In this document: positions 1 through 64,000 of the stretch, piece by piece
Numbering within the stretch: position 1 is the first letter of the stretch
Layout of the letters: each line of letters begins with the position of its first letter
Source: a virus
Reading direction: 5' to 3' (one strand)
IMG/VR virus record: IMGVR_UViG_3300025162_000041
Coordinates: 1 to 64,000 of that record
DNA length: 64,000 nucleotides
Program-made: the position numbers and the translations under genes
The notes under the pieces: model-generated
The model's database searches: none
Seen by the model: the letters and a program-made list of their open reading frames with translations, nothing else
What the model was told of the DNA's origin: nothing

Positions 1-200
1 CTTCTGGTCTATTCACAAAACGATGCTTGATTGATTTTACTGGATAGAAGCAATTATTTTCTACTATCCAAACCATGTATCAAAGAACTGTGATATGTAT
101 AACAGGAATTAAGAAGAATGTCAACAGAAATTATTAATTATATTTCGTTGCTCCTCCCCGAGGCTAAAGCCATCGGGGTTTCCGCAACGAAAGGAAAAAT
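1..200 (-). mobile_element. Non-autonomous IS200/IS605-family element (left part, cut by window edge); second copy of the 42843-43239 element
   Basis: About 90% identical by eye to the reverse complement of 42843-43043. Left-end hairpin at 156-178, guide GAAA (minus) and target TCAT, the reverse complement of ATGA at 201-204. Confidence 0.85.
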
Positions 201-1010
201 ATGAATGGCGAAATCTTTTTCAATATGTTTAGGGAACCACATCCATTTTATGGACATTCTGAGTTCATGTTGAAACGATGGCGTAAATATACGATTTATG
301 CTCAGTCGGGGTCATATGTCCGTTCGGATAATCCTTCGGAAATTGCAATTCACAGCAGTTCGGTTCGTCATATGACGGCTACAACTACTTATACCATTCC
401 CGACAGTCCAAAAGCAAACGTGTATTCCACAAATTCCATATATTTGTATGACTATGTGGTTGTCAGTGACAAATGGTTTTTAAGCAATGTCTATACTGCT
501 TCTACTGTTGATTCCACTCCCGCTTTGGATTACTATCATGATACAATTACAAATCAATGGACTCATAGTATAAATACTTGGCAAAATAGTCCAAATTCTG
601 TTACGAATGATTACTTATGGAGATACAATCCAACAGCATCATTGGTTGCGGGGTATCCGGTATATGGATATTCAACATTGACACAATATCACATACCTCC
701 TCCCCCTGAGAGTTATGAGACGTTAATGAAGACTCCTATTTTCAGGAATACTGATGGTACATATTTTGAGATTATTCGTGGATACCCGAGAAACCATTAC
801 ACTCACAAACGGGGATATTTTGCTTTGGATAGATTTACGATGTATGGATTTATTGACAAAACCGTGACTGTGGCGATGTATCGAAAGGGAATGCAGACTA
901 TTTCCACAACCATTGGTCCAAATGGATTAAGCGATGGAAGTAACCCTATTCAGGCAACTGTTGTCACGAACATTGATCTTATCAAGTCGGATAACGTAAT
1001 TTACCACTAA
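201..1010 (+). CDS. Virion structural protein, possibly the C-terminal fragment of a larger baseplate gene
   Basis: 269-aa Ser/Thr/Tyr-rich ORF heading a structural cluster; its ATG abuts the mobile element end. Confidence 0.5.
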   Translation: MNGEIFFNMFREPHPFYGHSEFMLKRWRKYTIYAQSGSYVRSDNPSEIAIHSSSVRHMTATTTYTIPDSPKANVYSTNSIYLYDYVVVSDKWFLSNVYTASTVDSTPALDYYHDTITNQWTHSINTWQNSPNSVTNDYLWRYNPTASLVAGYPVYGYSTLTQYHIPPPPESYETLMKTPIFRNTDGTYFEIIRGYPRNHYTHKRGYFALDRFTMYGFIDKTVTVAMYRKGMQTISTTIGPNGLSDGSNPIQATVVTNIDLIKSDNVIYH

Positions 1011-1081
1011 AAACCATCGGTTCACTGATACTTATAGATGAATACTTTTTATGGAAAACAAAAAGAATAGGATAAAATAAC

Positions 1082-1726
1082 ATGAGCTTTATTGACAACC
1101 AGAGCATCACTGTTGATGCAGTTCTTACCCAAAAGGGGCGACAACTTCTCGCACAGAATGGTAATTTGAATATAACCAGCTTTGCTCTTGCAGACGACGA
1201 AATTGATTATACTTTATATCAGCCAAATCATCCACAAGGCAGTGCCTTCTATGATATTGCCTTGCGTAACACCCCAGTCTTTGAGCCGCTTACTGACGAA
1301 ACGCAAGTGATGAAATACAAACTCGTTACGCTTAATCAAGGTGTAACGTCTATTCCAGTCATCACTATTGCTCAGGACAAGATTCTAGTAACGAAGGATT
1401 ACACGGGCGATATTATCATTAGCCCTTCCACGAATCCCGCGTATAATTTGCAATCAGGTTATACAGCGATTCTTGGAAACAAGAATGTAGGTATTTTGAT
1501 TGTCCAGCAAACCAATGCGGTTAATTCTGTTTCTAACACTGTTCCAACTTTTGCGGGTGACATTAATATTGCAAGTGCTCAAGTAGTTGTTGGGAATTCA
1601 TTCCGTTTTGTCCCGAATAGTGGGTTGAATAAGACGACTACAACTAATTTAACAATCGTTGGAAATGAATCGGGAGGAAGTACTTCCATCGAAGTCACCA
1701 TAACAGTTCCTCCATCGACACAGTAA
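1082..1726 (+). CDS. Phage structural (baseplate/tail-associated) protein
   Basis: VDAVLTQKGRQLLA...ITSFALADDEIDY resembles tail/baseplate proteins of large phages; TACTTATA late-type motif upstream. Confidence 0.6.
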   Translation: MSFIDNQSITVDAVLTQKGRQLLAQNGNLNITSFALADDEIDYTLYQPNHPQGSAFYDIALRNTPVFEPLTDETQVMKYKLVTLNQGVTSIPVITIAQDKILVTKDYTGDIIISPSTNPAYNLQSGYTAILGNKNVGILIVQQTNAVNSVSNTVPTFAGDINIASAQVVVGNSFRFVPNSGLNKTTTTNLTIVGNESGGSTSIEVTITVPPSTQ

Positions 1727-1730
1727 GTAT

Positions 1731-2891
1731 ATGATATTCAATCAATTTGACCCAAATAAAGACGTAGTAGCTGGTCGTGTTACCCGTGTAGCGAGTGGAT
1801 TTTGGCCCGACGGTTCTCCAAATTGGGGCCAAGAAAATTTCATGGATGACTTTTGGCGTATTACAGGATCGGGAACTCCATCTCCATCATATGGAACTTC
1901 ATATTACGATGTTCGATATACAATGTATTATTTGAATGTGTTTCCAGATCAATCTTCTTACATTAATTATGATCCCTACTTCTCGATTGCATATGGACAT
2001 TTTTATGGTGATGTGGGAAGTGGTTCGTTTACTGTGGAATCCGCAAGTATCGGAGCTTCCCCAACCAAGGCTATCTACAGCCAATACAAGAATATTCTAC
2101 TTTCCAATTCTGATGTAAATGCTACGGCCAATGGAATGTTTTCCATGATGAGTGCCAGCACTACGACTATGGCAGAGGACATTTGGGTCATTAATTTCTC
2201 GGCTTACAAGATGAAAGATCGAATTGATGAAGGATTGTTGCAATTGAATTTTAGTGGTTCGGGTGGGTTAGTAACTCTTATTGATGACTCAATTTATTCA
2301 CAACAAAATCAATACGTATATCAACTTGTTACGGGAAGTTTGACAAACCCGTTTAACAGTGCGATTTATGGAGGTTTTGGACTTTTCTATCCGCAAATTG
2401 GAATTGTAGTTCTCAATGCCTCTCTTCTGGCTGCAAAGCTTGATATTAATAGTGGTTCGGGAGTAGGAACAGGAGCGGGAGATGGCCCATGTCTTGATGG
2501 TTCATGGCCATATATTTCTGGTTCATTGCCAGGAAATATTCAATACACTTACAATCACAAGACTCTTTTCGAATCTATGAATCTGGCTTCTGGGAAATTT
2601 ATGAATGTTCGCAAATCGGAATATGTCCCCGCTCGGCATTATTTTGTTCGTGTTATGAACCGAGATTTTAATTATAGTAACAATCCGACGTATGTGTATG
2701 ACGGAACTGATAATAAGCATCCGAAGGGTCAAATTTATAACTCGGAATTTATCACGGACCCACGAACGTATATTACAACAATTGGGTTGTATAATGATAA
2801 CAATGAACTTTGCGCCGTTGCAAAATTGAGTAGACCAGCAATGAAAGATTTCTCAAATGAATTATTAGTAAAAGTACGATTGGACTGGTAG
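1731..2891 (+). CDS. Phage baseplate/tail-fibre-associated structural protein
   Basis: C-terminal YITTIGLYND..ELCAVAKLSRP..K......VKVRLDW motif, shared with 6779-9202. Confidence 0.6.
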   Translation: MIFNQFDPNKDVVAGRVTRVASGFWPDGSPNWGQENFMDDFWRITGSGTPSPSYGTSYYDVRYTMYYLNVFPDQSSYINYDPYFSIAYGHFYGDVGSGSFTVESASIGASPTKAIYSQYKNILLSNSDVNATANGMFSMMSASTTTMAEDIWVINFSAYKMKDRIDEGLLQLNFSGSGGLVTLIDDSIYSQQNQYVYQLVTGSLTNPFNSAIYGGFGLFYPQIGIVVLNASLLAAKLDINSGSGVGTGAGDGPCLDGSWPYISGSLPGNIQYTYNHKTLFESMNLASGKFMNVRKSEYVPARHYFVRVMNRDFNYSNNPTYVYDGTDNKHPKGQIYNSEFITDPRTYITTIGLYNDNNELCAVAKLSRPAMKDFSNELLVKVRLDW

Positions 2892-2926
2892 TTACGAGTT
2901 CTCAAAAGATAAAACTACGATTTGAA

Positions 2927-4102
2927 CTAAACTATTTTCCGCAATCCCGACCCGATGGGGCGGGTTAGGAAAATCATTGACAATAAAACAGAAACATGAT
3001 AGGATACAAAATGGTTCAATACCAAGTTAAACTAAAACTCAGCAAGACGCAGGAGAAACGACTCAATGATTGGTTGTGGAACTTGACTGGTGTTTGGAAC
3101 TGGGCTTGCCGGAAGATTGAACTAAACGCTAAAGACAAAATCTACTTCTCTCCGAAGAATTTTCAAAACTTGTTGGCAAACCACTCTAAAATCCTTGATA
3201 TTCCGTCTCATACTATCCAAGGAACATTGCTAACTGCACATGATGCTTGGTCAAGATGCTTAAAAAGATTGGCGAAGAAACCAAAACTCAAAGGAAAACG
3301 AAGACCGCTTAACTCTATTCCTTTTCCAGACCCCGTTAAGATTGTCAGCAATAAAGTAAGTATTCCCAATGTTGGATGGATTAACTTCCACAAACAATGG
3401 ATTCCGGAAGGAAAAATCAAGTGTGGACGAATCTGCAAGCGAGCATCTGGCTGGTATATGTGCTTATTCGTTGATGCCAAGCCAAAAGAGATACCAAAGG
3501 TTGGCAATGGAAAAGTAGGTATAGACCCCGGGTTCAAAGACCTGTTGACTTTTGATAATGGCGAGAAAATAACTCACCCGAAAGAGTTGAGATGGTCCGA
3601 AAAACGATTGGCTCAATCTCAACGGGGGAATCGGAAGAGGTTGTCTGCTCGTCTTAACGAGAGAATTAAGAACCGAAGGAAAGACCGGAATCACAAACTC
3701 TCAAGGAAGTTGGTTGCTGAGAACGATACTATTTGTTTTCTCCGAGACAATCATCGGGTGATTTCTAAACGATTTGGAAAGTCCGTAGCCGATTCTGCTC
3801 ATGGACAACTCAGGAAAATGTTGGAATATAAGTGCCTTACCGGCGATACGAAACTCATTTTCCCAGAGAACAGAAATTCCACAAGGACTTGCAGTCATTG
3901 TGGGGCCTTAACTGGTCCTACGGGCTTAGCAGGACTTAAGGTACGGGAATGGGATTGCGGAGTATGTGGTACTCATCACGACCGGGATACAAACTCGGCA
4001 CGTAACGCACTTATTCTTGGGGTCGGACGGACCCACGAGGTTGTCTATGCTTAATCACATGGATAAGTCAGGAATCCCAGAGCGATGCTCTGGGAGCGTC
4101 AA
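2927..4102 (+). mobile_element. IS200/IS605-family (IS1341-type, tnpB only) element 1
   Basis: Target TGAA 2923-2926; left guide CAAT 2942-2945 and hairpin 2946-2964; right guide GAAT 4072-4075, hairpin CCCAGAGCGATGCTCTGGG 4076-4094, terminal TCAA 4099-4102. Confidence 0.9.
2996..4054 (+). CDS. tnpB: TnpB RNA-guided endonuclease (likely start ATG 3011)
   Basis: N-terminal HTH, RuvC-I GIDPG, Zn ribbon CSHC/CGVC, RuvC-III DRDTNSARN. TTGACA(2977)-N17-TAGGAT promoter favours the 3011 start. Confidence 0.92.
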   Translation: MIGYKMVQYQVKLKLSKTQEKRLNDWLWNLTGVWNWACRKIELNAKDKIYFSPKNFQNLLANHSKILDIPSHTIQGTLLTAHDAWSRCLKRLAKKPKLKGKRRPLNSIPFPDPVKIVSNKVSIPNVGWINFHKQWIPEGKIKCGRICKRASGWYMCLFVDAKPKEIPKVGNGKVGIDPGFKDLLTFDNGEKITHPKELRWSEKRLAQSQRGNRKRLSARLNERIKNRRKDRNHKLSRKLVAENDTICFLRDNHRVISKRFGKSVADSAHGQLRKMLEYKCLTGDTKLIFPENRNSTRTCSHCGALTGPTGLAGLKVREWDCGVCGTHHDRDTNSARNALILGVGRTHEVVYA

Positions 4103-4122
4103 TATGTCGCATGATAAAGCAC
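4030..4122 (+). ncRNA. Predicted omegaRNA 3' region of TnpB element 1 with flanking guide (TATGTCGCATGATAAAGCAC)
   Basis: TnpB omegaRNAs overlap the tnpB 3' end and right end, with the guide in the 3' flank; the 5' boundary here is approximate. Confidence 0.6.
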
Positions 4123-5310
4123 ATCAATCACCAGAATGTCTCAACGACGCCATTCGTTGCGTCTAAGGCTCGTGCTTTATATAATATTCAGAACGATGAT
4201 TCTGTTATACTTGAGCCAGATGTTTATCTAAATGGCACCACTGTCTCCCTTGATTATGTTGATTACAATTATGGCGACCCTATAATCAATGGCGATTGTA
4301 ACATTGCTCTCGAACAGCAAGGACTTGACTCTATTGGTTATGAGGAAGGTATAACAGGATCGGGGACTTTCAATTCAGCTTCCGATGCACAAAATGCCGA
4401 CGGAACTTATAAAAGTCTTGTCCACCGTCAGATAAAAAATGCATTCTATAATCTATATCATAATCCAACGGAAATTTTTGGGATTGAACATATTGATTTT
4501 CCTCTAAGTAAAACCCTTCGTAATCTTTCCGAACAGTTTAGGATGTTTACTATTCCAAGACTTATTTTTGGAGATAAGATACAACCCAAGAGTGTCAAAT
4601 TTTATGATACTTTACTCGATGACAATGTGGAGATTTTTGATGATGGGTATCAAAATCTTATCGGCGGTTACAATCTGTTTTCTAAGATTCAAGAAGTACG
4701 GATATTGCCATCAGGTTCAAATTTGATTTTTCCTGGCACATCTAGTTATAATTGTATTACCTATGGTTCATTATTTATTACCGACCCACAAGATGTATAT
4801 GCGGATATTGGCACGACAATAATGTTTTGTATAACGGCTTCTGGAACGATGCCATTTTATTATCAATGGCAATCGGGAAGCATCTATTTGACGGATACTA
4901 GCAGGATTACAGGAAGCAATCAGATATGCTTAGTAATTAATAATGTCCAATTGTCAGATACAGGTAGTTATCAAATTTTAGTTAATAACTTGGAACAGGG
5001 GAAAACAAGTTCATACGCCATACTCCATGTTAATACGTATCCTCCAGTCATAGTCACTCAACCAGTTCCTGCTTCAAACGATATAGGAAATTATTTATCG
5101 TTTAGCGTAACAGCCAGTGGAGGACTCCCGATGTATTATCAATGGGAATCTGGAAGTACATTGTTGACGGATGGGACTAGAATTTCGGGAAGCTATCTGT
5201 CTGGACGTACTACATCTTCGTTATATATTAATGACTTAACACTTACTGATTCTGGAAGTTATCGTGTAATGATTAGTAACATCTTCGGCGTGGGTATGGA
5301 CATGGAGTAG
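4111..5310 (+). CDS. Structural protein with C-terminal Ig-like domains
   Basis: Two Ig-like repeats (ITDPQD...YYQW...DTGSYQI; IVTQP...YYQW...DSGSYRV); N-terminal half paralogous to 5332-6126. Confidence 0.65.
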   Translation: MIKHINHQNVSTTPFVASKARALYNIQNDDSVILEPDVYLNGTTVSLDYVDYNYGDPIINGDCNIALEQQGLDSIGYEEGITGSGTFNSASDAQNADGTYKSLVHRQIKNAFYNLYHNPTEIFGIEHIDFPLSKTLRNLSEQFRMFTIPRLIFGDKIQPKSVKFYDTLLDDNVEIFDDGYQNLIGGYNLFSKIQEVRILPSGSNLIFPGTSSYNCITYGSLFITDPQDVYADIGTTIMFCITASGTMPFYYQWQSGSIYLTDTSRITGSNQICLVINNVQLSDTGSYQILVNNLEQGKTSSYAILHVNTYPPVIVTQPVPASNDIGNYLSFSVTASGGLPMYYQWESGSTLLTDGTRISGSYLSGRTTSSLYINDLTLTDSGSYRVMISNIFGVGMDME

Positions 5311-5331
5311 GGTTATTCAATAACGAAAATT

Positions 5332-6126
5332 ATGCTTAAGCAACTCAAAAAAACGGATGTAATGACATCGCCGTTTCGTGCTACAAAGGCACGGGAGTTG
5401 TATAACATACAGAACCCCGACACGGTAATCTTGGAAGAATATTCGGGCAGTTCTATAATTCCTGAGACACAAGTCATTCTTGATTACATTGATTATGTAA
5501 CAGGAACTCCGCTTCTAAATCGTGATTGCTATATTGCACTGGAACAGCAATCGGATGATTTAGCAATTTATGAAGAAGGCACCAGTGGAAGCGTAAAAAC
5601 TTTTGATTCGGCTTCGGCAGAAATTAATATGAATACTGGAACATATAAGGAACTTCTTTATAATCAGATGTCTCGGGCGTTTTATAATAACTATCGAAAT
5701 CCAACTAAAATTTTTGGAATGGAAAATATTGACTTCCAGTTGAACAAGACAAACCTTTATATGGCGGACGAGTTCAGAATGTTTACCATTCCGAGGATTA
5801 TCATGGGGGATAAAATCGCTCCGGGAAGTGTTCAATTCCAGGATACATCATTTGATGATAATGTGAGTATTCAGGATGATTCTAACGGAAATCTTAATGC
5901 GGGAACCAATCTCTTCTCAAAGATTCAAGAAGTCCGTGTCTTTGGCAATTATATATTGTCGGGCACAGCGTTCTATGTATGTGATATATTTGTAGATAGT
6001 CCTCCGCTAGGATATATTTCATTAATGGCAAGCCTTGTATTGAGTAACAACTTACCATATGTTACCCCTTGGAATGACAATTTGATTTGGGATGACATTT
6101 TACATTGGTCGGATAATTCCGCATAA
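5332..6126 (+). CDS. Structural protein, paralog of the N-terminal domain of 4111-5310
   Basis: Shared motifs KARxLYNIQN, IALEQQ, FRMFTIPR, NLFSKIQEVR. Confidence 0.65.
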   Translation: MLKQLKKTDVMTSPFRATKARELYNIQNPDTVILEEYSGSSIIPETQVILDYIDYVTGTPLLNRDCYIALEQQSDDLAIYEEGTSGSVKTFDSASAEINMNTGTYKELLYNQMSRAFYNNYRNPTKIFGMENIDFQLNKTNLYMADEFRMFTIPRIIMGDKIAPGSVQFQDTSFDDNVSIQDDSNGNLNAGTNLFSKIQEVRVFGNYILSGTAFYVCDIFVDSPPLGYISLMASLVLSNNLPYVTPWNDNLIWDDILHWSDNSA

Positions 6127-6169
6127 TCTTAATATGATTCATATTTATAATGGAAACTTAAATTGACCT

Positions 6170-6745
6170 ATGTTCATCGCATCAATAACTTGGAATTATT
6201 CCCTTTTGGATCATACGGGATTTTTATTGCAACGTTCGATTGATTCTGGGTCGGTTTGGTCCACAAATTATGCACTCCCATCATCCATTTATTCATATTT
6301 GGATGCTGCCATTGTTCCATATGGGTCATATTGGTATCGAGTTGCCGCAACCAATCGGTATGGAACTGGGTCTTGGAGCAATATTGGATATGTATTTGTT
6401 CCCCCTGCAATACCAGATGGTCCATATGATCTTACGGTATCAAGTGGTTCTTCTATTTTAACTTGGAAGAGCGGAAGTTCTGGCCAGGAATATTTTGCTA
6501 TTCAAACGGCTCTTGACAATACCCCAAGTTCATTTACTAATTTAGGTGTATCTCTTGTTATACCTTACACAGATTCTTTTGTATCTTCAAGTGAAACTGG
6601 AAACACTTATTGGTATCAGGTTGCGGCGGTCAACATTAGTGGAACGTCTAGTTTCACCAATACGGCAAGTATTTTATTTGGTAATCCTCCACCACCGCCG
6701 TATGATTTAATTTCTGTCAGTGGGTCTGGTTCTTTCTTCCTATAA
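6170..6745 (+). CDS. Fibronectin type III domain protein
   Basis: Two FN3-like repeats (YWYRVAATN, YWYQVAAVN); ATATTTATA at 6141. Confidence 0.65.
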   Translation: MFIASITWNYSLLDHTGFLLQRSIDSGSVWSTNYALPSSIYSYLDAAIVPYGSYWYRVAATNRYGTGSWSNIGYVFVPPAIPDGPYDLTVSSGSSILTWKSGSSGQEYFAIQTALDNTPSSFTNLGVSLVIPYTDSFVSSSETGNTYWYQVAAVNISGTSSFTNTASILFGNPPPPPYDLISVSGSGSFFL

Positions 6746-6778
6746 ATTAGAGTGGGCTGATATGTATAGGGTATTGTT

Positions 6779-9202
6779 ATGTTCGTAAAAGTTAAAAATG
6801 AAAATTACGGCTACGCAGTGACCACGTATGGCAATTATGTTGCGGTCTCCAATCCTGATCTTCTTCGGTGGAATCGTCTTACCGCCAGTGTGGAGCATAC
6901 AGGGTCTGTAGATGTTTTTCTGTATAATAAATCTAAGGATGAACATGATTACGTAGGCACTATCTATCAGCTTTGGAGACCGTTCGATGTAATGTTGAAT
7001 ACAGAAGCCAATAATTCTCCATCTGCATCAACTCCTATTTCTGCTGAAAGTTCTTCACTCGTCTTCTATTCCGAATATAATATTTGCATAGATAAAGACC
7101 TTTACACATCTTCTCTCGAAAATGGATTTGGGGTTTCCCTCGACATGTACGAGAAATTCCTGATAGTTGGGTCTCCCTACTTGACAGAGCTTTGTCTAAC
7201 TACAGGCAGTTTCATTACAGCATCATGGGCAATGGCCGAAATCTATGATTTGGCTCAAATTGAATGGACCGCGAATAGTGGAAGTGCTGCGGCATTTACT
7301 ATCGATGACCCGGATTTTAATTCACCATTGGTTGAAACTGCATCGTTCGGAACGGCTGTTTCTATCAATAAAGATTGGGCAGCAATTGGTTCCCCATATT
7401 ACAATGGATCAAGTGGAGCAGTTTACTTGTATAAGAATTACACGGTAGGAAATAACTACTCGTGGTCTTTGTTTCAGAAACTCGAACTTGCAAATGCTGT
7501 TCCTGATACTAAGTTCGGGTTCAGTTTGAAATTGAACAAGTATGATGGCCCACATAGCTATAGTCTTGTTGTTGGAAGTGGAAATCCTTCAAATACGTCA
7601 GCATATTTGTTTGAATATAGCAACAATGCATGGTCCCAATCATATGTCTTCGCTCCAGATTATAGTGTCTATCCAATGACGTTTAACCCTGAGTATTATC
7701 CACAGCCGAGTAATCTCACAATGAGTAATTACAATGGATTTGGGTATTCGGTAGGAATCTATGGAGATTCGGTTATTGTCGGAGAACCATATGATCGACG
7801 GTTTTACGAATATAGTGGCTCATCTTTTTATGAGCAGGGTTCTGCTTATATCTTTGAACGTTGCCCAGGAACGTCGGGATGGATGCAAGTTTTGAAAACA
7901 TATGGAACCCCAACTACTCTTTACAATAATCGAATGGGATGGTCGGTTGATATGTTTGATGGAAAGGCTGTTGTAGGAATTCCGAAGATAGATGTTGTCG
8001 GAATGACTTCTTGCTATATCGCTGGAACATTGAATCAGTTACATTATTGTGGTGCTGATTTGCAAGCGTTACTATCTGGGCAAGATATGCTTTTGCAGAA
8101 AAATACTGGTTCGGGTATATGGGAAATTATTAATGTCTATCAAAGAAAAAAGAAGTATCTGAGTCCGTATCGTGATTATGGATTTGATGTGGCTATTGCG
8201 GATGAATCGATGGTGGTGGGTGCTCCGATGTATTTGTATGATGGCAACCGTAATATAAATATTGAAGTGACTCGTAGTGCAGATACGGATTTGGACGACC
8301 TTGCAGGAAAAGCATATATTTACAATTTCCACAATTTCCGTAATCAGTTTCATGTCGGAAATGTTTTCTATCGCAATGGAAAAATTATCATTATGACTTC
8401 GGGGTCTGTGTTCGATGGATTATTCTATTCTCCAGTCAATACTTACACTTACGAATACGACTTGACATTTAAGAGTCAGCATACTATTTTTGAGAAGCAA
8501 ATCATTTGCACAGTTGACCCAGGGGAATTCAATGTCAGCACAAATCCAACAGCGGTGGTTCAAACGCCTTCGATTTTGGATGTAAATGATAACGGAATCT
8601 TTGACTATCAAGATGTTGATGTAATTCTGAGTTATATGCAATACAAGAATACGTCTATTCTTGGCTTTCCAATCTCAACTGATTGGAGTTCATCTCTCGT
8701 CAAGACGGATGATGAGATAAGTCTACTTAATTATTATAAAGCAAATACAAATACGGTTACAACCCCTCAATTGATTAGCGAAAGTATAATTAGGTGGGAA
8801 ATGACTGATAAGAAAATGCAGACAACTCTTGACCTCAATGAGGATTTTCGCATTGATTATCGGGATATGAATATTATGTGGAAGTATTTTACTCACAGAT
8901 TGACTCAAGAAAACTATGCCACTTTTATCACTCCTTCATGTCATCGTCGCCTTTTTAGTGATGTCATGGACTATCTTGATGGATTAAGCCAGAAGTTCGC
9001 TAAACCCGCTATTAAGAGCGATTTCTTGGACTATGAGCGATTGACAGTGTTTGATAAGACAGGGAGTTATTTAATGCCTTATTGCACTACAATTGGATTA
9101 TATGACAATAACTTGCAAATGGTAGCCGTTGCTAAACTCGGCACGCCAATTAAAGTGACTCCAGAATTACCAATTAATTTTATAATTCGTATAGATTTCT
9201 AA
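6779..9202 (+). CDS. Structural protein with FG-GAP beta-propeller repeats and dockerin/EF-hand-like motifs
   Basis: FGVSLD, FGTAVSI, FGYSVGI, YGFDVAI repeats; DVNDNGIFDYQD; C-terminal TTIGLYD..VAVAKL. Confidence 0.65.
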   Translation: MFVKVKNENYGYAVTTYGNYVAVSNPDLLRWNRLTASVEHTGSVDVFLYNKSKDEHDYVGTIYQLWRPFDVMLNTEANNSPSASTPISAESSSLVFYSEYNICIDKDLYTSSLENGFGVSLDMYEKFLIVGSPYLTELCLTTGSFITASWAMAEIYDLAQIEWTANSGSAAAFTIDDPDFNSPLVETASFGTAVSINKDWAAIGSPYYNGSSGAVYLYKNYTVGNNYSWSLFQKLELANAVPDTKFGFSLKLNKYDGPHSYSLVVGSGNPSNTSAYLFEYSNNAWSQSYVFAPDYSVYPMTFNPEYYPQPSNLTMSNYNGFGYSVGIYGDSVIVGEPYDRRFYEYSGSSFYEQGSAYIFERCPGTSGWMQVLKTYGTPTTLYNNRMGWSVDMFDGKAVVGIPKIDVVGMTSCYIAGTLNQLHYCGADLQALLSGQDMLLQKNTGSGIWEIINVYQRKKKYLSPYRDYGFDVAIADESMVVGAPMYLYDGNRNINIEVTRSADTDLDDLAGKAYIYNFHNFRNQFHVGNVFYRNGKIIIMTSGSVFDGLFYSPVNTYTYEYDLTFKSQHTIFEKQIICTVDPGEFNVSTNPTAVVQTPSILDVNDNGIFDYQDVDVILSYMQYKNTSILGFPISTDWSSSLVKTDDEISLLNYYKANTNTVTTPQLISESIIRWEMTDKKMQTTLDLNEDFRIDYRDMNIMWKYFTHRLTQENYATFITPSCHRRLFSDVMDYLDGLSQKFAKPAIKSDFLDYERLTVFDKTGSYLMPYCTTIGLYDNNLQMVAVAKLGTPIKVTPELPINFIIRIDF

Positions 9203-9280
9203 TCTGTAACTTTTTCGACCGAATTGTTAAATAGCGATATATTTATATCTAGACGAGAACAAATTTAACCATACAATTCT

Positions 9281-9592
9281 ATGCCAATGCCAACGCCAAG
9301 ACCTTCGCTCCTTACAACACTTGATCAACGCTATGCAGTACAACATGCAGGATCAGCGTTCGAAGTTAAAGATATACTTGAAGCTCCAGGTGTACAACCC
9401 CAAGCAGGAACAACTATTGACGCTTTTAGTATGAACGGGGAGGCTTTCCAAATTCCCAATGGATTCCAAGTAAAAATGCTTCAGCAGGAATCGCAACTCA
9501 TAGCGGTTGTGTCTAATAATACCGTGGGACTCTCCCGCTATGTAGAAAACTTGGACCGCACAAGGTATCATCCGACGCTTCCATTGCCCTAA
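9281..9592 (+). CDS. Hypothetical protein
   Basis: 103-aa ORF after TATTTATA (9240). Confidence 0.55.
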   Translation: MPMPTPRPSLLTTLDQRYAVQHAGSAFEVKDILEAPGVQPQAGTTIDAFSMNGEAFQIPNGFQVKMLQQESQLIAVVSNNTVGLSRYVENLDRTRYHPTLPLP

Positions 9593-9631
9593 AGGAATAG
9601 GAAGTTTCTTCCTCTGAACGTTATAAAAACG

Positions 9632-9654
9632 AACCCCGCTCTTTTGCGGGGTTT
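9632..9654. terminator. Hairpin terminator, possibly bidirectional
   Basis: AACCCCGC-TCTTTT-GCGGGGTT flanked by A/T runs. Confidence 0.55.
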
Positions 9655-9656
9655 AT

Positions 9657-9860
9657 ATTTCGTGTCGCCTGAAAACCCCTATCCCTTTAGGGAACGAGAA
9701 CGATAATGGAGTTGAAAGACCGAGTTTTCACTTGTTCTTGTGGTCTATCTTTAGACCGAGACATAAACGCTGCGAGAAACATTTTGAGATTGGGAAGACA
9801 ATCTCTTGCTTGTAATAAAGCATAGAAGCCCCGACCCTTTAGGGTCGTGGGAGTTTTCAC
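9657..9860 (+). mobile_element. Internally deleted IS605 element keeping the tnpB 3' tip and omegaRNA/right end
   Basis: Target TTAT 9653-9656, guide AAAA 9672-9675. Half left hairpin fused to a frame reading GTRTIMELKDRVFTCSCGLSLDRDINAARNILRLG. Right guide GAAG 9825, hairpin 9829-9851, terminal TCAC 9857-9860. Confidence 0.88.
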
Positions 9861-9876
9861 ATTGTACGTATGATAT

Positions 9877-10287
9877 ATGGAAACACTTGATCTAGGTCAT
9901 TGGAAATTAGGAGATGGATTATCACAGGGAATTCCCGAAAACAGTATTGGGTTTGTTTATTTGATAATTGATCCCGACAATAAAAAATATGTCGGGAAGA
10001 AATTATTGATCAACAAAACTTGCAAAAAACCTCTTAAGGGACGAACTAATAAACGGCGGGGTATTAAAGAAAGCAATTGGAAAAATTATATTTCAAGTAG
10101 TCCAAAAATTCAGGAGAATATAGAAAAAAATGGAATAGAAAATTATCAATTCATTATATTGAAGTGGGCACCTAATAAAATGATGCTCGCTTATTATGAG
10201 ACTAAAGAGATAATTGAAAGAAATGCAATTTTCGACTTGACATATTGGAATGAAGTTTGTAACATAAGAATTCGTAACAGGAAATAG
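9877..10287 (+). CDS. GIY-YIG-like nuclease domain protein
   Basis: GFVYLI...KKYVGKK...WKNYISSS...E...YWN. Confidence 0.6.
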   Translation: METLDLGHWKLGDGLSQGIPENSIGFVYLIIDPDNKKYVGKKLLINKTCKKPLKGRTNKRRGIKESNWKNYISSSPKIQENIEKNGIENYQFIILKWAPNKMMLAYYETKEIIERNAIFDLTYWNEVCNIRIRNRK

Positions 10288-10321
10288 TTTATGTGGATAT
10301 CTCCATGATATTTATTGATAT

Positions 10322-10531
10322 ATGAAAGCGATACAAATAACATGTGATCGATGTGGAAAATCTGTTAATGGATTTATAAGTGTTACTCCTAAAGATGGTG
10401 TGATTGTTACGAATGGATACTACATTGTGGCCGAAGGAAATTGGAAAGAATTTCAGCAAGATGACGAAGAATACGTTTGTGATGACTGTATGCATTCGGA
10501 CCCGCAATATAAAAAATTATATCAGGCGTGA
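10322..10531 (+). CDS. Small zinc-ribbon protein
   Basis: CDRC...CDDC. Confidence 0.55.
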   Translation: MKAIQITCDRCGKSVNGFISVTPKDGVIVTNGYYIVAEGNWKEFQQDDEEYVCDDCMHSDPQYKKLYQA

Positions 10532-10830
10532 AAGCAGGATATCTCTACATAGTTACGAATGAAGCGTTTCCGTCATGGTGTAAGATTGGAATTACTGCTA
10601 ACCTCAAAGAACGCTTGCACATATACCAAACATGTGATCCCCATCGGGGTTATAAACTTGTATATTCGCTTTGCCATCCCCTTTATAAAGAAGCAGAAAA
10701 GAAAATTAAAGAAGCAATTAAACCATTCGCCAAAAATATAAAAAATGAATGGTGTGAAATGGATTTATCCATGTGTCGAAGTCGCTTACAAGAGTCTCTT
10801 GAATCTTATGAAAATGGCGAATGGACTTAA
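10528..10830 (+). CDS. GIY-YIG (T5orf172/MUG113-like) protein
   Basis: GYLYIV...KIGIT...ERL..YQT...AEK...NEW. Confidence 0.7.
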   Translation: MKAGYLYIVTNEAFPSWCKIGITANLKERLHIYQTCDPHRGYKLVYSLCHPLYKEAEKKIKEAIKPFAKNIKNEWCEMDLSMCRSRLQESLESYENGEWT

Positions 10831-10871
10831 AATAAGTTGAATTTCATCGGGGGGATAGGTAAAATGCAGGC

Positions 10872-11816
10872 ATGATGGTCCAATATGAACTGGTGGCAAT
10901 TTTTAATGAATTGCTTGGGCAGCAAGCCCGCCTCCGAAAATCGGGGGTTCAAGCAACATATCATTGCCCTTTTTGCGTAGATAAGAACCTTACAACCAAC
11001 AAGTTGGAAATTGCTGTTGGTGGTGCCCGAATTGGCTCATATCATTGTTGGCGGTGTGACTCGAAGGGGACTACGTTTGGGAGTTTACTTTATAAACTCC
11101 AAGCACCACAGAGTTATCGAGATTCCATTTTTAAACTTACTGGTGACATTAGGATGGCTCGTTATGCCAAGTCTTACCCGACCTTTTTAAGTCTTCCATC
11201 GGAATTTCACCCCTTGTCCAAATCACAAAAAAAACCAGAATATAAGAATGCTTTGGCATATTTAAAACGGCGTGGTATTATGCATGAGGATATACTCAGA
11301 TACAATATTGGATATTGTGAGTCAGGAGAATATGAGCAGCATATAATTGTTCCGTCATATGATGCCAAAGGCATACTTAATTTCTTCATTGGTCGACGCT
11401 ACTACGAAGATGGATACGTTCCACACAAAAAGCCCAATGTTCCGATGAGTGATATTATTGGATTTGAGAGTTTCATAAACTGGAAAGAACCCTTAAATTT
11501 ATGCGAAGGTATTTTTGATGCGATAAGTATAAGGAATAACGCCGTTCCATTGTTCGGAAAATATTTGTCGTCAAAACTATGCGAAACTATGATTATTAAT
11601 CGAACATCTCGGGTTAATATGATTTTGGATAATGATGCTAAAGATGATGCAATCAAAAATTGTCGGCGAATAATGAAACTAGGAATTGACGTTTATCTCG
11701 TAGAATTGGATGGGAAAGATTCATCTGATATAGGATTTGAAAGAACTCATGAATGTATTCGATGTGCTCAACGATTTGATTGGAGTGACCTGTTGAAATA
11801 CGAACTCGGAATATGA
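10872..11816 (+). CDS. DNA primase (DnaG/gp61-like)
   Basis: Zn finger CPFC...HCWRC; TOPRIM EGIFDA and LDNDA. Confidence 0.88.
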   Translation: MMVQYELVAIFNELLGQQARLRKSGVQATYHCPFCVDKNLTTNKLEIAVGGARIGSYHCWRCDSKGTTFGSLLYKLQAPQSYRDSIFKLTGDIRMARYAKSYPTFLSLPSEFHPLSKSQKKPEYKNALAYLKRRGIMHEDILRYNIGYCESGEYEQHIIVPSYDAKGILNFFIGRRYYEDGYVPHKKPNVPMSDIIGFESFINWKEPLNLCEGIFDAISIRNNAVPLFGKYLSSKLCETMIINRTSRVNMILDNDAKDDAIKNCRRIMKLGIDVYLVELDGKDSSDIGFERTHECIRCAQRFDWSDLLKYELGI

Positions 11817-12127
11817 CTATTATACTTTGGATTTTAATAGCAATGGTGTTTTATGCTATTGGAGAATACAATAGTAAAGAATATGCCAATACGTTGCAAT
11901 GGCGTTATGGCGCAGTTGCAATGTTTGGTTACATGGTAAATGCTGTATGCTTTCTTCCTGCTATTTCCAAAATGAATTCCCTTACTGTATTGGGCACGAT
12001 ATGGAATTTAGGATATGTATTTGTTACTCTTTTTCTGGGACTTGTCATTTTTAAAGAACCAATATCAACAATGCAAATTGTAGGACTTTGTTTTGGCGTT
12101 GTCTCGATAATTTTACTTAGTATATGA
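11813..12127 (+). CDS. Small membrane protein, SMR/DMT superfamily-like
   Basis: 104 aa with four hydrophobic segments; ends FKEPISTMQIVGLCFGV. Confidence 0.65.
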   Translation: MTIILWILIAMVFYAIGEYNSKEYANTLQWRYGAVAMFGYMVNAVCFLPAISKMNSLTVLGTIWNLGYVFVTLFLGLVIFKEPISTMQIVGLCFGVVSIILLSI

Positions 12128-12846
12128 TAAACACACTGAAAACAGACATCCCGAAATTTAGCCACGGTTTACAATTCGCCGACTGCCATATTCGTCTTAA
12201 TAAGCGGCACGATGAGTATAAAGAAGTATTTAATAATCTCTACGAAGAAATAAAAAAAACTCCAGAAACAACAGTCGTAGTATGTTGCGGAGATGTAATA
12301 CACTCAAAAATTGATTTATCTCCGGAATGTGTGCAGATGGCAGCAGATTTGTTTACAAATATAGCCAATATTAGACCGATGATTCTTATTGCAGGCAACC
12401 ACGATCAGCTTATTGCCAACAAAAGTAGGATGGATTCATTGTCGCCAATAGTGGATGCCTTGAATCATCCTAATCTATTTTATCTTAAAAAATCTGGTTT
12501 ATATGGATTCGGGAATATTCTGTTTAATAATATGTCGGTGGCAGATTCTCCTGAACAATATATCCTTGGCAAAGATATTCCCGCCATATATCGTAATCAA
12601 TATGAACACATTATTGCTCTATTTCATGGAGCCATAGATAATGCTGCATTAGATAATGGTTATGCTATTAAAAATCCTGTTATAATGCCGCCGTTGTTTA
12701 ATGGACACCATCTTGTTCTCGCTGGCGATATACATTTGGCTCAGAATATGAGTGTTGATAATGATGAGGTTATTATTCCCGAGTCCGATCTCGGAAAATA
12801 TAGCATGGATTTATGGGAAATTGTTGAAGAAATAGAAGAAAAATGA
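12124..12846 (+). CDS. Mre11/SbcD (gp47-like) nuclease, N-terminal fragment
   Basis: Metallophosphoesterase motifs ADCH, CGDVIH, AGNHD, FHG, GDIH; lacks the final YxGS motif. Confidence 0.88.
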   Translation: MINTLKTDIPKFSHGLQFADCHIRLNKRHDEYKEVFNNLYEEIKKTPETTVVVCCGDVIHSKIDLSPECVQMAADLFTNIANIRPMILIAGNHDQLIANKSRMDSLSPIVDALNHPNLFYLKKSGLYGFGNILFNNMSVADSPEQYILGKDIPAIYRNQYEHIIALFHGAIDNAALDNGYAIKNPVIMPPLFNGHHLVLAGDIHLAQNMSVDNDEVIIPESDLGKYSMDLWEIVEEIEEK

Positions 12847-12896
12847 TGGTTTTGATGGATTAGATACTATTTATTGTTATAGCAAAATCATGGATT

Positions 12897-13766
12897 ATGA
12901 GAAGACTTAAAGACAAGAGCGGAAGGTTCATAGAAAATGCGACATGGATTGAACGAGAATGCATTGTGTGCCATAAACCATTCACTATTAAAGAGTCGGC
13001 ATTAAAATATAGACGGGGGAAATATTGCTCCCGTAAATGCTGTGACGAACATAAAAAGAAAATTTGTATTGGCAAAGGCAACGGATATTTTGGAAAAATA
13101 CTATCAGAAAAAGGACGGCGAATGCGGTCTGACATAACCGCAAAATCGTGGAAAATTCCCAATATAAGAAAATCAAGATTGGATGGTATTGAAAGATTTG
13201 TGTTGGAGCACGGATACCATCCGGGCGCTGATGAAAAATCAAAGGAAAAGAGAAAGCATACATTCACCTTACGTTATGGAGTTCCACACAATTGGATGGT
13301 TAAGGAAGTCCGTAAAAAATGCAATGACACTTGTATCCTACGTTATGGGAAATCCATGTGGCAGTTGATGATGGAAGCACTAAAATTTCACCAAACCGAA
13401 ATAGAAATAATTACTAAACGAATACTGGATGACAATGGTATTACATATAAGCCACAATTTCAGTTATGGGATGGCGGGAATATTCGTATTTATGATTACT
13501 ATATCCCATCTTCTAATTTACTTATTGAATTAGATGGTGACTTTTGGCACGCAAATCCAATCAAATATCCAAAGGAAAAGTTGCTGGAAGTACAAAGAGC
13601 GAATATTCTCAATGATGAGTATAAAACAAACCTTGCCAAGACCAGTGGATATAAGATAGAAAGATTCTGGGAAACCCGAATAAAACTTCCCGATTATCCT
13701 CAACTTCTTCTCCATACAATAAAACAATATGAAAATGTTACGCCTACGAAAGAGAACGAGTCCTAA
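12897..13766 (+). CDS. Free-standing Vsr/DUF559-like (EDxHD-type) homing endonuclease inserted in mre11
   Basis: N-terminal CIVC/YCSRKC; YDYYIP..LLIELDGDFWH...ND..K...GY...FWE. Confidence 0.8.
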   Translation: MRRLKDKSGRFIENATWIERECIVCHKPFTIKESALKYRRGKYCSRKCCDEHKKKICIGKGNGYFGKILSEKGRRMRSDITAKSWKIPNIRKSRLDGIERFVLEHGYHPGADEKSKEKRKHTFTLRYGVPHNWMVKEVRKKCNDTCILRYGKSMWQLMMEALKFHQTEIEIITKRILDDNGITYKPQFQLWDGGNIRIYDYYIPSSNLLIELDGDFWHANPIKYPKEKLLEVQRANILNDEYKTNLAKTSGYKIERFWETRIKLPDYPQLLLHTIKQYENVTPTKENES

Positions 13767-16317
13767 AATAAGATACTGTGGGAGTTTAATTGGTCAGAAT
13801 CATGGCGAAGGATTAGAGGGACATGGATACTCTCTATGGGACTTATCTGATTATTCTTATACACATCATGAAATTCCTAATGATTATGGTTATTTCACAG
13901 TGGATATTCAGAAGGGAAAACTTACCACTGATTTGACGCATTTGCCTAAAAAGGTACGTCTTCGTATGAAGTGTTACGAGAGCGTAGCTTCAGAAGTTAA
14001 GCAAGTTCTTGCGGACATTAAGATGAAGACACAGGTCATCGAGACAGCCTACGTTCGCATGGACCAAGAGCAGGATAAGAAAGACATTATCCCATTGTGC
14101 AAAGATATTGTACTTGCCGACTTGACTACGGTGGAATATCAGGAAAAGCTTCTAACAGAGTTTTTGACGAAAAAGCTTGGGATTAGTGATCCATCAAAGA
14201 TTAAAGAGATTCTGAAAATCAATAAGGCTACGAATGCTCTTATCAAACGCGATGATTTCTCTCGTAACCTTAAATGGAAACCCATAAAAATGGAATGGTC
14301 AAATACTTTTACATACGGGGAAAATAACATAATCAATTTTGAAGATATGCATGGGGTTTACGGTATTTTCGGTCCCAACAAGTCGGGTAAATCAAGTATA
14401 TTGGATACGTTAATATTTGTGTTATTTGACAAAACGTCCCGTTGTTATAAAGGTATGCATGTCCTGAATGTTCAGAAATCAAGTTTTCAATGTAAATTGG
14501 AGTTTGAAATTTCGGGAGTGCGTTACTTTATCGAGCGTAAGGGTAGTACTACTCGTTCGGGCAATGTCAAAGTAGATGTTCGATTCTGGAAGATAGTCAA
14601 TGGAATTGAGGAAGAACTTCACGGTACCGTGCGCCGAGACACCAATGATATTATCCGTGACTACATTGGAACTTATGAGGATTTCATAATTACTGCTGCT
14701 TCATTCCAGAACGCCAAGAATTTCACATCATTCATTGATATGGGCAATAGCGAGCGTAAAGACTTACTAGTGCAGTTCATTGGTCTTAATGTTTTTGATC
14801 GTCTGCATGAGTCTGCGGGAGAGCGTAACAAGGAACTTGTGACTATTCTTAAGACTCATAAGGATAAGAATTATCAACTTGAAATCCAACAAAATGCGGC
14901 GGCGTTATCCCGTGAGGATACTCTCTTTTATTCGGCCAATCAGGAAGTTGAAAGTTTGAAGAAGCAAATTTCCGAAGTAAATGAACAAATCATTGCTGAA
15001 AGTGCCAATATTATTAAGCTAGACACAAGTGTTCCGACAGACCTTTTATTGTTAGAGACCCGAAAACAAAGTGCAGAATCCATTCTTGCAGCTAAGCGCA
15101 AAACAATTACAGATGCCCGAGACACCTTAATGACCCAAGAGAAGAAATTGTCGGAAATTAATGATGGGATTGATAAAATTGAGAAATCGAATTTTGTGGA
15201 AGCTTATAAAACCCATAAGGAACTTTCCGACAAACTTACTGTTTTTAAGCAGAAAATTGATCTCAAAAAGGTGGAAGTCAAAGGAAAACTTGAAAAGGTG
15301 GAACGTTTGAAGAACCATAAGTATGACCCCAATTGTAAGTTTTGTGTAAATAATGATTTTGTCAGAGACGCAACCAAGGCAAAGAAGGAATTGGTCGACG
15401 ACAAGAAAGAGACCGATAAGATGATGGCCGATGTTATGAACATTCGGGGAGACCTAGATGTTTATAAGTGGGCTGAGAATACATATGAAACCTACACTAA
15501 ATTGCTAACGGAGCGTGGAATAGTCAAGGACAAATGTTCAGAGGCGAGCAAGCGCATCATTATTGCTACTAATGAACTTGAACGATTGGATACTGCCGCC
15601 AAGGCAGTCAATCAACAAATCGAAATTTACCACCGTAATGAAGTGGCGGTAGATAATAATGTCAAGGTTCAATCAAAAATCAATGTTTTTCGGTCCACAC
15701 TAACCAAGTTTGATATTGTGTTTCAGAAGCAGCATCAATCTCTTATGAATATTTCGGGTAAACGTGAATTGTTTCGTTCTACTATCGAAATGGTCAAGAA
15801 AACCCTCGAAGAAGTCTTGGCGATGGAAACTGAACTTGGTCTTTATCAGAGTTACTTACAAGCAATTGGAAGAGACGGAATACCTTATCAAGTAATTTGT
15901 AACACTGTCCCCGAGATTGAAAAGGAAGTCAATTCCATCCTCAGCCAAGTGGTGGACTATACCATTCAGTTTGAGACTGATGGGAAGAACATAGTACCTT
16001 ATATTTGTTATTTCGACAAAGGAAAATGGCCGATTGAATTGTCGTCCGGATTTGAACGGGATTTGGCGTCCATAGCAATCAGAATTGCGCTTACCGAGGT
16101 CTCTAATCTTCCAAGATGTAATTTTTGTGCTATTGACGAATCCTTCTCGACGCTTGACGCAAATAACCTTGCTACGATGCCAACCCTATTTTCTATACTA
16201 AAAAATTATTATGACTTCGTACTAGTTATTTCGCATCTGTCTGAATTGAAGGATGCCACTGACAAGACCATAGAAATAACTCACGAAAATGGGTTTGCGA
16301 AAGTAGTATACGAATAA
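13729..16317 (+). CDS. Mre11 C-terminal part fused to Rad50/SbcC (gp46-like) ATPase
   Basis: Begins IRYCGSLIGQNHGE (Mre11 end); Walker A GPNKSGKSS, Zn hook CKFC, signature SSGFE, Walker B AIDESFSTLD. Confidence 0.9.
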   Translation: MKMLRLRKRTSPKIRYCGSLIGQNHGEGLEGHGYSLWDLSDYSYTHHEIPNDYGYFTVDIQKGKLTTDLTHLPKKVRLRMKCYESVASEVKQVLADIKMKTQVIETAYVRMDQEQDKKDIIPLCKDIVLADLTTVEYQEKLLTEFLTKKLGISDPSKIKEILKINKATNALIKRDDFSRNLKWKPIKMEWSNTFTYGENNIINFEDMHGVYGIFGPNKSGKSSILDTLIFVLFDKTSRCYKGMHVLNVQKSSFQCKLEFEISGVRYFIERKGSTTRSGNVKVDVRFWKIVNGIEEELHGTVRRDTNDIIRDYIGTYEDFIITAASFQNAKNFTSFIDMGNSERKDLLVQFIGLNVFDRLHESAGERNKELVTILKTHKDKNYQLEIQQNAAALSREDTLFYSANQEVESLKKQISEVNEQIIAESANIIKLDTSVPTDLLLLETRKQSAESILAAKRKTITDARDTLMTQEKKLSEINDGIDKIEKSNFVEAYKTHKELSDKLTVFKQKIDLKKVEVKGKLEKVERLKNHKYDPNCKFCVNNDFVRDATKAKKELVDDKKETDKMMADVMNIRGDLDVYKWAENTYETYTKLLTERGIVKDKCSEASKRIIIATNELERLDTAAKAVNQQIEIYHRNEVAVDNNVKVQSKINVFRSTLTKFDIVFQKQHQSLMNISGKRELFRSTIEMVKKTLEEVLAMETELGLYQSYLQAIGRDGIPYQVICNTVPEIEKEVNSILSQVVDYTIQFETDGKNIVPYICYFDKGKWPIELSSGFERDLASIAIRIALTEVSNLPRCNFCAIDESFSTLDANNLATMPTLFSILKNYYDFVLVISHLSELKDATDKTIEITHENGFAKVVYE

Positions 16318-16367
16318 GACTATAACACTAATATATATAGGTGGAGGTTTTATACCCACCTGTATAT

Positions 16368-19001
16368 ATGGCATCAAAACAATTACTTTCAAATTTTGGA
16401 AAACGGGGTGACAGCAGTTACACCATCAATGGCATACCACAAGGGTTGGCCGACATTCAGGTGGATGTTGAAGATGATTCTCATCTTTCTACTTATTTTC
16501 ATGTTGTAGAATTTAACCCCGTATTTACGGCAGGAAAGAATTCTATTTCTTTCAATGGCTCTGATTTACTTAAAGATGGCTCAGAAATCAAAGTCGAAGT
16601 TCTTGATAAAGATGGCAATTCTCTATATCTAGCTGCCCCTCCTACTGACCAAAACTACGTTGACATTGCAAACTTCACGGTTGCCATCTATGTGTATCGT
16701 GAAACAGTAAGCGGCGTGGGAAAGGTTATTCTTGCTGGTATAACGACCAAAGGAGAAATTGTCCGATGGATAGGCAATATTAGCATTAACGTCACGTATC
16801 CTAATGTATCTCGTGTTCGTTTTTATCATAAACCTACAATGGAGGTCACTCCACTCTTATACCCTGTTGTTGAAACTCTCACTGGGTCATTGTTGGCATC
16901 TTCGTCATTAGTAGCCGATATATGTTCTGGTCAATATGTTTATCGGAAGGGATTTCATTTAATTGCGGCAAATAACATATTTTCTTCTCAAATGGTTGGT
17001 CAGTCTTTTCTCCTAAAATATGGCAAGTGTCAACTTGTGCAGGGAGAAGCTACGCAGATAGGAACTTATGATTTATCAACTGGTATGTTCGGAGCAACTG
17101 GTTCGGTGTTTATTGTAAAAAGTGTTGTAAATAGCAAGACAATACAAATTGACCCTCCTACTTATTATACATTTGTTCCGCATGGACAAAAGTCATCCAA
17201 TGTCATGATAATGGGGATGACGGGCGGACAATTCACGATGAGTTATAATTCAATAACTCATATTCAACAAGCCACAACTGTTCCAGCGAATGGACAATGG
17301 ATGCCTCGTAATATCCTTTATCATGGTTTAGAGGGGTATATGCAAATCAAAACAAATACAGATGTTTTTGATTCTACTATGGTGGGTAAAGGCATGATGA
17401 TTAATTACAGTTATATATGGGTAGATGATGGTGGCGGTGGGTTTGATCCTTCTATAAAAACATTTCATAATAAATATCCTATATCATCAAGTCTTTATCC
17501 GATAATAATTACTGATTTTGTAGACAGTAGAACTGTTAACGTCCCACTTCTTCATTATAAGTTATATTATGGATTGCCTGGGTCAGAATTCACATATCTA
17601 TATCACATAAGTAAATTTTCTGGTAATGTTGAGCCTCCTAGTAGTTCAATTCCATATCAACAATATACAACTACTAATGGTTCCTCATCGCTTATGCAAA
17701 AATCCTACGCAGATATTCTTTATAGAAATACTGATACATTTTCGGGGTTTATTGCTCGTCACAAGTTGTATGCGAAAAGTAACATTTATCCAGGTGATTT
17801 TGAACTTGTCTCCGACTCAGTAGTAGGTCCATCTGAATTATTGATAGACCAGATTAGTGTGAACAAAAGTTATGCCTTAATTGGTAAACTTGAAAATCAA
17901 GATAAAGTGAATCAATATTGGTTTGTATCTTCTGCGTCTTTTAACCTTGTTCAGAGTGATGATAAGATAAGCGATGCAATGACGATTGTAACAATTCCCG
18001 ACTATTCGGCGGCAAATGGAAGTAGTTATGTCATAGCAAAAGCATCGGCTATTAATTTAGTGAACGATGCTATTTATTATCCGTTCGATGAAATGGAATA
18101 TACCCAATTTAATGGAAAAGGATATGCATCAAATTTTATTTTTATTCCAAGAAATACGTTGCATATTCTTTCTGCCAATATGGTAGTTAATAAGGATAAA
18201 ACTACTATTGCAAAAATTTCATTTTACCTTACCAGTTCATCGCAGGGAATAATGGGCGAGCCAAATTATGTTCCTGCATATGGACTTAAACTCGGGGAAA
18301 TTGTTGTGGCCGACCAAGTAACTGCCAGATTTCTTTTAGATGCTCAACAGATGTTTTTTACAACTCTGAATGATTACTATGGAACATTAATAATTGTCCC
18401 ATATTTTTGTAATGTTACTCTGGCAAATATTTCTATGCAAAATTATGGGGATTATGGATTCTCGCCGGGGGCTATTGAGATTCAATGTCCGTTTCCATTA
18501 AATGTGGCAAATGAATCATTTACCCTTAAGGCTGAACTGTTTGATTCCAATGCAAATCTTGTTTACACTATTCCAAAAGCAGGAGACCCTCCAATAATAG
18601 CAACGTTTGACCCAACAGGGGTAAGTCTGTTTGGAAGTAGTGTTCTTGGTTCGGCTGGAGGTACAGGAGGTATTCCAAGTACTCTTCCATCGTTAACTGT
18701 TCAAAGTAGTTTGTTTTTGCCTGGTATTGGTCAATGCCCTTCGCTTAAACGACTCCTCGGATTTAATATACCGACTCATTATCCCCCACTATCGGGAGAA
18801 GGTTCAGTTTGTTATACCGATGTTACTGATTTAGAATTAACAGCATCAACTACAACTATTCCTACTCTCGATTACCTTAGCCTTTCAACCACGGCTGGTT
18901 CGGGACGTTCCCTCGCCGTCCGTTATAATGGAACCTCCCCAAATGTATATGGAAGGCGCGTTTATGTCGATCCTTCGGGAGTCAAAACTACTTATTCATA
19001 A
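16368..19001 (+). CDS. Large virion structural protein
   Basis: Beta-rich ORF (FTAGKNSISFNGS..LK.GSEIKVEVLD); ATG 16368 preferred over GTG 16341. Confidence 0.55.
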   Translation: MASKQLLSNFGKRGDSSYTINGIPQGLADIQVDVEDDSHLSTYFHVVEFNPVFTAGKNSISFNGSDLLKDGSEIKVEVLDKDGNSLYLAAPPTDQNYVDIANFTVAIYVYRETVSGVGKVILAGITTKGEIVRWIGNISINVTYPNVSRVRFYHKPTMEVTPLLYPVVETLTGSLLASSSLVADICSGQYVYRKGFHLIAANNIFSSQMVGQSFLLKYGKCQLVQGEATQIGTYDLSTGMFGATGSVFIVKSVVNSKTIQIDPPTYYTFVPHGQKSSNVMIMGMTGGQFTMSYNSITHIQQATTVPANGQWMPRNILYHGLEGYMQIKTNTDVFDSTMVGKGMMINYSYIWVDDGGGGFDPSIKTFHNKYPISSSLYPIIITDFVDSRTVNVPLLHYKLYYGLPGSEFTYLYHISKFSGNVEPPSSSIPYQQYTTTNGSSSLMQKSYADILYRNTDTFSGFIARHKLYAKSNIYPGDFELVSDSVVGPSELLIDQISVNKSYALIGKLENQDKVNQYWFVSSASFNLVQSDDKISDAMTIVTIPDYSAANGSSYVIAKASAINLVNDAIYYPFDEMEYTQFNGKGYASNFIFIPRNTLHILSANMVVNKDKTTIAKISFYLTSSSQGIMGEPNYVPAYGLKLGEIVVADQVTARFLLDAQQMFFTTLNDYYGTLIIVPYFCNVTLANISMQNYGDYGFSPGAIEIQCPFPLNVANESFTLKAELFDSNANLVYTIPKAGDPPIIATFDPTGVSLFGSSVLGSAGGTGGIPSTLPSLTVQSSLFLPGIGQCPSLKRLLGFNIPTHYPPLSGEGSVCYTDVTDLELTASTTTIPTLDYLSLSTTAGSGRSLAVRYNGTSPNVYGRRVYVDPSGVKTTYS

Positions 19002-19030
19002 GGTTTTAGGATATTTCATTCTATATTTAC

Positions 19031-20294
19031 ATTCTTGGAGTCAGAAAGCCCCTTCGGCTTTAGCCAAGGGGATGAATGACGACCATATTAAGGAAATAAA
19101 AATAAAATGACATTTTCCTTAAAGTCAATGATATGTATGTCCGTGAATGTAAAACGAAACTACAAGTTTAGGTTGTCTCCCAAAGGAGGAACGCTGACCC
19201 GTCTTGAACAGACGAGAGAAACTTGTCGCTACGTCTATAACCAACTCCTTGAGAAGCGAAACGACCACTATGAGAAAACCAAGAAGACACTCACTCATTT
19301 TGATTGTTGTAAAGTGATTAAGGAGATGGAACTGAAAACTCCAGTCCATTCCCAAGTCCTCCAAAACGTATCTGCACGACTTGACCTTGCCTATCTTGGG
19401 TTCTTCCGTAGGTTGAAGGATAAGACAGGTAAAGCAGGATTTCCACGATTTAAGTCCTATGACCGATATGACTCATTCACTTTTCCACAAACGGGTTTTA
19501 AGTTGACTCCAAAGAAACTTTGGATGTCCAAGATTGGTGATGTTCGGATTAACCTCCACCGCAAAATGGAAGGTAAGATTAAGACCCTGACCATTAAACG
19601 TGAAGGCAATCATTGGTATGCTATTTTCTCATGTGAGGTTGAGATTAAACCAGAAGTTAAGAAGTGGAAACGAGCAGTTGGTATTGACGTTGGATGTATT
19701 GACTTTGCCACTTGTTCCGATGGGACGATCATTTCTCATCCTCATTTCTTACGACAATCTTCCGAGAAACTTTCCAAAATCCAAGGTAAGTATTCCAAAC
19801 TAAAAAAGAAACCAAGGGATGATAAGCAGAAGATTAAGACCAAGAGAGCATTGGTATCGGTTCATTGCAAAATAAAGAACCAACGAAAAGATTTCCTACA
19901 CAAGTTGAGCAAGAAGTTCGTAAGCGAATACTCTCATATTTGCGTGGAGGATATTAAACCAAGTCAGATGTTGAATGACAACTGGCGAAGTTTGAATAAG
20001 AGCATATTGGACTCAGGATGGACTACGTTTAGACAAATGCTACATAGCAAAGCGGTAGATGCTGGTTGTGAAGTGAATGACGTAAATCCTGCCTATACGA
20101 GTCAGATGTGTTCTGGTTGTGGCAACATTGAGATAAAGAAACTCTCTGATAGGCAACACAAATGTAATCTTTGTGGATTGGACATTGGAAGAGATTTGAA
20201 TGCTGCACGAAACATTTTAAGAGTCGGAATGGACTCTTTTGCTTCCAAAAGAAGCATGGAAGCCCCTATCCCTTTAGGGTAGGGGAGCATTCAC
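19031..20294 (+). mobile_element. IS200/IS605-family (tnpB only) element 2
   Basis: Target TTAC 19027-19030 with guide AAAG 19045-19048 (same pair as IS608), hairpin 19049-19071; right guide GAAG 20259, hairpin 20263-20285, terminal TCAC 20291-20294. Confidence 0.92.
19107..20282 (+). CDS. tnpB: TnpB RNA-guided endonuclease
   Basis: YKFRL HTH; intact RuvC triad GIDVG / ICVEDI / RDLNAARN; Zn ribbon CSGC...CNLC. Confidence 0.95.
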   Translation: MTFSLKSMICMSVNVKRNYKFRLSPKGGTLTRLEQTRETCRYVYNQLLEKRNDHYEKTKKTLTHFDCCKVIKEMELKTPVHSQVLQNVSARLDLAYLGFFRRLKDKTGKAGFPRFKSYDRYDSFTFPQTGFKLTPKKLWMSKIGDVRINLHRKMEGKIKTLTIKREGNHWYAIFSCEVEIKPEVKKWKRAVGIDVGCIDFATCSDGTIISHPHFLRQSSEKLSKIQGKYSKLKKKPRDDKQKIKTKRALVSVHCKIKNQRKDFLHKLSKKFVSEYSHICVEDIKPSQMLNDNWRSLNKSILDSGWTTFRQMLHSKAVDAGCEVNDVNPAYTSQMCSGCGNIEIKKLSDRQHKCNLCGLDIGRDLNAARNILRVGMDSFASKRSMEAPIPLG

Positions 20295-20315
20295 TCATGT
20301 GAAAGGAAGAACGTT

Positions 20316-20960
20316 ATGTATAAAGGCAAGACAAACATAGAAATTGTAAAAAGTTATTTGGAAGGAGAAAAGTTATTTCCTGTATTCGGTTATACTGGCA
20401 AAGAATACGTCAAACGAGCCATAGGAGAGCGTTGGATTGATAAATCGAATCAAGAGTGGGAGCAGAAGGCAGGTGGCCCTCAGAAGATCAATAGGGTGGC
20501 AAATATCGTGCGTGCGGCTATTGGCAATCAAAAATGCCGATGTGGTCAACAAATTCGGTGGGGTACTAAATTAGATAGATTATTTTTTAACAAAACTGGA
20601 TTATGTGAAGGATGCCTCATTGATTATGAAACTAAATTACGTGTGTTGGGTATTTACAACGATTACGAGAAATACAAACTAGCTTCCAATGAACTTGGAC
20701 ATGTCAAGGACATGAAAACCAAAATCCGCGAGACAATTAAGTATTTCGAGTCCGATGACACCGACGTTAAGATGCTGTGTAATTCCGAAGGGTTCGTGGA
20801 GAGATGGAGGACAACCAATATCGAAGATATTCTTAAAGATGCCAGGAAAGATTTGAAGGAGGCTCATCAACGTATTGTTGCGCTAGTGAGAATTCGGGAC
20901 GAACAAAAAGTAAAGTATATCGAGGCTTGCGCCAAATATAAATTGGAAACTATATGCTAG
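20316..20960 (+). CDS. Hypothetical protein coupled to terminase (Cys motifs)
   Basis: AAGGA RBS; overlaps the terminase start; CRC...CEGC. Confidence 0.6.
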   Translation: MYKGKTNIEIVKSYLEGEKLFPVFGYTGKEYVKRAIGERWIDKSNQEWEQKAGGPQKINRVANIVRAAIGNQKCRCGQQIRWGTKLDRLFFNKTGLCEGCLIDYETKLRVLGIYNDYEKYKLASNELGHVKDMKTKIRETIKYFESDDTDVKMLCNSEGFVERWRTTNIEDILKDARKDLKEAHQRIVALVRIRDEQKVKYIEACAKYKLETIC

Positions 20961-23785
20961 ATGGAAAAATCTCCTATCAAGACCTAATCCGAGAGGAATA
21001 TAAAAAGTGCTTAGAGTCACCAGTGTACTTTATGAAGCAGTATGTCAAAATCAAACACCCAATGCGGGGTACGATTCTTTTTGACTTGTTCAAATTCCAA
21101 GAGGAAACTCTACAAGCTTTTCACGATTATAAGTTCAATATTATCCTCAAATCCCGACAAATGGGTATTTCAACCCTTGTTGCTTCGTATTCCTTATGGC
21201 TGATGATTTTCCATAAGGATAAGACTGTTCTTTTGATTTCGTTAAAGCAAGATGATGCCAAAGATGTTTTGACTAAGGTTCGGGATGCTTATAAAGAACT
21301 TCCCAACTGGCTCAAGATTCAATGTAGCGAAGATAATCGTCTGTCCATTCGGTTTTCCAATGGCTCGCGCATTCAAGCTGCCTCTACTACGAAAAAATCA
21401 GGTGTAGGTCAAGCCCTTTCTCTTCTGATTATTGATGAAGCTGCACTCATTGAAGATGCCGAAGACCTGTGGACATCTGCACAACCAACATTGTCAACCG
21501 GTGGAAACGCCATCGTTCTTTCAACCCCCCGAGGAGTAGGAGGATGGTTTCATAAAATATGGCAGGGCGCATCCGATGATAACCAAGATGGCACCGTAGG
21601 GAGAAATGGATTCCATCCTATTACTCTCCCGTGGCAGCTTCACCCCGAACGGGACGATGAATGGCGCAGAATTGAAGGCGAAAAACAAGGTAATCCTAAA
21701 AAGGCGTCACAAGAATATGACTGCAATTTCCTCTCATCTGGTGATAACGTCGTTGACCTCAATATCATTGAGTTCTATAAGAAAAATAAGGCGTGTGATC
21801 CTGTAGAATGTCGGGGCATGGGTAAGAACCTATGGATTTGGGAGTATCCTGATAGAAGTCATGTCTATGTTGTATGTTTGCCATCTGGAGAATCGGTATT
21901 AACAGAAATGGGGGTTAAAAGAATAGAAGATGTGACTTATGAGGATAAGCTCATTGATAAGGATGGTTATATTACAAATATCGAGGATATAAAGGTTAGA
22001 CTATATAACGGGAAAATATATGAAATAACTCCTTCCAATACATTTCGAACAACAAAATTTACAGATGAACATCCGATTTTTGTAAGTCAAACTTCCAAAT
22101 TAAATAGGATGTATAAAAAGGATGATATAAATTATAGGTTTAATCAGAGATATTGGGAACATGATTTTAAGTTTGTAGATGCCAAAGATGTAAAGAAAAA
22201 TGATTGGATACGTTTTCCAAACATTTATACAAAAAATAAACTGGATAGTTTAAGTATAATGTGGAAAGAGTTTGAGAATATAGGAAGAATTGATTTTCAA
22301 ATTAAAGATAATCCATTTTTGAATGAGGATTTTTGGTGGTTTGTTGGTATTTGGTTGGCTGAGGGGTGGTGTTATACAGATAAAAGCGGAAATGTTACAA
22401 TTCATACGGCACATAACTCAAGCGAAACTATTATTATAAATAAATTGCGACGTATTGTTTTTGATCTGTTTGACAGAACTTTGCTTGTTATGCCAACAGA
22501 AAATAATACAACTGTATGTCAATTTGGATCTAAACAAATCGGGACGTTGTTAGAAAAATATTTTGGAAAGTATGCTGGAGGAAAGTTTATCTCGGAACGC
22601 ATAAAATATATCTCTCAAAATGAGAAAATACAATTGATCAATGGATATATTGCCGGAGACGGATGTGTTTTAGCTAATAAGCGAGGAGCAAAATCTATAA
22701 AAATAACATCAATATCATTAAGATTACTAGAAGATATTCAAGATATGCTATTTTCATTAGGATGTGTTTCTTCTCTTAATTTATTGCGGGTAAAAAAACA
22801 AGCGAAGATAAGAGAAAAAAATATAAACCAAAAACAAGCATATTCGTTAACTATTTCGGATTATGGATGTAAATGTTTAATATTAGGGCATTTGCCAAAA
22901 TCTAAATCTCAACGAACGGCGGATTGTTATTTAAGCCCGGATAATCAATATATTTATTTTCGTGTAAAAAAAGTAAAAGAGATGTTTTATTGTGGGGAGG
23001 TTCATAATTTCACGACAAAATCTGGTACTTTTTTGTGTGAAAATATAACCACTCATAATTGTGCCGATGTAGCCCGTGGCGATGGCGCTGATTATTCGGC
23101 ATGTCATGTTTTAGACATCAGTAGAGAAAAACCAGTCCAAGTCGCCGAATACAAGGGTAAAATTAGTACTAAAGATTTTGGTGATTTTCTTGTAGCATTA
23201 GCAACTGAGTATAATAGCGGTTTGCTCGTGATTGAACGTGAAAATGTTGGATGGGGCACTATTCAAGAAGTTCTTGATCGGGGTTATCCAAATACTTTTT
23301 ATAGTTCCGCAGACCTTAAGTATGTTGAAGTTCAACGTCAACTGAATAATAATTGGGCCGCCGAGGACAAAAAACTTGTCCCAGGATTCAGCACAAACGT
23401 CAGAACTCGTCCTCTCATAGTTGATAATATGGAGCATTACATGCGACATATGGCTGTTGAAATTCGCTCAAAACGCACCCTTGCAGAACTAGAGACCTTC
23501 GTTTGGAAGAATGGTAAACAAATCGCAATGGAGGGCTACAACGACGACTTAACGATGGCTCTCTGTATTGGTTTGTGGGTCCGTGATACAGCCCTTCGCT
23601 TACGTCAAGAAGGAGTCGAATTAACTAAGATTGCTGTAAGTGGAATGACTAAAGATAAAATGGATCAAACACCATTCTATAAAGTGAAACAAGCCCAGAC
23701 AGGCCATAATGCGTGGACAATGAATACGGGACGCCAAGGCTTCGGCAAACAAAATCAAGAGGATTTACGTTGGCTTATCGGCTAA
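20954..23785 (+). CDS. Terminase large subunit (gp17-like) with one intein
   Basis: KSRQMGIST Walker A, LIIDEAA Walker B, STPRG, nuclease ADVARGDGAD, YNDDL. Confidence 0.95.
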   Translation: MLDGKISYQDLIREEYKKCLESPVYFMKQYVKIKHPMRGTILFDLFKFQEETLQAFHDYKFNIILKSRQMGISTLVASYSLWLMIFHKDKTVLLISLKQDDAKDVLTKVRDAYKELPNWLKIQCSEDNRLSIRFSNGSRIQAASTTKKSGVGQALSLLIIDEAALIEDAEDLWTSAQPTLSTGGNAIVLSTPRGVGGWFHKIWQGASDDNQDGTVGRNGFHPITLPWQLHPERDDEWRRIEGEKQGNPKKASQEYDCNFLSSGDNVVDLNIIEFYKKNKACDPVECRGMGKNLWIWEYPDRSHVYVVCLPSGESVLTEMGVKRIEDVTYEDKLIDKDGYITNIEDIKVRLYNGKIYEITPSNTFRTTKFTDEHPIFVSQTSKLNRMYKKDDINYRFNQRYWEHDFKFVDAKDVKKNDWIRFPNIYTKNKLDSLSIMWKEFENIGRIDFQIKDNPFLNEDFWWFVGIWLAEGWCYTDKSGNVTIHTAHNSSETIIINKLRRIVFDLFDRTLLVMPTENNTTVCQFGSKQIGTLLEKYFGKYAGGKFISERIKYISQNEKIQLINGYIAGDGCVLANKRGAKSIKITSISLRLLEDIQDMLFSLGCVSSLNLLRVKKQAKIREKNINQKQAYSLTISDYGCKCLILGHLPKSKSQRTADCYLSPDNQYIYFRVKKVKEMFYCGEVHNFTTKSGTFLCENITTHNCADVARGDGADYSACHVLDISREKPVQVAEYKGKISTKDFGDFLVALATEYNSGLLVIERENVGWGTIQEVLDRGYPNTFYSSADLKYVEVQRQLNNNWAAEDKKLVPGFSTNVRTRPLIVDNMEHYMRHMAVEIRSKRTLAELETFVWKNGKQIAMEGYNDDLTMALCIGLWVRDTALRLRQEGVELTKIAVSGMTKDKMDQTPFYKVKQAQTGHNAWTMNTGRQGFGKQNQEDLRWLIG
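21875..23059 (+). mobile_element. Intein with LAGLIDADG endonuclease (395 aa) in terminase
   Basis: VYVV|CLPSGE...TDEHP...GIWLAEG...GYIAGDG...TTHN|CADVARG. Confidence 0.92.
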
Positions 23786-23793
23786 TCCGAACA

Positions 23794-23801
23794 TATTTAT
23801 A
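23794..23801 (+). promoter_or_regulatory. Representative putative late promoter TATTTATA
   Basis: Same 8-mer on the sense strand before at least 12 genes (6142, 9240, 23794, 29724, 43350, 49051, 50799, 52814; minus 41765, 42118, 59958, 60993). Confidence 0.7.
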
Positions 23802-23843
23802 GAATAGGCCAATAATACATACACACTAATAGAAAGAAATATT

Positions 23844-26800
23844 ATGCCAACAAATACTAACATGTCGCTCAAGCCATTCGACGATGAAATACTCGATGTA
23901 AAAAAACAGTCGCTATATGCAAGATTAAAAAGACTGTTTTCTACAGACGTTATCGTGCGTAACGTCGGCGGTAAACAACTGAAAATAAAAGATACCGATA
24001 GCATTATGTATGCTACGGATAGAAATAGTCTACGAGACCGCTTTAATCGTATCCGTAGCACAGCCTATAATGCTTATACCCGTGACTTCGCCCTGTCATA
24101 TCAAGCCGCAAGAATGGACTTGTTTCGTGACTACGATTGCGTAGGGCCAGATACAATTATTCCACTGCCAGATGGGTCAAGACCTACTATTAAGGAGTTA
24201 ACAGAAAAATATAAAGATAAGCCGCAGGAACGATTTTATGTGTTTTCTTATGACCACGAAACCGATTCAATTAAACTTGGTCGTGCGTTTCATCCTAGAA
24301 AGAAAGGCGGCGGAACTAGAGAAGGATTTAAAGTAACTTTTGATGATGGACAATACGTTATTGGAAGTATTAAACATCCATTCTTAATGCGAAATGGCGA
24401 GTATAAGATGATTTATGATCTTAAAGTTGGTGATTCAGTGATGCCGTTTTATCAAAAGGATTTTTATGGTCATGGTTATAGACATTTGTATAATTTTAGT
24501 AGGGGCTGGCAATCTGAACATAAAATTGTAGCAGAACAATTTGAAAGACCATTAAAAGAGAATGAGGTGGTTCACCATAGAAACTTTAATAAAACCAACA
24601 ATTCCCCCGATAATCTTCAGATAATGATAGAGTCGGAACATAAAGCATATCATTGTAAAATCATTGCGGATAAATTGTGGTCACCAGAAAATAAGCAAAA
24701 AACTATAAACAAGGTTCAAGCATCAGAGGGATATAAGAATAGAAAATGTCATAAATGGAATGGTGAAAGACAAGGAGGAAATAATCCGTTTTATGGAAAA
24801 ACTCATACCGAAGAATCTAATGAAAAACGTTCAAAAACACTAAAAGAAGTGTTTGTAAATAGAGATCAAAACGGGAATAAAAATCCAAAATATAGAAAGG
24901 ATTTAACTATAGAAGTTCTGAGAATAAAAGCGAACGAATACTATAAAAAGAATGGTAAATTGACTTTATGGGGACTTATAAAGGATATAGGATGTGATTA
25001 TACGACTATTCAAAATAGGTTTAGATATTATAATTGTGATTGGGATACATTCAAAAATGATGTAGTTTCTACTTTGAATCATAAGATCAAATCTATTGAA
25101 TCCATTGGTCAAATAGATGTATATGATGTTACAGTTGAACAGTTTGCGAACTTTGCTACTGATAGTGTTTTCGTAAAAAATACAATGGACATGGACCCGA
25201 TCCTAAGTTGCCTATCTGGAGACACTTGCATATCGACGTTAAATGGGTTTGTTCCGATAAAAGAGTTGGCGGAGAAATATTCGGGAGATGAAACATTTAA
25301 AGTATGGTCGTGGGATAAAGATAGTCAAAAGTTGACAGTGGGAAATGCTCATCATCCCAGAAAAACAGGAACTAAAAGTGTAATAGAAGTACATTTGGAT
25401 AATAGAGAGGTATTAAAATGTACTTCTGACCACAGAATAATGTTAGTTGATGGAACATATAAAGAAGCTGGCCAACTGATGAGCGGAGACTCATTGATGC
25501 CTTTTTATCATAGGCAAAATCGAAATGGGTATCAAGAAATAAAATCTTTGGGAAAACGATTTAAATGTACACATCGTTACATTTTTGAAGATGTTCTAAC
25601 CGAACAAGATTTGGTCGGCAGTAACATTCATCATAAAAATCATAATAAGTTAGATAACAGGTTGGAGAATTTGGAATTGATGACGGCGCTTGAACACATG
25701 AGGTTACACGGCATTTCTCCTATAACTAAAGGGAAAAAATCTATAAATTCAAAGGAGTGGTGGGAAAATTTAGAATATAGAACCAAATGTTCTGGTGCGT
25801 TAAAAAAATATCAAGCATCTGACGAAGGGAAGAAAATGATGTCAGAACATACGTCGCTTATCAATACAGAACGATGGAAAAATGATTCCGATTATGCATT
25901 AAAAATGGCATCCATATTTTCCGAACATGCAAAGTCAATGTGGAGTGATCCTGTGTGGAAAGAATGGAAACGTAAAAAACACTCTGAGACAATGCGATTG
26001 AAATATGCGAATGATCCGATTTTTAGAGAACAAATAAAACGAGTGGGGCATGAAAATGGACGATACAAAGATTTAGTTACTACGGAATCTATTTTAATAG
26101 AGGGAACAAAATATAACTCGTTAGTAGAATTTGCAAGAATCTTTGACTTCAACGGACTTGTATTTAAGAACGACCAATATAAATGCCAATTCATATCACG
26201 AAGATTGAAAGAAGCGGGGTATGATGGATGGACCGATTATAGAAATAAATTCGAATATTCTAATCACAAAGTAACGAAGATTGTCGATAACAATGAAGTT
26301 GTGGATGTATATGATTTGACGGTAGATATATACGAAAATTTCGCGATTAAACAAGGTATAATTTTGTCGAACAGTGCATTAGATATTTTTTCAGACGAAT
26401 GCCTTACGTATAATGAAGTAGGCAAGATGATTACTGTTCACTCGACCAACAACAATGTCAAGCGAATTCTTGAGAATTTATTTGATGAGATTCTCAATGT
26501 TCGGTTTAATTTATGGTCATGGACTCGCAACATGCCAGTGAAGTATGATTCTTATATTCCATTATTGTCGGGTGAAAATATAAGAATAGATGAGTTGTCT
26601 AAGAGAGTAAAATCCGGAGAGGAAATATGGGTATATTCTGTTCAAGATGGAACCAATCAAACTGTGCCTGGCAAAGTAATTTGGTGTGATAAAAATTATA
26701 TATCGGATAAAACAATAAAAGTAATATTTGACGATAACTCATATGTAGAAACTGCACCCGAACATCCTTTTATATTGCGAGATGGCCAAGAAAAACGAGC

Positions 26801-29669
26801 GGAGGAACTTAAGGAAAATGACAGTTTAATGCCATTTTATAGAAAATTAAGTCCTGAAAAGGGTGGAATGAATAAATATGAAATGGTGTATAATCCACGG
26901 TCTAATAAACATGAATATACGCATCGGGTTGTTGCGGAATCCTGCGGAATAAAAACCGACAAAACGAATAGAATTTTACACCACAAAAATTTTAATAAAT
27001 ATGACAATTCGCCCATAAACTTAGTTCCGATGGAGTTTTTTGAACACCGCAATCTTCATTCTGAACATTGTATTAAAACTCTACACACCCCAGAAGTCAT
27101 TGAAAAAAGAAGAAAAAGTTTGGATAAATATCTTCGTTCAAATGATAGGAAAGAAAGACTTAGTAGAGAAATGAAGGGGGTAAAAGTAAAGTATTTTCAA
27201 GATTATAATAACTCGGACTTACATGCTATCCATAACGAAATACGGTCAAAATTAAAAACTGAAATGTGGGCAGACCCGTCTCGTAGAGCGGTAGCAATCG
27301 GAAATATGAAGATGGGGTGGACTCCTGAACGCCGAGAGTTAGCGAGTAAGAGAATGAAGGAATTTAGAAAAAATGGAGTTTTAACAAATCATAAAGTAAA
27401 ATGTATTGAAATAATAAATGAAAATACTGATGTATACTGTATGACTGTCGTTGGTCCTGGTGGGGAACAGGATAGACACAATTTTGCTATATGCGGAAAG
27501 GATATGGAAGGAAACATAACCAAAACTAGTGGCGTATTTATTAAAAACTGTAAATATGGTGATTTTTTCTTAAAACTATATATTACACCCGAGTATGGTA
27601 TTTACATGGTCGAGCCAATTTCGGCTTACAATGTAGAACGGATTGAAAATTCTGATCCTACTAATAAGCGATATGTCAAGTTCCAACTTCGTCCTTCGGA
27701 TACATCACAGGCTGAAATTCTTGAAAATTATGAAGTAGCTCATTTTCGACTTATTTCCGATTCGAATTTTTTGCCCTACGGCAAGTCGATGATTGAAGGT
27801 GGAAGGAGGGTATGGAAGCAACTTTCACTCATGGAAGACGCTATGCTTATCAGTCGTATCATGCGTGCTCCTGAAAGACGTATTTTCTATACTGATATTG
27901 GCAATATTCCGCCGAATGAAGTGGACGCTTACATGCAGAAAATGATGGATAAGATGAAGAAAGTGCCATATATTGATGAGCAAACGGGCGAATACAATCT
28001 TCGATTTAACCTTCAGAACATGATTGAGGATTATTATATTCCAGTTCGTGGTGGTGATAGTGGAACTAAGATTGATTCATTACCTGGAATGGAATGGACG
28101 GGTATTGACGATCTTGAGTATATCAAGACGAAGATGATGGCAGCACTTAAGATTCCAAAAGCCTTTTTAGGATATGACGACGCAATAGCAGGTAAAGCTA
28201 CTTTGGCTTGTGTTGTTCCCGAGACACGAGTACCTTTGCTCAACGGACTTACAAAAACAGTAAAAGAACTAATTGATGATTATAACAACGGTATAAAAAA
28301 TTATGTTTATTCCATTGATGAAGAAACCAAAAACATTGTTCCGGGTGAAGTAGAATGGGCAGGATTCACTAGAATGGATACTGATGTTGTGCGAGTTTAT
28401 TTGGATAATACACAATATATTGATTGCACTTCTGACCATCGTTTTATGACGAGAGATGGCAATTGGCTGGAAGCCAAGGATTTAGTGGAAGGACAATCAT
28501 TAATGCCATTATATAGAAAAAATCAAATAATGCGTAAAAAACTGGATTATGAAATGGTTTATAATCCCTCTGCGGGGCGACCAAGGGCGGTTAAAAACCA
28601 TAAAGTAATAAAAATAGAACTATTATCCGAAAGAAGAGATACGTGTGACATAACAATAAAAAAGTATCATAACTTTGCAACTTCGGCGGGAGTTATTGTC
28701 CACAATTCGGAGGATGTGCGATTTGCTCGTACTATTCAACGTTTACAACGTATTATTACATCAGAACTTAGCAAGATTGCTATTGTTCATTTATATGCTC
28801 AAGGTTACCGTGACGAATCGCTTGTTGATTTTGAACTTGAACTGACTAATCCATCGACCATTTTCGAGAAGGAGAAGCTTGAAATTTGGCAGGATAAAGT
28901 GAGTGTATCCATTGATATGGTAGAGAACAAGTTTTTCTCTTATAAATGGATTTACAAGAATATATTCAATATGTCTGAAGACGACATTGAGCAAGTGCAA
29001 GAAGAAGTTGTTGAAGATGCCAAGCAGCGTTATCGTTTCACCAAGATTGAAGAGGATGGCGATGATCCAGCCAAACCATTCAAGAAGATAGGTGGAAAGG
29101 GTGACGGGGATGATAAAGATAAAGGTGGTCTTGGAGGTCTTGACATTGGTGGTGGAGGCGGTGGTGGAGGCGGTGGTGGAGGCGGTGGGCTTCCAGATCT
29201 AGATGACCTTGGCGACATTAGCCCCGAAGGTGGGGAAGGAGAAGAAGGTGAGGAGGGAGAGGGCGAAAAAGAAGAAGAACTTCCCGACCTTACGAAAATT
29301 AAGGAAGTTGTAGAAGACACGCGTGATCGCAGTGATAGGGATCAAAGTGACCGAGATCAAAGTGACCGACACCAAGATGGTGAAAAGAAAGCTCCTAATA
29401 CAACAGAAGATCCAATTGGTCGTCTTGAACGTTCTGCAACACCAAAGAAAAAGAGCGAGGGAAAGAGAGTTAGTGCCATTCAACATAATTACGAAGGTGG
29501 CACTCCATTGCGCTTACGTGAGAGAGCATCTCCACCTATAGATAAGGGTATGATTAGTAGTCTTTCTGACTTCCTTAAAAAGACTCAGCCAGAGACCAAA
29601 CAAGAACTCTTGCGAGAGAATCAATTGACGAGAAGCAAGTCTATGTTAGATGAAACTCAATTGCTATAG
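23844..29669 (+). CDS. Portal protein (gp20-like) with four inteins; about 701 aa after splicing
   Basis: Exteins read ALDIFSDE, CKYGDFF, LMEDAMLISRIMRAPERRIFY, EDYYIP.RGG..GTKID.LPG, EDVRFAR. Confidence 0.95.
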   Translation: MPTNTNMSLKPFDDEILDVKKQSLYARLKRLFSTDVIVRNVGGKQLKIKDTDSIMYATDRNSLRDRFNRIRSTAYNAYTRDFALSYQAARMDLFRDYDCVGPDTIIPLPDGSRPTIKELTEKYKDKPQERFYVFSYDHETDSIKLGRAFHPRKKGGGTREGFKVTFDDGQYVIGSIKHPFLMRNGEYKMIYDLKVGDSVMPFYQKDFYGHGYRHLYNFSRGWQSEHKIVAEQFERPLKENEVVHHRNFNKTNNSPDNLQIMIESEHKAYHCKIIADKLWSPENKQKTINKVQASEGYKNRKCHKWNGERQGGNNPFYGKTHTEESNEKRSKTLKEVFVNRDQNGNKNPKYRKDLTIEVLRIKANEYYKKNGKLTLWGLIKDIGCDYTTIQNRFRYYNCDWDTFKNDVVSTLNHKIKSIESIGQIDVYDVTVEQFANFATDSVFVKNTMDMDPILSCLSGDTCISTLNGFVPIKELAEKYSGDETFKVWSWDKDSQKLTVGNAHHPRKTGTKSVIEVHLDNREVLKCTSDHRIMLVDGTYKEAGQLMSGDSLMPFYHRQNRNGYQEIKSLGKRFKCTHRYIFEDVLTEQDLVGSNIHHKNHNKLDNRLENLELMTALEHMRLHGISPITKGKKSINSKEWWENLEYRTKCSGALKKYQASDEGKKMMSEHTSLINTERWKNDSDYALKMASIFSEHAKSMWSDPVWKEWKRKKHSETMRLKYANDPIFREQIKRVGHENGRYKDLVTTESILIEGTKYNSLVEFARIFDFNGLVFKNDQYKCQFISRRLKEAGYDGWTDYRNKFEYSNHKVTKIVDNNEVVDVYDLTVDIYENFAIKQGIILSNSALDIFSDECLTYNEVGKMITVHSTNNNVKRILENLFDEILNVRFNLWSWTRNMPVKYDSYIPLLSGENIRIDELSKRVKSGEEIWVYSVQDGTNQTVPGKVIWCDKNYISDKTIKVIFDDNSYVETAPEHPFILRDGQEKRAEELKENDSLMPFYRKLSPEKGGMNKYEMVYNPRSNKHEYTHRVVAESCGIKTDKTNRILHHKNFNKYDNSPINLVPMEFFEHRNLHSEHCIKTLHTPEVIEKRRKSLDKYLRSNDRKERLSREMKGVKVKYFQDYNNSDLHAIHNEIRSKLKTEMWADPSRRAVAIGNMKMGWTPERRELASKRMKEFRKNGVLTNHKVKCIEIINENTDVYCMTVVGPGGEQDRHNFAICGKDMEGNITKTSGVFIKNCKYGDFFLKLYITPEYGIYMVEPISAYNVERIENSDPTNKRYVKFQLRPSDTSQAEILENYEVAHFRLISDSNFLPYGKSMIEGGRRVWKQLSLMEDAMLISRIMRAPERRIFYTDIGNIPPNEVDAYMQKMMDKMKKVPYIDEQTGEYNLRFNLQNMIEDYYIPVRGGDSGTKIDSLPGMEWTGIDDLEYIKTKMMAALKIPKAFLGYDDAIAGKATLACVVPETRVPLLNGLTKTVKELIDDYNNGIKNYVYSIDEETKNIVPGEVEWAGFTRMDTDVVRVYLDNTQYIDCTSDHRFMTRDGNWLEAKDLVEGQSLMPLYRKNQIMRKKLDYEMVYNPSAGRPRAVKNHKVIKIELLSERRDTCDITIKKYHNFATSAGVIVHNSEDVRFARTIQRLQRIITSELSKIAIVHLYAQGYRDESLVDFELELTNPSTIFEKEKLEIWQDKVSVSIDMVENKFFSYKWIYKNIFNMSEDDIEQVQEEVVEDAKQRYRFTKIEEDGDDPAKPFKKIGGKGDGDDKDKGGLGGLDIGGGGGGGGGGGGGGLPDLDDLGDISPEGGEGEEGEEGEGEKEEELPDLTKIKEVVEDTRDRSDRDQSDRDQSDRHQDGEKKAPNTTEDPIGRLERSATPKKKSEGKRVSAIQHNYEGGTPLRLRERASPPIDKGMISSLSDFLKKTQPETKQELLRENQLTRSKSMLDETQLL
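24138..25181 (+). mobile_element. Portal intein 1 (348 aa, HNH + NUMOD3-like)
   Basis: DYD|CVGPDT...VVHHRNFNKTNN...VYDVTV...VFVKN|T. Confidence 0.9.
25209..26372 (+). mobile_element. Portal intein 2 (388 aa, HNH)
   Basis: PILS|CLSGDT...CTSDH...IHHKNHNKLDNRLENL...VYDLTV...ILSN|S. Confidence 0.9.
26535..27548 (+). mobile_element. Portal intein 3 (338 aa, HNH), non-canonical Pro1
   Basis: WTRNM|PVKYDSYIPL...TAPEHPF...LHHKNFNKYDN...DVYCMTV...VFIKN|CKYGDFF. Confidence 0.85.
28209..28706 (+). mobile_element. Portal intein 4 (166-aa mini-intein)
   Basis: KATLA|CVVPET...CTSDH...IVHN|SEDVRF; no endonuclease domain. Confidence 0.9.
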
Positions 29670-29747
29670 AAATATGGATATAATCCAACGGATATAATCT
29701 TAGATTTTGCCCGAACAAAGGTATATTTATAATATAGTTGAAGAGAT

Positions 29748-30641
29748 TTGTCTATGCAAAATCAAAAGAAAATGCGCCATTCCAAATTCCGTAATACTGG
29801 AATCTTGTTTGAGCTACTCACCAAACAGGTCACTGCCGATATTATTTCGGGCAGGGATACTTCCGCTGCGAAGGACTTGCTTCACAAGTATTTTCGGGAG
29901 ACTACCGAACTTGGGCGTGAGTGGCAACTATATAGTACCCTGTTGAACGAAAAAATCAAAGATGAACCCCATGCTGAACGGTTCTTTTCTGTTATTTTGG
30001 AAGCCCGCAAGAAACTGAATGGTAGGAAACTTTCCCTTCTTAAATATGATTTAATCAAAGAGATTAAGGATGCATATCCCATTGAAGAAATGCTTAAAGC
30101 TCCTGTTCGGAATTATCGAGTTTTGGCCTCTATATATAAAGTCTTCGAAAATTCTGTATCCTCGGAATGTAAGTTTGATGTCAAAGAAGTATATCAATCA
30201 AAAAACTGTATAGTAGAACACATTGTTGACCGACCAAAAGTTATACATTCCGAAGATGAACTCATTAATTATTATAAAACTCAGACTGAGGATATACGTC
30301 TTCTTACTTATAAACTTCTATGTGAAAAGTTCAATGACAAATATGCCACTTCATTGGACGATGACCAGAAAGCAGTTTTACGCGAATACATTTGCAACGT
30401 TGCCAATACAAATAATTTTGATGTTTTCGTGAAACAAAAGGTTACTAAAATTAAAAAGTCTTTGACTGAAGCAATTGACAAAATCAGAGATTCGGATGTA
30501 ATGAGAATTAAAATTCGTGAAATTGTCAATCAACTTGATAGAATTAATCCAGGTAAGATAGTCAAAGATAACCACGTCATGGTATTGATGCTATCCTATG
30601 AACTACTCAAGGAAGTACGCAAACAACTTAATGGAAAATAA
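29748..30641 (+). CDS. Head-cluster hypothetical protein
   Basis: HSKFRNTGILFELL start; TATTTATA at 29724. Confidence 0.65.
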   Translation: MSMQNQKKMRHSKFRNTGILFELLTKQVTADIISGRDTSAAKDLLHKYFRETTELGREWQLYSTLLNEKIKDEPHAERFFSVILEARKKLNGRKLSLLKYDLIKEIKDAYPIEEMLKAPVRNYRVLASIYKVFENSVSSECKFDVKEVYQSKNCIVEHIVDRPKVIHSEDELINYYKTQTEDIRLLTYKLLCEKFNDKYATSLDDDQKAVLREYICNVANTNNFDVFVKQKVTKIKKSLTEAIDKIRDSDVMRIKIREIVNQLDRINPGKIVKDNHVMVLMLSYELLKEVRKQLNGK

Positions 30642-30659
30642 ATATTAAAGGATATCGCA

Positions 30660-31898
30660 ATGATTATAGACATTAACATTCTTAAGAGACTCGGAGACCG
30701 TTTTGCTGTTTGTCCTGTTTCTTCTGCCCCTCCGCCACTTCAAGCTGCATTAAAGAAATCAGAAGCTATCTTTATCAAAGCCCCTGCAGGAGTTGAACCC
30801 TCAATTACTGGTGGTGAATACCAATGGGATGACGAAATTAGTGGTTATCGTTTTGGTAACAATCAAAAGCTCTTTGTGGCCCCCGATGGAACTACCATAT
30901 GGATATTTAAAGATGTTCTTCTTCGTATTCTTAAGCTTGACCGTGTTCAAAAATGGACTTCTGGAGATGCGGAATATCCAATGGGGAAAGCAAATGCCTT
31001 CTTTATTGTCTATGGAAAACTTACTGGACAGAATTTGGGTGAAGGCGAAACTGCGGGCGATGATGTTCCCGATGGCGAGACTGAACCAGGTGATGGTGGT
31101 GGATTAGCAGTTGCTGGTGACGAGAATGCCCCTCCATATTCAAAAGAAGAGGTTCAACAGATGTTGAAGGGGGAATTTCCTGCAGATATTCCTACGGGGC
31201 CAAAAGCATCAATGGCTACGTCAATTCCTGGCGAAGAACCTGTGGGTGAAGAACCCGTGGAACCTTTGGCTCCAATGTCTGGACCGTCCCCATCAAGATT
31301 GGCAAAAGGAAATACTCCGGTTAATACAGGAGGCGAAGCTGACAGAATTATTAGGACACTTAAGAAGATGTCACATGTTGATCCTGACGTTAAGATGAAT
31401 AAGCAACAACCAGTTCGTATACATGGCGATGAAATTATTAAGTTATGGCATAAAGCTAATTCAATGCCACCAGAGGAAGGTAAAATATTACATGCGTTCC
31501 TTACGAGTGGAGATATTTTACCTTTGGAAGAAGGAAAAATTAGTAAGCATCAACTTAAACGTCTAGTTGAAAGAATTGTTGAAGGAATTGTTAGTGAAGT
31601 GGAAAAATCCAAGAAAAAAAAGTGGACTGTAAAATTCCAAGGTAAAAAGGAAAACGAAGATATACAACTGGAGCAAACAACTACGTCTGGTGGTGTGGAT
31701 TCTTCTCCTGGCACTCCCGGTTACATTACTCCCGGGGCATTCGGTAAGAAGATGTCTCATCGAAAAGACCATATTGAAGTTCTCGGGTATAAGATGACTC
31801 CCCAAGGAGAAAAAGAATATAATAAGTCTGCCGATGCGCTTTATGAATCTATCAAAAAGCAAGTGAAGACGACGATTCTACATCATAAGCGCAAGTAA
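30660..31898 (+). CDS. Hypothetical (probable internal head) protein
   Basis: AAGGA RBS; LKRLVERIVEGIVSE and GYITPGAF motifs. Confidence 0.55.
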   Translation: MIIDINILKRLGDRFAVCPVSSAPPPLQAALKKSEAIFIKAPAGVEPSITGGEYQWDDEISGYRFGNNQKLFVAPDGTTIWIFKDVLLRILKLDRVQKWTSGDAEYPMGKANAFFIVYGKLTGQNLGEGETAGDDVPDGETEPGDGGGLAVAGDENAPPYSKEEVQQMLKGEFPADIPTGPKASMATSIPGEEPVGEEPVEPLAPMSGPSPSRLAKGNTPVNTGGEADRIIRTLKKMSHVDPDVKMNKQQPVRIHGDEIIKLWHKANSMPPEEGKILHAFLTSGDILPLEEGKISKHQLKRLVERIVEGIVSEVEKSKKKKWTVKFQGKKENEDIQLEQTTTSGGVDSSPGTPGYITPGAFGKKMSHRKDHIEVLGYKMTPQGEKEYNKSADALYESIKKQVKTTILHHKRK

Positions 31899-31911
31899 TA
31901 TAAGGAATTGT

Positions 31912-32790
31912 GTGATACCTTCTCTTAAACGAATTGTAGAGTCCTATGGAGCCGAGGGTCAGTATTATGACCTTGGTAAGGATTTTTCTGCATTTCGTAG
32001 AATGATTGATGGTGCTGATCAGCAAGTCAAGCAGCAATATGAGAAACAAATTGCGTCTAAACTTGTAGGGAAACGTGTTCGGGCAAATGCTTCGCGGGGG
32101 TATAAGCAGTTTATAAAAAGTTATGAGTTTGATGTTGTCCGAGTCACATTGGATGATTACTATGATAACTTTGTAGTAATAGCCTATGATAGTACGACTC
32201 CAAAACCAAAGGAATATTTTCTTAAGACGGGGTTCAAAATTCAGATTCTCGGACCTGCTACAGGGCAACCTTCTCCGCAAAAGGGAGGAGACCCTCGCTT
32301 CGAGAAGCCCAAACAGGTTGGTCCAATGCCCATTCAACCTGGACAGAATCCTAATGTAGCTCAATCACAGCCTATGGCATTAGCACCAGCGGGAGCAACT
32401 CCGAAAGAGACTCCGATGGAAGAAAATAAAGAGCAAGATGGACTTTATGATGCTTATGGAATGGATGAAATTTCTCAAGACATCAAAAGATGGATGCCAA
32501 AGCTGCTTAAGAAGCCAGAAACTCAACTACGTGAGTTTATTAAAGGGCTTGGATGGAAGAAGAATCTCGATAAAGGAACTACGGTGGCATTATTCGATTT
32601 AAGAATTCCTTCCATTATGGTTAAGCCTAACAATAATGAGCAAACCATTCGGGATATGCTTGCACAAGAGAGTGCGAACCCAAGGCCGGGGGAAAAGGCG
32701 GGAACACGGTATGAATTGGTTAAATGTGAACCCGACCAAGAAAAAGGCGAATGGACTGTTCGCATAAAGAAAGTAATCTCACAAGTATGA
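31912..32790 (+). CDS. Hypothetical head-cluster protein
   Basis: 292-aa ORF; stop overlaps the protease start (ATGA). Confidence 0.55.
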   Translation: MIPSLKRIVESYGAEGQYYDLGKDFSAFRRMIDGADQQVKQQYEKQIASKLVGKRVRANASRGYKQFIKSYEFDVVRVTLDDYYDNFVVIAYDSTTPKPKEYFLKTGFKIQILGPATGQPSPQKGGDPRFEKPKQVGPMPIQPGQNPNVAQSQPMALAPAGATPKETPMEENKEQDGLYDAYGMDEISQDIKRWMPKLLKKPETQLREFIKGLGWKKNLDKGTTVALFDLRIPSIMVKPNNNEQTIRDMLAQESANPRPGEKAGTRYELVKCEPDQEKGEWTVRIKKVISQV

Positions 32791-34526
32791 ATACACAAAA
32801 GAAACTCTTAATGGAATGCATTACGTTTGAAGCAAATCCACGAATGCTTCGAGAGTCAACATTGCATCCTAATCAGCCGTTTACGGTACAGGGGGTTCTG
32901 CAACGCAAAGGCAAAAAAAATCAAAACGGACGTATATATCCCGACGAGATTCTTATTCGTGAAGCCAATAAATATGCTCAGACGTTCATCCAAGACCATC
33001 GTGCTATGGGGGAATTAGATCATCCAGAATGTTATCGGGTTGGTGCAGAAATATTTACGAATAGTGGATGGAAAGATTTACGAAATGTGGTTGTTGGTGA
33101 GTTAATACCAACGTTGAATACGGTTACGAATACCATAGAATATAATCCAATTGAGCGAGTTATAAATGAACAATATAACGGTAAAATGGTATCTATTAAA
33201 GGAAAAAATATAGATATTCTAGTTACTCCAAATCATAGATTTATTCTACAAACTAGATCAGATAGAGAACAACAAGTTATAGAAAAAACTGCCCAAGAAA
33301 TATTGAACATTTCTAAATTAACAAGAAATACACATTTATCCATTCCTATCGTAGCGGAAAATTGGAATGGATATAAGTATGATATCTATAAAATAGATGC
33401 TATTAATATTGAGGACATTGCCAATAATCAATCAAAAGATTATAATATTAAACAAACCACGGCACTTAATTTAGATGCCTCAGCATGGTTTTCGTTTCTT
33501 GGATTTTATTTGGCAGAAGGACATTGTTCGGATAGAACAAATCGGAACGGTTATGAAATATTTATTACGCAAAATAAGGGAGAAATAGCAGATAAGTTTA
33601 GAGAAGTATTGCATAATTTGAGTTCCGAATTAAAATGGAATGAGTGGGATAAAGGTGATAATGCAATTACGTTTAATACTTCTGATGCCCGTTTATGGAC
33701 ATATCTTTCCAAATTGGGAACTAAATATACTAAATATATTCCGCAAGATATAAAGAATGCTTCGTCTGAGTTATTGCAAAATTTGTATGATTGGTTTCTT
33801 AATGGAGATGGTTCAGTGGTCGGAGATTATGAAAGGACATCTATATTTTCTGTATCTAAAAAACTGATGGAAGATTTTTATGATGTTATCCTTAAACTCG
33901 GAATGACAGGTGTTATTAAAGAACAAATAACAACTGATGATTATATGTTTGCGGGACGATTGATTGAGGCAAAAAATAAATCTCCATTATATCGTTTATG
34001 GATTAAAGAATCAAAAGCAATTCATCTTGATTTCAGGTTTATAAAAATCGAAGAAGTGGATTATGATAGCACTGTTCATTGTGTTACTGTAAAAAATGGA
34101 ACATTTTATTGTCGGGATCATGGATTCCCTTTCTGGTCTGGAAATTCATCGGTTGTCAACCTGAAGAATGTATCCCATAATGTGCTCGAAATGCATTGGA
34201 ATGGCGATGATCTTATGGGAACTATTGAAATTCTTACGACTCCGAATGGCAACATTTTGCGTGAGCTATTTCGCAATGGTATTAAGCTTGGAATTTCAAG
34301 TCGTGGACTTGGAACACTCAAGAAAATTTCTGAAAGTTCAGCCGTTGTTGGTGATGATTTTGAATTGATTGCGTTTGATTTTGTCTCAAATCCGAGCACT
34401 CAAGGAGCATTTATGTCTCCCGTAGGTCAAATTCCACTTTCCGAGGGTATTGTAAAAGACATGTTTACGGGGAAGTGGGCACGAACCGATGATATAGTAA
34501 GAAATATCTTGTCCGAATTAAATTGA
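32787..34526 (+). CDS. Prohead core protease (gp21-like) with one intein
   Basis: KNQNGRIYP, GELDHP, VSH, TPNG, GISSRGLG, FDFVSNPS; start at ATG 32787. Confidence 0.93.
   Translation: MNTQKKLLMECITFEANPRMLRESTLHPNQPFTVQGVLQRKGKKNQNGRIYPDEILIREANKYAQTFIQDHRAMGELDHPECYRVGAEIFTNSGWKDLRNVVVGELIPTLNTVTNTIEYNPIERVINEQYNGKMVSIKGKNIDILVTPNHRFILQTRSDREQQVIEKTAQEILNISKLTRNTHLSIPIVAENWNGYKYDIYKIDAINIEDIANNQSKDYNIKQTTALNLDASAWFSFLGFYLAEGHCSDRTNRNGYEIFITQNKGEIADKFREVLHNLSSELKWNEWDKGDNAITFNTSDARLWTYLSKLGTKYTKYIPQDIKNASSELLQNLYDWFLNGDGSVVGDYERTSIFSVSKKLMEDFYDVILKLGMTGVIKEQITTDDYMFAGRLIEAKNKSPLYRLWIKESKAIHLDFRFIKIEEVDYDSTVHCVTVKNGTFYCRDHGFPFWSGNSSVVNLKNVSHNVLEMHWNGDDLMGTIEILTTPNGNILRELFRNGIKLGISSRGLGTLKKISESSAVVGDDFELIAFDFVSNPSTQGAFMSPVGQIPLSEGIVKDMFTGKWARTDDIVRNILSELN
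33030..34145 (+). mobile_element. Intein with LAGLIDADG endonuclease (372 aa) in prohead protease
   Basis: LDHPE|CYRVGAE...VTPNH...GFYLAEG...WFLNGDG...FWSGN|SSVV. Confidence 0.92.
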
Positions 34527-34572
34527 CATTTTGACTTTGTTGCGATATAGTATAAGCAATAAAGTCAAAATT

Positions 34573-36273
34573 ATGGATATAGAAAATTTAAAGCAATGGA
34601 TAGCAAATAATTTACAATATTCGCGTGGATTAATTTGTAAAAAGTGTAAGCGAGAATGGTTTGAGAAATATGGATTTATAGATCAGTGGGATCGGATTCA
34701 TGTTGCTACACAATTTCTAGATAATCTTTTGCCGACCTTTCCTCAGAGGGTATGGCACATTGTAAATGACAGTCTAACAGTTAAATGCAACAATCCTTCC
34801 TGTCAAAATACGCCACAATTTTGGTCATTTAATGTTGGATATCTTCGGACATGTTCTAATTCGTGTGCTCAATATGACCCCAATACTATTAACAAAATAC
34901 AGGCAACTAATCTCAAAAAATATGGGTGCAAATATGGATTGGAGAACAGAGATATTATATTGAAGCGGGAAGTTACTATGGGTAAAAAATATGGAGTAGA
35001 GAATATTTCTCAAGTCGATGGAATATCCGAAAAAAAACAAGAGACTTGTTTAAAGAATTATGGATCGAAATGGTTTTTAGAAAGAAGTGATTTAATTAAA
35101 AAATGCATTAATAATAAATATGGAGTGGATAATGTACAACAAGTAACGGAAATAGCAGATAAATCTTCCTGTACAAAAATGGATAATTTTTATGAGTTAT
35201 TATTGGAATCGACTCGGTTTGAAGGGAAGGTAACTCCATCTTTTTCGAAAGAAGAATACAATGGAACTTGCAGAAAATATAAATTTATATGTAATGTATG
35301 TAAATTGGAATTTGAGTATGAGTTGCGATGGGACAGGATTCCTCGGTGTCCAGTATGTTATAAAAGTTCATCAGTCTTTGAAAAAGATGTAAGCGAATAT
35401 GTAAAATCAATTTTGCCAACCGCAAGTGTTATAGAGAATACAAAGTCAGTGTTAGCAAACAATTATGAATTGGATATCTATATTCCGTCTAAAAATATTG
35501 CTATAGAATGTAACGGATTATTTTGGCATGGAGAGGTTGGTGGGAACAAGAATAAGAATTATCATTTGTTAAAAACAATAGAATGTGAATCTAAAGGAAT
35601 ACATTTAATTCATATATTTGAAGACGAATGGAACAATAAAAATCTTATTATAAAAGAAAAATTGAAATATATAATTGGAAATATTAAACCCATCTCGGTT
35701 TATGCGCGAAAATGTAAAATTATAAATGTATTTATTTCTGATAAAAAAGAATTTCTAAACCAAAATCATATACAGGGAAATGATACTTCCAAAATACATA
35801 TAGGATTGGAATGGGAAAGCAAGTTGGTATCGGTAATGACATTTTCGTCTAAGCGATGTTTTATTGGATATAAGAATAAAACTAAGAACGATGAAGAATT
35901 TGAATTGTGTAGATATACATCATTGAGTGGACATAGTGTAATAGGAGGGGCGTCAAAATTACTATCATATTTTATAAAAACGTATTGTCCCAAGAAAATA
36001 ATATCATATGCCGATAGAAGATGGACATATAGCAAAGACAATTTATATGAGAAAATAGGATTCGAGAAGGTATCGGACGGGACTCCTAATTATTGGTATT
36101 TCGGACGGGATGGAAATTATAGACGACTTCATAGATTTGGATTTAGAAAGAATGTTCTTTCCAAGAGGTTGGCGATATTTGATTCTAATCTGACAGAATG
36201 GGAAAATATGCAATTGAATGGATGGGATAGAATATGGGATTGCGGAAGTTTAAAATACGAAATGGCTGTTTAG
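34573..36273 (+). CDS. Hef-like putative homing endonuclease, paralog 1
   Basis: KKYG repeats, Zn ribbon, ELDIYIP..IAIECNGLFWH, IHIFEDEW, ISYADRRW, EWENMQLNGWDRIWDCG. Confidence 0.75.
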   Translation: MDIENLKQWIANNLQYSRGLICKKCKREWFEKYGFIDQWDRIHVATQFLDNLLPTFPQRVWHIVNDSLTVKCNNPSCQNTPQFWSFNVGYLRTCSNSCAQYDPNTINKIQATNLKKYGCKYGLENRDIILKREVTMGKKYGVENISQVDGISEKKQETCLKNYGSKWFLERSDLIKKCINNKYGVDNVQQVTEIADKSSCTKMDNFYELLLESTRFEGKVTPSFSKEEYNGTCRKYKFICNVCKLEFEYELRWDRIPRCPVCYKSSSVFEKDVSEYVKSILPTASVIENTKSVLANNYELDIYIPSKNIAIECNGLFWHGEVGGNKNKNYHLLKTIECESKGIHLIHIFEDEWNNKNLIIKEKLKYIIGNIKPISVYARKCKIINVFISDKKEFLNQNHIQGNDTSKIHIGLEWESKLVSVMTFSSKRCFIGYKNKTKNDEEFELCRYTSLSGHSVIGGASKLLSYFIKTYCPKKIISYADRRWTYSKDNLYEKIGFEKVSDGTPNYWYFGRDGNYRRLHRFGFRKNVLSKRLAIFDSNLTEWENMQLNGWDRIWDCGSLKYEMAV

Positions 36274-36284
36274 AGCATATTTAT

Positions 36285-36573
36285 CTTTTAGGGAGCAGAA
36301 AACTCCTTGGTCTTCAGCCAAGGAGATGAATGCGACCCACAAATATAATTAGCTGACTTCTTCTGTGTCATAATATATATTGGTAATATGATTGAATAAG
36401 AGACGATAACCAAGTCTCACAACACAATCGAAAAATAATTTTCTGGTTAAGAAACCAGATAACGGTCGGAACGACCGTATAAGCCGTCTGTCTTGACATA
36501 AGACTTTGTTAGAAATAACGAAGCAGTTGATTGGGTCGGAAACACCTACGTCTTTAGCGTAGGGGTAGTTCAT
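36285..36573 (+). mobile_element. ORF-less IS605 derivative (ends plus putative omegaRNA), 289 bp
   Basis: Target TTAT 36281-36284, guide AAAA 36299-36302, hairpin 36303-36325; internal GGTCGGAACGACC stem; right guide GAAA 36539, hairpin, terminal TCAT 36570-36573. Confidence 0.85.
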
Positions 36574-36580
36574 ATCCATA

Positions 36581-37408
36581 ATGAATAATATCAAAACATT
36601 TCTGAAACAATGCATTGCAGAAGTATTGGTTGAGCCAGCAAAGCAATTCAATCGTCTGCAAGGAAAGAAAATGCGTTCACTGATAAAGCAGTGTATCGCA
36701 GAAGTTATAATTGAGCCTGTTTCACGTAAGATGAAGGTATATGGAAATCCTAAGCGTCTTCAAATGGCTCACTTAATTAAAGAATGCGTAATGGAGGTTT
36801 TGAAAGAAAACCTATTGTCCGAAATTTTCGATCCTCAATCTCAAGGTCCAAATATGGTGGAAGAAAATCCGTATCCAGCGATGAATGCCAAGATGCGGAT
36901 GATGGACGAGCAAGAAAATAAGCCCAAAGAAGATGCGTGGACAAGATATGAAAAAGGATATGATGCTGGTCAAGTCCATAAGAGAAGTGGTATAAAGCCA
37001 GAAGGTCCGATGGATTCCGTAACTTCGGTTGGTTATCATGATGCACTCAAAGGAAAGGCTAAATCTTCTCCCGAAGTTGTTCGAAAGACTATTAAAGAAA
37101 CCGAACCCCAGGGGCGTTACTCCAAACAAATAGGGGTAACTCCATCTCAGTCTTCTAGCGATACAAATATTGCGGAATATGAAAACTATCTCAAGGAAGC
37201 AAGTCGTACACAATCTACCAGTATTCATTGGACTTGTCCGCATTGTGGAAAATTGACTAATATTGATGTTGAAATTGAATCTTCCTCTGATTATATTGCT
37301 TGTGCCGACTGTGAGCATTGCGGCAAAGAAATCAATAGTCCAAAGTTAGATCAACAAATTTATAAAACCGTTGTCGATCATTGTTCTAGTCAACAACCCC
37401 TACCCTAA
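36581..37408 (+). CDS. Hypothetical protein with triple N-terminal repeat and C-terminal Zn ribbon
   Basis: LKQCIAEV / IKQCIAEV / IKECVMEV; CPHC...CEHC. Confidence 0.6.
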   Translation: MNNIKTFLKQCIAEVLVEPAKQFNRLQGKKMRSLIKQCIAEVIIEPVSRKMKVYGNPKRLQMAHLIKECVMEVLKENLLSEIFDPQSQGPNMVEENPYPAMNAKMRMMDEQENKPKEDAWTRYEKGYDAGQVHKRSGIKPEGPMDSVTSVGYHDALKGKAKSSPEVVRKTIKETEPQGRYSKQIGVTPSQSSSDTNIAEYENYLKEASRTQSTSIHWTCPHCGKLTNIDVEIESSSDYIACADCEHCGKEINSPKLDQQIYKTVVDHCSSQQPLP

Positions 37409-37423
37409 AGGGATAGGGGCTTG
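37389..37423 (-). mobile_element. Solo IS605 right end
   Basis: Minus strand CAAG-CCCCTATCCCTTTAGGGTAGGGG-TTGT-TGAC; hairpin identical to 20263-20285. Confidence 0.75.
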
Positions 37424-37505
37424 TAATACTTCTCTACTAAAGGCAGGATGCAATTATTTGATACTTGACTTCGTATCCACCTGTGTTATATTGGTGGCGA
37501 AAATC

Positions 37506-38672
37506 ATGGAATGGTTACATAAAAATCTTGTATATTTGACCGTGCATGGTAGTCGTGCATATGGTATGGCGAACGATATGTCTGATTTAGACGTTAAAGG
37601 TATTGTCGTCCCACCAAGGGAGGTCGAATATCATCTTTATAACAGGTTTGAGCAAGCCGAAAATAATGAGGAAATTAACGCTATAGTTTCTCACATGGCA
37701 AATCCAAAAAATCCAAAAATTGAAGGAACCGTGTATTCCCTTCGAAAATTTTTTGTGCTTGCAGCGGAAGTAAATCCGAATATCATAGAATTGTTATTTA
37801 CAGATGAATCCGACCATATTGTAATGGCTCCTACGATGAAGCAATTGATAAACCACCGGGAGTTATTTTTATCGAACAAAGCTCGTTATACTTTCAGTGG
37901 TTACAGTGCGGCGCAACTTAAAAAAATAGAACGACATCGTAAATGGATTATTCTCGGCGAAGTTCTGCCTCCTAAGCGTGAAGATTTTGGTCTGCCACCA
38001 ATCCCCGAAAAGGGATTGGACGAGGTATTCGGGCACATCAAGTCCGTGGTCGAGTCGTGGAACCTTAATCAGTTCCTACTCGGAGAAATGGACCGTGCCG
38101 AACTCAAGAACGTTATTTGGGAACTGATGTCAAATGTGACCGAGAAAGAAATCTCGGTTTCCAATTGGCCTGACATTTATGCCGAGGCAGTCATACATAA
38201 AATGGCGAAAGAGTTCAATCTTAAAGATGAACTCGTTAAGTATATCTATGCCGAACGGTCCTACACGAAAGTAAAGCAAGTATATGATAGTTGGATTCTG
38301 TGGAAAAAAGAAAGAAATCCCGCACGAAGAGAGTTGGAAATAAAATCTGGGTATGACACAAAACACGCAGCAATGTTGGTTCGACTTCTACGAGTCGGGT
38401 ATGAAATTCTTACAACCGGAAAAGTTATTGTCAACCGACATGGACTTGACGCCGATGAACTACTTGCCGTTAAAAATGGTGCGTGGTCCTTCGAGAAAGT
38501 CATGGAATTCAAGGACGAGATGGAAGGCAAATTAGAGGCTGAGTATCTTCGTCAGAAGAAACTCATTGCCGAAGGCAAGCCTACGCCTATCCCTCGTGAG
38601 GTGAATAAGGTAAAGTTGAATGAGTTATATCATCAACTCTACAATGAATATTGGAATAATCAAGAAAAATGA
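37506..38672 (+). CDS. Nucleotidyltransferase (Pol-beta fold, T4 NrdC.11/YcgL-like)
   Basis: HGSRAYG..ND.SDLDVKG, NPNIIELL, GYDTKHA..LVRLL; TTGACT-type promoter upstream. Confidence 0.8.
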   Translation: MEWLHKNLVYLTVHGSRAYGMANDMSDLDVKGIVVPPREVEYHLYNRFEQAENNEEINAIVSHMANPKNPKIEGTVYSLRKFFVLAAEVNPNIIELLFTDESDHIVMAPTMKQLINHRELFLSNKARYTFSGYSAAQLKKIERHRKWIILGEVLPPKREDFGLPPIPEKGLDEVFGHIKSVVESWNLNQFLLGEMDRAELKNVIWELMSNVTEKEISVSNWPDIYAEAVIHKMAKEFNLKDELVKYIYAERSYTKVKQVYDSWILWKKERNPARRELEIKSGYDTKHAAMLVRLLRVGYEILTTGKVIVNRHGLDADELLAVKNGAWSFEKVMEFKDEMEGKLEAEYLRQKKLIAEGKPTPIPREVNKVKLNELYHQLYNEYWNNQEK

Positions 38673-38676
38673 TTTT

Positions 38677-39504
38677 ATGATCGGAGCCATTCTTGGGGAT
38701 ATTATCGGTTCACCTTATGAGGGAGGACATAGAACTTCTGTAACTACGACTGAATTTCCATTGTTCAGTCCTAATTCTAGATTCACAGATGATAGTGTTT
38801 TAACTTGCGCCACAGCACAGGCACTAATGCATCCATCATTCTTGCCATTTTCCCGTCGTTTTGCACAGCAATACAAACAGTGGGGAATGCGCTATTCTGA
38901 TAGAGGATATGGCAGCAAATTCAAAGAATGGATGGCCAATCCGAAATTTTCCGTAGTTAATAGCTATGCGAATGGTTGTATGATGCGATGTAGTCCAATT
39001 CCAATGATGTATGATAGAATAACTTCATTGAAGAGAGCATTGCAAAGTATTGCTTATACTCATGCGTCCCCCGAATCTGCTCGTGGAGTTCAGTCTATTG
39101 TCGAAGCTATTTGGATGGCTAGGAACGGATCAAGTAAACACGAAATTAAAGCCCGAGTCCAAGAACAATACGGGCATATGCTTAATCTTACATTGAAAGA
39201 ATTAAGAGCCAAGTGGTCACGGGATATTCGTTGCAATCTTACTGCTCCACAGGCATTAATATGCTTTATGGAATCCGACAATTATGAGTCAGCAGTCCGA
39301 AATGCCGTCTATACATTGGGAGATACTGATACTGTCGCCGCCATTGCAGGGTCAATTGCCGAGGCGTTCTATGGAGTTCAAACTATTCCTTTCTCCATGA
39401 TTGACGAGGCGAAAATTCGTCTTACACCAGAGATGATTGAAACTGTCAATGCATTTTACAGTAAGTGCGGAGCGGATAAATTCGGGACAATCTTTACGTT
39501 GTGA
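38677..39504 (+). CDS. ADP-ribosylglycohydrolase (DraG/ARH family)
   Basis: GAILGDIIGSPYE, FTDDS, NGCMMR, TH, GDTDTVAAIAGSIAEA. Confidence 0.9.
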   Translation: MIGAILGDIIGSPYEGGHRTSVTTTEFPLFSPNSRFTDDSVLTCATAQALMHPSFLPFSRRFAQQYKQWGMRYSDRGYGSKFKEWMANPKFSVVNSYANGCMMRCSPIPMMYDRITSLKRALQSIAYTHASPESARGVQSIVEAIWMARNGSSKHEIKARVQEQYGHMLNLTLKELRAKWSRDIRCNLTAPQALICFMESDNYESAVRNAVYTLGDTDTVAAIAGSIAEAFYGVQTIPFSMIDEAKIRLTPEMIETVNAFYSKCGADKFGTIFTL

Positions 39505-39508
39505 AAAG

Positions 39509-41137
39509 CTATGGATTAGTCCATTCATACTTCAAACTTCCACAGTCCCATATTCTATCCCATCCATTCAACTGCATATTTTCCCATTCAGTAAGTATCG
39601 GGTCAAATGTTTGTAATTTTTTGGAAAGTTCTGTTTTTCTGAATGCAAATCTATGAAATCGTTTTTGATAATTGTGTTTATTTATATACCAATAATTTGG
39701 AACTCCATCCGATACCTTTTGAAACCCAATTTTTTCATAGAGATTTCCTTTGCTCCATCGTCGGTCCGCATATGATACAATTTTGCGGGGGCTGTATTTT
39801 TTGATAAAATATGATAAGAGTTTTCCAGCTATTCCAACAACATTTTTTGATGTGGCAAATCGTATAAGTTCATATGTGTCATTGAAATGAGATTTTTTAT
39901 ATCCCATAATTTTTCTTAATTTTCCAAAAGTCATTACCGAAACTAATTCGGAATTATAATATGCTCCGATATGAATGGATGATTTATCGGAGCCTTGAAT
40001 ATGATACATATTTAGAAATTGACATCCGTCGGGAAATGATATTTCTCGCAATGTACATTTTCTAGCATAAATCGAATTTTCTATAGATATATTGAGAATA
40101 TGAGATAATTTTCTTTTAACTATCTCCTTTTTATTTATCCATTCGTCTTCAAATATTTGAATTAGATAAATCCCTCTATCTTTACATTTTTCCGTTTTAT
40201 TTAAATGATATAATTTCGATTTTCCGCCAGCAATTTCGGAATGATAATAGTTCCCATTTAGTTCTATTGCTATTTTTTCCTTGGGCAAATAAATATCTAT
40301 CTCAAATTTATTATCAAATTCTTTCCTGCAATTAAATCTTATAATTCCATTGTATATCTTTTGTATGAATTCTTTTAATTCATTTTCTATTTGAGAACGA
40401 GGCATTGGATTACATTTATAGCACTGAACACCTATGTAATTATTCTCAAATTCGTTTCCGCATTTTGTACATTTAAACTGATACAATTTCCCTTTGTTGA
40501 ATCCTATGAATTCAGTTTGAGAAAATTGAGGAATAATTGATGTATTTTCAAGAAGTTTATCGTATATTTTTTTACACCAAGTCATAGATGTTTTTCGGGA
40601 AATTTCGGGCAACATCATTGGGTGTATTACTCCGTATTTCTTTACATTATTTTGATGGGTGTTATTTTTTACTGTTTCGGACGATTTACTATATTCCAAT
40701 CCATATTTTATCAGATTGGTTTGTTTTATTTTTTCAATGATTGATGGCAGTCGAAAAACATTATCTACGCCGTATTTGTCCAAACATCCTTGTTTAGATC
40801 TCGTTTGTATCTCGGAAGATGACATTGCTTCGATAGTTCCAAATTTCTGAAGACATGTTTTTTGAACCCGCCTTCTTATTTCAGGAGATAATCCAGCGTT
40901 GGTTACCCCATAGGTTTTCATTGTTGAATTTTCCCGTTTTTTTACAATACATTTTTTGCCACAACACGTGTCAATTTCGGACTCGGAATTTCGACGAGCC
41001 ATGAATATTTTCTCCGAGGATTTTTCAAATATAATGCCACAGATGTCACACTTTGCTATAATAATTCGGCTGGAAAATTTCCCTGTGGAATTCGGGTCGA
41101 TGTTGTACTTTCGAATTGTTTCTTCGTGTAAAATCAT
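39509..41137 (-). CDS. Hef-like putative homing endonuclease, paralog 2
   Basis: Same architecture and C-terminus as 34573-36273; own TTGACA promoter near 41190. Confidence 0.75.
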   Translation of the reverse strand: MILHEETIRKYNIDPNSTGKFSSRIIIAKCDICGIIFEKSSEKIFMARRNSESEIDTCCGKKCIVKKRENSTMKTYGVTNAGLSPEIRRRVQKTCLQKFGTIEAMSSSEIQTRSKQGCLDKYGVDNVFRLPSIIEKIKQTNLIKYGLEYSKSSETVKNNTHQNNVKKYGVIHPMMLPEISRKTSMTWCKKIYDKLLENTSIIPQFSQTEFIGFNKGKLYQFKCTKCGNEFENNYIGVQCYKCNPMPRSQIENELKEFIQKIYNGIIRFNCRKEFDNKFEIDIYLPKEKIAIELNGNYYHSEIAGGKSKLYHLNKTEKCKDRGIYLIQIFEDEWINKKEIVKRKLSHILNISIENSIYARKCTLREISFPDGCQFLNMYHIQGSDKSSIHIGAYYNSELVSVMTFGKLRKIMGYKKSHFNDTYELIRFATSKNVVGIAGKLLSYFIKKYSPRKIVSYADRRWSKGNLYEKIGFQKVSDGVPNYWYINKHNYQKRFHRFAFRKTELSKKLQTFDPILTEWENMQLNGWDRIWDCGSLKYEWTNP

Positions 41138-41235
41138 AGATAATATCCTATATCATGATGTAGTATATCGGAAAAAAATAAAATGTCAACTTTTTAGAAA
41201 ATTATTTCGTGCGGCAGTATTTCTAAGCGTTTTAA

Positions 41236-41260
41236 ACCTTTAGGGTGTGGAGTATGTCAA
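41236..41260 (+). mobile_element. IS605 right-end remnant
   Basis: ACCTTTAGGGTGTGGAGTATGTCAA: 3' half of the hairpin plus terminal TCAA. Confidence 0.5.
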
Positions 41261-41757
41261 CGCTTTTTCTTAGATTCGTTCTGGAGGGGCTGAGGGCCGG
41301 GAACTTCCCGATGTTGTTGGTTATTGCCTTGGTTATCATTTAAATTATAGTACCGACCTAAAATATGACCGATGTCCTGGTAAGCTACACCAGCTTGTTG
41401 CATACGAGCATAAGTTTCTTGAACAATTTTCCGAAACTCGGAGGCTCGTTTTTTCAAATTTTGCATGTCTTTAGTAACAATGTCTTTCTGAAACCATTCT
41501 GTACATTCGTTGATCGCATAGGATTCCGCAAGTTCACAGAGTTCAGTAATACCTTTGGCAGAACTCATAAGGGCTTCTTCGTTTTTTAAACATTCTCCAA
41601 AGTTCTCATACATGGCAGCAAGTTCCATTAGTTTCTTTTTTTTCTCAGGTGGCATTGGAGGTGGCGTCTCGCCAAAACCGTTATCGGGAAGAGTATTATT
41701 TTGCACTGCTTCTACAATGCGCTTCAAAGTTAGTTTAGTCGTCTTAGGAATGCTCAT
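41257..41757 (-). CDS. Hypothetical protein
   Basis: 166-aa ORF; late motif at 41765-41772. Confidence 0.6.
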   Translation of the reverse strand: MSIPKTTKLTLKRIVEAVQNNTLPDNGFGETPPPMPPEKKKKLMELAAMYENFGECLKNEEALMSSAKGITELCELAESYAINECTEWFQKDIVTKDMQNLKKRASEFRKIVQETYARMQQAGVAYQDIGHILGRYYNLNDNQGNNQQHREVPGPQPLQNESKKKR

Positions 41758-41790
41758 ATTATCTTATAAATATCGGTGAAATAAGGATTG

Positions 41791-42114
41791 TCACATGTTT
41801 TTCTCAAGCTGAGGTTGTTTATAATTATCAAAATATTCGATGACATCATTAAAACATTTGAATCTTTTTGCGGGTTGCTTCGGTTCCTCAATATAAAAAT
41901 AAGAAGTCTTTTTTCCAGACGCTTCATCAAGACTCGATTTCTTATAAATTGTCATCTTAGGAGGCTTTTCTGTTTGCATGTGATGGTCATCTTTGACTTT
42001 GAATCCCATTGTTAAAAGGTGATCCACATCGGGCCATCTCAAATCATCTATTTTTATTAACCCCGATTCCTTTTCGTCGTTAGCGGAGTGTAAAAGTTCT
42101 GTGAGTTTTATCAT
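41791..42114 (-). CDS. Hypothetical protein
   Basis: MIKLTELL start; late motif at 42118-42125. Confidence 0.6.
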   Translation of the reverse strand: MIKLTELLHSANDEKESGLIKIDDLRWPDVDHLLTMGFKVKDDHHMQTEKPPKMTIYKKSSLDEASGKKTSYFYIEEPKQPAKRFKCFNDVIEYFDNYKQPQLEKNM

Positions 42115-42146
42115 ACTTATAAATAGTTAAGTTTCCGACTACTCAT

Positions 42147-42842
42147 TTACTTCTCTTCTCCATCTTCGGCTCCTTCTGGTTGGCCTTCTTCTTCCGCCGA
42201 TTCATATTTAGAAAATGCGGTCCAGCAAAATTGATTTCCTTCTTTTACTTTCTTAATTACAGTAGTAGTGTTTTTTCCGAAGTCATCGGTCATTTCATAT
42301 TTCAATAAGAACTTATCACTACTTGTAGGTTTCTCATGCGAAAGTCCAAGTTTAGCTAGAAACCTAATTAAAATATTAGCTCCTTCAGTTTCATTAATAA
42401 AGGTAATGCTTTTTTGAATACGAATTTTGTCATCTATAGTTGTCTCATCATCCTCGGATGGTTCGTTGGCAGCAGTATTGGATGGAGTTGATTGCATTGG
42501 CTGAGCTGGTTGCATTGGCTGGGCTGTTTGGGCGGGAGGATATGATGCTAACTCGGTTACTAATGCCTGCCGTTCCTTCGGTGTCATTTCAATACCACGA
42601 CATTGATTTACATAGCTATCAAAATCTGCGTTGGTATCAAATGTCTTAGCAATTACGTTTGGTTGTGGACGAGAATCTCCGCCTGTAAATTCATTTTCGG
42701 ATACTGATAGATTTCCGCTTGCTGGAATATCAGTTTCTCCACCAATACATCCTTCTTTGAATTTTCGTAAGCCAACAAGAAGCTTACGCTTCTGATCTTC
42801 ACTCATTTGTTCTTTTAATGCTCTCAGCCGCTTGATGTTCAT
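42147..42842 (-). CDS. Hypothetical protein
   Basis: 231 aa; start codon abuts the 397-bp element. Confidence 0.6.
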   Translation of the reverse strand: MNIKRLRALKEQMSEDQKRKLLVGLRKFKEGCIGGETDIPASGNLSVSENEFTGGDSRPQPNVIAKTFDTNADFDSYVNQCRGIEMTPKERQALVTELASYPPAQTAQPMQPAQPMQSTPSNTAANEPSEDDETTIDDKIRIQKSITFINETEGANILIRFLAKLGLSHEKPTSSDKFLLKYEMTDDFGKNTTTVIKKVKEGNQFCWTAFSKYESAEEEGQPEGAEDGEEK

Positions 42843-43239
42843 GTTTTTCCTTTCGTTGCGGAAACCCCTATCCCTTTAGGGTAGGGGATGAGCAACGAAA
42901 TATAATTGATAATTTCTGTTGACATGTTTCTTAGTTCCTGTTATATATATCACAGTTCTTTGGTATATAGTTTGGATAGCAGAAAATAATTGCTTCTATC
43001 CAGTAAAATCAATCAAGCATCGTTTTTGTGAATAGACCAGAAGGCACTCCGCTTGCGGAGGAACCGTTATGTAGGGTCTTTGACTCACAATCAACATCCT
43101 CCTCGTTGCCCGTTAAGGGCAAGCTGGAAGGCAGGCCACGGTCAATTGGCCAATCGTCTGTAAATCTTTCTTGAATTATGTTAAGCATAAGCATTAGAGT
43201 CTGGCAAGCCCCGACCCTTCAGGGTCGCGGGTAGTTGAC
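42843..43239 (+). mobile_element. ORF-less IS605 derivative, 397 bp (promoter plus putative omegaRNA)
   Basis: Target TCAT 42839-42842, guide GAAA 42861, hairpin 42865-42887, TTGACA(42919)-N17-TATATA, several internal stems, right guide CAAG 43205, terminal TGAC 43236-43239. Confidence 0.88.
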
Positions 43240-43470
43240 AATCACTCTATAAGTATGACTGTCTAACTGCGGAATGCACATACAGACAGGAATTGCTCTT
43301 CGTGTATATAAATATCTGCGAATTTTTGTATCATTTTAATTTTCGATACTATTTATATTCTGTAATGCCGCAATCTTTTGCCGCTAATTGACCTACCAAG
43401 GTCTTCGTTTTAATAACCTTCATTAAAGCTTCAATAGCTTTAGATTCCAAAAATAAGGAAAAATATAATT

Positions 43471-45051
43471 ATGGACAGTAATCTTTTCAAAGAAGCTATT
43501 GCCGATGCCAAGGCAGTTCGCCAAACAGCACTCGCTAACGCAAAGGTAGCACTCGAAGAAGCATTTAACGATAGATACAAAATGATGTTCGCCGAGAAAC
43601 TCAAAGAAGAAGCAGAGCAAGAAGAAACTGCGATGCCAGAAGAAGAAAACGGAATGCAACCGCAAGGCGCATCTTCCGTGTCGGAAACAGAAGTGGATGA
43701 CCTCATCCGTGAACTGGAAGCCGAAGTAGGCGAAGAACCACATCCCGAACCCGAAGGCGATGAAGCGGGAGCAGTCCCACCACCGCCCGCAGGAGCAGGA
43801 GCACCGCCAATGGGTGGAGCACCAATGGGCGGAGCACCAATGGGTGAACCTCCAGTAGGCGGAGCACCAGAAGAAATGCCACCAATGGGTGGAGCACCGA
43901 CAGTGTGTCCTCCAGGGACAATTCCATGTCCGGGCGCTCCGGGTGGACAGCCAATCCCACAATCAGGTGGAGCAGGCGCACCTCCAATGGGCGGAGCACC
44001 GCCAATGGGTGGAGCAGGCGCACCGCCAATGGGTGGAGCACCACCGATGGGTGGAGCAGGCGCACCGCCAATGGGTGGAGCGCCAGAAGGTCAAGAACCG
44101 CCTCCATCAGACGTTCCCCCACCATCGGGAGAAGAAGAAGACGAGGAATTCGATTTGAATGAACTTTTGGAAAGCCTCAAAGCCGAAATCGGGGAGGAAG
44201 ACGAAGAGGAAGAAGAAGAAGAAGAGGAAGAGGGCAAGAAACTTGATGAACAGACGAAGCTTACTTCATCTGGTATCGGCAGTGGCAAAGCAGGCGGGTC
44301 TCCAAATAAGAAACCATCCTCAGCCGCAAGTTCTACCTCGAAAATTGAATCCGCTGCCAATGATGACGAAGGTTATCCAACAACGGACCAAGCGAAAGTC
44401 GTGGCTAGAGAAGCAACCCAAGCGAGTCGGCCAAATCAAGCGAAGAACGCAACGAAGACCAATCTGTCTACCCCATCAATGGGCGGAAGTAATGGTTCAG
44501 GTGGACAGTCCGATATCGGATATCCAAAGACCGACCAAGCCAAGGTAACATCCAGGGAAGCTTCTGGCGCAACTCGCCCTAACCAAGCGAAGAACGCAAC
44601 GAAGACAAATCTTTCCACTCCTGGTGGAATGTTGCAAGAGAATTCGTTTCTCAAAAAACAACTTAACGAAGCGGAAGATGTAATTCGCTACGTCAAAGGA
44701 CAACTTAATGAGGTTAACTTGTTGAATGCTAAACTGCTTTACACGAACAAGCTGTTTAAACAATACAACATGAACAACGAACACAAAATGCGTATCGTTG
44801 AAATGTTTGACCTCGCCAAAAATGTTCGTGAAGTAAAGTTGACTTACGCCAACATTACCGAGTCATTGAATTTCGGTGGAACTGAAGTGAGAAGGAAGGT
44901 TCAAACTTCCTCAACAGTTCAGTCTATTACCGAAGGTCTCGCATCAGGCGCAGTCGCATCAACACGGCCCAAGGCTATCATAACCGAAGGCAAGTTCGCC
45001 AGCAGAATGAAACAACTCGCAGGCATTCGTAGCGAACCAACAAAGAAATAA
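43471..45051 (+). CDS. Prohead scaffold protein (gp22-like)
   Basis: Directly upstream of the capsid gene; acidic/coiled-coil; EAIADAKAVR, LNEVNLLNAKLLY, RMKQLAGI. Confidence 0.8.
   Translation: MDSNLFKEAIADAKAVRQTALANAKVALEEAFNDRYKMMFAEKLKEEAEQEETAMPEEENGMQPQGASSVSETEVDDLIRELEAEVGEEPHPEPEGDEAGAVPPPPAGAGAPPMGGAPMGGAPMGEPPVGGAPEEMPPMGGAPTVCPPGTIPCPGAPGGQPIPQSGGAGAPPMGGAPPMGGAGAPPMGGAPPMGGAGAPPMGGAPEGQEPPPSDVPPPSGEEEDEEFDLNELLESLKAEIGEEDEEEEEEEEEEGKKLDEQTKLTSSGIGSGKAGGSPNKKPSSAASSTSKIESAANDDEGYPTTDQAKVVAREATQASRPNQAKNATKTNLSTPSMGGSNGSGGQSDIGYPKTDQAKVTSREASGATRPNQAKNATKTNLSTPGGMLQENSFLKKQLNEAEDVIRYVKGQLNEVNLLNAKLLYTNKLFKQYNMNNEHKMRIVEMFDLAKNVREVKLTYANITESLNFGGTEVRRKVQTSSTVQSITEGLASGAVASTRPKAIITEGKFASRMKQLAGIRSEPTKK
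43795..44085 (+). repeat. Coding tandem repeat (G)APPMGG
   Basis: Repeated GCACCGCCAATGGGTGGA-like units. Confidence 0.85.
44371..44622 (+). repeat. 35-aa internal duplication in scaffold
   Basis: GYPxTDQAKVxxREAxxAxRPNQAKNATKTNLSTP at about 44371 and 44518. Confidence 0.85.
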
Positions 45052-45084
45052 TCTAATTGCGAGAGAAACTAAATAAATAATAAT

Positions 45085-46815
45085 ATGGAAAACGTAAAAG
45101 AACTGTTGACAAATGCGTTGAATCCTCAAGCACGCTTGATGGCCGAAACCCGTGGACTTGTGTCCAAATGGGAAAAGACCGGGCTGCTCGAAGGACTTCG
45201 TAACGACATTGAAAAATCAAATATGTCGGTGTTGCTTGAAAACCAAGCAAAACAACTGATCGAAGAATCATCCGTGACCGGAACTCAGAGCAATTCTGAG
45301 CAATGGGCAGGTGTGGCACTTCCATTGGTGCGCCGTGTATTCGCCGAAATCGCTGCTAAAGAATTCGTATCCGTCCAACCTATGAACCTTCCCTCGGGAC
45401 TGGTGTTCTATCTGGATTTCAAATACGGAACTAACTCCAGTGTATTTAATGCTCAGCCATCTAGCCAAGATTCACTCTTCGGTGGTGTTTCGGGAAGTGA
45501 TGACCTCTATAGCTCATGGAAGCTTGGATCAACCAATGCTCCTGTCGGTGGTCTCTATGGCCCAGGTCGCTATGCCTATACCATCAATGATACTGCAAGT
45601 GTTGTCTCTATTGCGGTCGATACTGCGTCTATTGCAGATATTAACTTCGATACTGGAAATAGCAACGACCCCGTTGCTGCAAGTATCTCTAGTTCCCTTG
45701 CCGCTGGTAATCTTTACACATTGACTACTCGGGGATTGACTGTAACGGCTTCTGCGGGTGGTTCCTACCCCGACCTGAACGCTGTTCGTTCATTCATGCC
45801 TATTAGTGCTCAAATCATTACTTGGTTCCCTGGCTTTTCTAAGTTCAATGGTCCAGAAGCCGTGTTCGTAGTTAGTGCATCCAAGACTGCTGCACCGTAT
45901 CTTTCGCTTATAGGTACCTCTTCTATTAACTATAGCTTGCAACCGAAAGACACTAGCCGTGGTGACTTCGAAGATCGCCTTGGTAAGTGGCAAGGCACTG
46001 ATTCTCTCGGAACAAGCACAGGCTTGAATCGTGATATCGGTATCCCAGAGGTGAACCTTGAATTGCGCTCGGAGCCAATTGTGGCTAAGACCCGCAAACT
46101 CAAAGCAGTGTGGACTCCAGAACTGGCACAAGACCTTAATGCCTACCACTCGGTAGATGCTGAGGCCGAATTGACCGCTCTGTTGTCTGAGTATGTCTCA
46201 ATGGAAATTGACCTCGAAATCCTTGACATGCTTATTAATAACGCCCCAGCAATCAATAAAGAACGCTGGTCGGCACGTCTCAACCGTGAAATCATCAAGA
46301 CGGGACTTAACCAGTACCAAATTGTTGATCAAGTAACGGCTGGCGCAGGTGGATATTACACCAAGGCAACTTGGTATCAAACCCTTGGTAACAAGGTCCA
46401 GAAAGTATCCAATAAGATTCACCAGCTCACGCTGCGTGGTGGTGCAAACTTCATGGTCGTTGGACCAGACGTTGCGACAATCCTTGAATCTATCCCAGGA
46501 TTCGTTGTCAATACCGATGGCGATAGCGCCAAGTTCGCAATGGGTGTGAGCCGAGTTGGTTCATTCGCAAGCCGCTTCCAAGTATATAAGAATCCTTATA
46601 TGCAAGAGAACCTTATCCTTATGGGATTCCGTGGAAATAATTTCCTCGAAACTGGAGCTGTGTATAGTCCGTACATCCCACTCATCCAGACGCCTTTGGT
46701 ATATGATCCCGTCAATTTCACACCGAGACGCGGTGTTATGACCCGCTACGCCAAAAAAATCGTTAGACCCGAATTTTATGGTCTAATCTATGTTTCCGAT
46801 ACTAATCAGGTATAA
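45085..46815 (+). CDS. Major capsid protein (gp23-like)
   Basis: LLENQ, LPLVRR, VQPMNLPSGLVFYL, AKTRKLKAVWTPELAQDL, YSPYIPL, FTPRRGVMTRY. Confidence 0.97.
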   Translation: MENVKELLTNALNPQARLMAETRGLVSKWEKTGLLEGLRNDIEKSNMSVLLENQAKQLIEESSVTGTQSNSEQWAGVALPLVRRVFAEIAAKEFVSVQPMNLPSGLVFYLDFKYGTNSSVFNAQPSSQDSLFGGVSGSDDLYSSWKLGSTNAPVGGLYGPGRYAYTINDTASVVSIAVDTASIADINFDTGNSNDPVAASISSSLAAGNLYTLTTRGLTVTASAGGSYPDLNAVRSFMPISAQIITWFPGFSKFNGPEAVFVVSASKTAAPYLSLIGTSSINYSLQPKDTSRGDFEDRLGKWQGTDSLGTSTGLNRDIGIPEVNLELRSEPIVAKTRKLKAVWTPELAQDLNAYHSVDAEAELTALLSEYVSMEIDLEILDMLINNAPAINKERWSARLNREIIKTGLNQYQIVDQVTAGAGGYYTKATWYQTLGNKVQKVSNKIHQLTLRGGANFMVVGPDVATILESIPGFVVNTDGDSAKFAMGVSRVGSFASRFQVYKNPYMQENLILMGFRGNNFLETGAVYSPYIPLIQTPLVYDPVNFTPRRGVMTRYAKKIVRPEFYGLIYVSDTNQV

Positions 46816-46832
46816 CTAAACCCCTGTAATAC

Positions 46833-46862
46833 AAGGCGTTAGAGCAATCTAACGCCTTTTTT
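46833..46862 (+). terminator. Rho-independent terminator after capsid gene
   Basis: AAGGCGTTAGA-GCAA-TCTAACGCCTT plus T run. Confidence 0.85.
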
Positions 46863-47033
46863 GTTTATGTGGGTATGCAAACAAAGACATGTGCCTTTTT
46901 AGCATATCCGCTTCATTATATTTATAAATATATTTTTGAATTTCTAATTTATTGTTTTTTAATGTTTCGGATATGCAAAAAAGAAAGAAATATTTCCTTG
47001 ACTCTTTTTGGTATATCTGGTATAGTTATTGGC

Positions 47034-49034
47034 ATGAATGATAAAAAAAGAATTGTAATCAACAAACCAAAAAATAAAATGTGTGATATATGTGGTAATG
47101 AATTTTCGTTATATTCATTTTCGGGGCATATAAAACACATTCACAAACTAACTTCCGATGAATATGCCGTAAAATATAGTGAATTTCGGCAACCAAAGAG
47201 AGAGAAATCGACTCGTAATATTAAACAATTGACATGTCAATTATGTAATACGTTAACACCATCCGTTGGAATGTTTACTCATTTAAGAGATAGTCATAAT
47301 ATGATAGTAGATGATTATACCAAACAATTCGGAGAATATAGGCCATCTAAATTAAGGCAATTGGAATATGTTACTAGATTGGATACTATTAAAGAAGAGG
47401 ACAAGGAGGTATGTGTTATATGTAATGCGGAATTTGCATCGGGTATTTTACTTGGTTATCATATAAAAAATATACATAACTTAACAAAAAGAGATTATAT
47501 TTTTAAACATGTTTTTAAAGAAACACGACCGCTATGTAAATGTGGATGCCAAAAAGAAGTAAAACTATTAAATTATTATCCATATAAAGTGGATTATATT
47601 AGTGGGCATAATAAACCTACGCTCGGGTTTAAGTTTTCCGACGAATCAAAAATAAAAATGTCATTAAGTGCAATTGATAGGATTAATACACAAACATTTA
47701 AAAAGACAGATACCAAGCCAGAGTTGGAATTCAAAGTAATATTAGACATATTGCAGATTAAATATGAGCATCCGTACACGGTTAATTTAGGAAAGCGGTA
47801 TGCGTCGGTAGATTTTTATTTATCCGATTACGATATGTTAGTTGAGGTAGATGGAGAATATTGGCATCCGCAAGAATTGAAAGAATTAAATTTTCATATA
47901 TTGCCAAATGTTATATCAGATGGGGACAGACGAGGATTGCAAAATTTATATAGGATACGGGAATTTGACATTGATAAATTTAAGAATTATGCTACAACCA
48001 AGGAATTGGCAATTGAGTATTTAAAAAATTCAATTGGAATTTTTAACCCAGAATTAAAATATAAGCAAGTTATTATAAGCAAAGAATATTTTAAAATGTG
48101 TTTGGATACTAAGGGAGCAAAATATCTTAAATCTTATAATTGGCTATTGAAAAAATTTATTCGTACATTTGTGCCAGTGTTACCGTATCCAGATTTAGAG
48201 GAAAATTTATTGGGTGTGATGGATAAGTTATCGACGATGGATATTGGCAAGGCATACAATAAAGAAACGAGAGAATTTTCGAATAACATATCTACGGTGG
48301 GTCATAATTATTTGAAGCATCATTTCAAATCGTATTGGAAGAGTAAGTTCAATGGAAACCCGAGTCCTGTAGAGGCATGGTTAGACGATAAAATAATGCA
48401 AGAAGTTATAGATTATCGGGTTGGGTGTAATAACAGTGGTGAGATATTTGATTTTAGTTTGCATCAATTAATACGGGGATTGAGTGCTAGAAGGATAACG
48501 GTATCTTTCTTTAAGCCATTGTTGGCTGCTGCTATTTATAGACATTATTTGGGAAATAATTCTGTGCCCGTTGTATTGGACCCTTGTAGTGGCTTCGGAG
48601 GAAGATTGTTGGGGTTTAAGGGAATATATCCGATGGGAAAATATATTGGATGTGAGCCTAATATGGATACATATAATGAACTAATAAAATTGAAAGAAAA
48701 TGGTAAATGGGAGGATACAGTGGAGATATATAATTGTAAGTTTGAAGATTTCATTAATTATAACAATTATAAATTCGATTTAATATTTACGAGCATTCCG
48801 TATTATGATATTGAGATATATAGTAACAACACAGAATATAAATCATTTGACGAGTGGCAGAATACATTCATTAAATCAATAGAACGATATAGCAAAAATA
48901 ATTGTTACATTAACGTTCCCGCAGAGCTATGCAATAGGTTAGGGTGGAAGGATATAGATTCATATATTAGTTCCAACAGGAGTCACTTTGATAAGAAGGT
49001 TGGTAAAAAACTAGATCCTATTATTAAATTATAA
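47034..49034 (+). CDS. Zn-finger + Vsr-like endonuclease + DNA methyltransferase fusion
   Basis: C2H2-like repeats, VDFYL..LVEVDGEYWH, LDPCSGFGGR (SAM binding), FTSIPYY (catalytic-type motif). Confidence 0.7.
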   Translation: MNDKKRIVINKPKNKMCDICGNEFSLYSFSGHIKHIHKLTSDEYAVKYSEFRQPKREKSTRNIKQLTCQLCNTLTPSVGMFTHLRDSHNMIVDDYTKQFGEYRPSKLRQLEYVTRLDTIKEEDKEVCVICNAEFASGILLGYHIKNIHNLTKRDYIFKHVFKETRPLCKCGCQKEVKLLNYYPYKVDYISGHNKPTLGFKFSDESKIKMSLSAIDRINTQTFKKTDTKPELEFKVILDILQIKYEHPYTVNLGKRYASVDFYLSDYDMLVEVDGEYWHPQELKELNFHILPNVISDGDRRGLQNLYRIREFDIDKFKNYATTKELAIEYLKNSIGIFNPELKYKQVIISKEYFKMCLDTKGAKYLKSYNWLLKKFIRTFVPVLPYPDLEENLLGVMDKLSTMDIGKAYNKETREFSNNISTVGHNYLKHHFKSYWKSKFNGNPSPVEAWLDDKIMQEVIDYRVGCNNSGEIFDFSLHQLIRGLSARRITVSFFKPLLAAAIYRHYLGNNSVPVVLDPCSGFGGRLLGFKGIYPMGKYIGCEPNMDTYNELIKLKENGKWEDTVEIYNCKFEDFINYNNYKFDLIFTSIPYYDIEIYSNNTEYKSFDEWQNTFIKSIERYSKNNCYINVPAELCNRLGWKDIDSYISSNRSHFDKKVGKKLDPIIKL

Positions 49035-49078
49035 TTGCCAATGACATTACTATTTATACATGAAGGAGAAAAATTTAT

Positions 49079-49864
49079 ATGATTGAGCGAAAACTAGGAT
49101 GGAAGAAGCAGAAGCCTGACAATCGGGATTTAACGATTCAGAATTTAAAAATGGCGAGTGTATTGCCGACAGTATTACCGCCTGCGGTAAATCTTCGTAA
49201 GTGGTGTTCACCTGTGGAGGATCAAAACGATTTGGGGTCATGCACTGCGAATGCATGGTCAGGGATTCTTGAATTTAATCAGAACAAGTATCCAATTAGT
49301 GGGAGTAGGTATTTTGATTTGAGTCGTTTGTTTATTTACTATAATGAGAGGGTTCTTGAGGATACTGTGAATGAGGATTCTGGGGCAGAGCTTAGGGATG
49401 GGGCGAGGGCAATAAACATATATGGGGTATGTCCTGAGTATAAATGGCCTTATATTACCAGTAAGTTTGCGGTTGAGCCGAGTTCAGATTGTTATGCGGC
49501 GGCATTGCCGAATCACATTCACAATTATTATGCACTCAATACGTTTAATGATTTAAAGACTTCTTTAGCGGGTGGTCATCCATTTGTATTTGGGATTGCG
49601 GTTTACGATAGTTTTTTAAGTGATGCCGTTGCTAATACTGGTATAGTTCCCATGCCAAATCAAAAGACTGAGCGAATTCGGGGTGGGCACGCAATTATGT
49701 GTGTGGGATATAATGATTATGAAGGTCGATTTCTTATTCGCAATTCATGGGGTAAGGATTGGGGGCTTAAGGGTACTAATGCGGGATATTGTACGTTACC
49801 TTATGATTATTTAGCTAACTCACATCTTGCCAGTGATTTTTGGACTTCGGTCAAAGAAACTTGA
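49079..49864 (+). CDS. Papain-family (C1) cysteine peptidase
   Basis: DQNDLGSCTA, GGHAI, IRNSWG. Confidence 0.9.
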   Translation: MIERKLGWKKQKPDNRDLTIQNLKMASVLPTVLPPAVNLRKWCSPVEDQNDLGSCTANAWSGILEFNQNKYPISGSRYFDLSRLFIYYNERVLEDTVNEDSGAELRDGARAINIYGVCPEYKWPYITSKFAVEPSSDCYAAALPNHIHNYYALNTFNDLKTSLAGGHPFVFGIAVYDSFLSDAVANTGIVPMPNQKTERIRGGHAIMCVGYNDYEGRFLIRNSWGKDWGLKGTNAGYCTLPYDYLANSHLASDFWTSVKET

Positions 49865-49879
49865 TTTGACATAATATTT

Positions 49880-49907
49880 GACCCCGTTTTGGCGGGGTCT
49901 TTTTTTT
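49880..49907 (+). terminator. Rho-independent terminator
   Basis: GACCCCG-TTTTGG-CGGGGTC plus T8. Confidence 0.8.
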
Positions 49908-49948
49908 GCACTTGACTCATTGTTAAAAGCATGTTATAGTTATAAGAT

Positions 49949-50785
49949 ATGATTAAGGTTCAATGGTTAGTTGAAAATTTTACACACGAGTCCAGTTATA
50001 TTGACCTTGTGAAAGCCATTAAAGAGGAAGGGTATCCTGTTCGTGAAATCACCAACGATTTTGCTTTTGCTGATATAGATGAGTATGATGGCGAGTTGCC
50101 CGTGATGTTTTGTGGTTCTATAAAAATGACTGAGTTAGTTCAGTTGAAGCTGAGGCATTGTTTTCCTGTATCTTATTGTAATCAAGAAAATTACTTATGT
50201 TCGAAGTATATGACTCATTTCGGGAAATATCTTTTCAACGATAGGTATGCTATTTTATCTCTTAACGAACTCCAGCGAAACAAATGGCTTTACTATGGGA
50301 TTTTTGGTAAAGAAGCCCTAATTTTTATAAGACCTGACAGTGGGCAGAAACCATTTCAGGCTCAACTATTGGATCTACTTGATTTTGATCGTTTTGTTAT
50401 GTCCAATCAGATTATAGGGCATGATTTAGTAGTTGTTAGCAGTCCTAAAAAAATATTATGGGAGGGTAGGTTTGTTGTTAGTCGGGGCAAAGAAATCATT
50501 GCACATTCCACGTATAGATTTCAGGATCAAATCACAAAAATACCATCTGTGCCAGAGGGAGCTATGGTATTATGTGAAGAGTTATTGGAGGTTGGATATT
50601 ATCCCGATTCTGTTTTTTGCATGGACCTTTGTCAAGATGCAGATAATAACTACTGGTTATTGGAAATCAATTCTTTTTCTTCCGCAGGTTTGTATGAGTG
50701 CAACAAGCATCAAGTCGTACAAAAAGTGTCCGAAATAGCTGCGGACGAATGGGACCGATGGCATAAAAACTTTACTCACGCATAG
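49949..50785 (+). CDS. ATP-grasp domain protein (DUF4343/R2K-like)
   Basis: IFIRPDSGQKPF, EGRFVV, FCMDL, LLEINSFSSAGLY. Confidence 0.75.
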   Translation: MIKVQWLVENFTHESSYIDLVKAIKEEGYPVREITNDFAFADIDEYDGELPVMFCGSIKMTELVQLKLRHCFPVSYCNQENYLCSKYMTHFGKYLFNDRYAILSLNELQRNKWLYYGIFGKEALIFIRPDSGQKPFQAQLLDLLDFDRFVMSNQIIGHDLVVVSSPKKILWEGRFVVSRGKEIIAHSTYRFQDQITKIPSVPEGAMVLCEELLEVGYYPDSVFCMDLCQDADNNYWLLEINSFSSAGLYECNKHQVVQKVSEIAADEWDRWHKNFTHA

Positions 50786-50813
50786 TCCTTGTAGGTCATA
50801 TTTATATTATGAT

Positions 50814-51164
50814 ATGATTAAATTGCAACATTTGTTGTCGGAGGCTGTCGGAGTTTTTCTGCTTACCAAGGATGATGTACAGGAAGTAATGCATAAGCTT
50901 ACTATTCTTCTAAATGAACCCGATCTTCAAGCGGATTACGGGGTGACGAGAGAGCAGGTTGAGGTGTTACTTAAAAGTATTCCGTTAAATGGTGGGCAGT
51001 GGCAAGTCACCAACGAAATGCTTTCAACACTTAAGGGAGAAATGCAGGATCATATCGTAGTATTACGAGATATTGCGACAGATGCTTTCAATGCAAACAA
51101 ACGAGAAGAGGCTTTGCGTATAAATAAACAAGCGGATCGGTTTGAACGAATATTCGGATTGTGA
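50814..51164 (+). CDS. Hypothetical protein
   Basis: Late motif at 50799; MIKLQHLLSE start. Confidence 0.6.
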   Translation: MIKLQHLLSEAVGVFLLTKDDVQEVMHKLTILLNEPDLQADYGVTREQVEVLLKSIPLNGGQWQVTNEMLSTLKGEMQDHIVVLRDIATDAFNANKREEALRINKQADRFERIFGL

Positions 51165-51165
51165 T

Positions 51166-51906
51166 ATGATTTCATTTTTAAAAATATTGCGTCGGTTATT
51201 AACAGAACGAATGAGTTTTCATGATCTTATTCGTGGGAGTGAAAGTGGACGAAAACAACGTGCTCGTACTGATGTCCGTGTGCGTCCTATACGAGTTACT
51301 ACGATAAATGGCAATGAAGCATGGACATTTTCATACAAAAGTTATCCTAGCACAACCGGAATTAGATGGAAAGGCTACATCAATTTCTTTAAAAAAGATG
51401 TTTCATCTAAAGACAATGCCGAAGACCTTGATTGTATGGTGGATTGTCAGTGTCCCGATTATCGTTACCGTTGGGCGTATCCAAATTCGGGGGCTGGAGT
51501 GGGAACAACAGGCCCAGAATCGTGGAATAAAAACAATGGTCAACCTCCAAGACCAAGGTCTCAGGGTGGATTAGGGGTATATCCACCAGGGGCATGTAAA
51601 CATTTAATTGCGTTGGGCAAATATCTTGAAACTCAGATTTCTTCTAACGCTCCCGATCCAGAAAATGAAGTGCCACCGTCTGGGCCTCAGACCGTTGATG
51701 CACCATACCCATATAATGATACCTATACGGATGATCGCTCCGGTTCAGATACATTACAAGAAAGAAATCAAGATGTTCGGGAAATATATAGAAATTTCAA
51801 AGATAAAATGTCCTCTACAAATAAATTGTCATTATATGAACGGATAGACAATTTTGTCAAATCACATCCTGAATTTGATGTAGAGTATTATGAGGATGAG
51901 GATTAG
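51166..51906 (+). CDS. SWIM-type zinc finger protein
   Basis: VDCQCPDY...ACKHL. Confidence 0.65.
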   Translation: MISFLKILRRLLTERMSFHDLIRGSESGRKQRARTDVRVRPIRVTTINGNEAWTFSYKSYPSTTGIRWKGYINFFKKDVSSKDNAEDLDCMVDCQCPDYRYRWAYPNSGAGVGTTGPESWNKNNGQPPRPRSQGGLGVYPPGACKHLIALGKYLETQISSNAPDPENEVPPSGPQTVDAPYPYNDTYTDDRSGSDTLQERNQDVREIYRNFKDKMSSTNKLSLYERIDNFVKSHPEFDVEYYEDED

Positions 51907-52597
51907 GGAATTTATTGCTTTTTCGGATATTGTCATCTCTCCATAAAGGTTGATAATTTGTATAATGGCACGCTTTCAGAAATTGTTCTCGGTCTTCCAA
52001 ATTGAAGATGGATATGGGAATGATATGGTCTAAGTGCCAGTTGCCATAGTTATTCCATGACATTCCATCTTGAAATTTAGATGCGATGTAATTTTTGAAC
52101 ATATCAAGTGAACATCCCAAATCTTTAACTGCGGATCCTACTTTTTGATTCCTGCGAATAGCCTTTGTTAATCTGGTTCTTAAGTTTCCAGCTAATCTGA
52201 ATTTAATGTCTATCATTCGTCTCTTATTACAATAATTAGTATGATATTTTATTATATCTGTTTTGTTTAGAGTGTAGTATTGTTTGTTATAGTTATCTAT
52301 TCGAAATTTATTTTTGGTGCGATATTGTTTTCTTGGAACTTTATTATTATGATAATACTTTATTGCCAATGACTTTAAGTTTTCTTTATTCTTTCTATAA
52401 TAATCCTTGTTATAGTTCGGATTCTTTAAATAATAATTTTGTCCAAATTCTTTGCGTTTATTGGGATTTTTTAAATAATAATTTTTTTGAATTTGCTTAA
52501 TTTTGTCCGGATATTTTAAGCGGTATGTGTTGCTTTGTTTGTTATGTAGTAACCTTCGCCTTTCTTTTTCCCCAATATCGTTGCATAGACTTAGCAT
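51857..52597 (-). CDS. HNH endonuclease (start uncertain, up to 52756)
   Basis: Lys/Tyr-rich repeats, then GMSWNNYG.WHLDHIIP...CHYTNYQPLW..DN..KSNK. Confidence 0.8.
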   Translation of the reverse strand: MLSLCNDIGEKERRRLLHNKQSNTYRLKYPDKIKQIQKNYYLKNPNKRKEFGQNYYLKNPNYNKDYYRKNKENLKSLAIKYYHNNKVPRKQYRTKNKFRIDNYNKQYYTLNKTDIIKYHTNYCNKRRMIDIKFRLAGNLRTRLTKAIRRNQKVGSAVKDLGCSLDMFKNYIASKFQDGMSWNNYGNWHLDHIIPISIFNLEDREQFLKACHYTNYQPLWRDDNIRKSNKFPNPHPHNTLHQIQDVI

Positions 52598-52694
52598 TGA
52601 GTCTGGCTTTGTGTCGTTGGTAATAACGCTTTGCACGAAGTCGTTGTTGTCCGAGCAATTCGTCTTGTGTTCGGTTAAGTCTTTTTCTTCCCAT
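52542..52694 (-). CDS. Small basic protein overlapping the HNH gene
   Basis: MGRKRLNRT...RAKRYYQRH preceded by AAAGGAAA. Confidence 0.45.
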   Translation of the reverse strand: MGRKRLNRTQDELLGQQRLRAKRYYQRHKARLNAKSMQRYWGKRKAKVTT

Positions 52695-52826
52695 ATAATT
52701 TCCTTTTCGTTTAAGGTTAACAAAGTGTTGTTCATGTGGTATAAATAGTACATCATAGAATAAAACGTCAGAAAAAAAAACGAAAATATTTTGGGAATGC
52801 CGTCTTGTCTTCATATTTATATGTGA

Positions 52827-53582
52827 ATGAAAATAATTAAACTACAATCTCTCATTAAAGAATCTCTTTCCGAAGCCCATCAACAGGGGCATTGGTGGAT
52901 CGACAATGGTGGTGATTTGCAACAATCAGGTGGTGAAAAAGAGATGAAGACTGAGAAATGGAAGCATATGAAGGCTTCTGCGGATAAGATTGAAATCACC
53001 ACGTGGGAACTTACTGCTCAAGACCTTGGTATTATTCTTCAAGGAATCAAAAAAATCATGGGTGCTGAAGAAACTGAAAAAGATCCTGATGCCGACGTTG
53101 GAAAAGATGGTTATACTGGTCCTCGGGTGGATATTATTCTCAAGAAGAAAGACAAATCTTTTAAGAATGTTCCACTTGGTATTTTGAAAACATGTTTACC
53201 TTCTCATATGAAGAACTATGAGAAGGGTAAAGACTCAGACCTTGCTGGACCAGTAACTGAGGAATTTCATCATTTACATAAGGATTATCGACTCTACGAG
53301 GGTGACGATAGAATTACGGCTATTTTTGAGGATAATAGCAAGTTGGTTTTTGAGGTTCATTTCCATAATAACCACGGAGAAGATCGAGATAAATGGCGTC
53401 GTCAAGCGTTTTCCAAATGGAAATCTGCGGCCAATGAAATTTACAGAGATGTTCAACTAACCGAAGCAGGAAATCCAATACAACGAAGTTGGAAAGAATG
53501 CTTTCAAGAAGCTCTTAAGCATCCCAAGCTTAAGGATTATATTCGTCAGCCTCATCATCAACCTGTCTTCGAGAAGAATTAA
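52827..53582 (+). CDS. Hypothetical protein
   Basis: Late motif at 52814. Confidence 0.6.
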   Translation: MKIIKLQSLIKESLSEAHQQGHWWIDNGGDLQQSGGEKEMKTEKWKHMKASADKIEITTWELTAQDLGIILQGIKKIMGAEETEKDPDADVGKDGYTGPRVDIILKKKDKSFKNVPLGILKTCLPSHMKNYEKGKDSDLAGPVTEEFHHLHKDYRLYEGDDRITAIFEDNSKLVFEVHFHNNHGEDRDKWRRQAFSKWKSAANEIYRDVQLTEAGNPIQRSWKECFQEALKHPKLKDYIRQPHHQPVFEKN

Positions 53583-54265
53583 GTTACTCTTACTCGTTTG
53601 GCAATAAGATATGATCCCTGAAATACTGTAACCGTATCATTATTGTTTGAAACTGCGACTGCAATAGAAATAGTAGTTGTAGTAGATGGGTTAACGATAC
53701 AAAGTTGTATTTGATCTGGTCCTGGTGTATTTATTTGAGTATGTACAAGTGTTGCCATCTTTGTATTTACAGCCGTTAATCTCTGGCGTGACGGAGTAGT
53801 AATAGCATTTAATTCTGTCATGACCCATCCTTCAACATCTCCTATAGTACCAGCCGAAGATGATATTGCATAAACCATTCCACGATTGTTACTGCACTGA
53901 GTACTGAGATATGCTTCACATGTCCATGTCTCTCCTGCTTGCATGGTGAATGATAACGGTGTTGCTGTTACTGCAATTTGGTCACCTGTGTGGGTAAAAT
54001 TCGATCCAGATATTGCGGCAACCACAAAATCATTCAGATAACTTGCTGTTGTAGCATATGAGGCGCTTTCTGCTATTGAGGAAGAAACTGCTGAATGGAC
54101 GCTTCCCGTGCCAGCAATAAAGGAGGCGGTATCTACCATTGCCAAATTGCCAAAGGCATCGGACACTATGATACTATTCGGCTGGACGTGAAGGGGGGCT
54201 TCCTCAAACGTCTGGTTCGCCGTTCGTCTTTCCAAGAAAATGTCTTTAGTACTATATTGGCTCAT
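53579..54265 (-). CDS. Virion fibre/decoration-type protein
   Basis: AVSSSIAESASYATTAS repeat; beta-rich C-terminus. Confidence 0.5.
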   Translation of the reverse strand: MSQYSTKDIFLERRTANQTFEEAPLHVQPNSIIVSDAFGNLAMVDTASFIAGTGSVHSAVSSSIAESASYATTASYLNDFVVAAISGSNFTHTGDQIAVTATPLSFTMQAGETWTCEAYLSTQCSNNRGMVYAISSSAGTIGDVEGWVMTELNAITTPSRQRLTAVNTKMATLVHTQINTPGPDQIQLCIVNPSTTTTISIAVAVSNNNDTVTVFQGSYLIAKRVRVT

Positions 54266-54320
54266 TTGATTATTTCCTATACACTGTTTCCAAAAAATTC
54301 CACATTATAATGTAATTCCA

Positions 54321-55796
54321 TTACACTAGAGTTGCCGAAAGCGTATTTATTCCTTCTGGTGGGTATCCATCTACTGGGCCTCTATCTGCACAGCTAGTTG
54401 CAGGAATTTTATCAAATGTTGCAATCGCCACTCGTCTCCATTCTTCACTGGTATAAATATAAAAATATTGGGCATCATACATTATGTCACCTTGATTTCC
54501 GTCATTCGAGAAATTAAATTCGGCAATGGCTACTTTTCGCCAATTGCCTTTAGTATAAATATAGAAGAACAATGTATTATACGCAACAGAACCTGGAGTT
54601 CCATATAAAGGAACATTATCTTCGCAAACAGGCGTAAATTCTGCAATAGCGACCCGACGCCATTTATGTTCGGTGTGTAGATAAAAATACTCAGCGTCAT
54701 AAGACATATCTCCGTCTTGTCCGCCAGCGGCTTGTTGCATTGGAACTGGTACAATACGCAAGAATAATGGAGAATTATCCACTTTAATGCCTACATGAGG
54801 TCCAGCATCGAGGATGCTATTATCCGTTATGCTTGTATCCATAGTCAGACCTGGAGATGGAATAATGGTATCGTAACGAAGATTTGGGTAATTTTTGTTT
54901 CTCCATTTTTCAGCATTAGCAGTTATTTTGGATAGTTCAAAGTCGGTCTTTACCACTTCAAGACCCATAACAAATTTTTTCGGGGTCATTCGTTTTTGGG
55001 TTGTCATCTTGTGACGGTCTAAATAGGTCACGGAATCGGGGAGGATATAACCATGAGTTCTTAAGTCAAATTCAGTTTTGACTGACCGTTCATCGCCAGC
55101 TTGTATTTCCACATTGTGGGTATAACCACCCTCGACATTAACACGAAATCGAAATCCTTTTCTGCTGCCCCAATAGTCTTGTGTGTTATAAATAATCGTC
55201 TGCATGATTTGATTCATTTGCTCAACAAGAGCAGTCCATACAATACAGTGATAAGTAAGAATCATATGCTTTGGAACTAGCACATTGAAAATTTCATTGA
55301 CGGGAGCATTCTGACCTGTAAGCGCACCAAATTTGGTGTATTTGTTCTTCTCCGAATATAATTTCATCACTGGCGTGTCGAGATAACGATTAAAAAACAA
55401 TAATGACTGGTCATTCTCGGAGTTAGACCGTTTAAGAATCATAGCGGGTTGCATGATCTTACCTTGTTTATCACGGAGATATCCGTCTCGGGCCGAACTC
55501 ACCCACCGTTCGGGGGGACCATAGAAAATAGGAACTTTGACTTGTTTGCCTACGTCGGTAATTTGAATTTGAAGTTGTTCAAGTTGAGTAAGAATGGTTT
55601 CATCAATATCATAAAATGTAATGGTAAAATCTTTCTGTCCATCCTTATCCCTGCGAATTTCTTCTGCGCGATTATTACTAACAAAGGCAGCGGGATCATT
55701 GTTAGTAATAAACTTTTCTGCACGATCAATAGGTTCTCTGATCATGTTAGGTGCAGGATTTGATTTATCCCCATGCCAAGACATCGAATTACCCAT
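54321..55796 (-). CDS. Tail completion/terminator-like protein with C-terminal repeats
   Basis: KVPIFYGPPERW...RDKQGKI, follows neck genes; three G..YD..YFY....WRRVAIA repeats. Confidence 0.6.
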   Translation of the reverse strand: MGNSMSWHGDKSNPAPNMIREPIDRAEKFITNNDPAAFVSNNRAEEIRRDKDGQKDFTITFYDIDETILTQLEQLQIQITDVGKQVKVPIFYGPPERWVSSARDGYLRDKQGKIMQPAMILKRSNSENDQSLLFFNRYLDTPVMKLYSEKNKYTKFGALTGQNAPVNEIFNVLVPKHMILTYHCIVWTALVEQMNQIMQTIIYNTQDYWGSRKGFRFRVNVEGGYTHNVEIQAGDERSVKTEFDLRTHGYILPDSVTYLDRHKMTTQKRMTPKKFVMGLEVVKTDFELSKITANAEKWRNKNYPNLRYDTIIPSPGLTMDTSITDNSILDAGPHVGIKVDNSPLFLRIVPVPMQQAAGGQDGDMSYDAEYFYLHTEHKWRRVAIAEFTPVCEDNVPLYGTPGSVAYNTLFFYIYTKGNWRKVAIAEFNFSNDGNQGDIMYDAQYFYIYTSEEWRRVAIATFDKIPATSCADRGPVDGYPPEGINTLSATLV

Positions 55797-55843
55797 TCCT
55801 TTCTACAACATTCTTAAAATTAGAGTAAACATCTACCATATGC

Positions 55844-58800
55844 TTAAACCATGCTTGAACTCATCCAAGTTGTTCCTGTATAAATGTATAGACATTTATT
55901 ACCTACATTCACATATGCTGACCCTGTAAGAGTGATTGGAGTTAATACGGATGTTGATGATGAATATGGAAGTTGGAACATATTGGTTACAGTTATTTTG
56001 GATGCTTCAACTCTTCCTGTATTGAAATATATATCGTTTCCAGAAGTTGACCATATTTCAACATCATATGTTCCATAAAGTTGTCCCTTATCACTTCGAA
56101 TTTTATAATTAACTATGCTAGATGAGAGTGTTATACTTGGATTCTTTAACCAATTTATATTGCTTGGCCATGTTACATTATAATATGTATTTGGAACTGT
56201 TTGTACAGTCCGTATATTAATTTCTTCGTTTCTGGGAATTATGTTTTGTCCAATAGTATTGTTGACATCAGCATATGTCCCAACAATATAACTTCCAGTA
56301 TTACTGAAATTTAAGATACATAAATTATCATCTAGATTTATTATATGATTTTTTATATTGAAGTTTATGGATGCGGTCGGATAATACTCAAATATTGAAA
56401 CTTTAGAAAAAGTACCGGTTGATGTTCCAGGCGCAATACTTCGACTGAATTCCATTGAAAAACTACCAGTTGGATTGATTAAACTTCCATTGGTTGTAAA
56501 ATATATTCTGTGGTCACCGCCAGTATTGTGAATTGCATTATTCCATGTGAATAATGGAACACCTCCTATTTTAACTTTGGCATCTGTCAATGCAGGAGAA
56601 AATACAATGGGTGCCGAATTACCTTCCTGACTAAACATATAATTAAAAATATATGTTTTGTTTGGCTGAAGTTGATTCGTAAAACTAGACGAGTATTGTA
56701 CTAGCGATGCGGAATAATTGAAAGATAACATTCCATTGTATCCTGCCGAATCATTATGCCAAATTGATCCGATATAAGCGAGTGCAGGATTTGAAAGAAT
56801 ATTCTTGCTAATATCAATATATGGAGTAATGATTGAATTTCTTTCCAATACCAAATTATTTTTACTATAATTTGGAATGTTATAAAACCCATCTCTATAA
56901 CTGTGAAGTGACGCGGGAAGTAACCATACTAGAGGAGTTGGCGTTCCAGCATCATCATAATTGTTTTCAATACAATATGAGCTTACTAAGTCTGTATATT
57001 TGGTCAAATCAACTTGATGCTCCGAAGATGTATTGTATATATCACTATCTGTTTGAAATATAATTGGAATATTATTAAACCAATTCGCATAAGCATCTTG
57101 AAGCTCATTCGCGTTATAGTTATAATTAAATCCTTTGCGTTTTGAACTGTTGAAATTTATAAAAGTATTTCCCTCAATAGTTAAATGTGATGCGGATGTA
57201 TAAGTTGAAATCGATTTAAACACAATACCATTACATCGTTGTGTATTACTGTTTTTATACTGTGCATAATAATAAGGATTATCAATTGTTCGTTGGAATA
57301 TATTATGAATCTTATCAAAAAATGCAGACCCAACTGCTACGCAATTAGAATACGCCTCTCCAGAAAATTGGGAAAATGACCTATTATATGATCCAGAAAA
57401 ATATGCGTTATATATCACCATACTGGATACATTACTACCATAAATAGTAACTCCACATGCATCGGAAATACTGGCAGGTATTAAACATTTAAATGTTGTT
57501 GTGGTTGGAACCTCAAGTATTGATACTCCTGGCAATTCGTCATAAGAAGGAGCGGTGTTTAAATATGAATATGGCGGTATAGAGTTGGCTATATGCACAG
57601 TAATTGATCCTGCCAGTTCATGTGCGGTAGAAGACGTAAAAGATGCAGTAATATATCCGTTTGTACGTGTCGATAGAGATGCGGTTATTATTGATATATT
57701 TGCGATATTATGACCTATAATATTACCATTTATAGACCCGAGAAAATTTTGTAATTCCCACGGTGCATTTACTCCGACGGTTGCATTTATGCTTGGATAA
57801 TATTCTTGCGTATATCTACTGGATGCCGCTGGAATTCTAATTGTATTATTTTGTATTACAATTTCTCCGCTCTTATGTTTATGGAGAATGTCTGTACTTT
57901 GGTTTGAGCCAACTATTATTGCATTTAATGTACCTTGGTTGCCATATAAATCATCCGATAAATCTCTATCTAGTATTTGAATATAATTATTGCTAATAAT
58001 ATATTTATCCATAGAGCAAATGGCAGAACCTCCGTACGCAGGTATACAGTTTGCTACATCAATAAATGAATTTCCGTCAATAATCCTACTAAATTGCCAT
58101 GTATCTTGACCAATACACGAATCCATCCCAGCAGCATAATTATTTTTTGTTACTGAAGCACCACCAAAAAAAGCGGCATATTCAAATAATCCAGATTTCA
58201 TCTCCCACCTACCGTATGGGGTGCCATCATTAATTTTTTTCATCCTACCGCCAACAATTCTATTATCTGGCAAATAACGTATGTTGACTATCGCCCATTG
58301 GCCAATAGATCCAGTTTTATATCCATTGCCGGGAATAATTCCGTCCGATGAACCCGTCAAACTTTCATAAGTACAACTCGAACTTACAAATATCGATAAA
58401 ATTGATCCATTCCACACACTTGCTGTGGATGGACATCTTGGATATAGATATGCAATAGTACAATTTTCTACACTTGATAACAGTTCTACAGTTGATTCGC
58501 CAACTGGATTTCCATCTATATCTGTGACCGCAAGCATTGGAGAAATAGCAAATACAGTTTGGTTAGTACTAGGATTTTGATAATCTGGATTGCCAGGATT
58601 TGTAGCGATGCAATTTAACGCCCGATTTGGTTTAAATGTAGTTTGTGCAGTTACTGGCCACGGAAAAGTAGTGGTGTCTCTAAAACTACTAACATAAGGA
58701 CACTTTTCAACTCCATGAGATACATCATACTGTAACCCTGGACTAAGCCCAGCACCAAAAATAAATCCTTCTATATATGAGCCGCCAATATCTGGAACGT

Positions 58801-59929
58801 TAATACTCGATGACAATTCTCCGTGGCTCACACCACACCCAAATCCTCTGGCTTCAATATGATCAAAAATTATATTTTCTCCAGCCAAATTAAATAAATT
58901 AATAGTACTTCTTACTTTATTCGCATATTGAGGAAGATAATATCCCCAACTGTCAATGCTACCACTACTATTTGAATCTTTCGCCCAACCTTTCCAATTA
59001 AAACTACTATGTTTGGCTTGATTATCAAAATTACCATCAATAGTCATGTCGCAAAAGAGAACATTTCTTCTCATACTTGGTATTCCGCCCCAAGGAAAAG
59101 CACAAAGTTCTAACCAATCCGAATCAATAATAGAACTCTGCGAGTTTGCATTCATGACCCATCTATTATTTCCTGGATTAATTTGAGTTTGATTGCCAAA
59201 ACCGTCAAGTCCATCAAATTTTGAATAGTCAGTACTTCCCGAACCACATTCGGTTCCAATAGGTATAAAATTAGAACCAGACCCAGGCAACCAACGAATA
59301 TTGTCTGGTAACAATGCAATGCCAAACATTGAAAAATAATGGCTATAACCATAGGGAGAGTTATCCATTATTTTTAATGTAGTTCTTCCCATTCCCTTCC
59401 CCTTGAATGTAGTATTAGAAGGAACTGGTAACATTCCTCTTACAGCATATGTTTTGGCATCAAATTCAATGACGCTATGACTCAGAGTACAGTTTTTAAT
59501 AGCAATCCAATCGTCTGTAACACCATCACCAACGGCACCATACATTTCTGGGCGTCCAATGCTTGGAAATGCATTAACGGCATTTGAAGCATAACTCGAC
59601 GAAATAGACGCAGAGGCCCACGAAGCAGAAATATTATATGAACCACCACTTACAACACCAGTGCCACCGCCATTTACAACATTTATTGCCCAAGAAGAAG
59701 TTCCGAACAATGATGAGGTATAATTTATTAAGTTTTTCCACTGCGAGGATGTAACGCCCGGTAAATTATTAAGGTTATTATCAGTTAAACTCGAATAAAT
59801 ATAACCATTATAATGAGTTATATCATTAATATTATAGGAATAAGTCCCCGCCCAGTCAGGTAACGAGTTAATTTTGGATCGAATGCTTAATCCGAGTTCG
59901 CCATTAGAAAATGTTTGTGTTCTTGCCAT
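55844..59929 (-). CDS. Tail spike / beta-helix depolymerase-like protein
   Basis: YGAVGDGVTDD pectate-lyase-type start; I.NN.I beta-helix rungs; 1361 aa. Confidence 0.7.
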   Translation of the reverse strand: MARTQTFSNGELGLSIRSKINSLPDWAGTYSYNINDITHYNGYIYSSLTDNNLNNLPGVTSSQWKNLINYTSSLFGTSSWAINVVNGGGTGVVSGGSYNISASWASASISSSYASNAVNAFPSIGRPEMYGAVGDGVTDDWIAIKNCTLSHSVIEFDAKTYAVRGMLPVPSNTTFKGKGMGRTTLKIMDNSPYGYSHYFSMFGIALLPDNIRWLPGSGSNFIPIGTECGSGSTDYSKFDGLDGFGNQTQINPGNNRWVMNANSQSSIIDSDWLELCAFPWGGIPSMRRNVLFCDMTIDGNFDNQAKHSSFNWKGWAKDSNSSGSIDSWGYYLPQYANKVRSTINLFNLAGENIIFDHIEARGFGCGVSHGELSSSINVPDIGGSYIEGFIFGAGLSPGLQYDVSHGVEKCPYVSSFRDTTTFPWPVTAQTTFKPNRALNCIATNPGNPDYQNPSTNQTVFAISPMLAVTDIDGNPVGESTVELLSSVENCTIAYLYPRCPSTASVWNGSILSIFVSSSCTYESLTGSSDGIIPGNGYKTGSIGQWAIVNIRYLPDNRIVGGRMKKINDGTPYGRWEMKSGLFEYAAFFGGASVTKNNYAAGMDSCIGQDTWQFSRIIDGNSFIDVANCIPAYGGSAICSMDKYIISNNYIQILDRDLSDDLYGNQGTLNAIIVGSNQSTDILHKHKSGEIVIQNNTIRIPAASSRYTQEYYPSINATVGVNAPWELQNFLGSINGNIIGHNIANISIITASLSTRTNGYITASFTSSTAHELAGSITVHIANSIPPYSYLNTAPSYDELPGVSILEVPTTTTFKCLIPASISDACGVTIYGSNVSSMVIYNAYFSGSYNRSFSQFSGEAYSNCVAVGSAFFDKIHNIFQRTIDNPYYYAQYKNSNTQRCNGIVFKSISTYTSASHLTIEGNTFINFNSSKRKGFNYNYNANELQDAYANWFNNIPIIFQTDSDIYNTSSEHQVDLTKYTDLVSSYCIENNYDDAGTPTPLVWLLPASLHSYRDGFYNIPNYSKNNLVLERNSIITPYIDISKNILSNPALAYIGSIWHNDSAGYNGMLSFNYSASLVQYSSSFTNQLQPNKTYIFNYMFSQEGNSAPIVFSPALTDAKVKIGGVPLFTWNNAIHNTGGDHRIYFTTNGSLINPTGSFSMEFSRSIAPGTSTGTFSKVSIFEYYPTASINFNIKNHIINLDDNLCILNFSNTGSYIVGTYADVNNTIGQNIIPRNEEINIRTVQTVPNTYYNVTWPSNINWLKNPSITLSSSIVNYKIRSDKGQLYGTYDVEIWSTSGNDIYFNTGRVEASKITVTNMFQLPYSSSTSVLTPITLTGSAYVNVGNKCLYIYTGTTWMSSSMV

Positions 59930-60005
59930 AGGTTATATTTTGATTTGAAGTTATAGTTATAAATATCGGGTCATAAGGAATATCTTAATTCCAAATGGAA
60001 AGTTG

Positions 60006-60494
60006 TTATGATTGACGCTCAACTAAGTCAATTTTAGATAAGCTTGTATAATGTGTATTTACAATTATGGATAGGGATTTTGTTGGCTGACCTCCCAGAA
60101 ATTGCTCTTGCACTACATCATCAATTTCGTGATAACGATCATTGAAATGTATCAGATCGCCCGTTTGTGGAAAGAAATTGAGTGTCCGCAAATCTTTCTC
60201 CATAAACTTGAAGGCGACATTCTGTTTACGGTCAGGGCCGAAGTCATCGGCGTCTGTAGTAATGTCGGCTCGATCAACCAAACAAACTATATCAATACCT
60301 GGAAAATATTGCTTACCTGCCTTTGGACTGCTTTCACCATAAATATTGGTTTGAGTAACATCGGCGCACATTTTAAAAAGACGTACTTCCGTTTGTATTA
60401 TATCTCCCAATAATTCCTGGTTGATCCCGTCAATAAATGAGATGTCCCGCTCCGAAAAATATCTTCCTGGAAGTTCCATTGCATTATTACCCAT
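60006..60494 (-). CDS. Head closure/neck protein (gp14-like)
   Basis: TNIYGE...FPQTGDLIHF..RYHEI. Confidence 0.7.
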   Translation of the reverse strand: MGNNAMELPGRYFSERDISFIDGINQELLGDIIQTEVRLFKMCADVTQTNIYGESSPKAGKQYFPGIDIVCLVDRADITTDADDFGPDRKQNVAFKFMEKDLRTLNFFPQTGDLIHFNDRYHEIDDVVQEQFLGGQPTKSLSIIVNTHYTSLSKIDLVERQS

Positions 60495-60969
60495 GTATTT
60501 TCAAAAGCTCAAGGGCACGTGCTTCAATTACTTCTAATGCCATGTTCATATTATGTAATTCAGTATCCATCAGTTTGCCTTTTGATGACAGTGATCTTAC
60601 TAATTTTGCCGCTTGAATAATTTCTTTTGCTATTTTAATTTCTCGCTTTTCATTTGGGTCGGATATATCTGTTTCGCCAGGCATGTCTGATTTATCAAAA
60701 TACTGCTGATCCTCATCATCCTTATAACCATATTCTTTGGCCAACATTCTAGCCTCTTGAATAGCAGTTTTCTTGGCTTCTTCTACACTCTTAATATAGC
60801 CAAGCCCAACCCCTTGCAGTTTCTTATATGAAAGTCGTTTGTCTCCTGCACCAAAGACCTTCTTTAAACCTTCCCGAACAAGCTTTGCCTTGGGATTAAC
60901 TTCATCAATACTCTCAGTTATGAGTTTGAATTGATTTCCACCGATATTTTCGAATAGTTTTTGTTTCAT
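60487..60969 (-). CDS. Hypothetical protein
   Basis: Late motif at 60993 favours the MKQKLFE start. Confidence 0.55.
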   Translation of the reverse strand: MKQKLFENIGGNQFKLITESIDEVNPKAKLVREGLKKVFGAGDKRLSYKKLQGVGLGYIKSVEEAKKTAIQEARMLAKEYGYKDDEDQQYFDKSDMPGETDISDPNEKREIKIAKEIIQAAKLVRSLSSKGKLMDTELHNMNMALEVIEARALELLKIHG

Positions 60970-61063
60970 ATACCTTAAAAATTTGTCTATCCTATAAATA
61001 TAAATTGCCGCTATCAATCGGCAATAATAAAATAACTTGATGTTTTATTGTTTTTGACTTATA

Positions 61064-62848
61064 TTGAAAGGTAATATGCGAAAACCCAATACGGATGAAC
61101 TTATTAGTATTATATATCAGAATAAATGTCATTACAGGTCAATAATCAAATCTAAGTTTCCAGAATTACATCTGTTTATAGAAACTGAATATTATGGGAA
61201 TTCGTTCGGGGAAAAGTTATATAGATGGATACACGAAAACTCGGCGGGGGGTGTGTGTAAAGTTTGTCAATCTTCAACCAGGTTCAAAAGTATTTTTGAT
61301 GGATTCCAAACATATTGCTCATCGAGGTGTTCCAATGGAGATATTATAGTTAAACAACTCAAAGAAGATTCTTATTTGAAGAATTGGGGGGTTAAAAATC
61401 CATCTCAAGCAGAAAAAATTAAAGGGAAGAAAAAACAAACTTGCGAGAAACACTTTGGAGTTGATTGCAATTTGAAATTGGGTTCGTGTAAATTACAAAT
61501 CAAAGAAACAAATCGACAAAAATATGGAGTTGATTATCCTCTTCAAAATCAAAGTATATTAGAAAAACAACAGGATACCAATCTGCAACGATATGGGAAA
61601 CGATCTGTCGGTCAAGTAGAAGAATTTAAAACGAAAGCAATTCAAACAAACCTGAGTAAATTCGGAGTAGAGCATCCGATTCAAAACAAAGAAATACACG
61701 CAAAACTAGAAGAAACAAATCTAAAACGGTTCGGAGTTAGGCATATGGCCCAAAGTGATAAATATAGAATTGAAAGGCGAAGAAGATTTTTTGAAACATT
61801 ATTGCATTCCGATAGGTTAAAATCCAGAGTTACTCCGATGTTTGTCTTAGCGGATTTTATCGACTGTAATACTAAAAATAAGTATGATTTCAAATGCAAT
61901 ACATGTGCAAATGTGTTTCAAGATCATTTGGACAATGGACGAATTCCAAGGTGTTATAAATGTTATCCGCTGCTTTATCAGTCTTTTGCCGAAAGAGAAA
62001 TAGCCGATTTTATACGCAATTCTATAGCCGATAAAATAGTTGAAAACGATAGGTCTGCGCTTGGAAATTTGGAATTGGATATTTATATTCCGTCCAGAAA
62101 TTTGGCAATAGAATTCAACGGATTATATTGGCACAGTGAATTGGGAGGTAATAAAAATAAAGATTATCATCTCAATAAAACTGTAAGATGTCAATCGAAA
62201 GGAATAAGACTTATTCAGATATTTGAAGATGAATGGTTACAAAAACAAGACATAGTAAAAAAACGACTTGCTCATTTGTTGGAACTGGACATGTCCAGAA
62301 TATATGCCAGAAACTGCGTTATTATTCCCATTCCTAACGTTCTTTGTGCCGAGTTCTTAGAGAAAAATCATTTGCAAGGAAAAGATAATTCTACTATAAA
62401 ATTAGGAGCATATTATAATAGCGAATTGGTTTCGCTTATGACATTCGGCAAACATAGATTTTCAAAGAATAAAGATGTTTGGGAAATGTATCGTTTTTGT
62501 TCGTCTAAAAATGTGGTTGGAATAGGAGGAAAATTGTTTAAATATTTTGTGAAAAATTATAATCCCAACCAGGTTATTTCCTATGCCGATAGAAGATGGT
62601 CGTCGAATATTGCGTTTTATGAAAAAATTGGATTTCAATCCGAAGGAATGACTCGGCAAGGTTATTATTATATGGACGACTATCGGAATCGATATTATAG
62701 ATTTAACTTTAGAAAATCAGTATTATCTAAAAAATTAAAAGTATATGATTCTAATTTAACCGAATGGGAGAATATGCAATTAAATGGATACGACCGAATA
62801 TGGGATTGCGGAAATTTGAGATATAAATGGACTCCACATAACTTTTAA
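61064..62848 (+). CDS. Hef-like putative homing endonuclease, paralog 3
   Basis: Same motifs as paralogs 1 and 2; inserted antisense within the neck genes. Confidence 0.75.
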   Translation: MKGNMRKPNTDELISIIYQNKCHYRSIIKSKFPELHLFIETEYYGNSFGEKLYRWIHENSAGGVCKVCQSSTRFKSIFDGFQTYCSSRCSNGDIIVKQLKEDSYLKNWGVKNPSQAEKIKGKKKQTCEKHFGVDCNLKLGSCKLQIKETNRQKYGVDYPLQNQSILEKQQDTNLQRYGKRSVGQVEEFKTKAIQTNLSKFGVEHPIQNKEIHAKLEETNLKRFGVRHMAQSDKYRIERRRRFFETLLHSDRLKSRVTPMFVLADFIDCNTKNKYDFKCNTCANVFQDHLDNGRIPRCYKCYPLLYQSFAEREIADFIRNSIADKIVENDRSALGNLELDIYIPSRNLAIEFNGLYWHSELGGNKNKDYHLNKTVRCQSKGIRLIQIFEDEWLQKQDIVKKRLAHLLELDMSRIYARNCVIIPIPNVLCAEFLEKNHLQGKDNSTIKLGAYYNSELVSLMTFGKHRFSKNKDVWEMYRFCSSKNVVGIGGKLFKYFVKNYNPNQVISYADRRWSSNIAFYEKIGFQSEGMTRQGYYYMDDYRNRYYRFNFRKSVLSKKLKVYDSNLTEWENMQLNGYDRIWDCGNLRYKWTPHNF

Positions 62849-62911
62849 CATCTTCGTGGCAAGAAATCCCACTTGCTTTAGCGGGTCTCCTTTAGGGGAT
62901 GGGTAGTTCAT
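62849..62911 (+). mobile_element. 63-bp collapsed IS605 element (left end fused to right end)
   Basis: Target TTAA 62845-62848, guide AAAT 62864-62867, two half hairpins, terminal GGGTAGTTCAT. Confidence 0.75.
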
Positions 62912-64000
62912 AACATGAATAGCAACCCAAACATCCAAAGACCAATATATATATATAAGGGAACTCCCTTCAAAGTATTTTGGAGTTGTTCGGACATTTG
63001 GGCCTGCTTCTCAAGTTGATTGAATCTTCCTGCCGCCTCCAATTGTTCTTTCAAAGTATCCAAAAGTCGTTCTTTTGACTGTTGCGCCTCTGCCCGAAGT
63101 TCTGCTCCATCCAATGTTATCTCTCCCCCAGGAATCGGTATTACTTGATGCTTTTGACGAATTGCGCCAAGGATTTCTTTACAGTTAGCGAGGAAATAAT
63201 CACGAATCCATTGTTTACCTGGGTCATTAATAGTCATGTATGGATGATTTACATACGGAATATCAGCAAAGTCGGAGGAAACCTGCCCCGCAGACCCCGA
63301 AGGTGAAAGACTGCTTGCTTCGTAGCGATCTTGTTCATTAATGTATTCGAGCCATAGTTTGAAACTGGTGGTTGGAATAGGCATGAGCCGAAGGCGGTTG
63401 TTTGCCATTTCAAACGAATAGGCCGACTTGCGAACTAAGTCATTGAACTGAATGGCCTGACCACGAAGTAAATCCTCAAAGATTGGTGTCATTAAGAATT
63501 GAACGGCGGGGCTATAAGCTCCAAATCCAAGTTCTTGTAAAACATTACTATATGACATTCCCGTCATGGAGAATGGGTCATATATACGCGCAAATGCTGG
63601 AGGTCGGTAATGGAACACTCGTTTTACTTCAATGCGGTCACAGTTTTCCAATGTGTTACCAATTAATGCTTGGAGGTCATAATCTTGTTGCATTGGGTTG
63701 ACTTGGATATTTACCTTTTTCCAGTCAAGTTTTCCACCTGTTCCTGCTTCGGAGCCATAATCTTTAGCAATGTTGATAAGTTGCGGGAGGCCAGACCCTT
63801 GGATTACTCGTCCAGTGATAGTTGTATTTCGGTTAAGTCCTTGGAGCGCCAGCATGTTATTGATCATGTTGTACTCGTTGACTTTGGCATTATAAACATT
63901 ACAAGCTTCTTCGAATGCAGCATAGAATTGAATATCGATCATTTCTATAGCAATTGAGGGCCATCCGAGTCGTTTTGTAGCCCACTGCATAGCGTTATAA
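62908..64000 (-). CDS. Neck protein (gp13-like), probably 5'-truncated by the window
   Basis: RLGWPSIAIE, WIRDYFLA.CKEILG.IR.K...IPGGEITLDG.EL; frame open to the window edge. Confidence 0.8.
   Translation of the reverse strand, partial: YNAMQWATKRLGWPSIAIEMIDIQFYAAFEEACNVYNAKVNEYNMINNMLALQGLNRNTTITGRVIQGSGLPQLINIAKDYGSEAGTGGKLDWKKVNIQVNPMQQDYDLQALIGNTLENCDRIEVKRVFHYRPPAFARIYDPFSMTGMSYSNVLQELGFGAYSPAVQFLMTPIFEDLLRGQAIQFNDLVRKSAYSFEMANNRLRLMPIPTTSFKLWLEYINEQDRYEASSLSPSGSAGQVSSDFADIPYVNHPYMTINDPGKQWIRDYFLANCKEILGAIRQKHQVIPIPGGEITLDGAELRAEAQQSKERLLDTLKEQLEAAGRFNQLEKQAQMSEQLQNTLKGVPLYIYIGLWMFGLLFML

Follow-up and report, generated by a model that had tools for sequence, protein, structure and literature searches.

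Evidence that IS608-like elements and their reduced derivatives have colonised a fragment of a freshwater jumbo phage genome

IS608 of Helicobacter pylori has subterminal imperfect hairpins with an extrahelical base, each with a four-base guide 5' of its foot, and the elements described here are alike in these features, as well as in the site distances, in the AT and AG dinucleotides 3' of the hairpins and in the lack of target duplication. Two IS608 guide/site pairs recur, AAAG/TTAC at the left end of element C and GAAT/TCAA at the right end of element A. The present elements differ from IS608 in having no tnpA within the DNA at hand, TTTA or TTCA loops, a conserved T before the target tetramer (TTNAN) and a jumbo phage as host; moreover, where autonomous relatives exist, their tnpA is antisense to tnpB.

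Populations of such elements are known. The available text of Meers et al. (2023) reports 47 of them, in five families with covarying guides, in one genome of Geobacillus stearothermophilus, where one TnpA acts in trans and PATE-like elements often encode ωRNAs. A first-pass annotation of the DNA studied here had proposed a natural library of target specificities; as a new kind of arrangement that proposal is pre-empted by the Geobacillus work, and so are mobilisation in trans and cassettes without ORFs. As far as that account goes, the ISGst1-5 and PATE-like elements likewise include many tnpA-less copies, several families with similar ends, site-guide covariation and minimal ORF-less elements that often keep the ωRNA region. 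Unlike in Geobacillus, the carrier here is a virus fragment, known from sequence alone.

ISDra2 of Deinococcus radiodurans targets the pentanucleotide TTGAT, which fits TTNAN, and has its own tnpA, whereas the window elements are without one. The TnpB of element C aligns along its full length with ISDra2 TnpB (8h1j, E 8e-50, ~35-40% identity; also 8exa) and retains the three RuvC acidic positions in that alignment, but the ends and guides differ. The free-standing homing endonuclease genes of T4-like phages (Seg, Mob) are comparable: they too are selfish intergenic cassettes, and related phages are polymorphic for them. However, their movement depends on cleavage guided by a protein and on recombination, and takes them to the same locus, whereas insertion of the elements here is sequence-programmed and occurs at many loci. 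The window also carries a SegE-like gene and three large homing endonuclease paralogs. Published papers describe TnpB as frequent in phages, and no paper that maps the ends, the guides and the derivatives without ORFs for a phage genome was found in the openly accessible literature searched. The locus clearly adds one more case of known biology, in a host genome that is unusual.

The window, the whole stretch of DNA that was analysed, is the first 64 kb of an 82.9-kb (82,907-base) record derived from a freshwater jumbo phage. This record represents ~23% of the phage genome (CheckV); relatives span 300-460 kb, and one of them, G007 (353.8 kb, rated 100% complete), has a major capsid protein 77% identical to that of the window. 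About 11 IS200/IS605 elements lie in the 83 kb of virus fragment, and it is highly probable that at least three lineages of IS200/IS605-family (IS608-like) elements have colonised it. A and C are TnpB-only elements, B, D, G, I, J and K are internal-deletion or ORF-less PATE-like derivatives, and E, H and perhaps F are end relics. The elements are as follows.

1..200, minus strand: element I, a G-type ORF-less element of which the contig end leaves the left ~200 nt; left site TCAT 201-204, guide GAAA 179-182, hairpin 156-178
2927..4102, plus strand: element A, TnpB-only (TnpB 2996-4054); left site TGAA 2923-2926, guide CAAT 2942-2945, hairpin 2946-2964; right guide GAAT, hairpin 4076-4094, site TCAA 4099-4102
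9657..9860, plus strand: element B, a deletion derivative with a TnpB C-terminal remnant (9712-9783); left site TTAT 9653-9656, guide AAAA 9672-9675, hairpin broken; right guide GAAG, hairpin 9829-9851, site TCAC
19031..20294, plus strand: element C, TnpB-only (TnpB 19137-20282, ORF from 19107); left site TTAC 19027-19030, guide AAAG 19045-19048; right guide GAAG, site TCAC
36285..36573, plus strand: element D, ORF-less, PATE-like, 289 bp; left site TTAT 36281-36284, guide AAAA 36299-36302; right guide GAAA, site TCAT
37389..37423, minus strand: element E, a 35-bp relic, a solo right end (CAAG, hairpin, TTGT, TGAC)
41236..41260, plus strand: fragment F, possibly what is left of a right end (half hairpin, AG, TATG, TCAA), without a guide
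42843..43239, plus strand: element G, ORF-less, 397 bp; left site TCAT 42839-42842, guide GAAA 42861-42864; right guide CAAG, site TGAC
62849..62911, plus strand: element H, a 63-bp relic with left-end parts fused to a right-end tail (TAGT-TCAT); left site TTAA 62845-62848, guide AAAT; right-end guide absent
Beyond the window, in the rest of the 82.9-kb record: elements J (285 bp) and K (356 bp), ORF-less

A guide-blind hairpin scan of the 82,907-base record recovered 13 IS-type hairpins (11 in the window and two beyond it), together with four or five unrelated ones. The IS-type hairpins are subterminal and imperfect, with nine pairs, a TTYA loop (TTTA or TTCA) and one bulged base, although the loops of A are GATG. 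They are paired in one orientation around TnpB genes or ORF-less interiors and there are no terminal inverted repeats, as is typical of IS200/IS605 ends. A four-base guide lies directly 5' of the hairpin foot at each end; the site is found 14-18 nt ahead of the guide at left ends and 4-5 nt past the hairpin at right ends. AT follows the left hairpins and AG the right hairpins with GAAG or GAAT guides; A+42/T+43 and A-10/G-9 are reported at the corresponding positions in the accessible part of He et al. (2011). Together with TnpB and the empty sites described below, the hairpins and guides bear out the assignment of these ends to the IS200/IS605 family.

The 13 guide/site pairs listed in the first-pass annotation were all found in place, both by script and by reading, and its five left-end specificities and full range of reduction stages hold as well. 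The proposed rule, in which a guide N1-A-A-N4 specifies the site T-comp(N1)-A-comp(N4), was examined over the 82.9-kb record and 129 fetched loci. The automatic test fitted 39 of 43 IS-type hairpins and none of five unrelated hairpins, and the other four IS-type hairpins fit once their register was corrected. When guides were registered by homology 42 of 43 fit, the single miss having fitted in the automatic test. All four ends of J and K, which were unseen when the rule was framed, conform to it, as do the flanks of 28 of 28 left ends (23 by script and five by eye). Nine distinct guide/site pairs were recovered in total. The site changes track the guide: GAAG/TCAC and CAAG/TGAC occur on an identical hairpin, and related left ends differ as AAAG/TTAC (L039) versus AAAA/TTAT (L040). 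A conserved T precedes the tetramer, so that the real target looks like the pentamer TTNAN, as judged from these flanks. The boundary of most left ends was set by locating the predicted word and is to that extent circular; boundary evidence independent of the word is limited to B, C and G and, for I, to its left junction. Matching right-end architecture was also found in 35 stretches of cellular genomes from several phyla.

Comparison with related phages revealed empty sites without target duplication, exact for B and G, near-exact for C and approximate for A and I. In relative L006 the terminator that precedes B is followed by TTTAT and then directly by the right-flank sequence, and relative L025 has a precise empty site for G. 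C is absent after TTAC in L023 and L024; in nine of nine related copies of C homology ends exactly at 20294, and 4-8 nt before 19031. At the A site five relatives have TGAA, a few bases and then ATG, and others have an unrelated gene of ~940 bp that is endonuclease-like; no alignment was obtained between the right flank of A and the relatives' empty sites. Eight relatives have a short intergenic stretch immediately 5' of the same ATGAATGG start as at I; gene 201-1010 begins with ATGA, and the target TCAT (201-204) of I is this start read on the opposite strand. H is missing from L066, where the convergent genes whose stop codons flank it abut.

None of the window's insertions was shared with the relatives compared. 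C-type copies of 78-99% identity occur in different flanks, among them a 1.26-kb copy that is 99.1% identical at a different locus; thus C-type elements, as their sequences record, have moved between loci. No empty or excised alleles of A, B or C were found in the contigs of four metagenome runs (four studies, 2016-2020), contigs in which rare variants are dropped, and the window's own insertions look fixed.

These data bear on whether the repeats might be phage regulatory hairpins, such as terminators or REP-like sequences, placed by chance between genes rather than mobile elements. They are GC-rich and intergenic, and both B and the element of relative G004 directly follow a terminator-like hairpin and T tract. 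However, precise presence or absence relative to other phages, pairs of fixed orientation around TnpB genes, covariation of guide and site, the near-identical C copy in a different context and the occurrence of the same ends on tnpA+tnpB elements make this explanation barely credible.

Element I is 91% identical to 42838-43026, which covers part of G, and I, G and K align together. The left 97 nt of D are 75% identical to J, and D has the same ends as the tnpA+tnpB element of G004. The right 100 nt of B are 76% identical to the right end of C. The tail of E (TTGT-TGAC) is identical to that of the autonomous element of G007; E supplies the last codons and stop of ORF 36581-37408, and at its junction relatives L026-L028 have about 2.9 kb of extra DNA. 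Single-hairpin fusions like H occur in L067 and L088. F resembles the 3' halves of right ends and is a candidate only, at a locus where the relatives are not comparable. D, G, J and K each have both ends and no protein gene, as PATEs do, and their similarity to TnpB is not above chance.

Full TnpB genes are present in A and C, and the remnant in B is a TNB match. The A protein has Pfam OrfB_IS605 and Cas12f1-like_TNB domains and matches TnpB structures in the PDB; it belongs to a family of ~350-aa TnpB proteins in which the canonical RuvC-II stretch is missing from nine of nine aligned members. No Y1 TnpA (PF01797) was matched in the 82.9-kb record, ~23% of the genome, in agreement with the first-pass description of the elements as tnpA-less. 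TnpA was, however, found in three of 11 related virus records, and the G004 and G007 copies are part of elements whose ends are of the types seen in the window, the G007 element combining the left end of G, I and K with the right tail of E. Mobilisation in trans, as first proposed, is therefore plausible, although a source of TnpA is missing from the 82.9 kb. Relative G006 (89% complete) gave 11 TnpB matches and no TnpA, which suggests that in some members of this group all copies may be immobile or dependent on the host.

The reading that we consider very likely is that IS608-like, TnpA-mobilised elements and their derivatives colonise this phage, with TnpA probably acting in trans. As in IS608, the Y1 (HUH) transposase TnpA would bind the hairpins on single-stranded DNA and the cleavage site would be recognised by base pairing, in which N1 and N4 of the guide meet site positions 2 and 4 and the guide's second A meets the first T of the site. 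The element would then be excised and inserted 3' of a TTNAN word that matches, leaving no target duplication. TnpA would most likely come from an autonomous copy elsewhere in the genome, from a co-infecting related phage or from the host. Insertions inside the genes of this densely coding phage would be lost, which would explain why they are seen only at gene boundaries; TnpB and ωRNA may play a part in maintenance.

RNA-guided homing alone would dispense with TnpA altogether: TnpB and ωRNAs, some of them from ORF-less cassettes, would cut empty sites in co-infecting phages, a step that we judge unlikely to account for the pattern by itself, and recombination would copy the element into the cut site, which is equally doubtful. 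The full-length TnpB of C with its RuvC acidic residues and the record without TnpA are in keeping with it. So are the region before the right end of G and K that is conserved with TnpB-bearing elements (for G, those of G007 and L034) and an inward TTGACA-N17-TATA-type site in both (TTGACA-N17-TATATA at 42919-42947 in G), and a 2026 review, in its accessible text, deems non-restorative homing into co-infecting phages theoretically possible. A CAGG..GTCAA block before the right end is conserved in four elements, two of them ORF-less and two with TnpB; a few compensatory pairs are seen in this set of only four, and an Rfam search returned no family at the gathering threshold; the ωRNA is thus putative. 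Moreover, a consensus promoter scan made no call at the G site, and the empty sites of G and A have a different seed-proximal flank. Homing copies to the same locus only, whereas here one family occupies many unrelated loci, each with the word predicted by its DNA guide, which requires TnpA-type integration; nor is any of the insertions shared by a relative.

The first-pass annotation had also suggested that the elements target phage expression signals and act as gene-boundary cassettes; on such a view they would be retained because they provide neighbouring phage genes with a promoter, a ribosome-binding site or a stop codon. Immediately 5' of the displaced ATG, both G and I have AAAGGAAAAA(C/T), and G, I and K all abut start codons (for G, that of the minus-strand gene 42147-42842). 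In H and F the terminal TCA is also a stop codon on the opposite strand, and an enriched intergenic motif, ATATTTA(C/T), precedes C and D. However, relatives express the same genes without the elements, and do without all of the insertions. Of the 69 non-disruptive TCAT sites on a crude gene map, 21 are at a gene end, which gives P ~0.03 for the start-codon adjacency of three out of three TCAT insertions. The promoter-motif adjacency of C and D was not significant, the motif being ended by 13 of 109 non-disruptive TTAT sites and one of 25 TTAC sites and occurring in at most one of 17 other TTAC/TTAT flanks (read by eye). The AGGA-like stretch is missing from the left ends of K, L026, G007, L067 and L034, and any TNAN word holds a stop codon or its complement by construction. 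Domestication of this kind is therefore very unlikely, and the data do not support targeting beyond purifying selection on AT-rich target words.

The window offers natural material, in compact form, for studying the IS608 guide rule, with nine guide/site pairs and 28 independent insertions. Near-identical hairpins carry different guides with matching site changes, and the data hint at a pentameric target.

A more speculative and rather improbable proposal is that the TnpB genes and promoter-bearing ORF-less cassettes form a network of RNA-guided homing and marker exclusion among co-infecting jumbo phages. Each insertion would export an ωRNA with its own right flank as guide, and TnpB acting in trans would cut rival genomes that hold an empty TTNAN-plus-flank site, resulting in conversion or exclusion. 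If this were true, the phage clade, sometimes with its own TnpA, would be a self-sufficient habitat where transposons diversify their DNA guides.

Overall, the freshwater jumbo phages examined here carry dense, diverse and recently mobile IS200/IS605 populations that include autonomous copies. This is relevant to the routes by which TnpB nucleases pass among bacteria, archaea and viruses, and to the question whether phages home into one another by RNA guidance.

The elements, relics and fragments of the IS200/IS605 type in this DNA were examined individually. Every locus named in the first-pass annotation was read and its coordinates were checked by script, and all 13 of the guide/site pairs listed there proved to be present. 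When hairpins were sought by pairing and G+C content alone, with guides ignored, the scan returned 11 hairpins of the window elements, two beyond the window and four or five unrelated hairpins, three of which sit in a coding repeat; a stricter scan that disallowed bulges missed most ends. The loci, including two from the same record beyond the window (J and K), are as follows.

1-200 (minus): I, sharing its left part with G and K
2927-4102: A, with one of the two full TnpB genes (2996-4054)
9657-9860: B, a deletion derivative retaining the tnpB tip (a 44-aa remnant of the TnpB C-terminus)
19031-20294: C, with the other full TnpB gene (19107-20282; the true start is likely 19137)
36285-36573: D, ORF-less
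37389-37423 (minus): E, a solo right end
41236-41260: F, a candidate right-end remnant
42843-43239: G, ORF-less
62849-62911: H, 63 bp, left-end parts joined to a right-end tail
70088-70372 of the record (minus): J, ORF-less, 285 bp; left site/guide TTAT/AAAA, right guide/site GAAG/TCAC
75308-75663 of the record (minus): K, ORF-less and G-type, 356 bp; left site/guide TCAT/GAAA, right guide/site CAAG/TGAC

Elements C, B, J and D have left or right parts in common (74-83% identity), while G, I and K share a left part of about 190 bases (83-91% identity), G and K also having a short right part in common. Element A, with its GATG loops, is distinct from the others. The single-hairpin architecture of H recurs in two mini-elements of about 50 bp on other records (L067, minus strand, about position 7567; L088, minus strand, about position 3687), each built from a single hairpin with a leader and guide of left-end type and a tail of right-end type, and in both the guide matches the left site and not the right site. 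Such fusions probably arose by deletion between two similar hairpins. The solo right end E lies at a junction where relatives have about 2.9 kb of extra DNA. This segment, present in the related loci L026-L028 (window 37367-37503 versus L026 7019-10001), holds several small ORFs missing from the window, and the window gene upstream of E is about 40 codons shorter than its counterparts there. The lack of this DNA at E may represent an element-associated deletion.

The central proposal was that a guide tetramer N1-A-A-N4 specifies a target T-comp(N1)-A-comp(N4). Prior work in this area is reportedly that of Barabas in 2008 and of Guynet in 2009. The rule, which accounts for all 13 intact ends of the window, was tested on the record plus 129 fetched loci, scanned for TTYA-loop hairpins; the 48 unique ones recovered comprised 43 of IS type and five unrelated. 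With the guide taken as the four bases 5' of the C:G foot, and the predicted word sought 12-19 bases upstream or 3-6 bases downstream, the word was found for 39 of the 43 IS-type hairpins, as against none of the five unrelated ones. Only occasionally did these search windows contain other T-N-A-N words. The four misses reflect a shifted register after the loss of a G in the 3' arm, and when guides were placed by homology 42/43 fitted, the remaining miss having fitted in the automatic run. The ends share ancestry, so a conservative tally recognises nine different guide/site pairs: CAAT/TGAA, AAAA/TTAT, AAAG/TTAC, GAAA/TCAT and AAAT/TTAA at left ends, and GAAT/TCAA, GAAG/TCAC, GAAA/TCAT and CAAG/TGAC at right ends.

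The left flank does not descend with the element, and each insertion locus is thus an independent test. The predicted word was present in 28/28 left flanks, 23 by script and five by eye (A, B, H, K and L040/L041). Moreover, guide changes between closely related ends are accompanied by matching site changes: an identical 23-base hairpin goes with GAAG/TCAC in C but with CAAG/TGAC in E, and the related left ends of loci L039 and L040 carry AAAG/TTAC and AAAA/TTAT, respectively. Elements J and K, which lie outside the DNA available to the first-pass annotation and so provide an out-of-sample test, follow the rule at both ends each. The base 5' of the tetramer is T in 21/22 left flanks and 19/19 right ends, which suggests that the target word is probably the pentamer TTNAN. 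The target of ISDra2 is TTGAT. In the scheme of He et al. (2011), C-3 pairs with G-35, T-4 pairs with A-34 and also contacts A-2, and triplets are formed by purines 3' of the hairpin. The pairing deduced here agrees with that scheme, and AT (left ends) or AG (GAAG and GAAT right ends) stands 3' of the hairpins at the same positions.

The boundaries of the elements were compared with relatives at about 65-85% nucleotide identity. An empty site for B is found in L006, where the same terminator hairpin and TTTAT are followed at once by the right-flank sequence of B. Likewise, L025 has TTCAT followed by a homologue of the right flank of G, and L023 and L024 have TTTAC followed by a leader related to that at C. 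At the site of I, a short spacer stands immediately 5' of the same ATGAATGG start in eight relatives; at that of A, five relatives have TGAA a few bases 5' of the ATG, with a right flank that is not alignable. The expectation of precise junctions was thus borne out for B and G, nearly so for C, and approximately for I and A, and target duplication was absent at every junction compared (B, G, C, I and A). The neighbouring genes of D, F and H differ in relatives, so their empty sites are not directly comparable. In nine related copies of C on other IMG/VR contigs homology ends exactly at 20294, and on the left 4-8 bases before 19031; one of these nine, L045, matches C at 99.1% identity across 1,272 bases and sits in different flanks. 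Together, the empty sites, the homology limits and the L045 copy in different flanks show that the elements are real, discrete and recently mobile. Element-skipping joints at A, B and C were absent among contigs bridging the junctions in four runs from four studies, and these insertions look fixed at the level of contigs, which hide rare variants and excision. Loose contig ends at shared hairpins reveal many other contexts of the same hairpins in those metagenome samples.

Six or seven other relatives have an unrelated endonuclease-like gene of about 940 bp at the site of A, and this intergenic site is a hotspot for selfish DNA. In L006, L007, L010, L012, L016 and L017 the gene (about 900-1,100 bp) ends in a conserved W-E-S-D-I-type motif and appears to encode a free-standing endonuclease. 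Element B is followed by a gene for a SegE-like GIY-YIG endonuclease (9877-10287), and L006 has a different gene (about 20550-20830) after the same empty site. The window also encodes three paralogous homing endonucleases of about 580 aa (phrog_3339, DUF7487), about 73-78% identical in parts:

34531-36273 (plus): homing endonuclease paralogue, with D directly 3'
39509-41137 (minus): homing endonuclease paralogue, with fragment F just upstream
61064-62848 (plus): homing endonuclease paralogue, with H directly 3'

Other window genes encode a large terminase, a major head protein, a prohead protease and an SbcC-like protein. The record, of which the window is bases 1-64000, spans 82,907 bases and its completeness is 23% (CheckV). 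Among related records, whose lengths reach 303-459 kb, G007 (353.8 kb, with a completeness rating of 100%) encodes a major head protein with 77% identity to that of the window. Near-identical DNA also turns up in metagenomes from freshwater and lakes in four studies (2016-2020), and the window is therefore part of a freshwater jumbo phage. A megablast search of GenBank phages with 20 kb gave no match, and no tRNAs were found. Within the large terminase ORF (20954-23785), an in-frame block of about 1.19 kb (21871-23062) is missing in L023 and L024, the PHROG matches being confined to residues 6-311 and 730-877; the block looks like an intein. Tandem 15-24-base repeats at 43778-44100, within ORF 43471-45051, encode Gly/Ala/Pro-rich peptide repeats.

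The description of the elements as tnpA-less holds for the available 82.9 kb of this phage, in that no match to the Y1 transposase TnpA (PF01797) was found in the record. Of 11 records of related viruses, however, three (G004, G007 and G010) encode a Y1 TnpA of about 133 aa. In G004, tnpA is antisense to and adjoins tnpB, within an element whose ends (TTAT/AAAA left, GAAA/TCAT right) are nearly the same as those of D. The G007 element has the left end of G, I and K (TCAT/GAAA) and the right end of E (CAAG, TTGT-TGAC). For the tnpA element of G010, no left end was found in the stretch examined, and G006 (rated 89% complete) has 11 TnpB matches with none to TnpA. Autonomous copies thus occur in this phage clade, though not in every genome. 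This distribution fits mobilisation in trans, which is probable. The same right-end architecture (GAAG, CCC..TTTAG..GGG, AGCAT, TCAC) was also found in 35 stretches of cellular genomes (L140-L174), from Methanotrichaceae (many copies), Planctomycetota, Verrucomicrobiota (Opitutaceae), Chlamydiae, Bacillota and Nitrososphaerota, among others; candidate left ends at these loci misfit the rule in the automatic register. The element family is therefore old and widespread rather than phage-specific.

The TnpB of C aligns with ISDra2 TnpB over its full length and keeps the acidic residues. The TnpB of A belongs to a large family of proteins of about 350 aa (1,907 at E <= 1e-30). All nine aligned members, TnpB A and 8/8 sampled homologues, are without the canonical RuvC-II stretch (I-x-V-E-D), and D177, E242 and D331 are invariant in them. 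As these members come from diverse sources, the absence is a family trait and not decay, and the reading of TnpB A as a dead copy was rejected. Its catalytic site may be rearranged; rearranged sites, some typical of viruses, are described by Altae-Tran et al. (2023). Peptide patterns revealed no close relative in IMG/VR, and the best matches in five related phage records are only 31-34% identical.

Elements G and K have a block 5' of the right end, comprising CAGG, four bases, GTCAA and a short stem with compensatory changes, and the CAGG..GTCAA block is common to the TnpB-bearing elements of G007 and L034. In addition, G, I and K contain an inward TTGACA-N17-TATA-type site; that of G, TTGACA-N17-TATATA, went uncalled in a consensus promoter scan, since its second hexamer is without the final T. 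A search of Rfam returned no family at gathering thresholds, and the sequencing runs listed for this DNA included no RNA run. ORF-less cassettes retaining the omega-RNA region are thus plausible, if unproven. PATEs, ORF-less elements with IS200/IS605 ends, often encode omega RNAs, which TnpB must use in trans, according to Meers et al. (2023).

The elements had further been proposed to act as gene-boundary cassettes that land on expression signals. The empty genome was rebuilt and a crude gene map made of the 64 longest ORFs, in which coding is overestimated at 95.6%. On this map only 3-7% of matching words are non-disruptive, and the nine insertions all belong to this class; G and H are inside over-extended ORFs of the map but at gene ends by the real starts and stops. 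In a lytic-type genome, purifying selection by itself would produce such placement. Of the non-disruptive TCAT sites on the crude map, 21/69 are at a gene end, as are 3/3 for G, I and K (P ~0.03); the adjacency of C and D to the proposed promoter motif is not significant. This motif, ATATTTA(T/C), is enriched between genes (41 copies) and is ended by 13 of the 109 non-disruptive TTAT sites, yet it precedes only C and D. Upstream of B, the G004 element and L033 there is instead a terminator T tract, and at most one of 17 other flanks (read by eye) has a sequence resembling the motif. A AAAGGAAAAA stretch 5' of a displaced ATG is confined to G and I, two copies with 91% identity. That stop codons coincide with H and F is explained by the make-up of TNAN words, all of which include TAA, TGA or their complement. 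The evidence therefore falls short of showing that the elements target expression signals. Across the record, intergenic DNA is enriched in the motif ATATTTAT(A), on the coding strand and a few to about 45 bases 5' of start codons (for example at window 9239, 23793, 29723, 50798 and 52813). This candidate phage promoter resembles the T4 late motif TATAAATA, to which it is related although not identical.

Insertion sequences are reported to be rare in phages. Overall, the observation is confirmed and extended, and the first-pass interpretation of this DNA stands as regards the identity of the elements, the guide rule and probable mobilisation in trans, whereas its claim of expression-signal targeting is wrong or unproven. 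In the account of Meers et al. (2023), one Geobacillus genome has 47 IS200/IS605-like elements in five families, with PATE-like elements among them, site words and DNA guides that covary, and one TnpA active on several families. In a 2026 review, homing into co-infecting phages is a theoretical possibility, and for gut jumbo phages another paper describes introns and homing endonucleases with no mention of transposons. A literature search of main texts turned up no paper that maps ends and guides together with ORF-less derivatives in a phage. The kind of biology seen here is thus known, and its setting, in a jumbo phage genome, is new and dense.

What the first reader, a model, noticed from the sequence alone, without database searches (positions are those of the whole stretch)
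42839..43260. 397-bp element inserts exactly before an ATG and supplies a replacement ribosome-binding site
Seen: removing 42843-43239 restores a normal minus-strand gene start, ATACTTATA-GAGTGATT-ATG. The target TCAT is the antisense of ATGA, and the element's left end reads AAAGGAAAAAC-ATG on the gene strand. The second copy gives AAAGGAAAAAT-ATG at 190-203. Native genes here use similar AAGGA sites (e.g. the scaffold). Inference: a start-codon-targeting element that offsets its own insertion by donating an RBS and placing a structured ~400-nt leader on the mRNA, while its internal promoter (42919) fires antisense toward the gene's promoter.
Basis: partly seen in the sequence, partly recalled or inferred. 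Interest (0 to 1): 0.8.

Follow-up and report, generated by a model that had tools for sequence, protein, structure and literature searches.

The report
Guide-RNA mini-transposon parked at start codon
A 397-base gene-less jumping element of a well-known family sits exactly in front of a phage gene's start codon, mainly because its fixed landing motif is the mirror image of the commonest gene start, and its apparent ribosome-binding site is probably not needed.

Summary
Element 42843-43239 abuts the conserved ATG of gene 42147-42842, and a second copy abuts the ATG at 201.

It is a non-autonomous IS200/IS605 element (PATE). It has left- and right-end hairpins and makes no target duplication. 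It carries the target motif TTCAT, a promoter-like TTGACA-17-TATATA, and a 3' module that aligns and covaries with the guide-RNA (omegaRNA) region at the 3' end of tnpB elements in related phages.

TTCAT is the reverse complement of ATGAA. In seven related phage contigs, 435 of 774 such sites outside gene bodies are called gene starts (0.56). Of 29 distinct TTCAT-flanked left ends, 22 abut an ORF of at least 60 aa (p about 0.02). For this element alone the count is 6 of 8 (p 0.24).

Sister elements whose ends read CCTCCAAAAAT|ATG, with no Shine-Dalgarno motif, sit before ORFs of 64-377 aa. Empty-site homologues also show no such motif, and the complete relative shows no enrichment.

So start-codon abutment looks like a by-product of target choice and selection. 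RBS donation is unproven. PATEs carrying omegaRNAs are already published. Other first-reader notes of this scan flagged the same cassettes.

The parts
42838..42842 (+). Target/transposon-adjacent motif TTCAT. On the minus strand it is ATGAA, the start codon plus AA of gene 42147-42842.
   Evidence: TTCAT precedes the left end at 29 of 29 sites whose left-end foot ends AAA. The 4 sites whose foot ends AAG have TTCAC.
42843..43239 (+). 397-bp non-autonomous IS200/IS605 element (PATE); the top strand is +.
   Evidence: ORFs inside it (61 aa on the minus strand, 48 aa on the plus strand) have no Pfam match.
42843..42853 (+). Outermost 11 nt of the left end, GTTTTTCCTTT.
   Evidence: It is unpaired in the minus-strand fold, just 3' of the left-end hairpin.
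42851..42900 (+). Left-end compound hairpin. The outer stem is TTTCGTTGC/GCAACGAAA. The DNA guide GAAA is at 42861-42864. The inner imperfect palindrome is CCCCTATCCCTTTAGGGTAGGGG at 42865-42887.
   Evidence: Copy 2 has CCCCGATGGCTTTAGCCTCGGGG, with compensatory changes. The left end is 98% identical over 49 nt to the left end next to a Y1 tnpA fragment in G001.
42919..42947 (+). Sigma-70-like promoter candidate, TTGACA-17 nt-TATATA, pointing toward the right end.
   Evidence: TTGACA is the same in all 9 copies that cover it. That is not more than the 88-92% background identity would give. Not listed. Untested.
42974..43001 (+). Hairpin GGATAGCAG...CTTCTATCC inside the conserved 5' module (about 42901-43030) shared by both subfamilies.
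   Evidence: This module has no match outside copies of the element.
43101..43239 (+). omegaRNA-like 3' module. It has stem A (43105-43121) and stem B (GGCCA 43133-43137 with TGGCC 43146-43150). It also has a long-range stem, the right-end guide CAAG (43205-43208), the right-end hairpin (43209-43231) and the end motif TTGAC (43235-43239).
   Evidence: Alignment A1 with 13 tnpB-element 3' ends and 7 ORF-less copies. 98.9% of cells are paired. Covariation is 0.488 vs 0.154 in shuffles, 0 of 500 as high. One frame still reads QATVNWPIVCKS, like the TnpB C-terminus WQATVNSPIVCKSS.
43240..43259 (+). Flank that would be the guide of a read-through omegaRNA. It contains the displaced TATTTATA-like motif (43248-43255, minus strand TACTTATA).
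   Evidence: The geometry follows IS605 TnpB biology (PMC10055086, passages read). Its role as a guide is inferred.
42147..42842 (-). Abutted gene, 231 aa, unknown function, intact.
   Evidence: no Pfam or PHROG match. 186 homologues at E <= 0.001.
1..200 (-). Second copy (left-end half only, cut by the contig start). It abuts the ATG at 201 of ORF 201-1010 (269 aa).
19031..20294 (+). tnpB-bearing IS of another subtype in the same phage (TnpB 19107-20282). Its ends differ: the target reads as TTTAC and the end motif as TTCAC.
9657..9860 (+). Internally deleted IS that keeps a left-end hairpin, the last ~40 codons of tnpB and a right end.
   Evidence: TNB domain fragment at 9712-9783.

Best explanation

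Shown:
- It has subterminal hairpins at both ends.
- It makes no target duplication.
- It inserts 3' of TTCAT.
- Its left- and right-end guide tetranucleotides (GAAA, CAAG) match TCAT and TGAC.
- Its left end is nearly identical to that of tnpA/tnpB-bearing elements in related phages.
- Its 3' 140 nt is the structural homologue of the guide-RNA (omegaRNA) region at the 3' end of tnpB elements.

Inferred:
- A Y1 TnpA supplied in trans excises and inserts its top strand.
- The internal promoter transcribes an omegaRNA that reads out through the right end.
- A TnpB encoded elsewhere would then cut element-free TTCAT+flank alleles, so the cassette is restored or spread by recombination.

It sits exactly before ATG because TTCAT is the reverse complement of ATGAA. 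17-45% of called genes in these phages start with ATGAA. In genomes that are 82-94% coding, insertions inside genes are lost.

The A-rich end (AAAGGAAAAAC) then becomes the gene's -1 to -11 context. It may help initiation, but an SD is not required in this system.
For: Family features:
- Hairpins and boundaries.
- TTCAT at 29 of 29 AAA-foot left ends and TTCAC at 4 of 4 AAG-foot left ends.
- CAAG and TTGAC invariant in 20 of 20 right ends.
- TAM TTCAT, end motif TTCAC and guide/TAM covariation are described for ISGst elements, with the statement that PATEs 'often encode omegaRNAs' (PMC10055086, passages read).

Parent elements:
- Left end 98% identical over 49 nt to the one beside a Y1 tnpA fragment in G001, and 98% over 48 nt to a tnpB IS in G002.
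- TnpB TNB-domain matches (fragments included) number 3, 15, 11, 1 and 2 in G000-G004.

omegaRNA module:
-.
- G-U pairs (G135-U159 in 20 of 20; U84-G131 in 10 of 20) are valid only on the top strand.

Mobility: 8 distinct left-end junctions with unrelated flanks.

Null for abutment: (435 starts vs 339 intergenic sites). Observed counts.

SD not needed.

Host type: the major capsid protein is closest to those of Microcystis and Flavobacterium phages, at 53% identity.
Against: - No tnpA, and no TnpB of the matching 3'-end type, was found in the 82.9-kb fragment. CheckV rates the fragment 23% complete.
- The only tnpA found (G001) lacks the first 28 model positions.
- No empty allele of this site was recovered, so excision or homing here is not shown.
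- No RNA data exist, so the promoter, the omegaRNA and the mRNA leader are all inferred.
- The family-wide abutment (22 of 29) is somewhat above the crude null (Fisher OR 2.5, p 0.02). Some preference or extra tolerance for start sites is therefore not excluded.
- Gene calls for the null are simple longest-ORF calls.
Confidence: 0.8

Rival explanations
1. The element is adapted to land on start codons and makes up for it by donating a Shine-Dalgarno site (AAGGA, 5 nt before the ATG) at the end of a structured ~400-nt leader.
For: - 5 of the 6 start-abutting copies of this family carry AAAGGAAAA. The two copies that lie 14 and 83 nt upstream of a gene carry GAGAAAA instead.
- The GGA is unpaired next to the left-end hairpin in the minus-strand fold.
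- The insertion removes a TATTTATA-like start-proximal motif from the ATG, so some replacement would be useful.
- G000 shows some AAGGA enrichment upstream of genes: 7 of 58 vs 1.7% in controls, with 2 of the 7 coming from the element itself.
- The gene is intact, and its junction is seen in runs of 2016, 2017 and 2020.
Against: - The GGA/at-start association is 5 of 9 vs 0 of 3 among this left-end type (p = 0.16), and copies are not independent.
- SD-less left ends sit before 13 ORFs of 64-377 aa.
- Empty-site homologues have no SD.
- There is no SD enrichment in G001.
- Native AAGGA spacing is 7-12 nt.
- The likely hosts (Bacteroidota or cyanobacteria, by the nearest phages) are known, from recall, for weak SD use.
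Confidence: 0.2
2. The copy is a domesticated regulator. Its promoter makes an antisense RNA against the gene's new leader, or the leader hairpins control expression of gene 42147-42842.
For: The promoter-like site faces the gene's upstream region. The minus-strand leader folds well (z = -3.7).
Against: The same cassette lies at 8 unrelated sites with different neighbours. The structures are those of transposon ends and omegaRNA and are shared with tnpB elements. The top strand, not the leader strand, carries the G-U pairs.
Confidence: 0.05
3. The repeat is an assembly artefact or a chance similarity.
For: Copy 2 lies at a contig end, and contigs break inside the element.
Against: Full copies with clean, unrelated flanks occur in independent IMG/VR and metagenome contigs. 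The gene/left-end junction is bridged in three runs.
Confidence: 0.01

Closest known systems
PATEs (palindrome-associated transposable elements) of IS200/IS605, e.g. those of Geobacillus stearothermophilus (Meers et al. 2023, PMC10055086, passages read) and Haloquadratum (PMC3119063, search listing only)
   Same: Both are ORF-less and keep the left and right ends of the family. They are mobilised in trans. The paper states that PATEs often encode omegaRNAs that need a TnpB from another element.
   Different: This one lives in a T4-like phage. It has a 130-nt module with its own promoter-like site that has no counterpart in the parent IS. Two subfamilies share that module but carry different omegaRNA modules.
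ISGst5/ISGst2, IS608 and ISDra2 (autonomous or tnpB/iscB-bearing IS200/IS605 elements)
   Same: The target motif is TTCAT, as for ISGst5, and the end motifs are TTCAC/TTGAC-like. The hairpin-plus-guide logic is the same, and the omegaRNA overlaps the 3' end.
   Different: There is no tnpA, tnpB or iscB. Only the last ~12 codons of tnpB survive as a frame remnant.
IStrons (group I intron + IS605; 10.1101/2023.11.20.567912, passages read)
   Same: Both are IS605-family elements that must limit the damage of landing in or at genes.
   Different: IStrons splice themselves out of a sense transcript. This element lies antisense to the gene, has no intron match, and stays in the leader.
Insertion sequences and MITEs that supply outward promoters or alter leaders (e.g. 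Correia elements; recalled, not checked here)
   Same: A small repeat changes the 5' context of the neighbouring gene.
   Different: Here the position is fixed to the base by a pentanucleotide target. The supposed supplied signal is translational and untested.

Membership tests
IS200/IS605 non-autonomous element (PATE) | Subterminal imperfect-palindrome hairpins at both ends, not terminal inverted repeats | tested here: met
   The hairpins are at 42865-42887 and 43209-43231, each with one bulged base. Arms show compensatory changes between copies.
IS200/IS605 non-autonomous element (PATE) | Insertion 3' of a fixed tetra- or pentanucleotide, with no target-site duplication | tested here: met
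   TTCAT lies 5' of all 9 left-end-bearing rows. The sequence after the right end is unrelated to that before the left end.
IS200/IS605 non-autonomous element (PATE) | A DNA guide 5' of each hairpin foot that covaries with the cleavage site | tested here: met
Foot ...GAAA goes with TTCAT in 29 of 29 sites, and foot ...GAAG with TTCAC in 4 of 4. CAAG goes with TTGAC in 20 of 20. Covariation is described in PMC10055086.
IS200/IS605 non-autonomous element (PATE) | Ends shared with tnpA- or tnpB-bearing elements | tested here: met
   The left end is 98% identical over 48-49 nt to elements in G001 and G002. The 3' module aligns with 13 tnpB-element ends.
IS200/IS605 non-autonomous element (PATE) | No transposase or nuclease gene inside | tested here: met
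   Only ORFs of 61 and 48 aa are present, with no Pfam match.
IS200/IS605 non-autonomous element (PATE) | Mobilised by a Y1 TnpA | not testable with these tools
   No tnpA was found in G000 or G002-G004. One N-terminally short tnpA lies in G001.
TnpB omegaRNA | Lies at the 3' end, runs through the right end, and takes its guide from the flank | tested here: inconclusive
   The position and orientation fit. No transcript data exist.
TnpB omegaRNA | Conserved secondary structure shared with tnpB-linked copies | tested here: met
   14 pairs, 98.9% of cells paired, 7 pairs with changes on both sides, and shuffles reach the covariation score 0 of 500 times.
TnpB omegaRNA | A cognate TnpB in the same genome | tested here: not met
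   The two intact TnpB genes of the 82.9-kb fragment (2996-4054, 19107-20282) have other 3' ends. The matching type occurs together with copies of the element in G004. The fragment is about 23% of the genome.
Shine-Dalgarno ribosome-binding site | Purine-rich anti-SD complement 5-10 nt before the start | tested here: met
   AAGGA is followed by 5 nt and then the ATG.
Shine-Dalgarno ribosome-binding site | The genome's genes use such sites | tested here: inconclusive
   G000: AAGGA in 7 of 58 genes vs 1.7% of controls; 2 of the 7 come from the element, and native spacing is 7-12 nt. G001: 1.6% vs 1.4%. G003: 6.2% vs 2.1%.
Shine-Dalgarno ribosome-binding site | Needed for translation of the abutted gene | not testable with these tools
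   Indirect evidence is against it: SD-less ends lie before 13 ORFs, and empty-site homologues are SD-less.

The most novel reading that the evidence does not exclude
In these T4-like freshwater phages, an IS605 lineage programmed by its left-end guide (GAAA) for TTCAT uses gene start codons as safe-harbour and homing sites. Three things would follow:
- The nuclease's adjacent motif is the complement of ATGAA, so a target allele cannot escape by mutating it without losing its start codon.
- The element's outermost bases provide the A-rich (here SD-like) initiation context.
- ORF-less, promoter-driven guide-RNA cassettes let one TnpB elsewhere in the genome drive many such cassettes into element-free phages during co-infection.
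Probability: 0.15. Interest if true: 0.7.

Novelty: new member of a known kind. Interest (0 to 1): 0.35.

Why it matters
It shows how a fixed 5-base target can make a transposon pile up exactly at gene starts in a densely coded virus, with no start-codon sensing. 22 of 29 sites in about 1 Mb of related phage DNA abut an ORF start.

It also adds phage examples of gene-less guide-RNA cassettes that depend on a nuclease encoded elsewhere.

If the end sequence really supports translation, this would be a simple natural design for insertions that do not silence the neighbouring gene.

Tried and rejected
- Rfam: no family at gathering score. At relaxed threshold there was only a 19.9-bit HEARO match (gathering score 83) to the right-end hairpin on the minus strand. 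I read this as the shared IS605 end hairpin, not as an IscB RNA.
- Group I intron or IStron: rejected. There is no match, and the element lies antisense to the gene.
- blastn against 50,697 phage records: no match.
- Scans with motifs of the element found it in only two other IMG/VR contigs. The metagenome scan gave 7 stretches. Six are copies. L019 is a chance match to the pattern, with no BLAST match to the element.
- The stem-B pattern in genome-contig hit one Verrucomicrobiae MAG, inside GC-rich sequence without IS ends. I treated it as chance.
- Empty allele of the 42842 site: the 231-aa protein has no homologue in the six fetched phage records. IMG/VR relatives are too distant to align upstream. 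One (L097) starts ATGAAC, preceded by TAATATTTATACAC.
- Laid contigs listed no joint that skips exactly 42843-43239. The listed 341- and 324-base skips match LE+RE-only mini-elements, not excision here. The right-end junction is not bridged by 31 letters on both sides.
- No RNA holder was listed, so nothing can be said on expression.
- The parent IS's left-end-to-tnpB region does not contain the element's promoter module.
- -35 invariance is not beyond the background identity of the copies, so it is no evidence of function.
- My first hairpin finder missed bulged hairpins and was replaced. My first TAM rule mis-assigned three sites and was corrected.
- Rows dropped: G005 copies identical to G001, the second arm of G003's terminal repeat, and L014/L015 duplicates of G004/G003. 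These were removed by 35-nt flank identity or by not including them. G004 copy a was dropped because its left end is cut off.
- Literature: searches listed no paper that describes IS605-family elements abutting start codons or donating an RBS. Supplements were closed and were not seen.

Full report
**What is there**

The window is bases 1-64000 of an 82,907-base IMG/VR phage contig that CheckV rates 23% complete. Its major capsid protein (45085-46815) is of the T4 gp23 type (PHROG 138). It is closest, at 53% identity, to those of Microcystis phage Mel-JY01 and Flavobacterium phages. Runs that hold the stretch are freshwater or lake metagenomes.

At 42838-43260 the + strand reads ...GATGTTCAT|GTTTTTCCTTTCGTTGCGGAAA-CCCCTATCCCTTTAGGGTAGGGG-...-GGCAAG-CCCCGACCCTTCAGGGTCGCGGG-TAGTTGAC|AATCACTC.... 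On the minus strand, ORF 42147-42842 (231 aa) starts with the ATG at 42842, directly after ...CGAAAGGAAAAAC.

A second copy in the opposite orientation fills 1-200 and abuts the ATG of ORF 201-1010. A third, variant copy lies at 75308-75667, beyond the window.

**Boundaries and the start codon**

I aligned ten copies or part-copies from this contig, two IMG/VR contigs and three metagenome contigs. The 7 with a right end all stop at GTAGTTGAC. All 9 with a left end follow TTCAT. Flanks are unrelated.

The ATG at 42842 is the gene's native start. The search gave 186 homologues at E <= 0.001. Of 15 fetched, 12 begin MNI(K/N)R.... One was called from an internal Met and two carry extensions.

With the element removed, the upstream reads TACTTATA-GAGTGATT-ATG. 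TATTTATA with at most one mismatch, ending 2-12 nt before the ATG, occurs at 10 of 63 called genes, against 3 of 302 internal ATGs. The two genes downstream in the same block are among the 10.

Contigs of three runs from three studies (2016, 2017, 2020) bridge the gene/left-end junction. One of them may be the source sample.

**What it is**

Every defining feature of a non-autonomous IS200/IS605 element that I could test is met:
- Imperfect-palindrome hairpins with one bulged base lie near both ends, with compensatory arm changes between copies.
- There is no target duplication.
- A fixed pentanucleotide lies 5' of the left end.
- The four bases 5' of each hairpin foot covary with the cleavage site. 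Across about 1 Mb of related phage DNA, a foot ending GAAA goes with TTCAT at 29 of 29 distinct left ends. A foot ending GAAG goes with TTCAC at 4 of 4. CAAG goes with TTGAC at 20 of 20 right ends.

Meers et al. describe TTCAT as the TAM of ISGst5, TTCAC as an end motif, and guide/TAM covariation. They also state that PATEs 'often encode omegaRNAs' needing a TnpB in trans (PMC10055086, passages read).

The phage itself carries two intact tnpB genes: 19107-20282 (Pfam OrfB_IS605, Cas12f1-like TNB and HTH) and 2996-4054. It also has a deleted remnant at about 9657-9860.

Related jumbo-phage records have 15 and 11 matches to the TnpB TNB domain, a few of them fragments. One of them (G001, 368 kb, complete) has a Y1 tnpA fragment. 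The adjacent left end there is 98% identical over 49 nt to this element's.

**The 3' module**

The last 140 nt align with the 3' ends of 13 tnpB-bearing or tnpB-derived elements. One frame still reads QATVNWPIVCKS, like the TnpB C-terminus ...WQATVNSPIVCKSS.

The consensus structure has 14 pairs, and 98.9% of cells are paired. Seven pairs show changes on both sides. The covariation score is 0.488, against 0.154 in shuffles, with 0 of 500 shuffles as high. Slid controls fall to 0.1 or less. G-U pairs are valid only on the top strand.

This is where omegaRNA scaffolds lie, so the module is best read as an omegaRNA without its protein gene.

Upstream lies a ~130-nt module with TTGACA-17-TATATA (42919-42947) and a hairpin. 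The two subfamilies share it at 88% identity although their 3' modules differ. It has no counterpart in the parent IS or anywhere else that I searched.

The promoter is only a consensus match. The scan tool did not list it, and its conservation does not exceed background.

**Why it sits before ATG**

TTCAT is the reverse complement of ATGAA. With simple longest-ORF gene calls in seven phage records (82-94% coding), 17-45% of genes start ATGAA. Of the 774 TTCAT/ATGAA sites outside gene bodies, 435 (56%) are called starts.

| Set | Abut an ATG-initiated ORF of at least 60 aa | Test against the null |
|---|---|---|
| This element's family, distinct left-end junctions | 6 of 8 (ORFs of 61-269 aa) | p = 0.24 at p0 = 0.56 |
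| All TTCAT-type left ends | 22 of 29 | binomial p = 0.022; Fisher OR 2.5, p = 0.021; p = 0.15 if the null is 0.65 |

The other two junctions of this family lie 14 and 83 nt upstream of a gene. The four TTCAC-type ends (complement GTGAA) abut no long ORF.

Several abutted ORFs have homologues that align from residue 1 and start ATGAA at an empty site.

It is about what the target motif plus loss of gene-disrupting insertions would give, with at most a modest excess.

**The 'replacement RBS'**

For it:
- AAGGA lies 5 nt before the ATG and is unpaired next to the hairpin.
- It is present in 5 of the 6 start-abutting copies and absent in both non-abutting ones.

Against it:
- That association is not significant (5 of 9 vs 0 of 3 for this left-end type, p = 0.16), and the copies are related.
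- The tnpB-bearing sisters end CCTCCAAAAAT|ATG or similar, with no GGA on the gene strand. They precede 13 ORFs of 64-377 aa.
- Empty-site homologues read ...aaattgggtgt|ATG...gaagaaaaaat|ATG...tgttgatggt|ATG and ...gatacacacat|ATG.
- The complete relative shows no SD enrichment (AGGA 3.9% vs 4.7% in controls).
- In G000 the five native AAGGA sites lie 7-12 nt from the ATG.
- The parent-type end AAGTGAAGATT differs from AAAGGAAAAAT at 4 of 11 positions, and the GG needs only one of these changes.

What all these ends share is an A-rich -1 to -6. That may be all the gene needs. I give the SD role about 0.2.

**What remains open**

- How the abutted gene is transcribed, now that its TATTTATA-like motif is 397 bp away.
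- Whether the cassette RNA is made.
- Which TnpB uses it. The matching type is absent from this 23% fragment but present beside copies in G004.
- Which TnpA moves it.

**Novelty**

ORF-less IS605 elements with omegaRNAs, the TTCAT motif and trans action are published, so this is a new member of a known kind. It has a phage setting, its own promoter-like module and a neat positional consequence.

Searches listed no paper on start-codon abutment or RBS donation by this family. Supplements were not available.

Noticed in passing
window, e.g. 41758-41775, 42115-42130; whole contig: TATTTATA occurs 35 times in the contig, against 14.5 expected from base composition. It clusters 3-7 nt upstream of start codons (6 in G000, 16 at 3-6 nt in G001). 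It could be a late-type promoter giving near-leaderless mRNAs, or an initiation signal.
   Followed up: partly
L082 (G003) about 3252-3319; G004 from about 28246: Roughly 70-bp mini-elements made only of a left-end hairpin and a right-end hairpin. Each abuts an ORF start (71 and 122 aa). Laid contigs show the same mini-element at the orthologous start in another strain.
   Followed up: partly
G001 (368,758 bp, complete) and G002 (303,564 bp): These related jumbo phages have 15 and 11 matches to the TnpB TNB domain (a few are fragments), but only one N-terminally short Y1 tnpA between them.
   Followed up: partly
G001:286956-288007 (L061): An IS derivative with TTCAC-type ends. It carries a 225-aa Cys-rich, HNH-like ORF plus a TnpB C-terminal remnant and a right end.
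   Followed up: no
window 36285-36573 (+); contig 70088-70372 (-): Two further ORF-less cassettes of other subfamilies, whose left ends follow TTTAT rather than TTCAT. They lie in short intergenic gaps: the first is 11 nt after a stop codon, and its right end is 8 nt before the next ATG.
   Followed up: partly
window 34573-36273 (+), 39509-41137 (-), 61076-62848 (+): Three paralogous genes of 540-590 aa share 73-78% identical DNA segments. The one tested matches homing/HNH endonuclease PHROGs (3339, 559).
   Followed up: no
window 43778-44088: The putative scaffold gene (43471-45051) holds a run of imperfect 15-24-nt repeats that encode PPMGGA-type units.
   Followed up: no
window 37389-37423 (-): A solo right end (hairpin + GTTGTTGAC) of the tnpB type whose 3' region matches the element's omegaRNA module. 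No tnpB lies beside it.
   Followed up: partly
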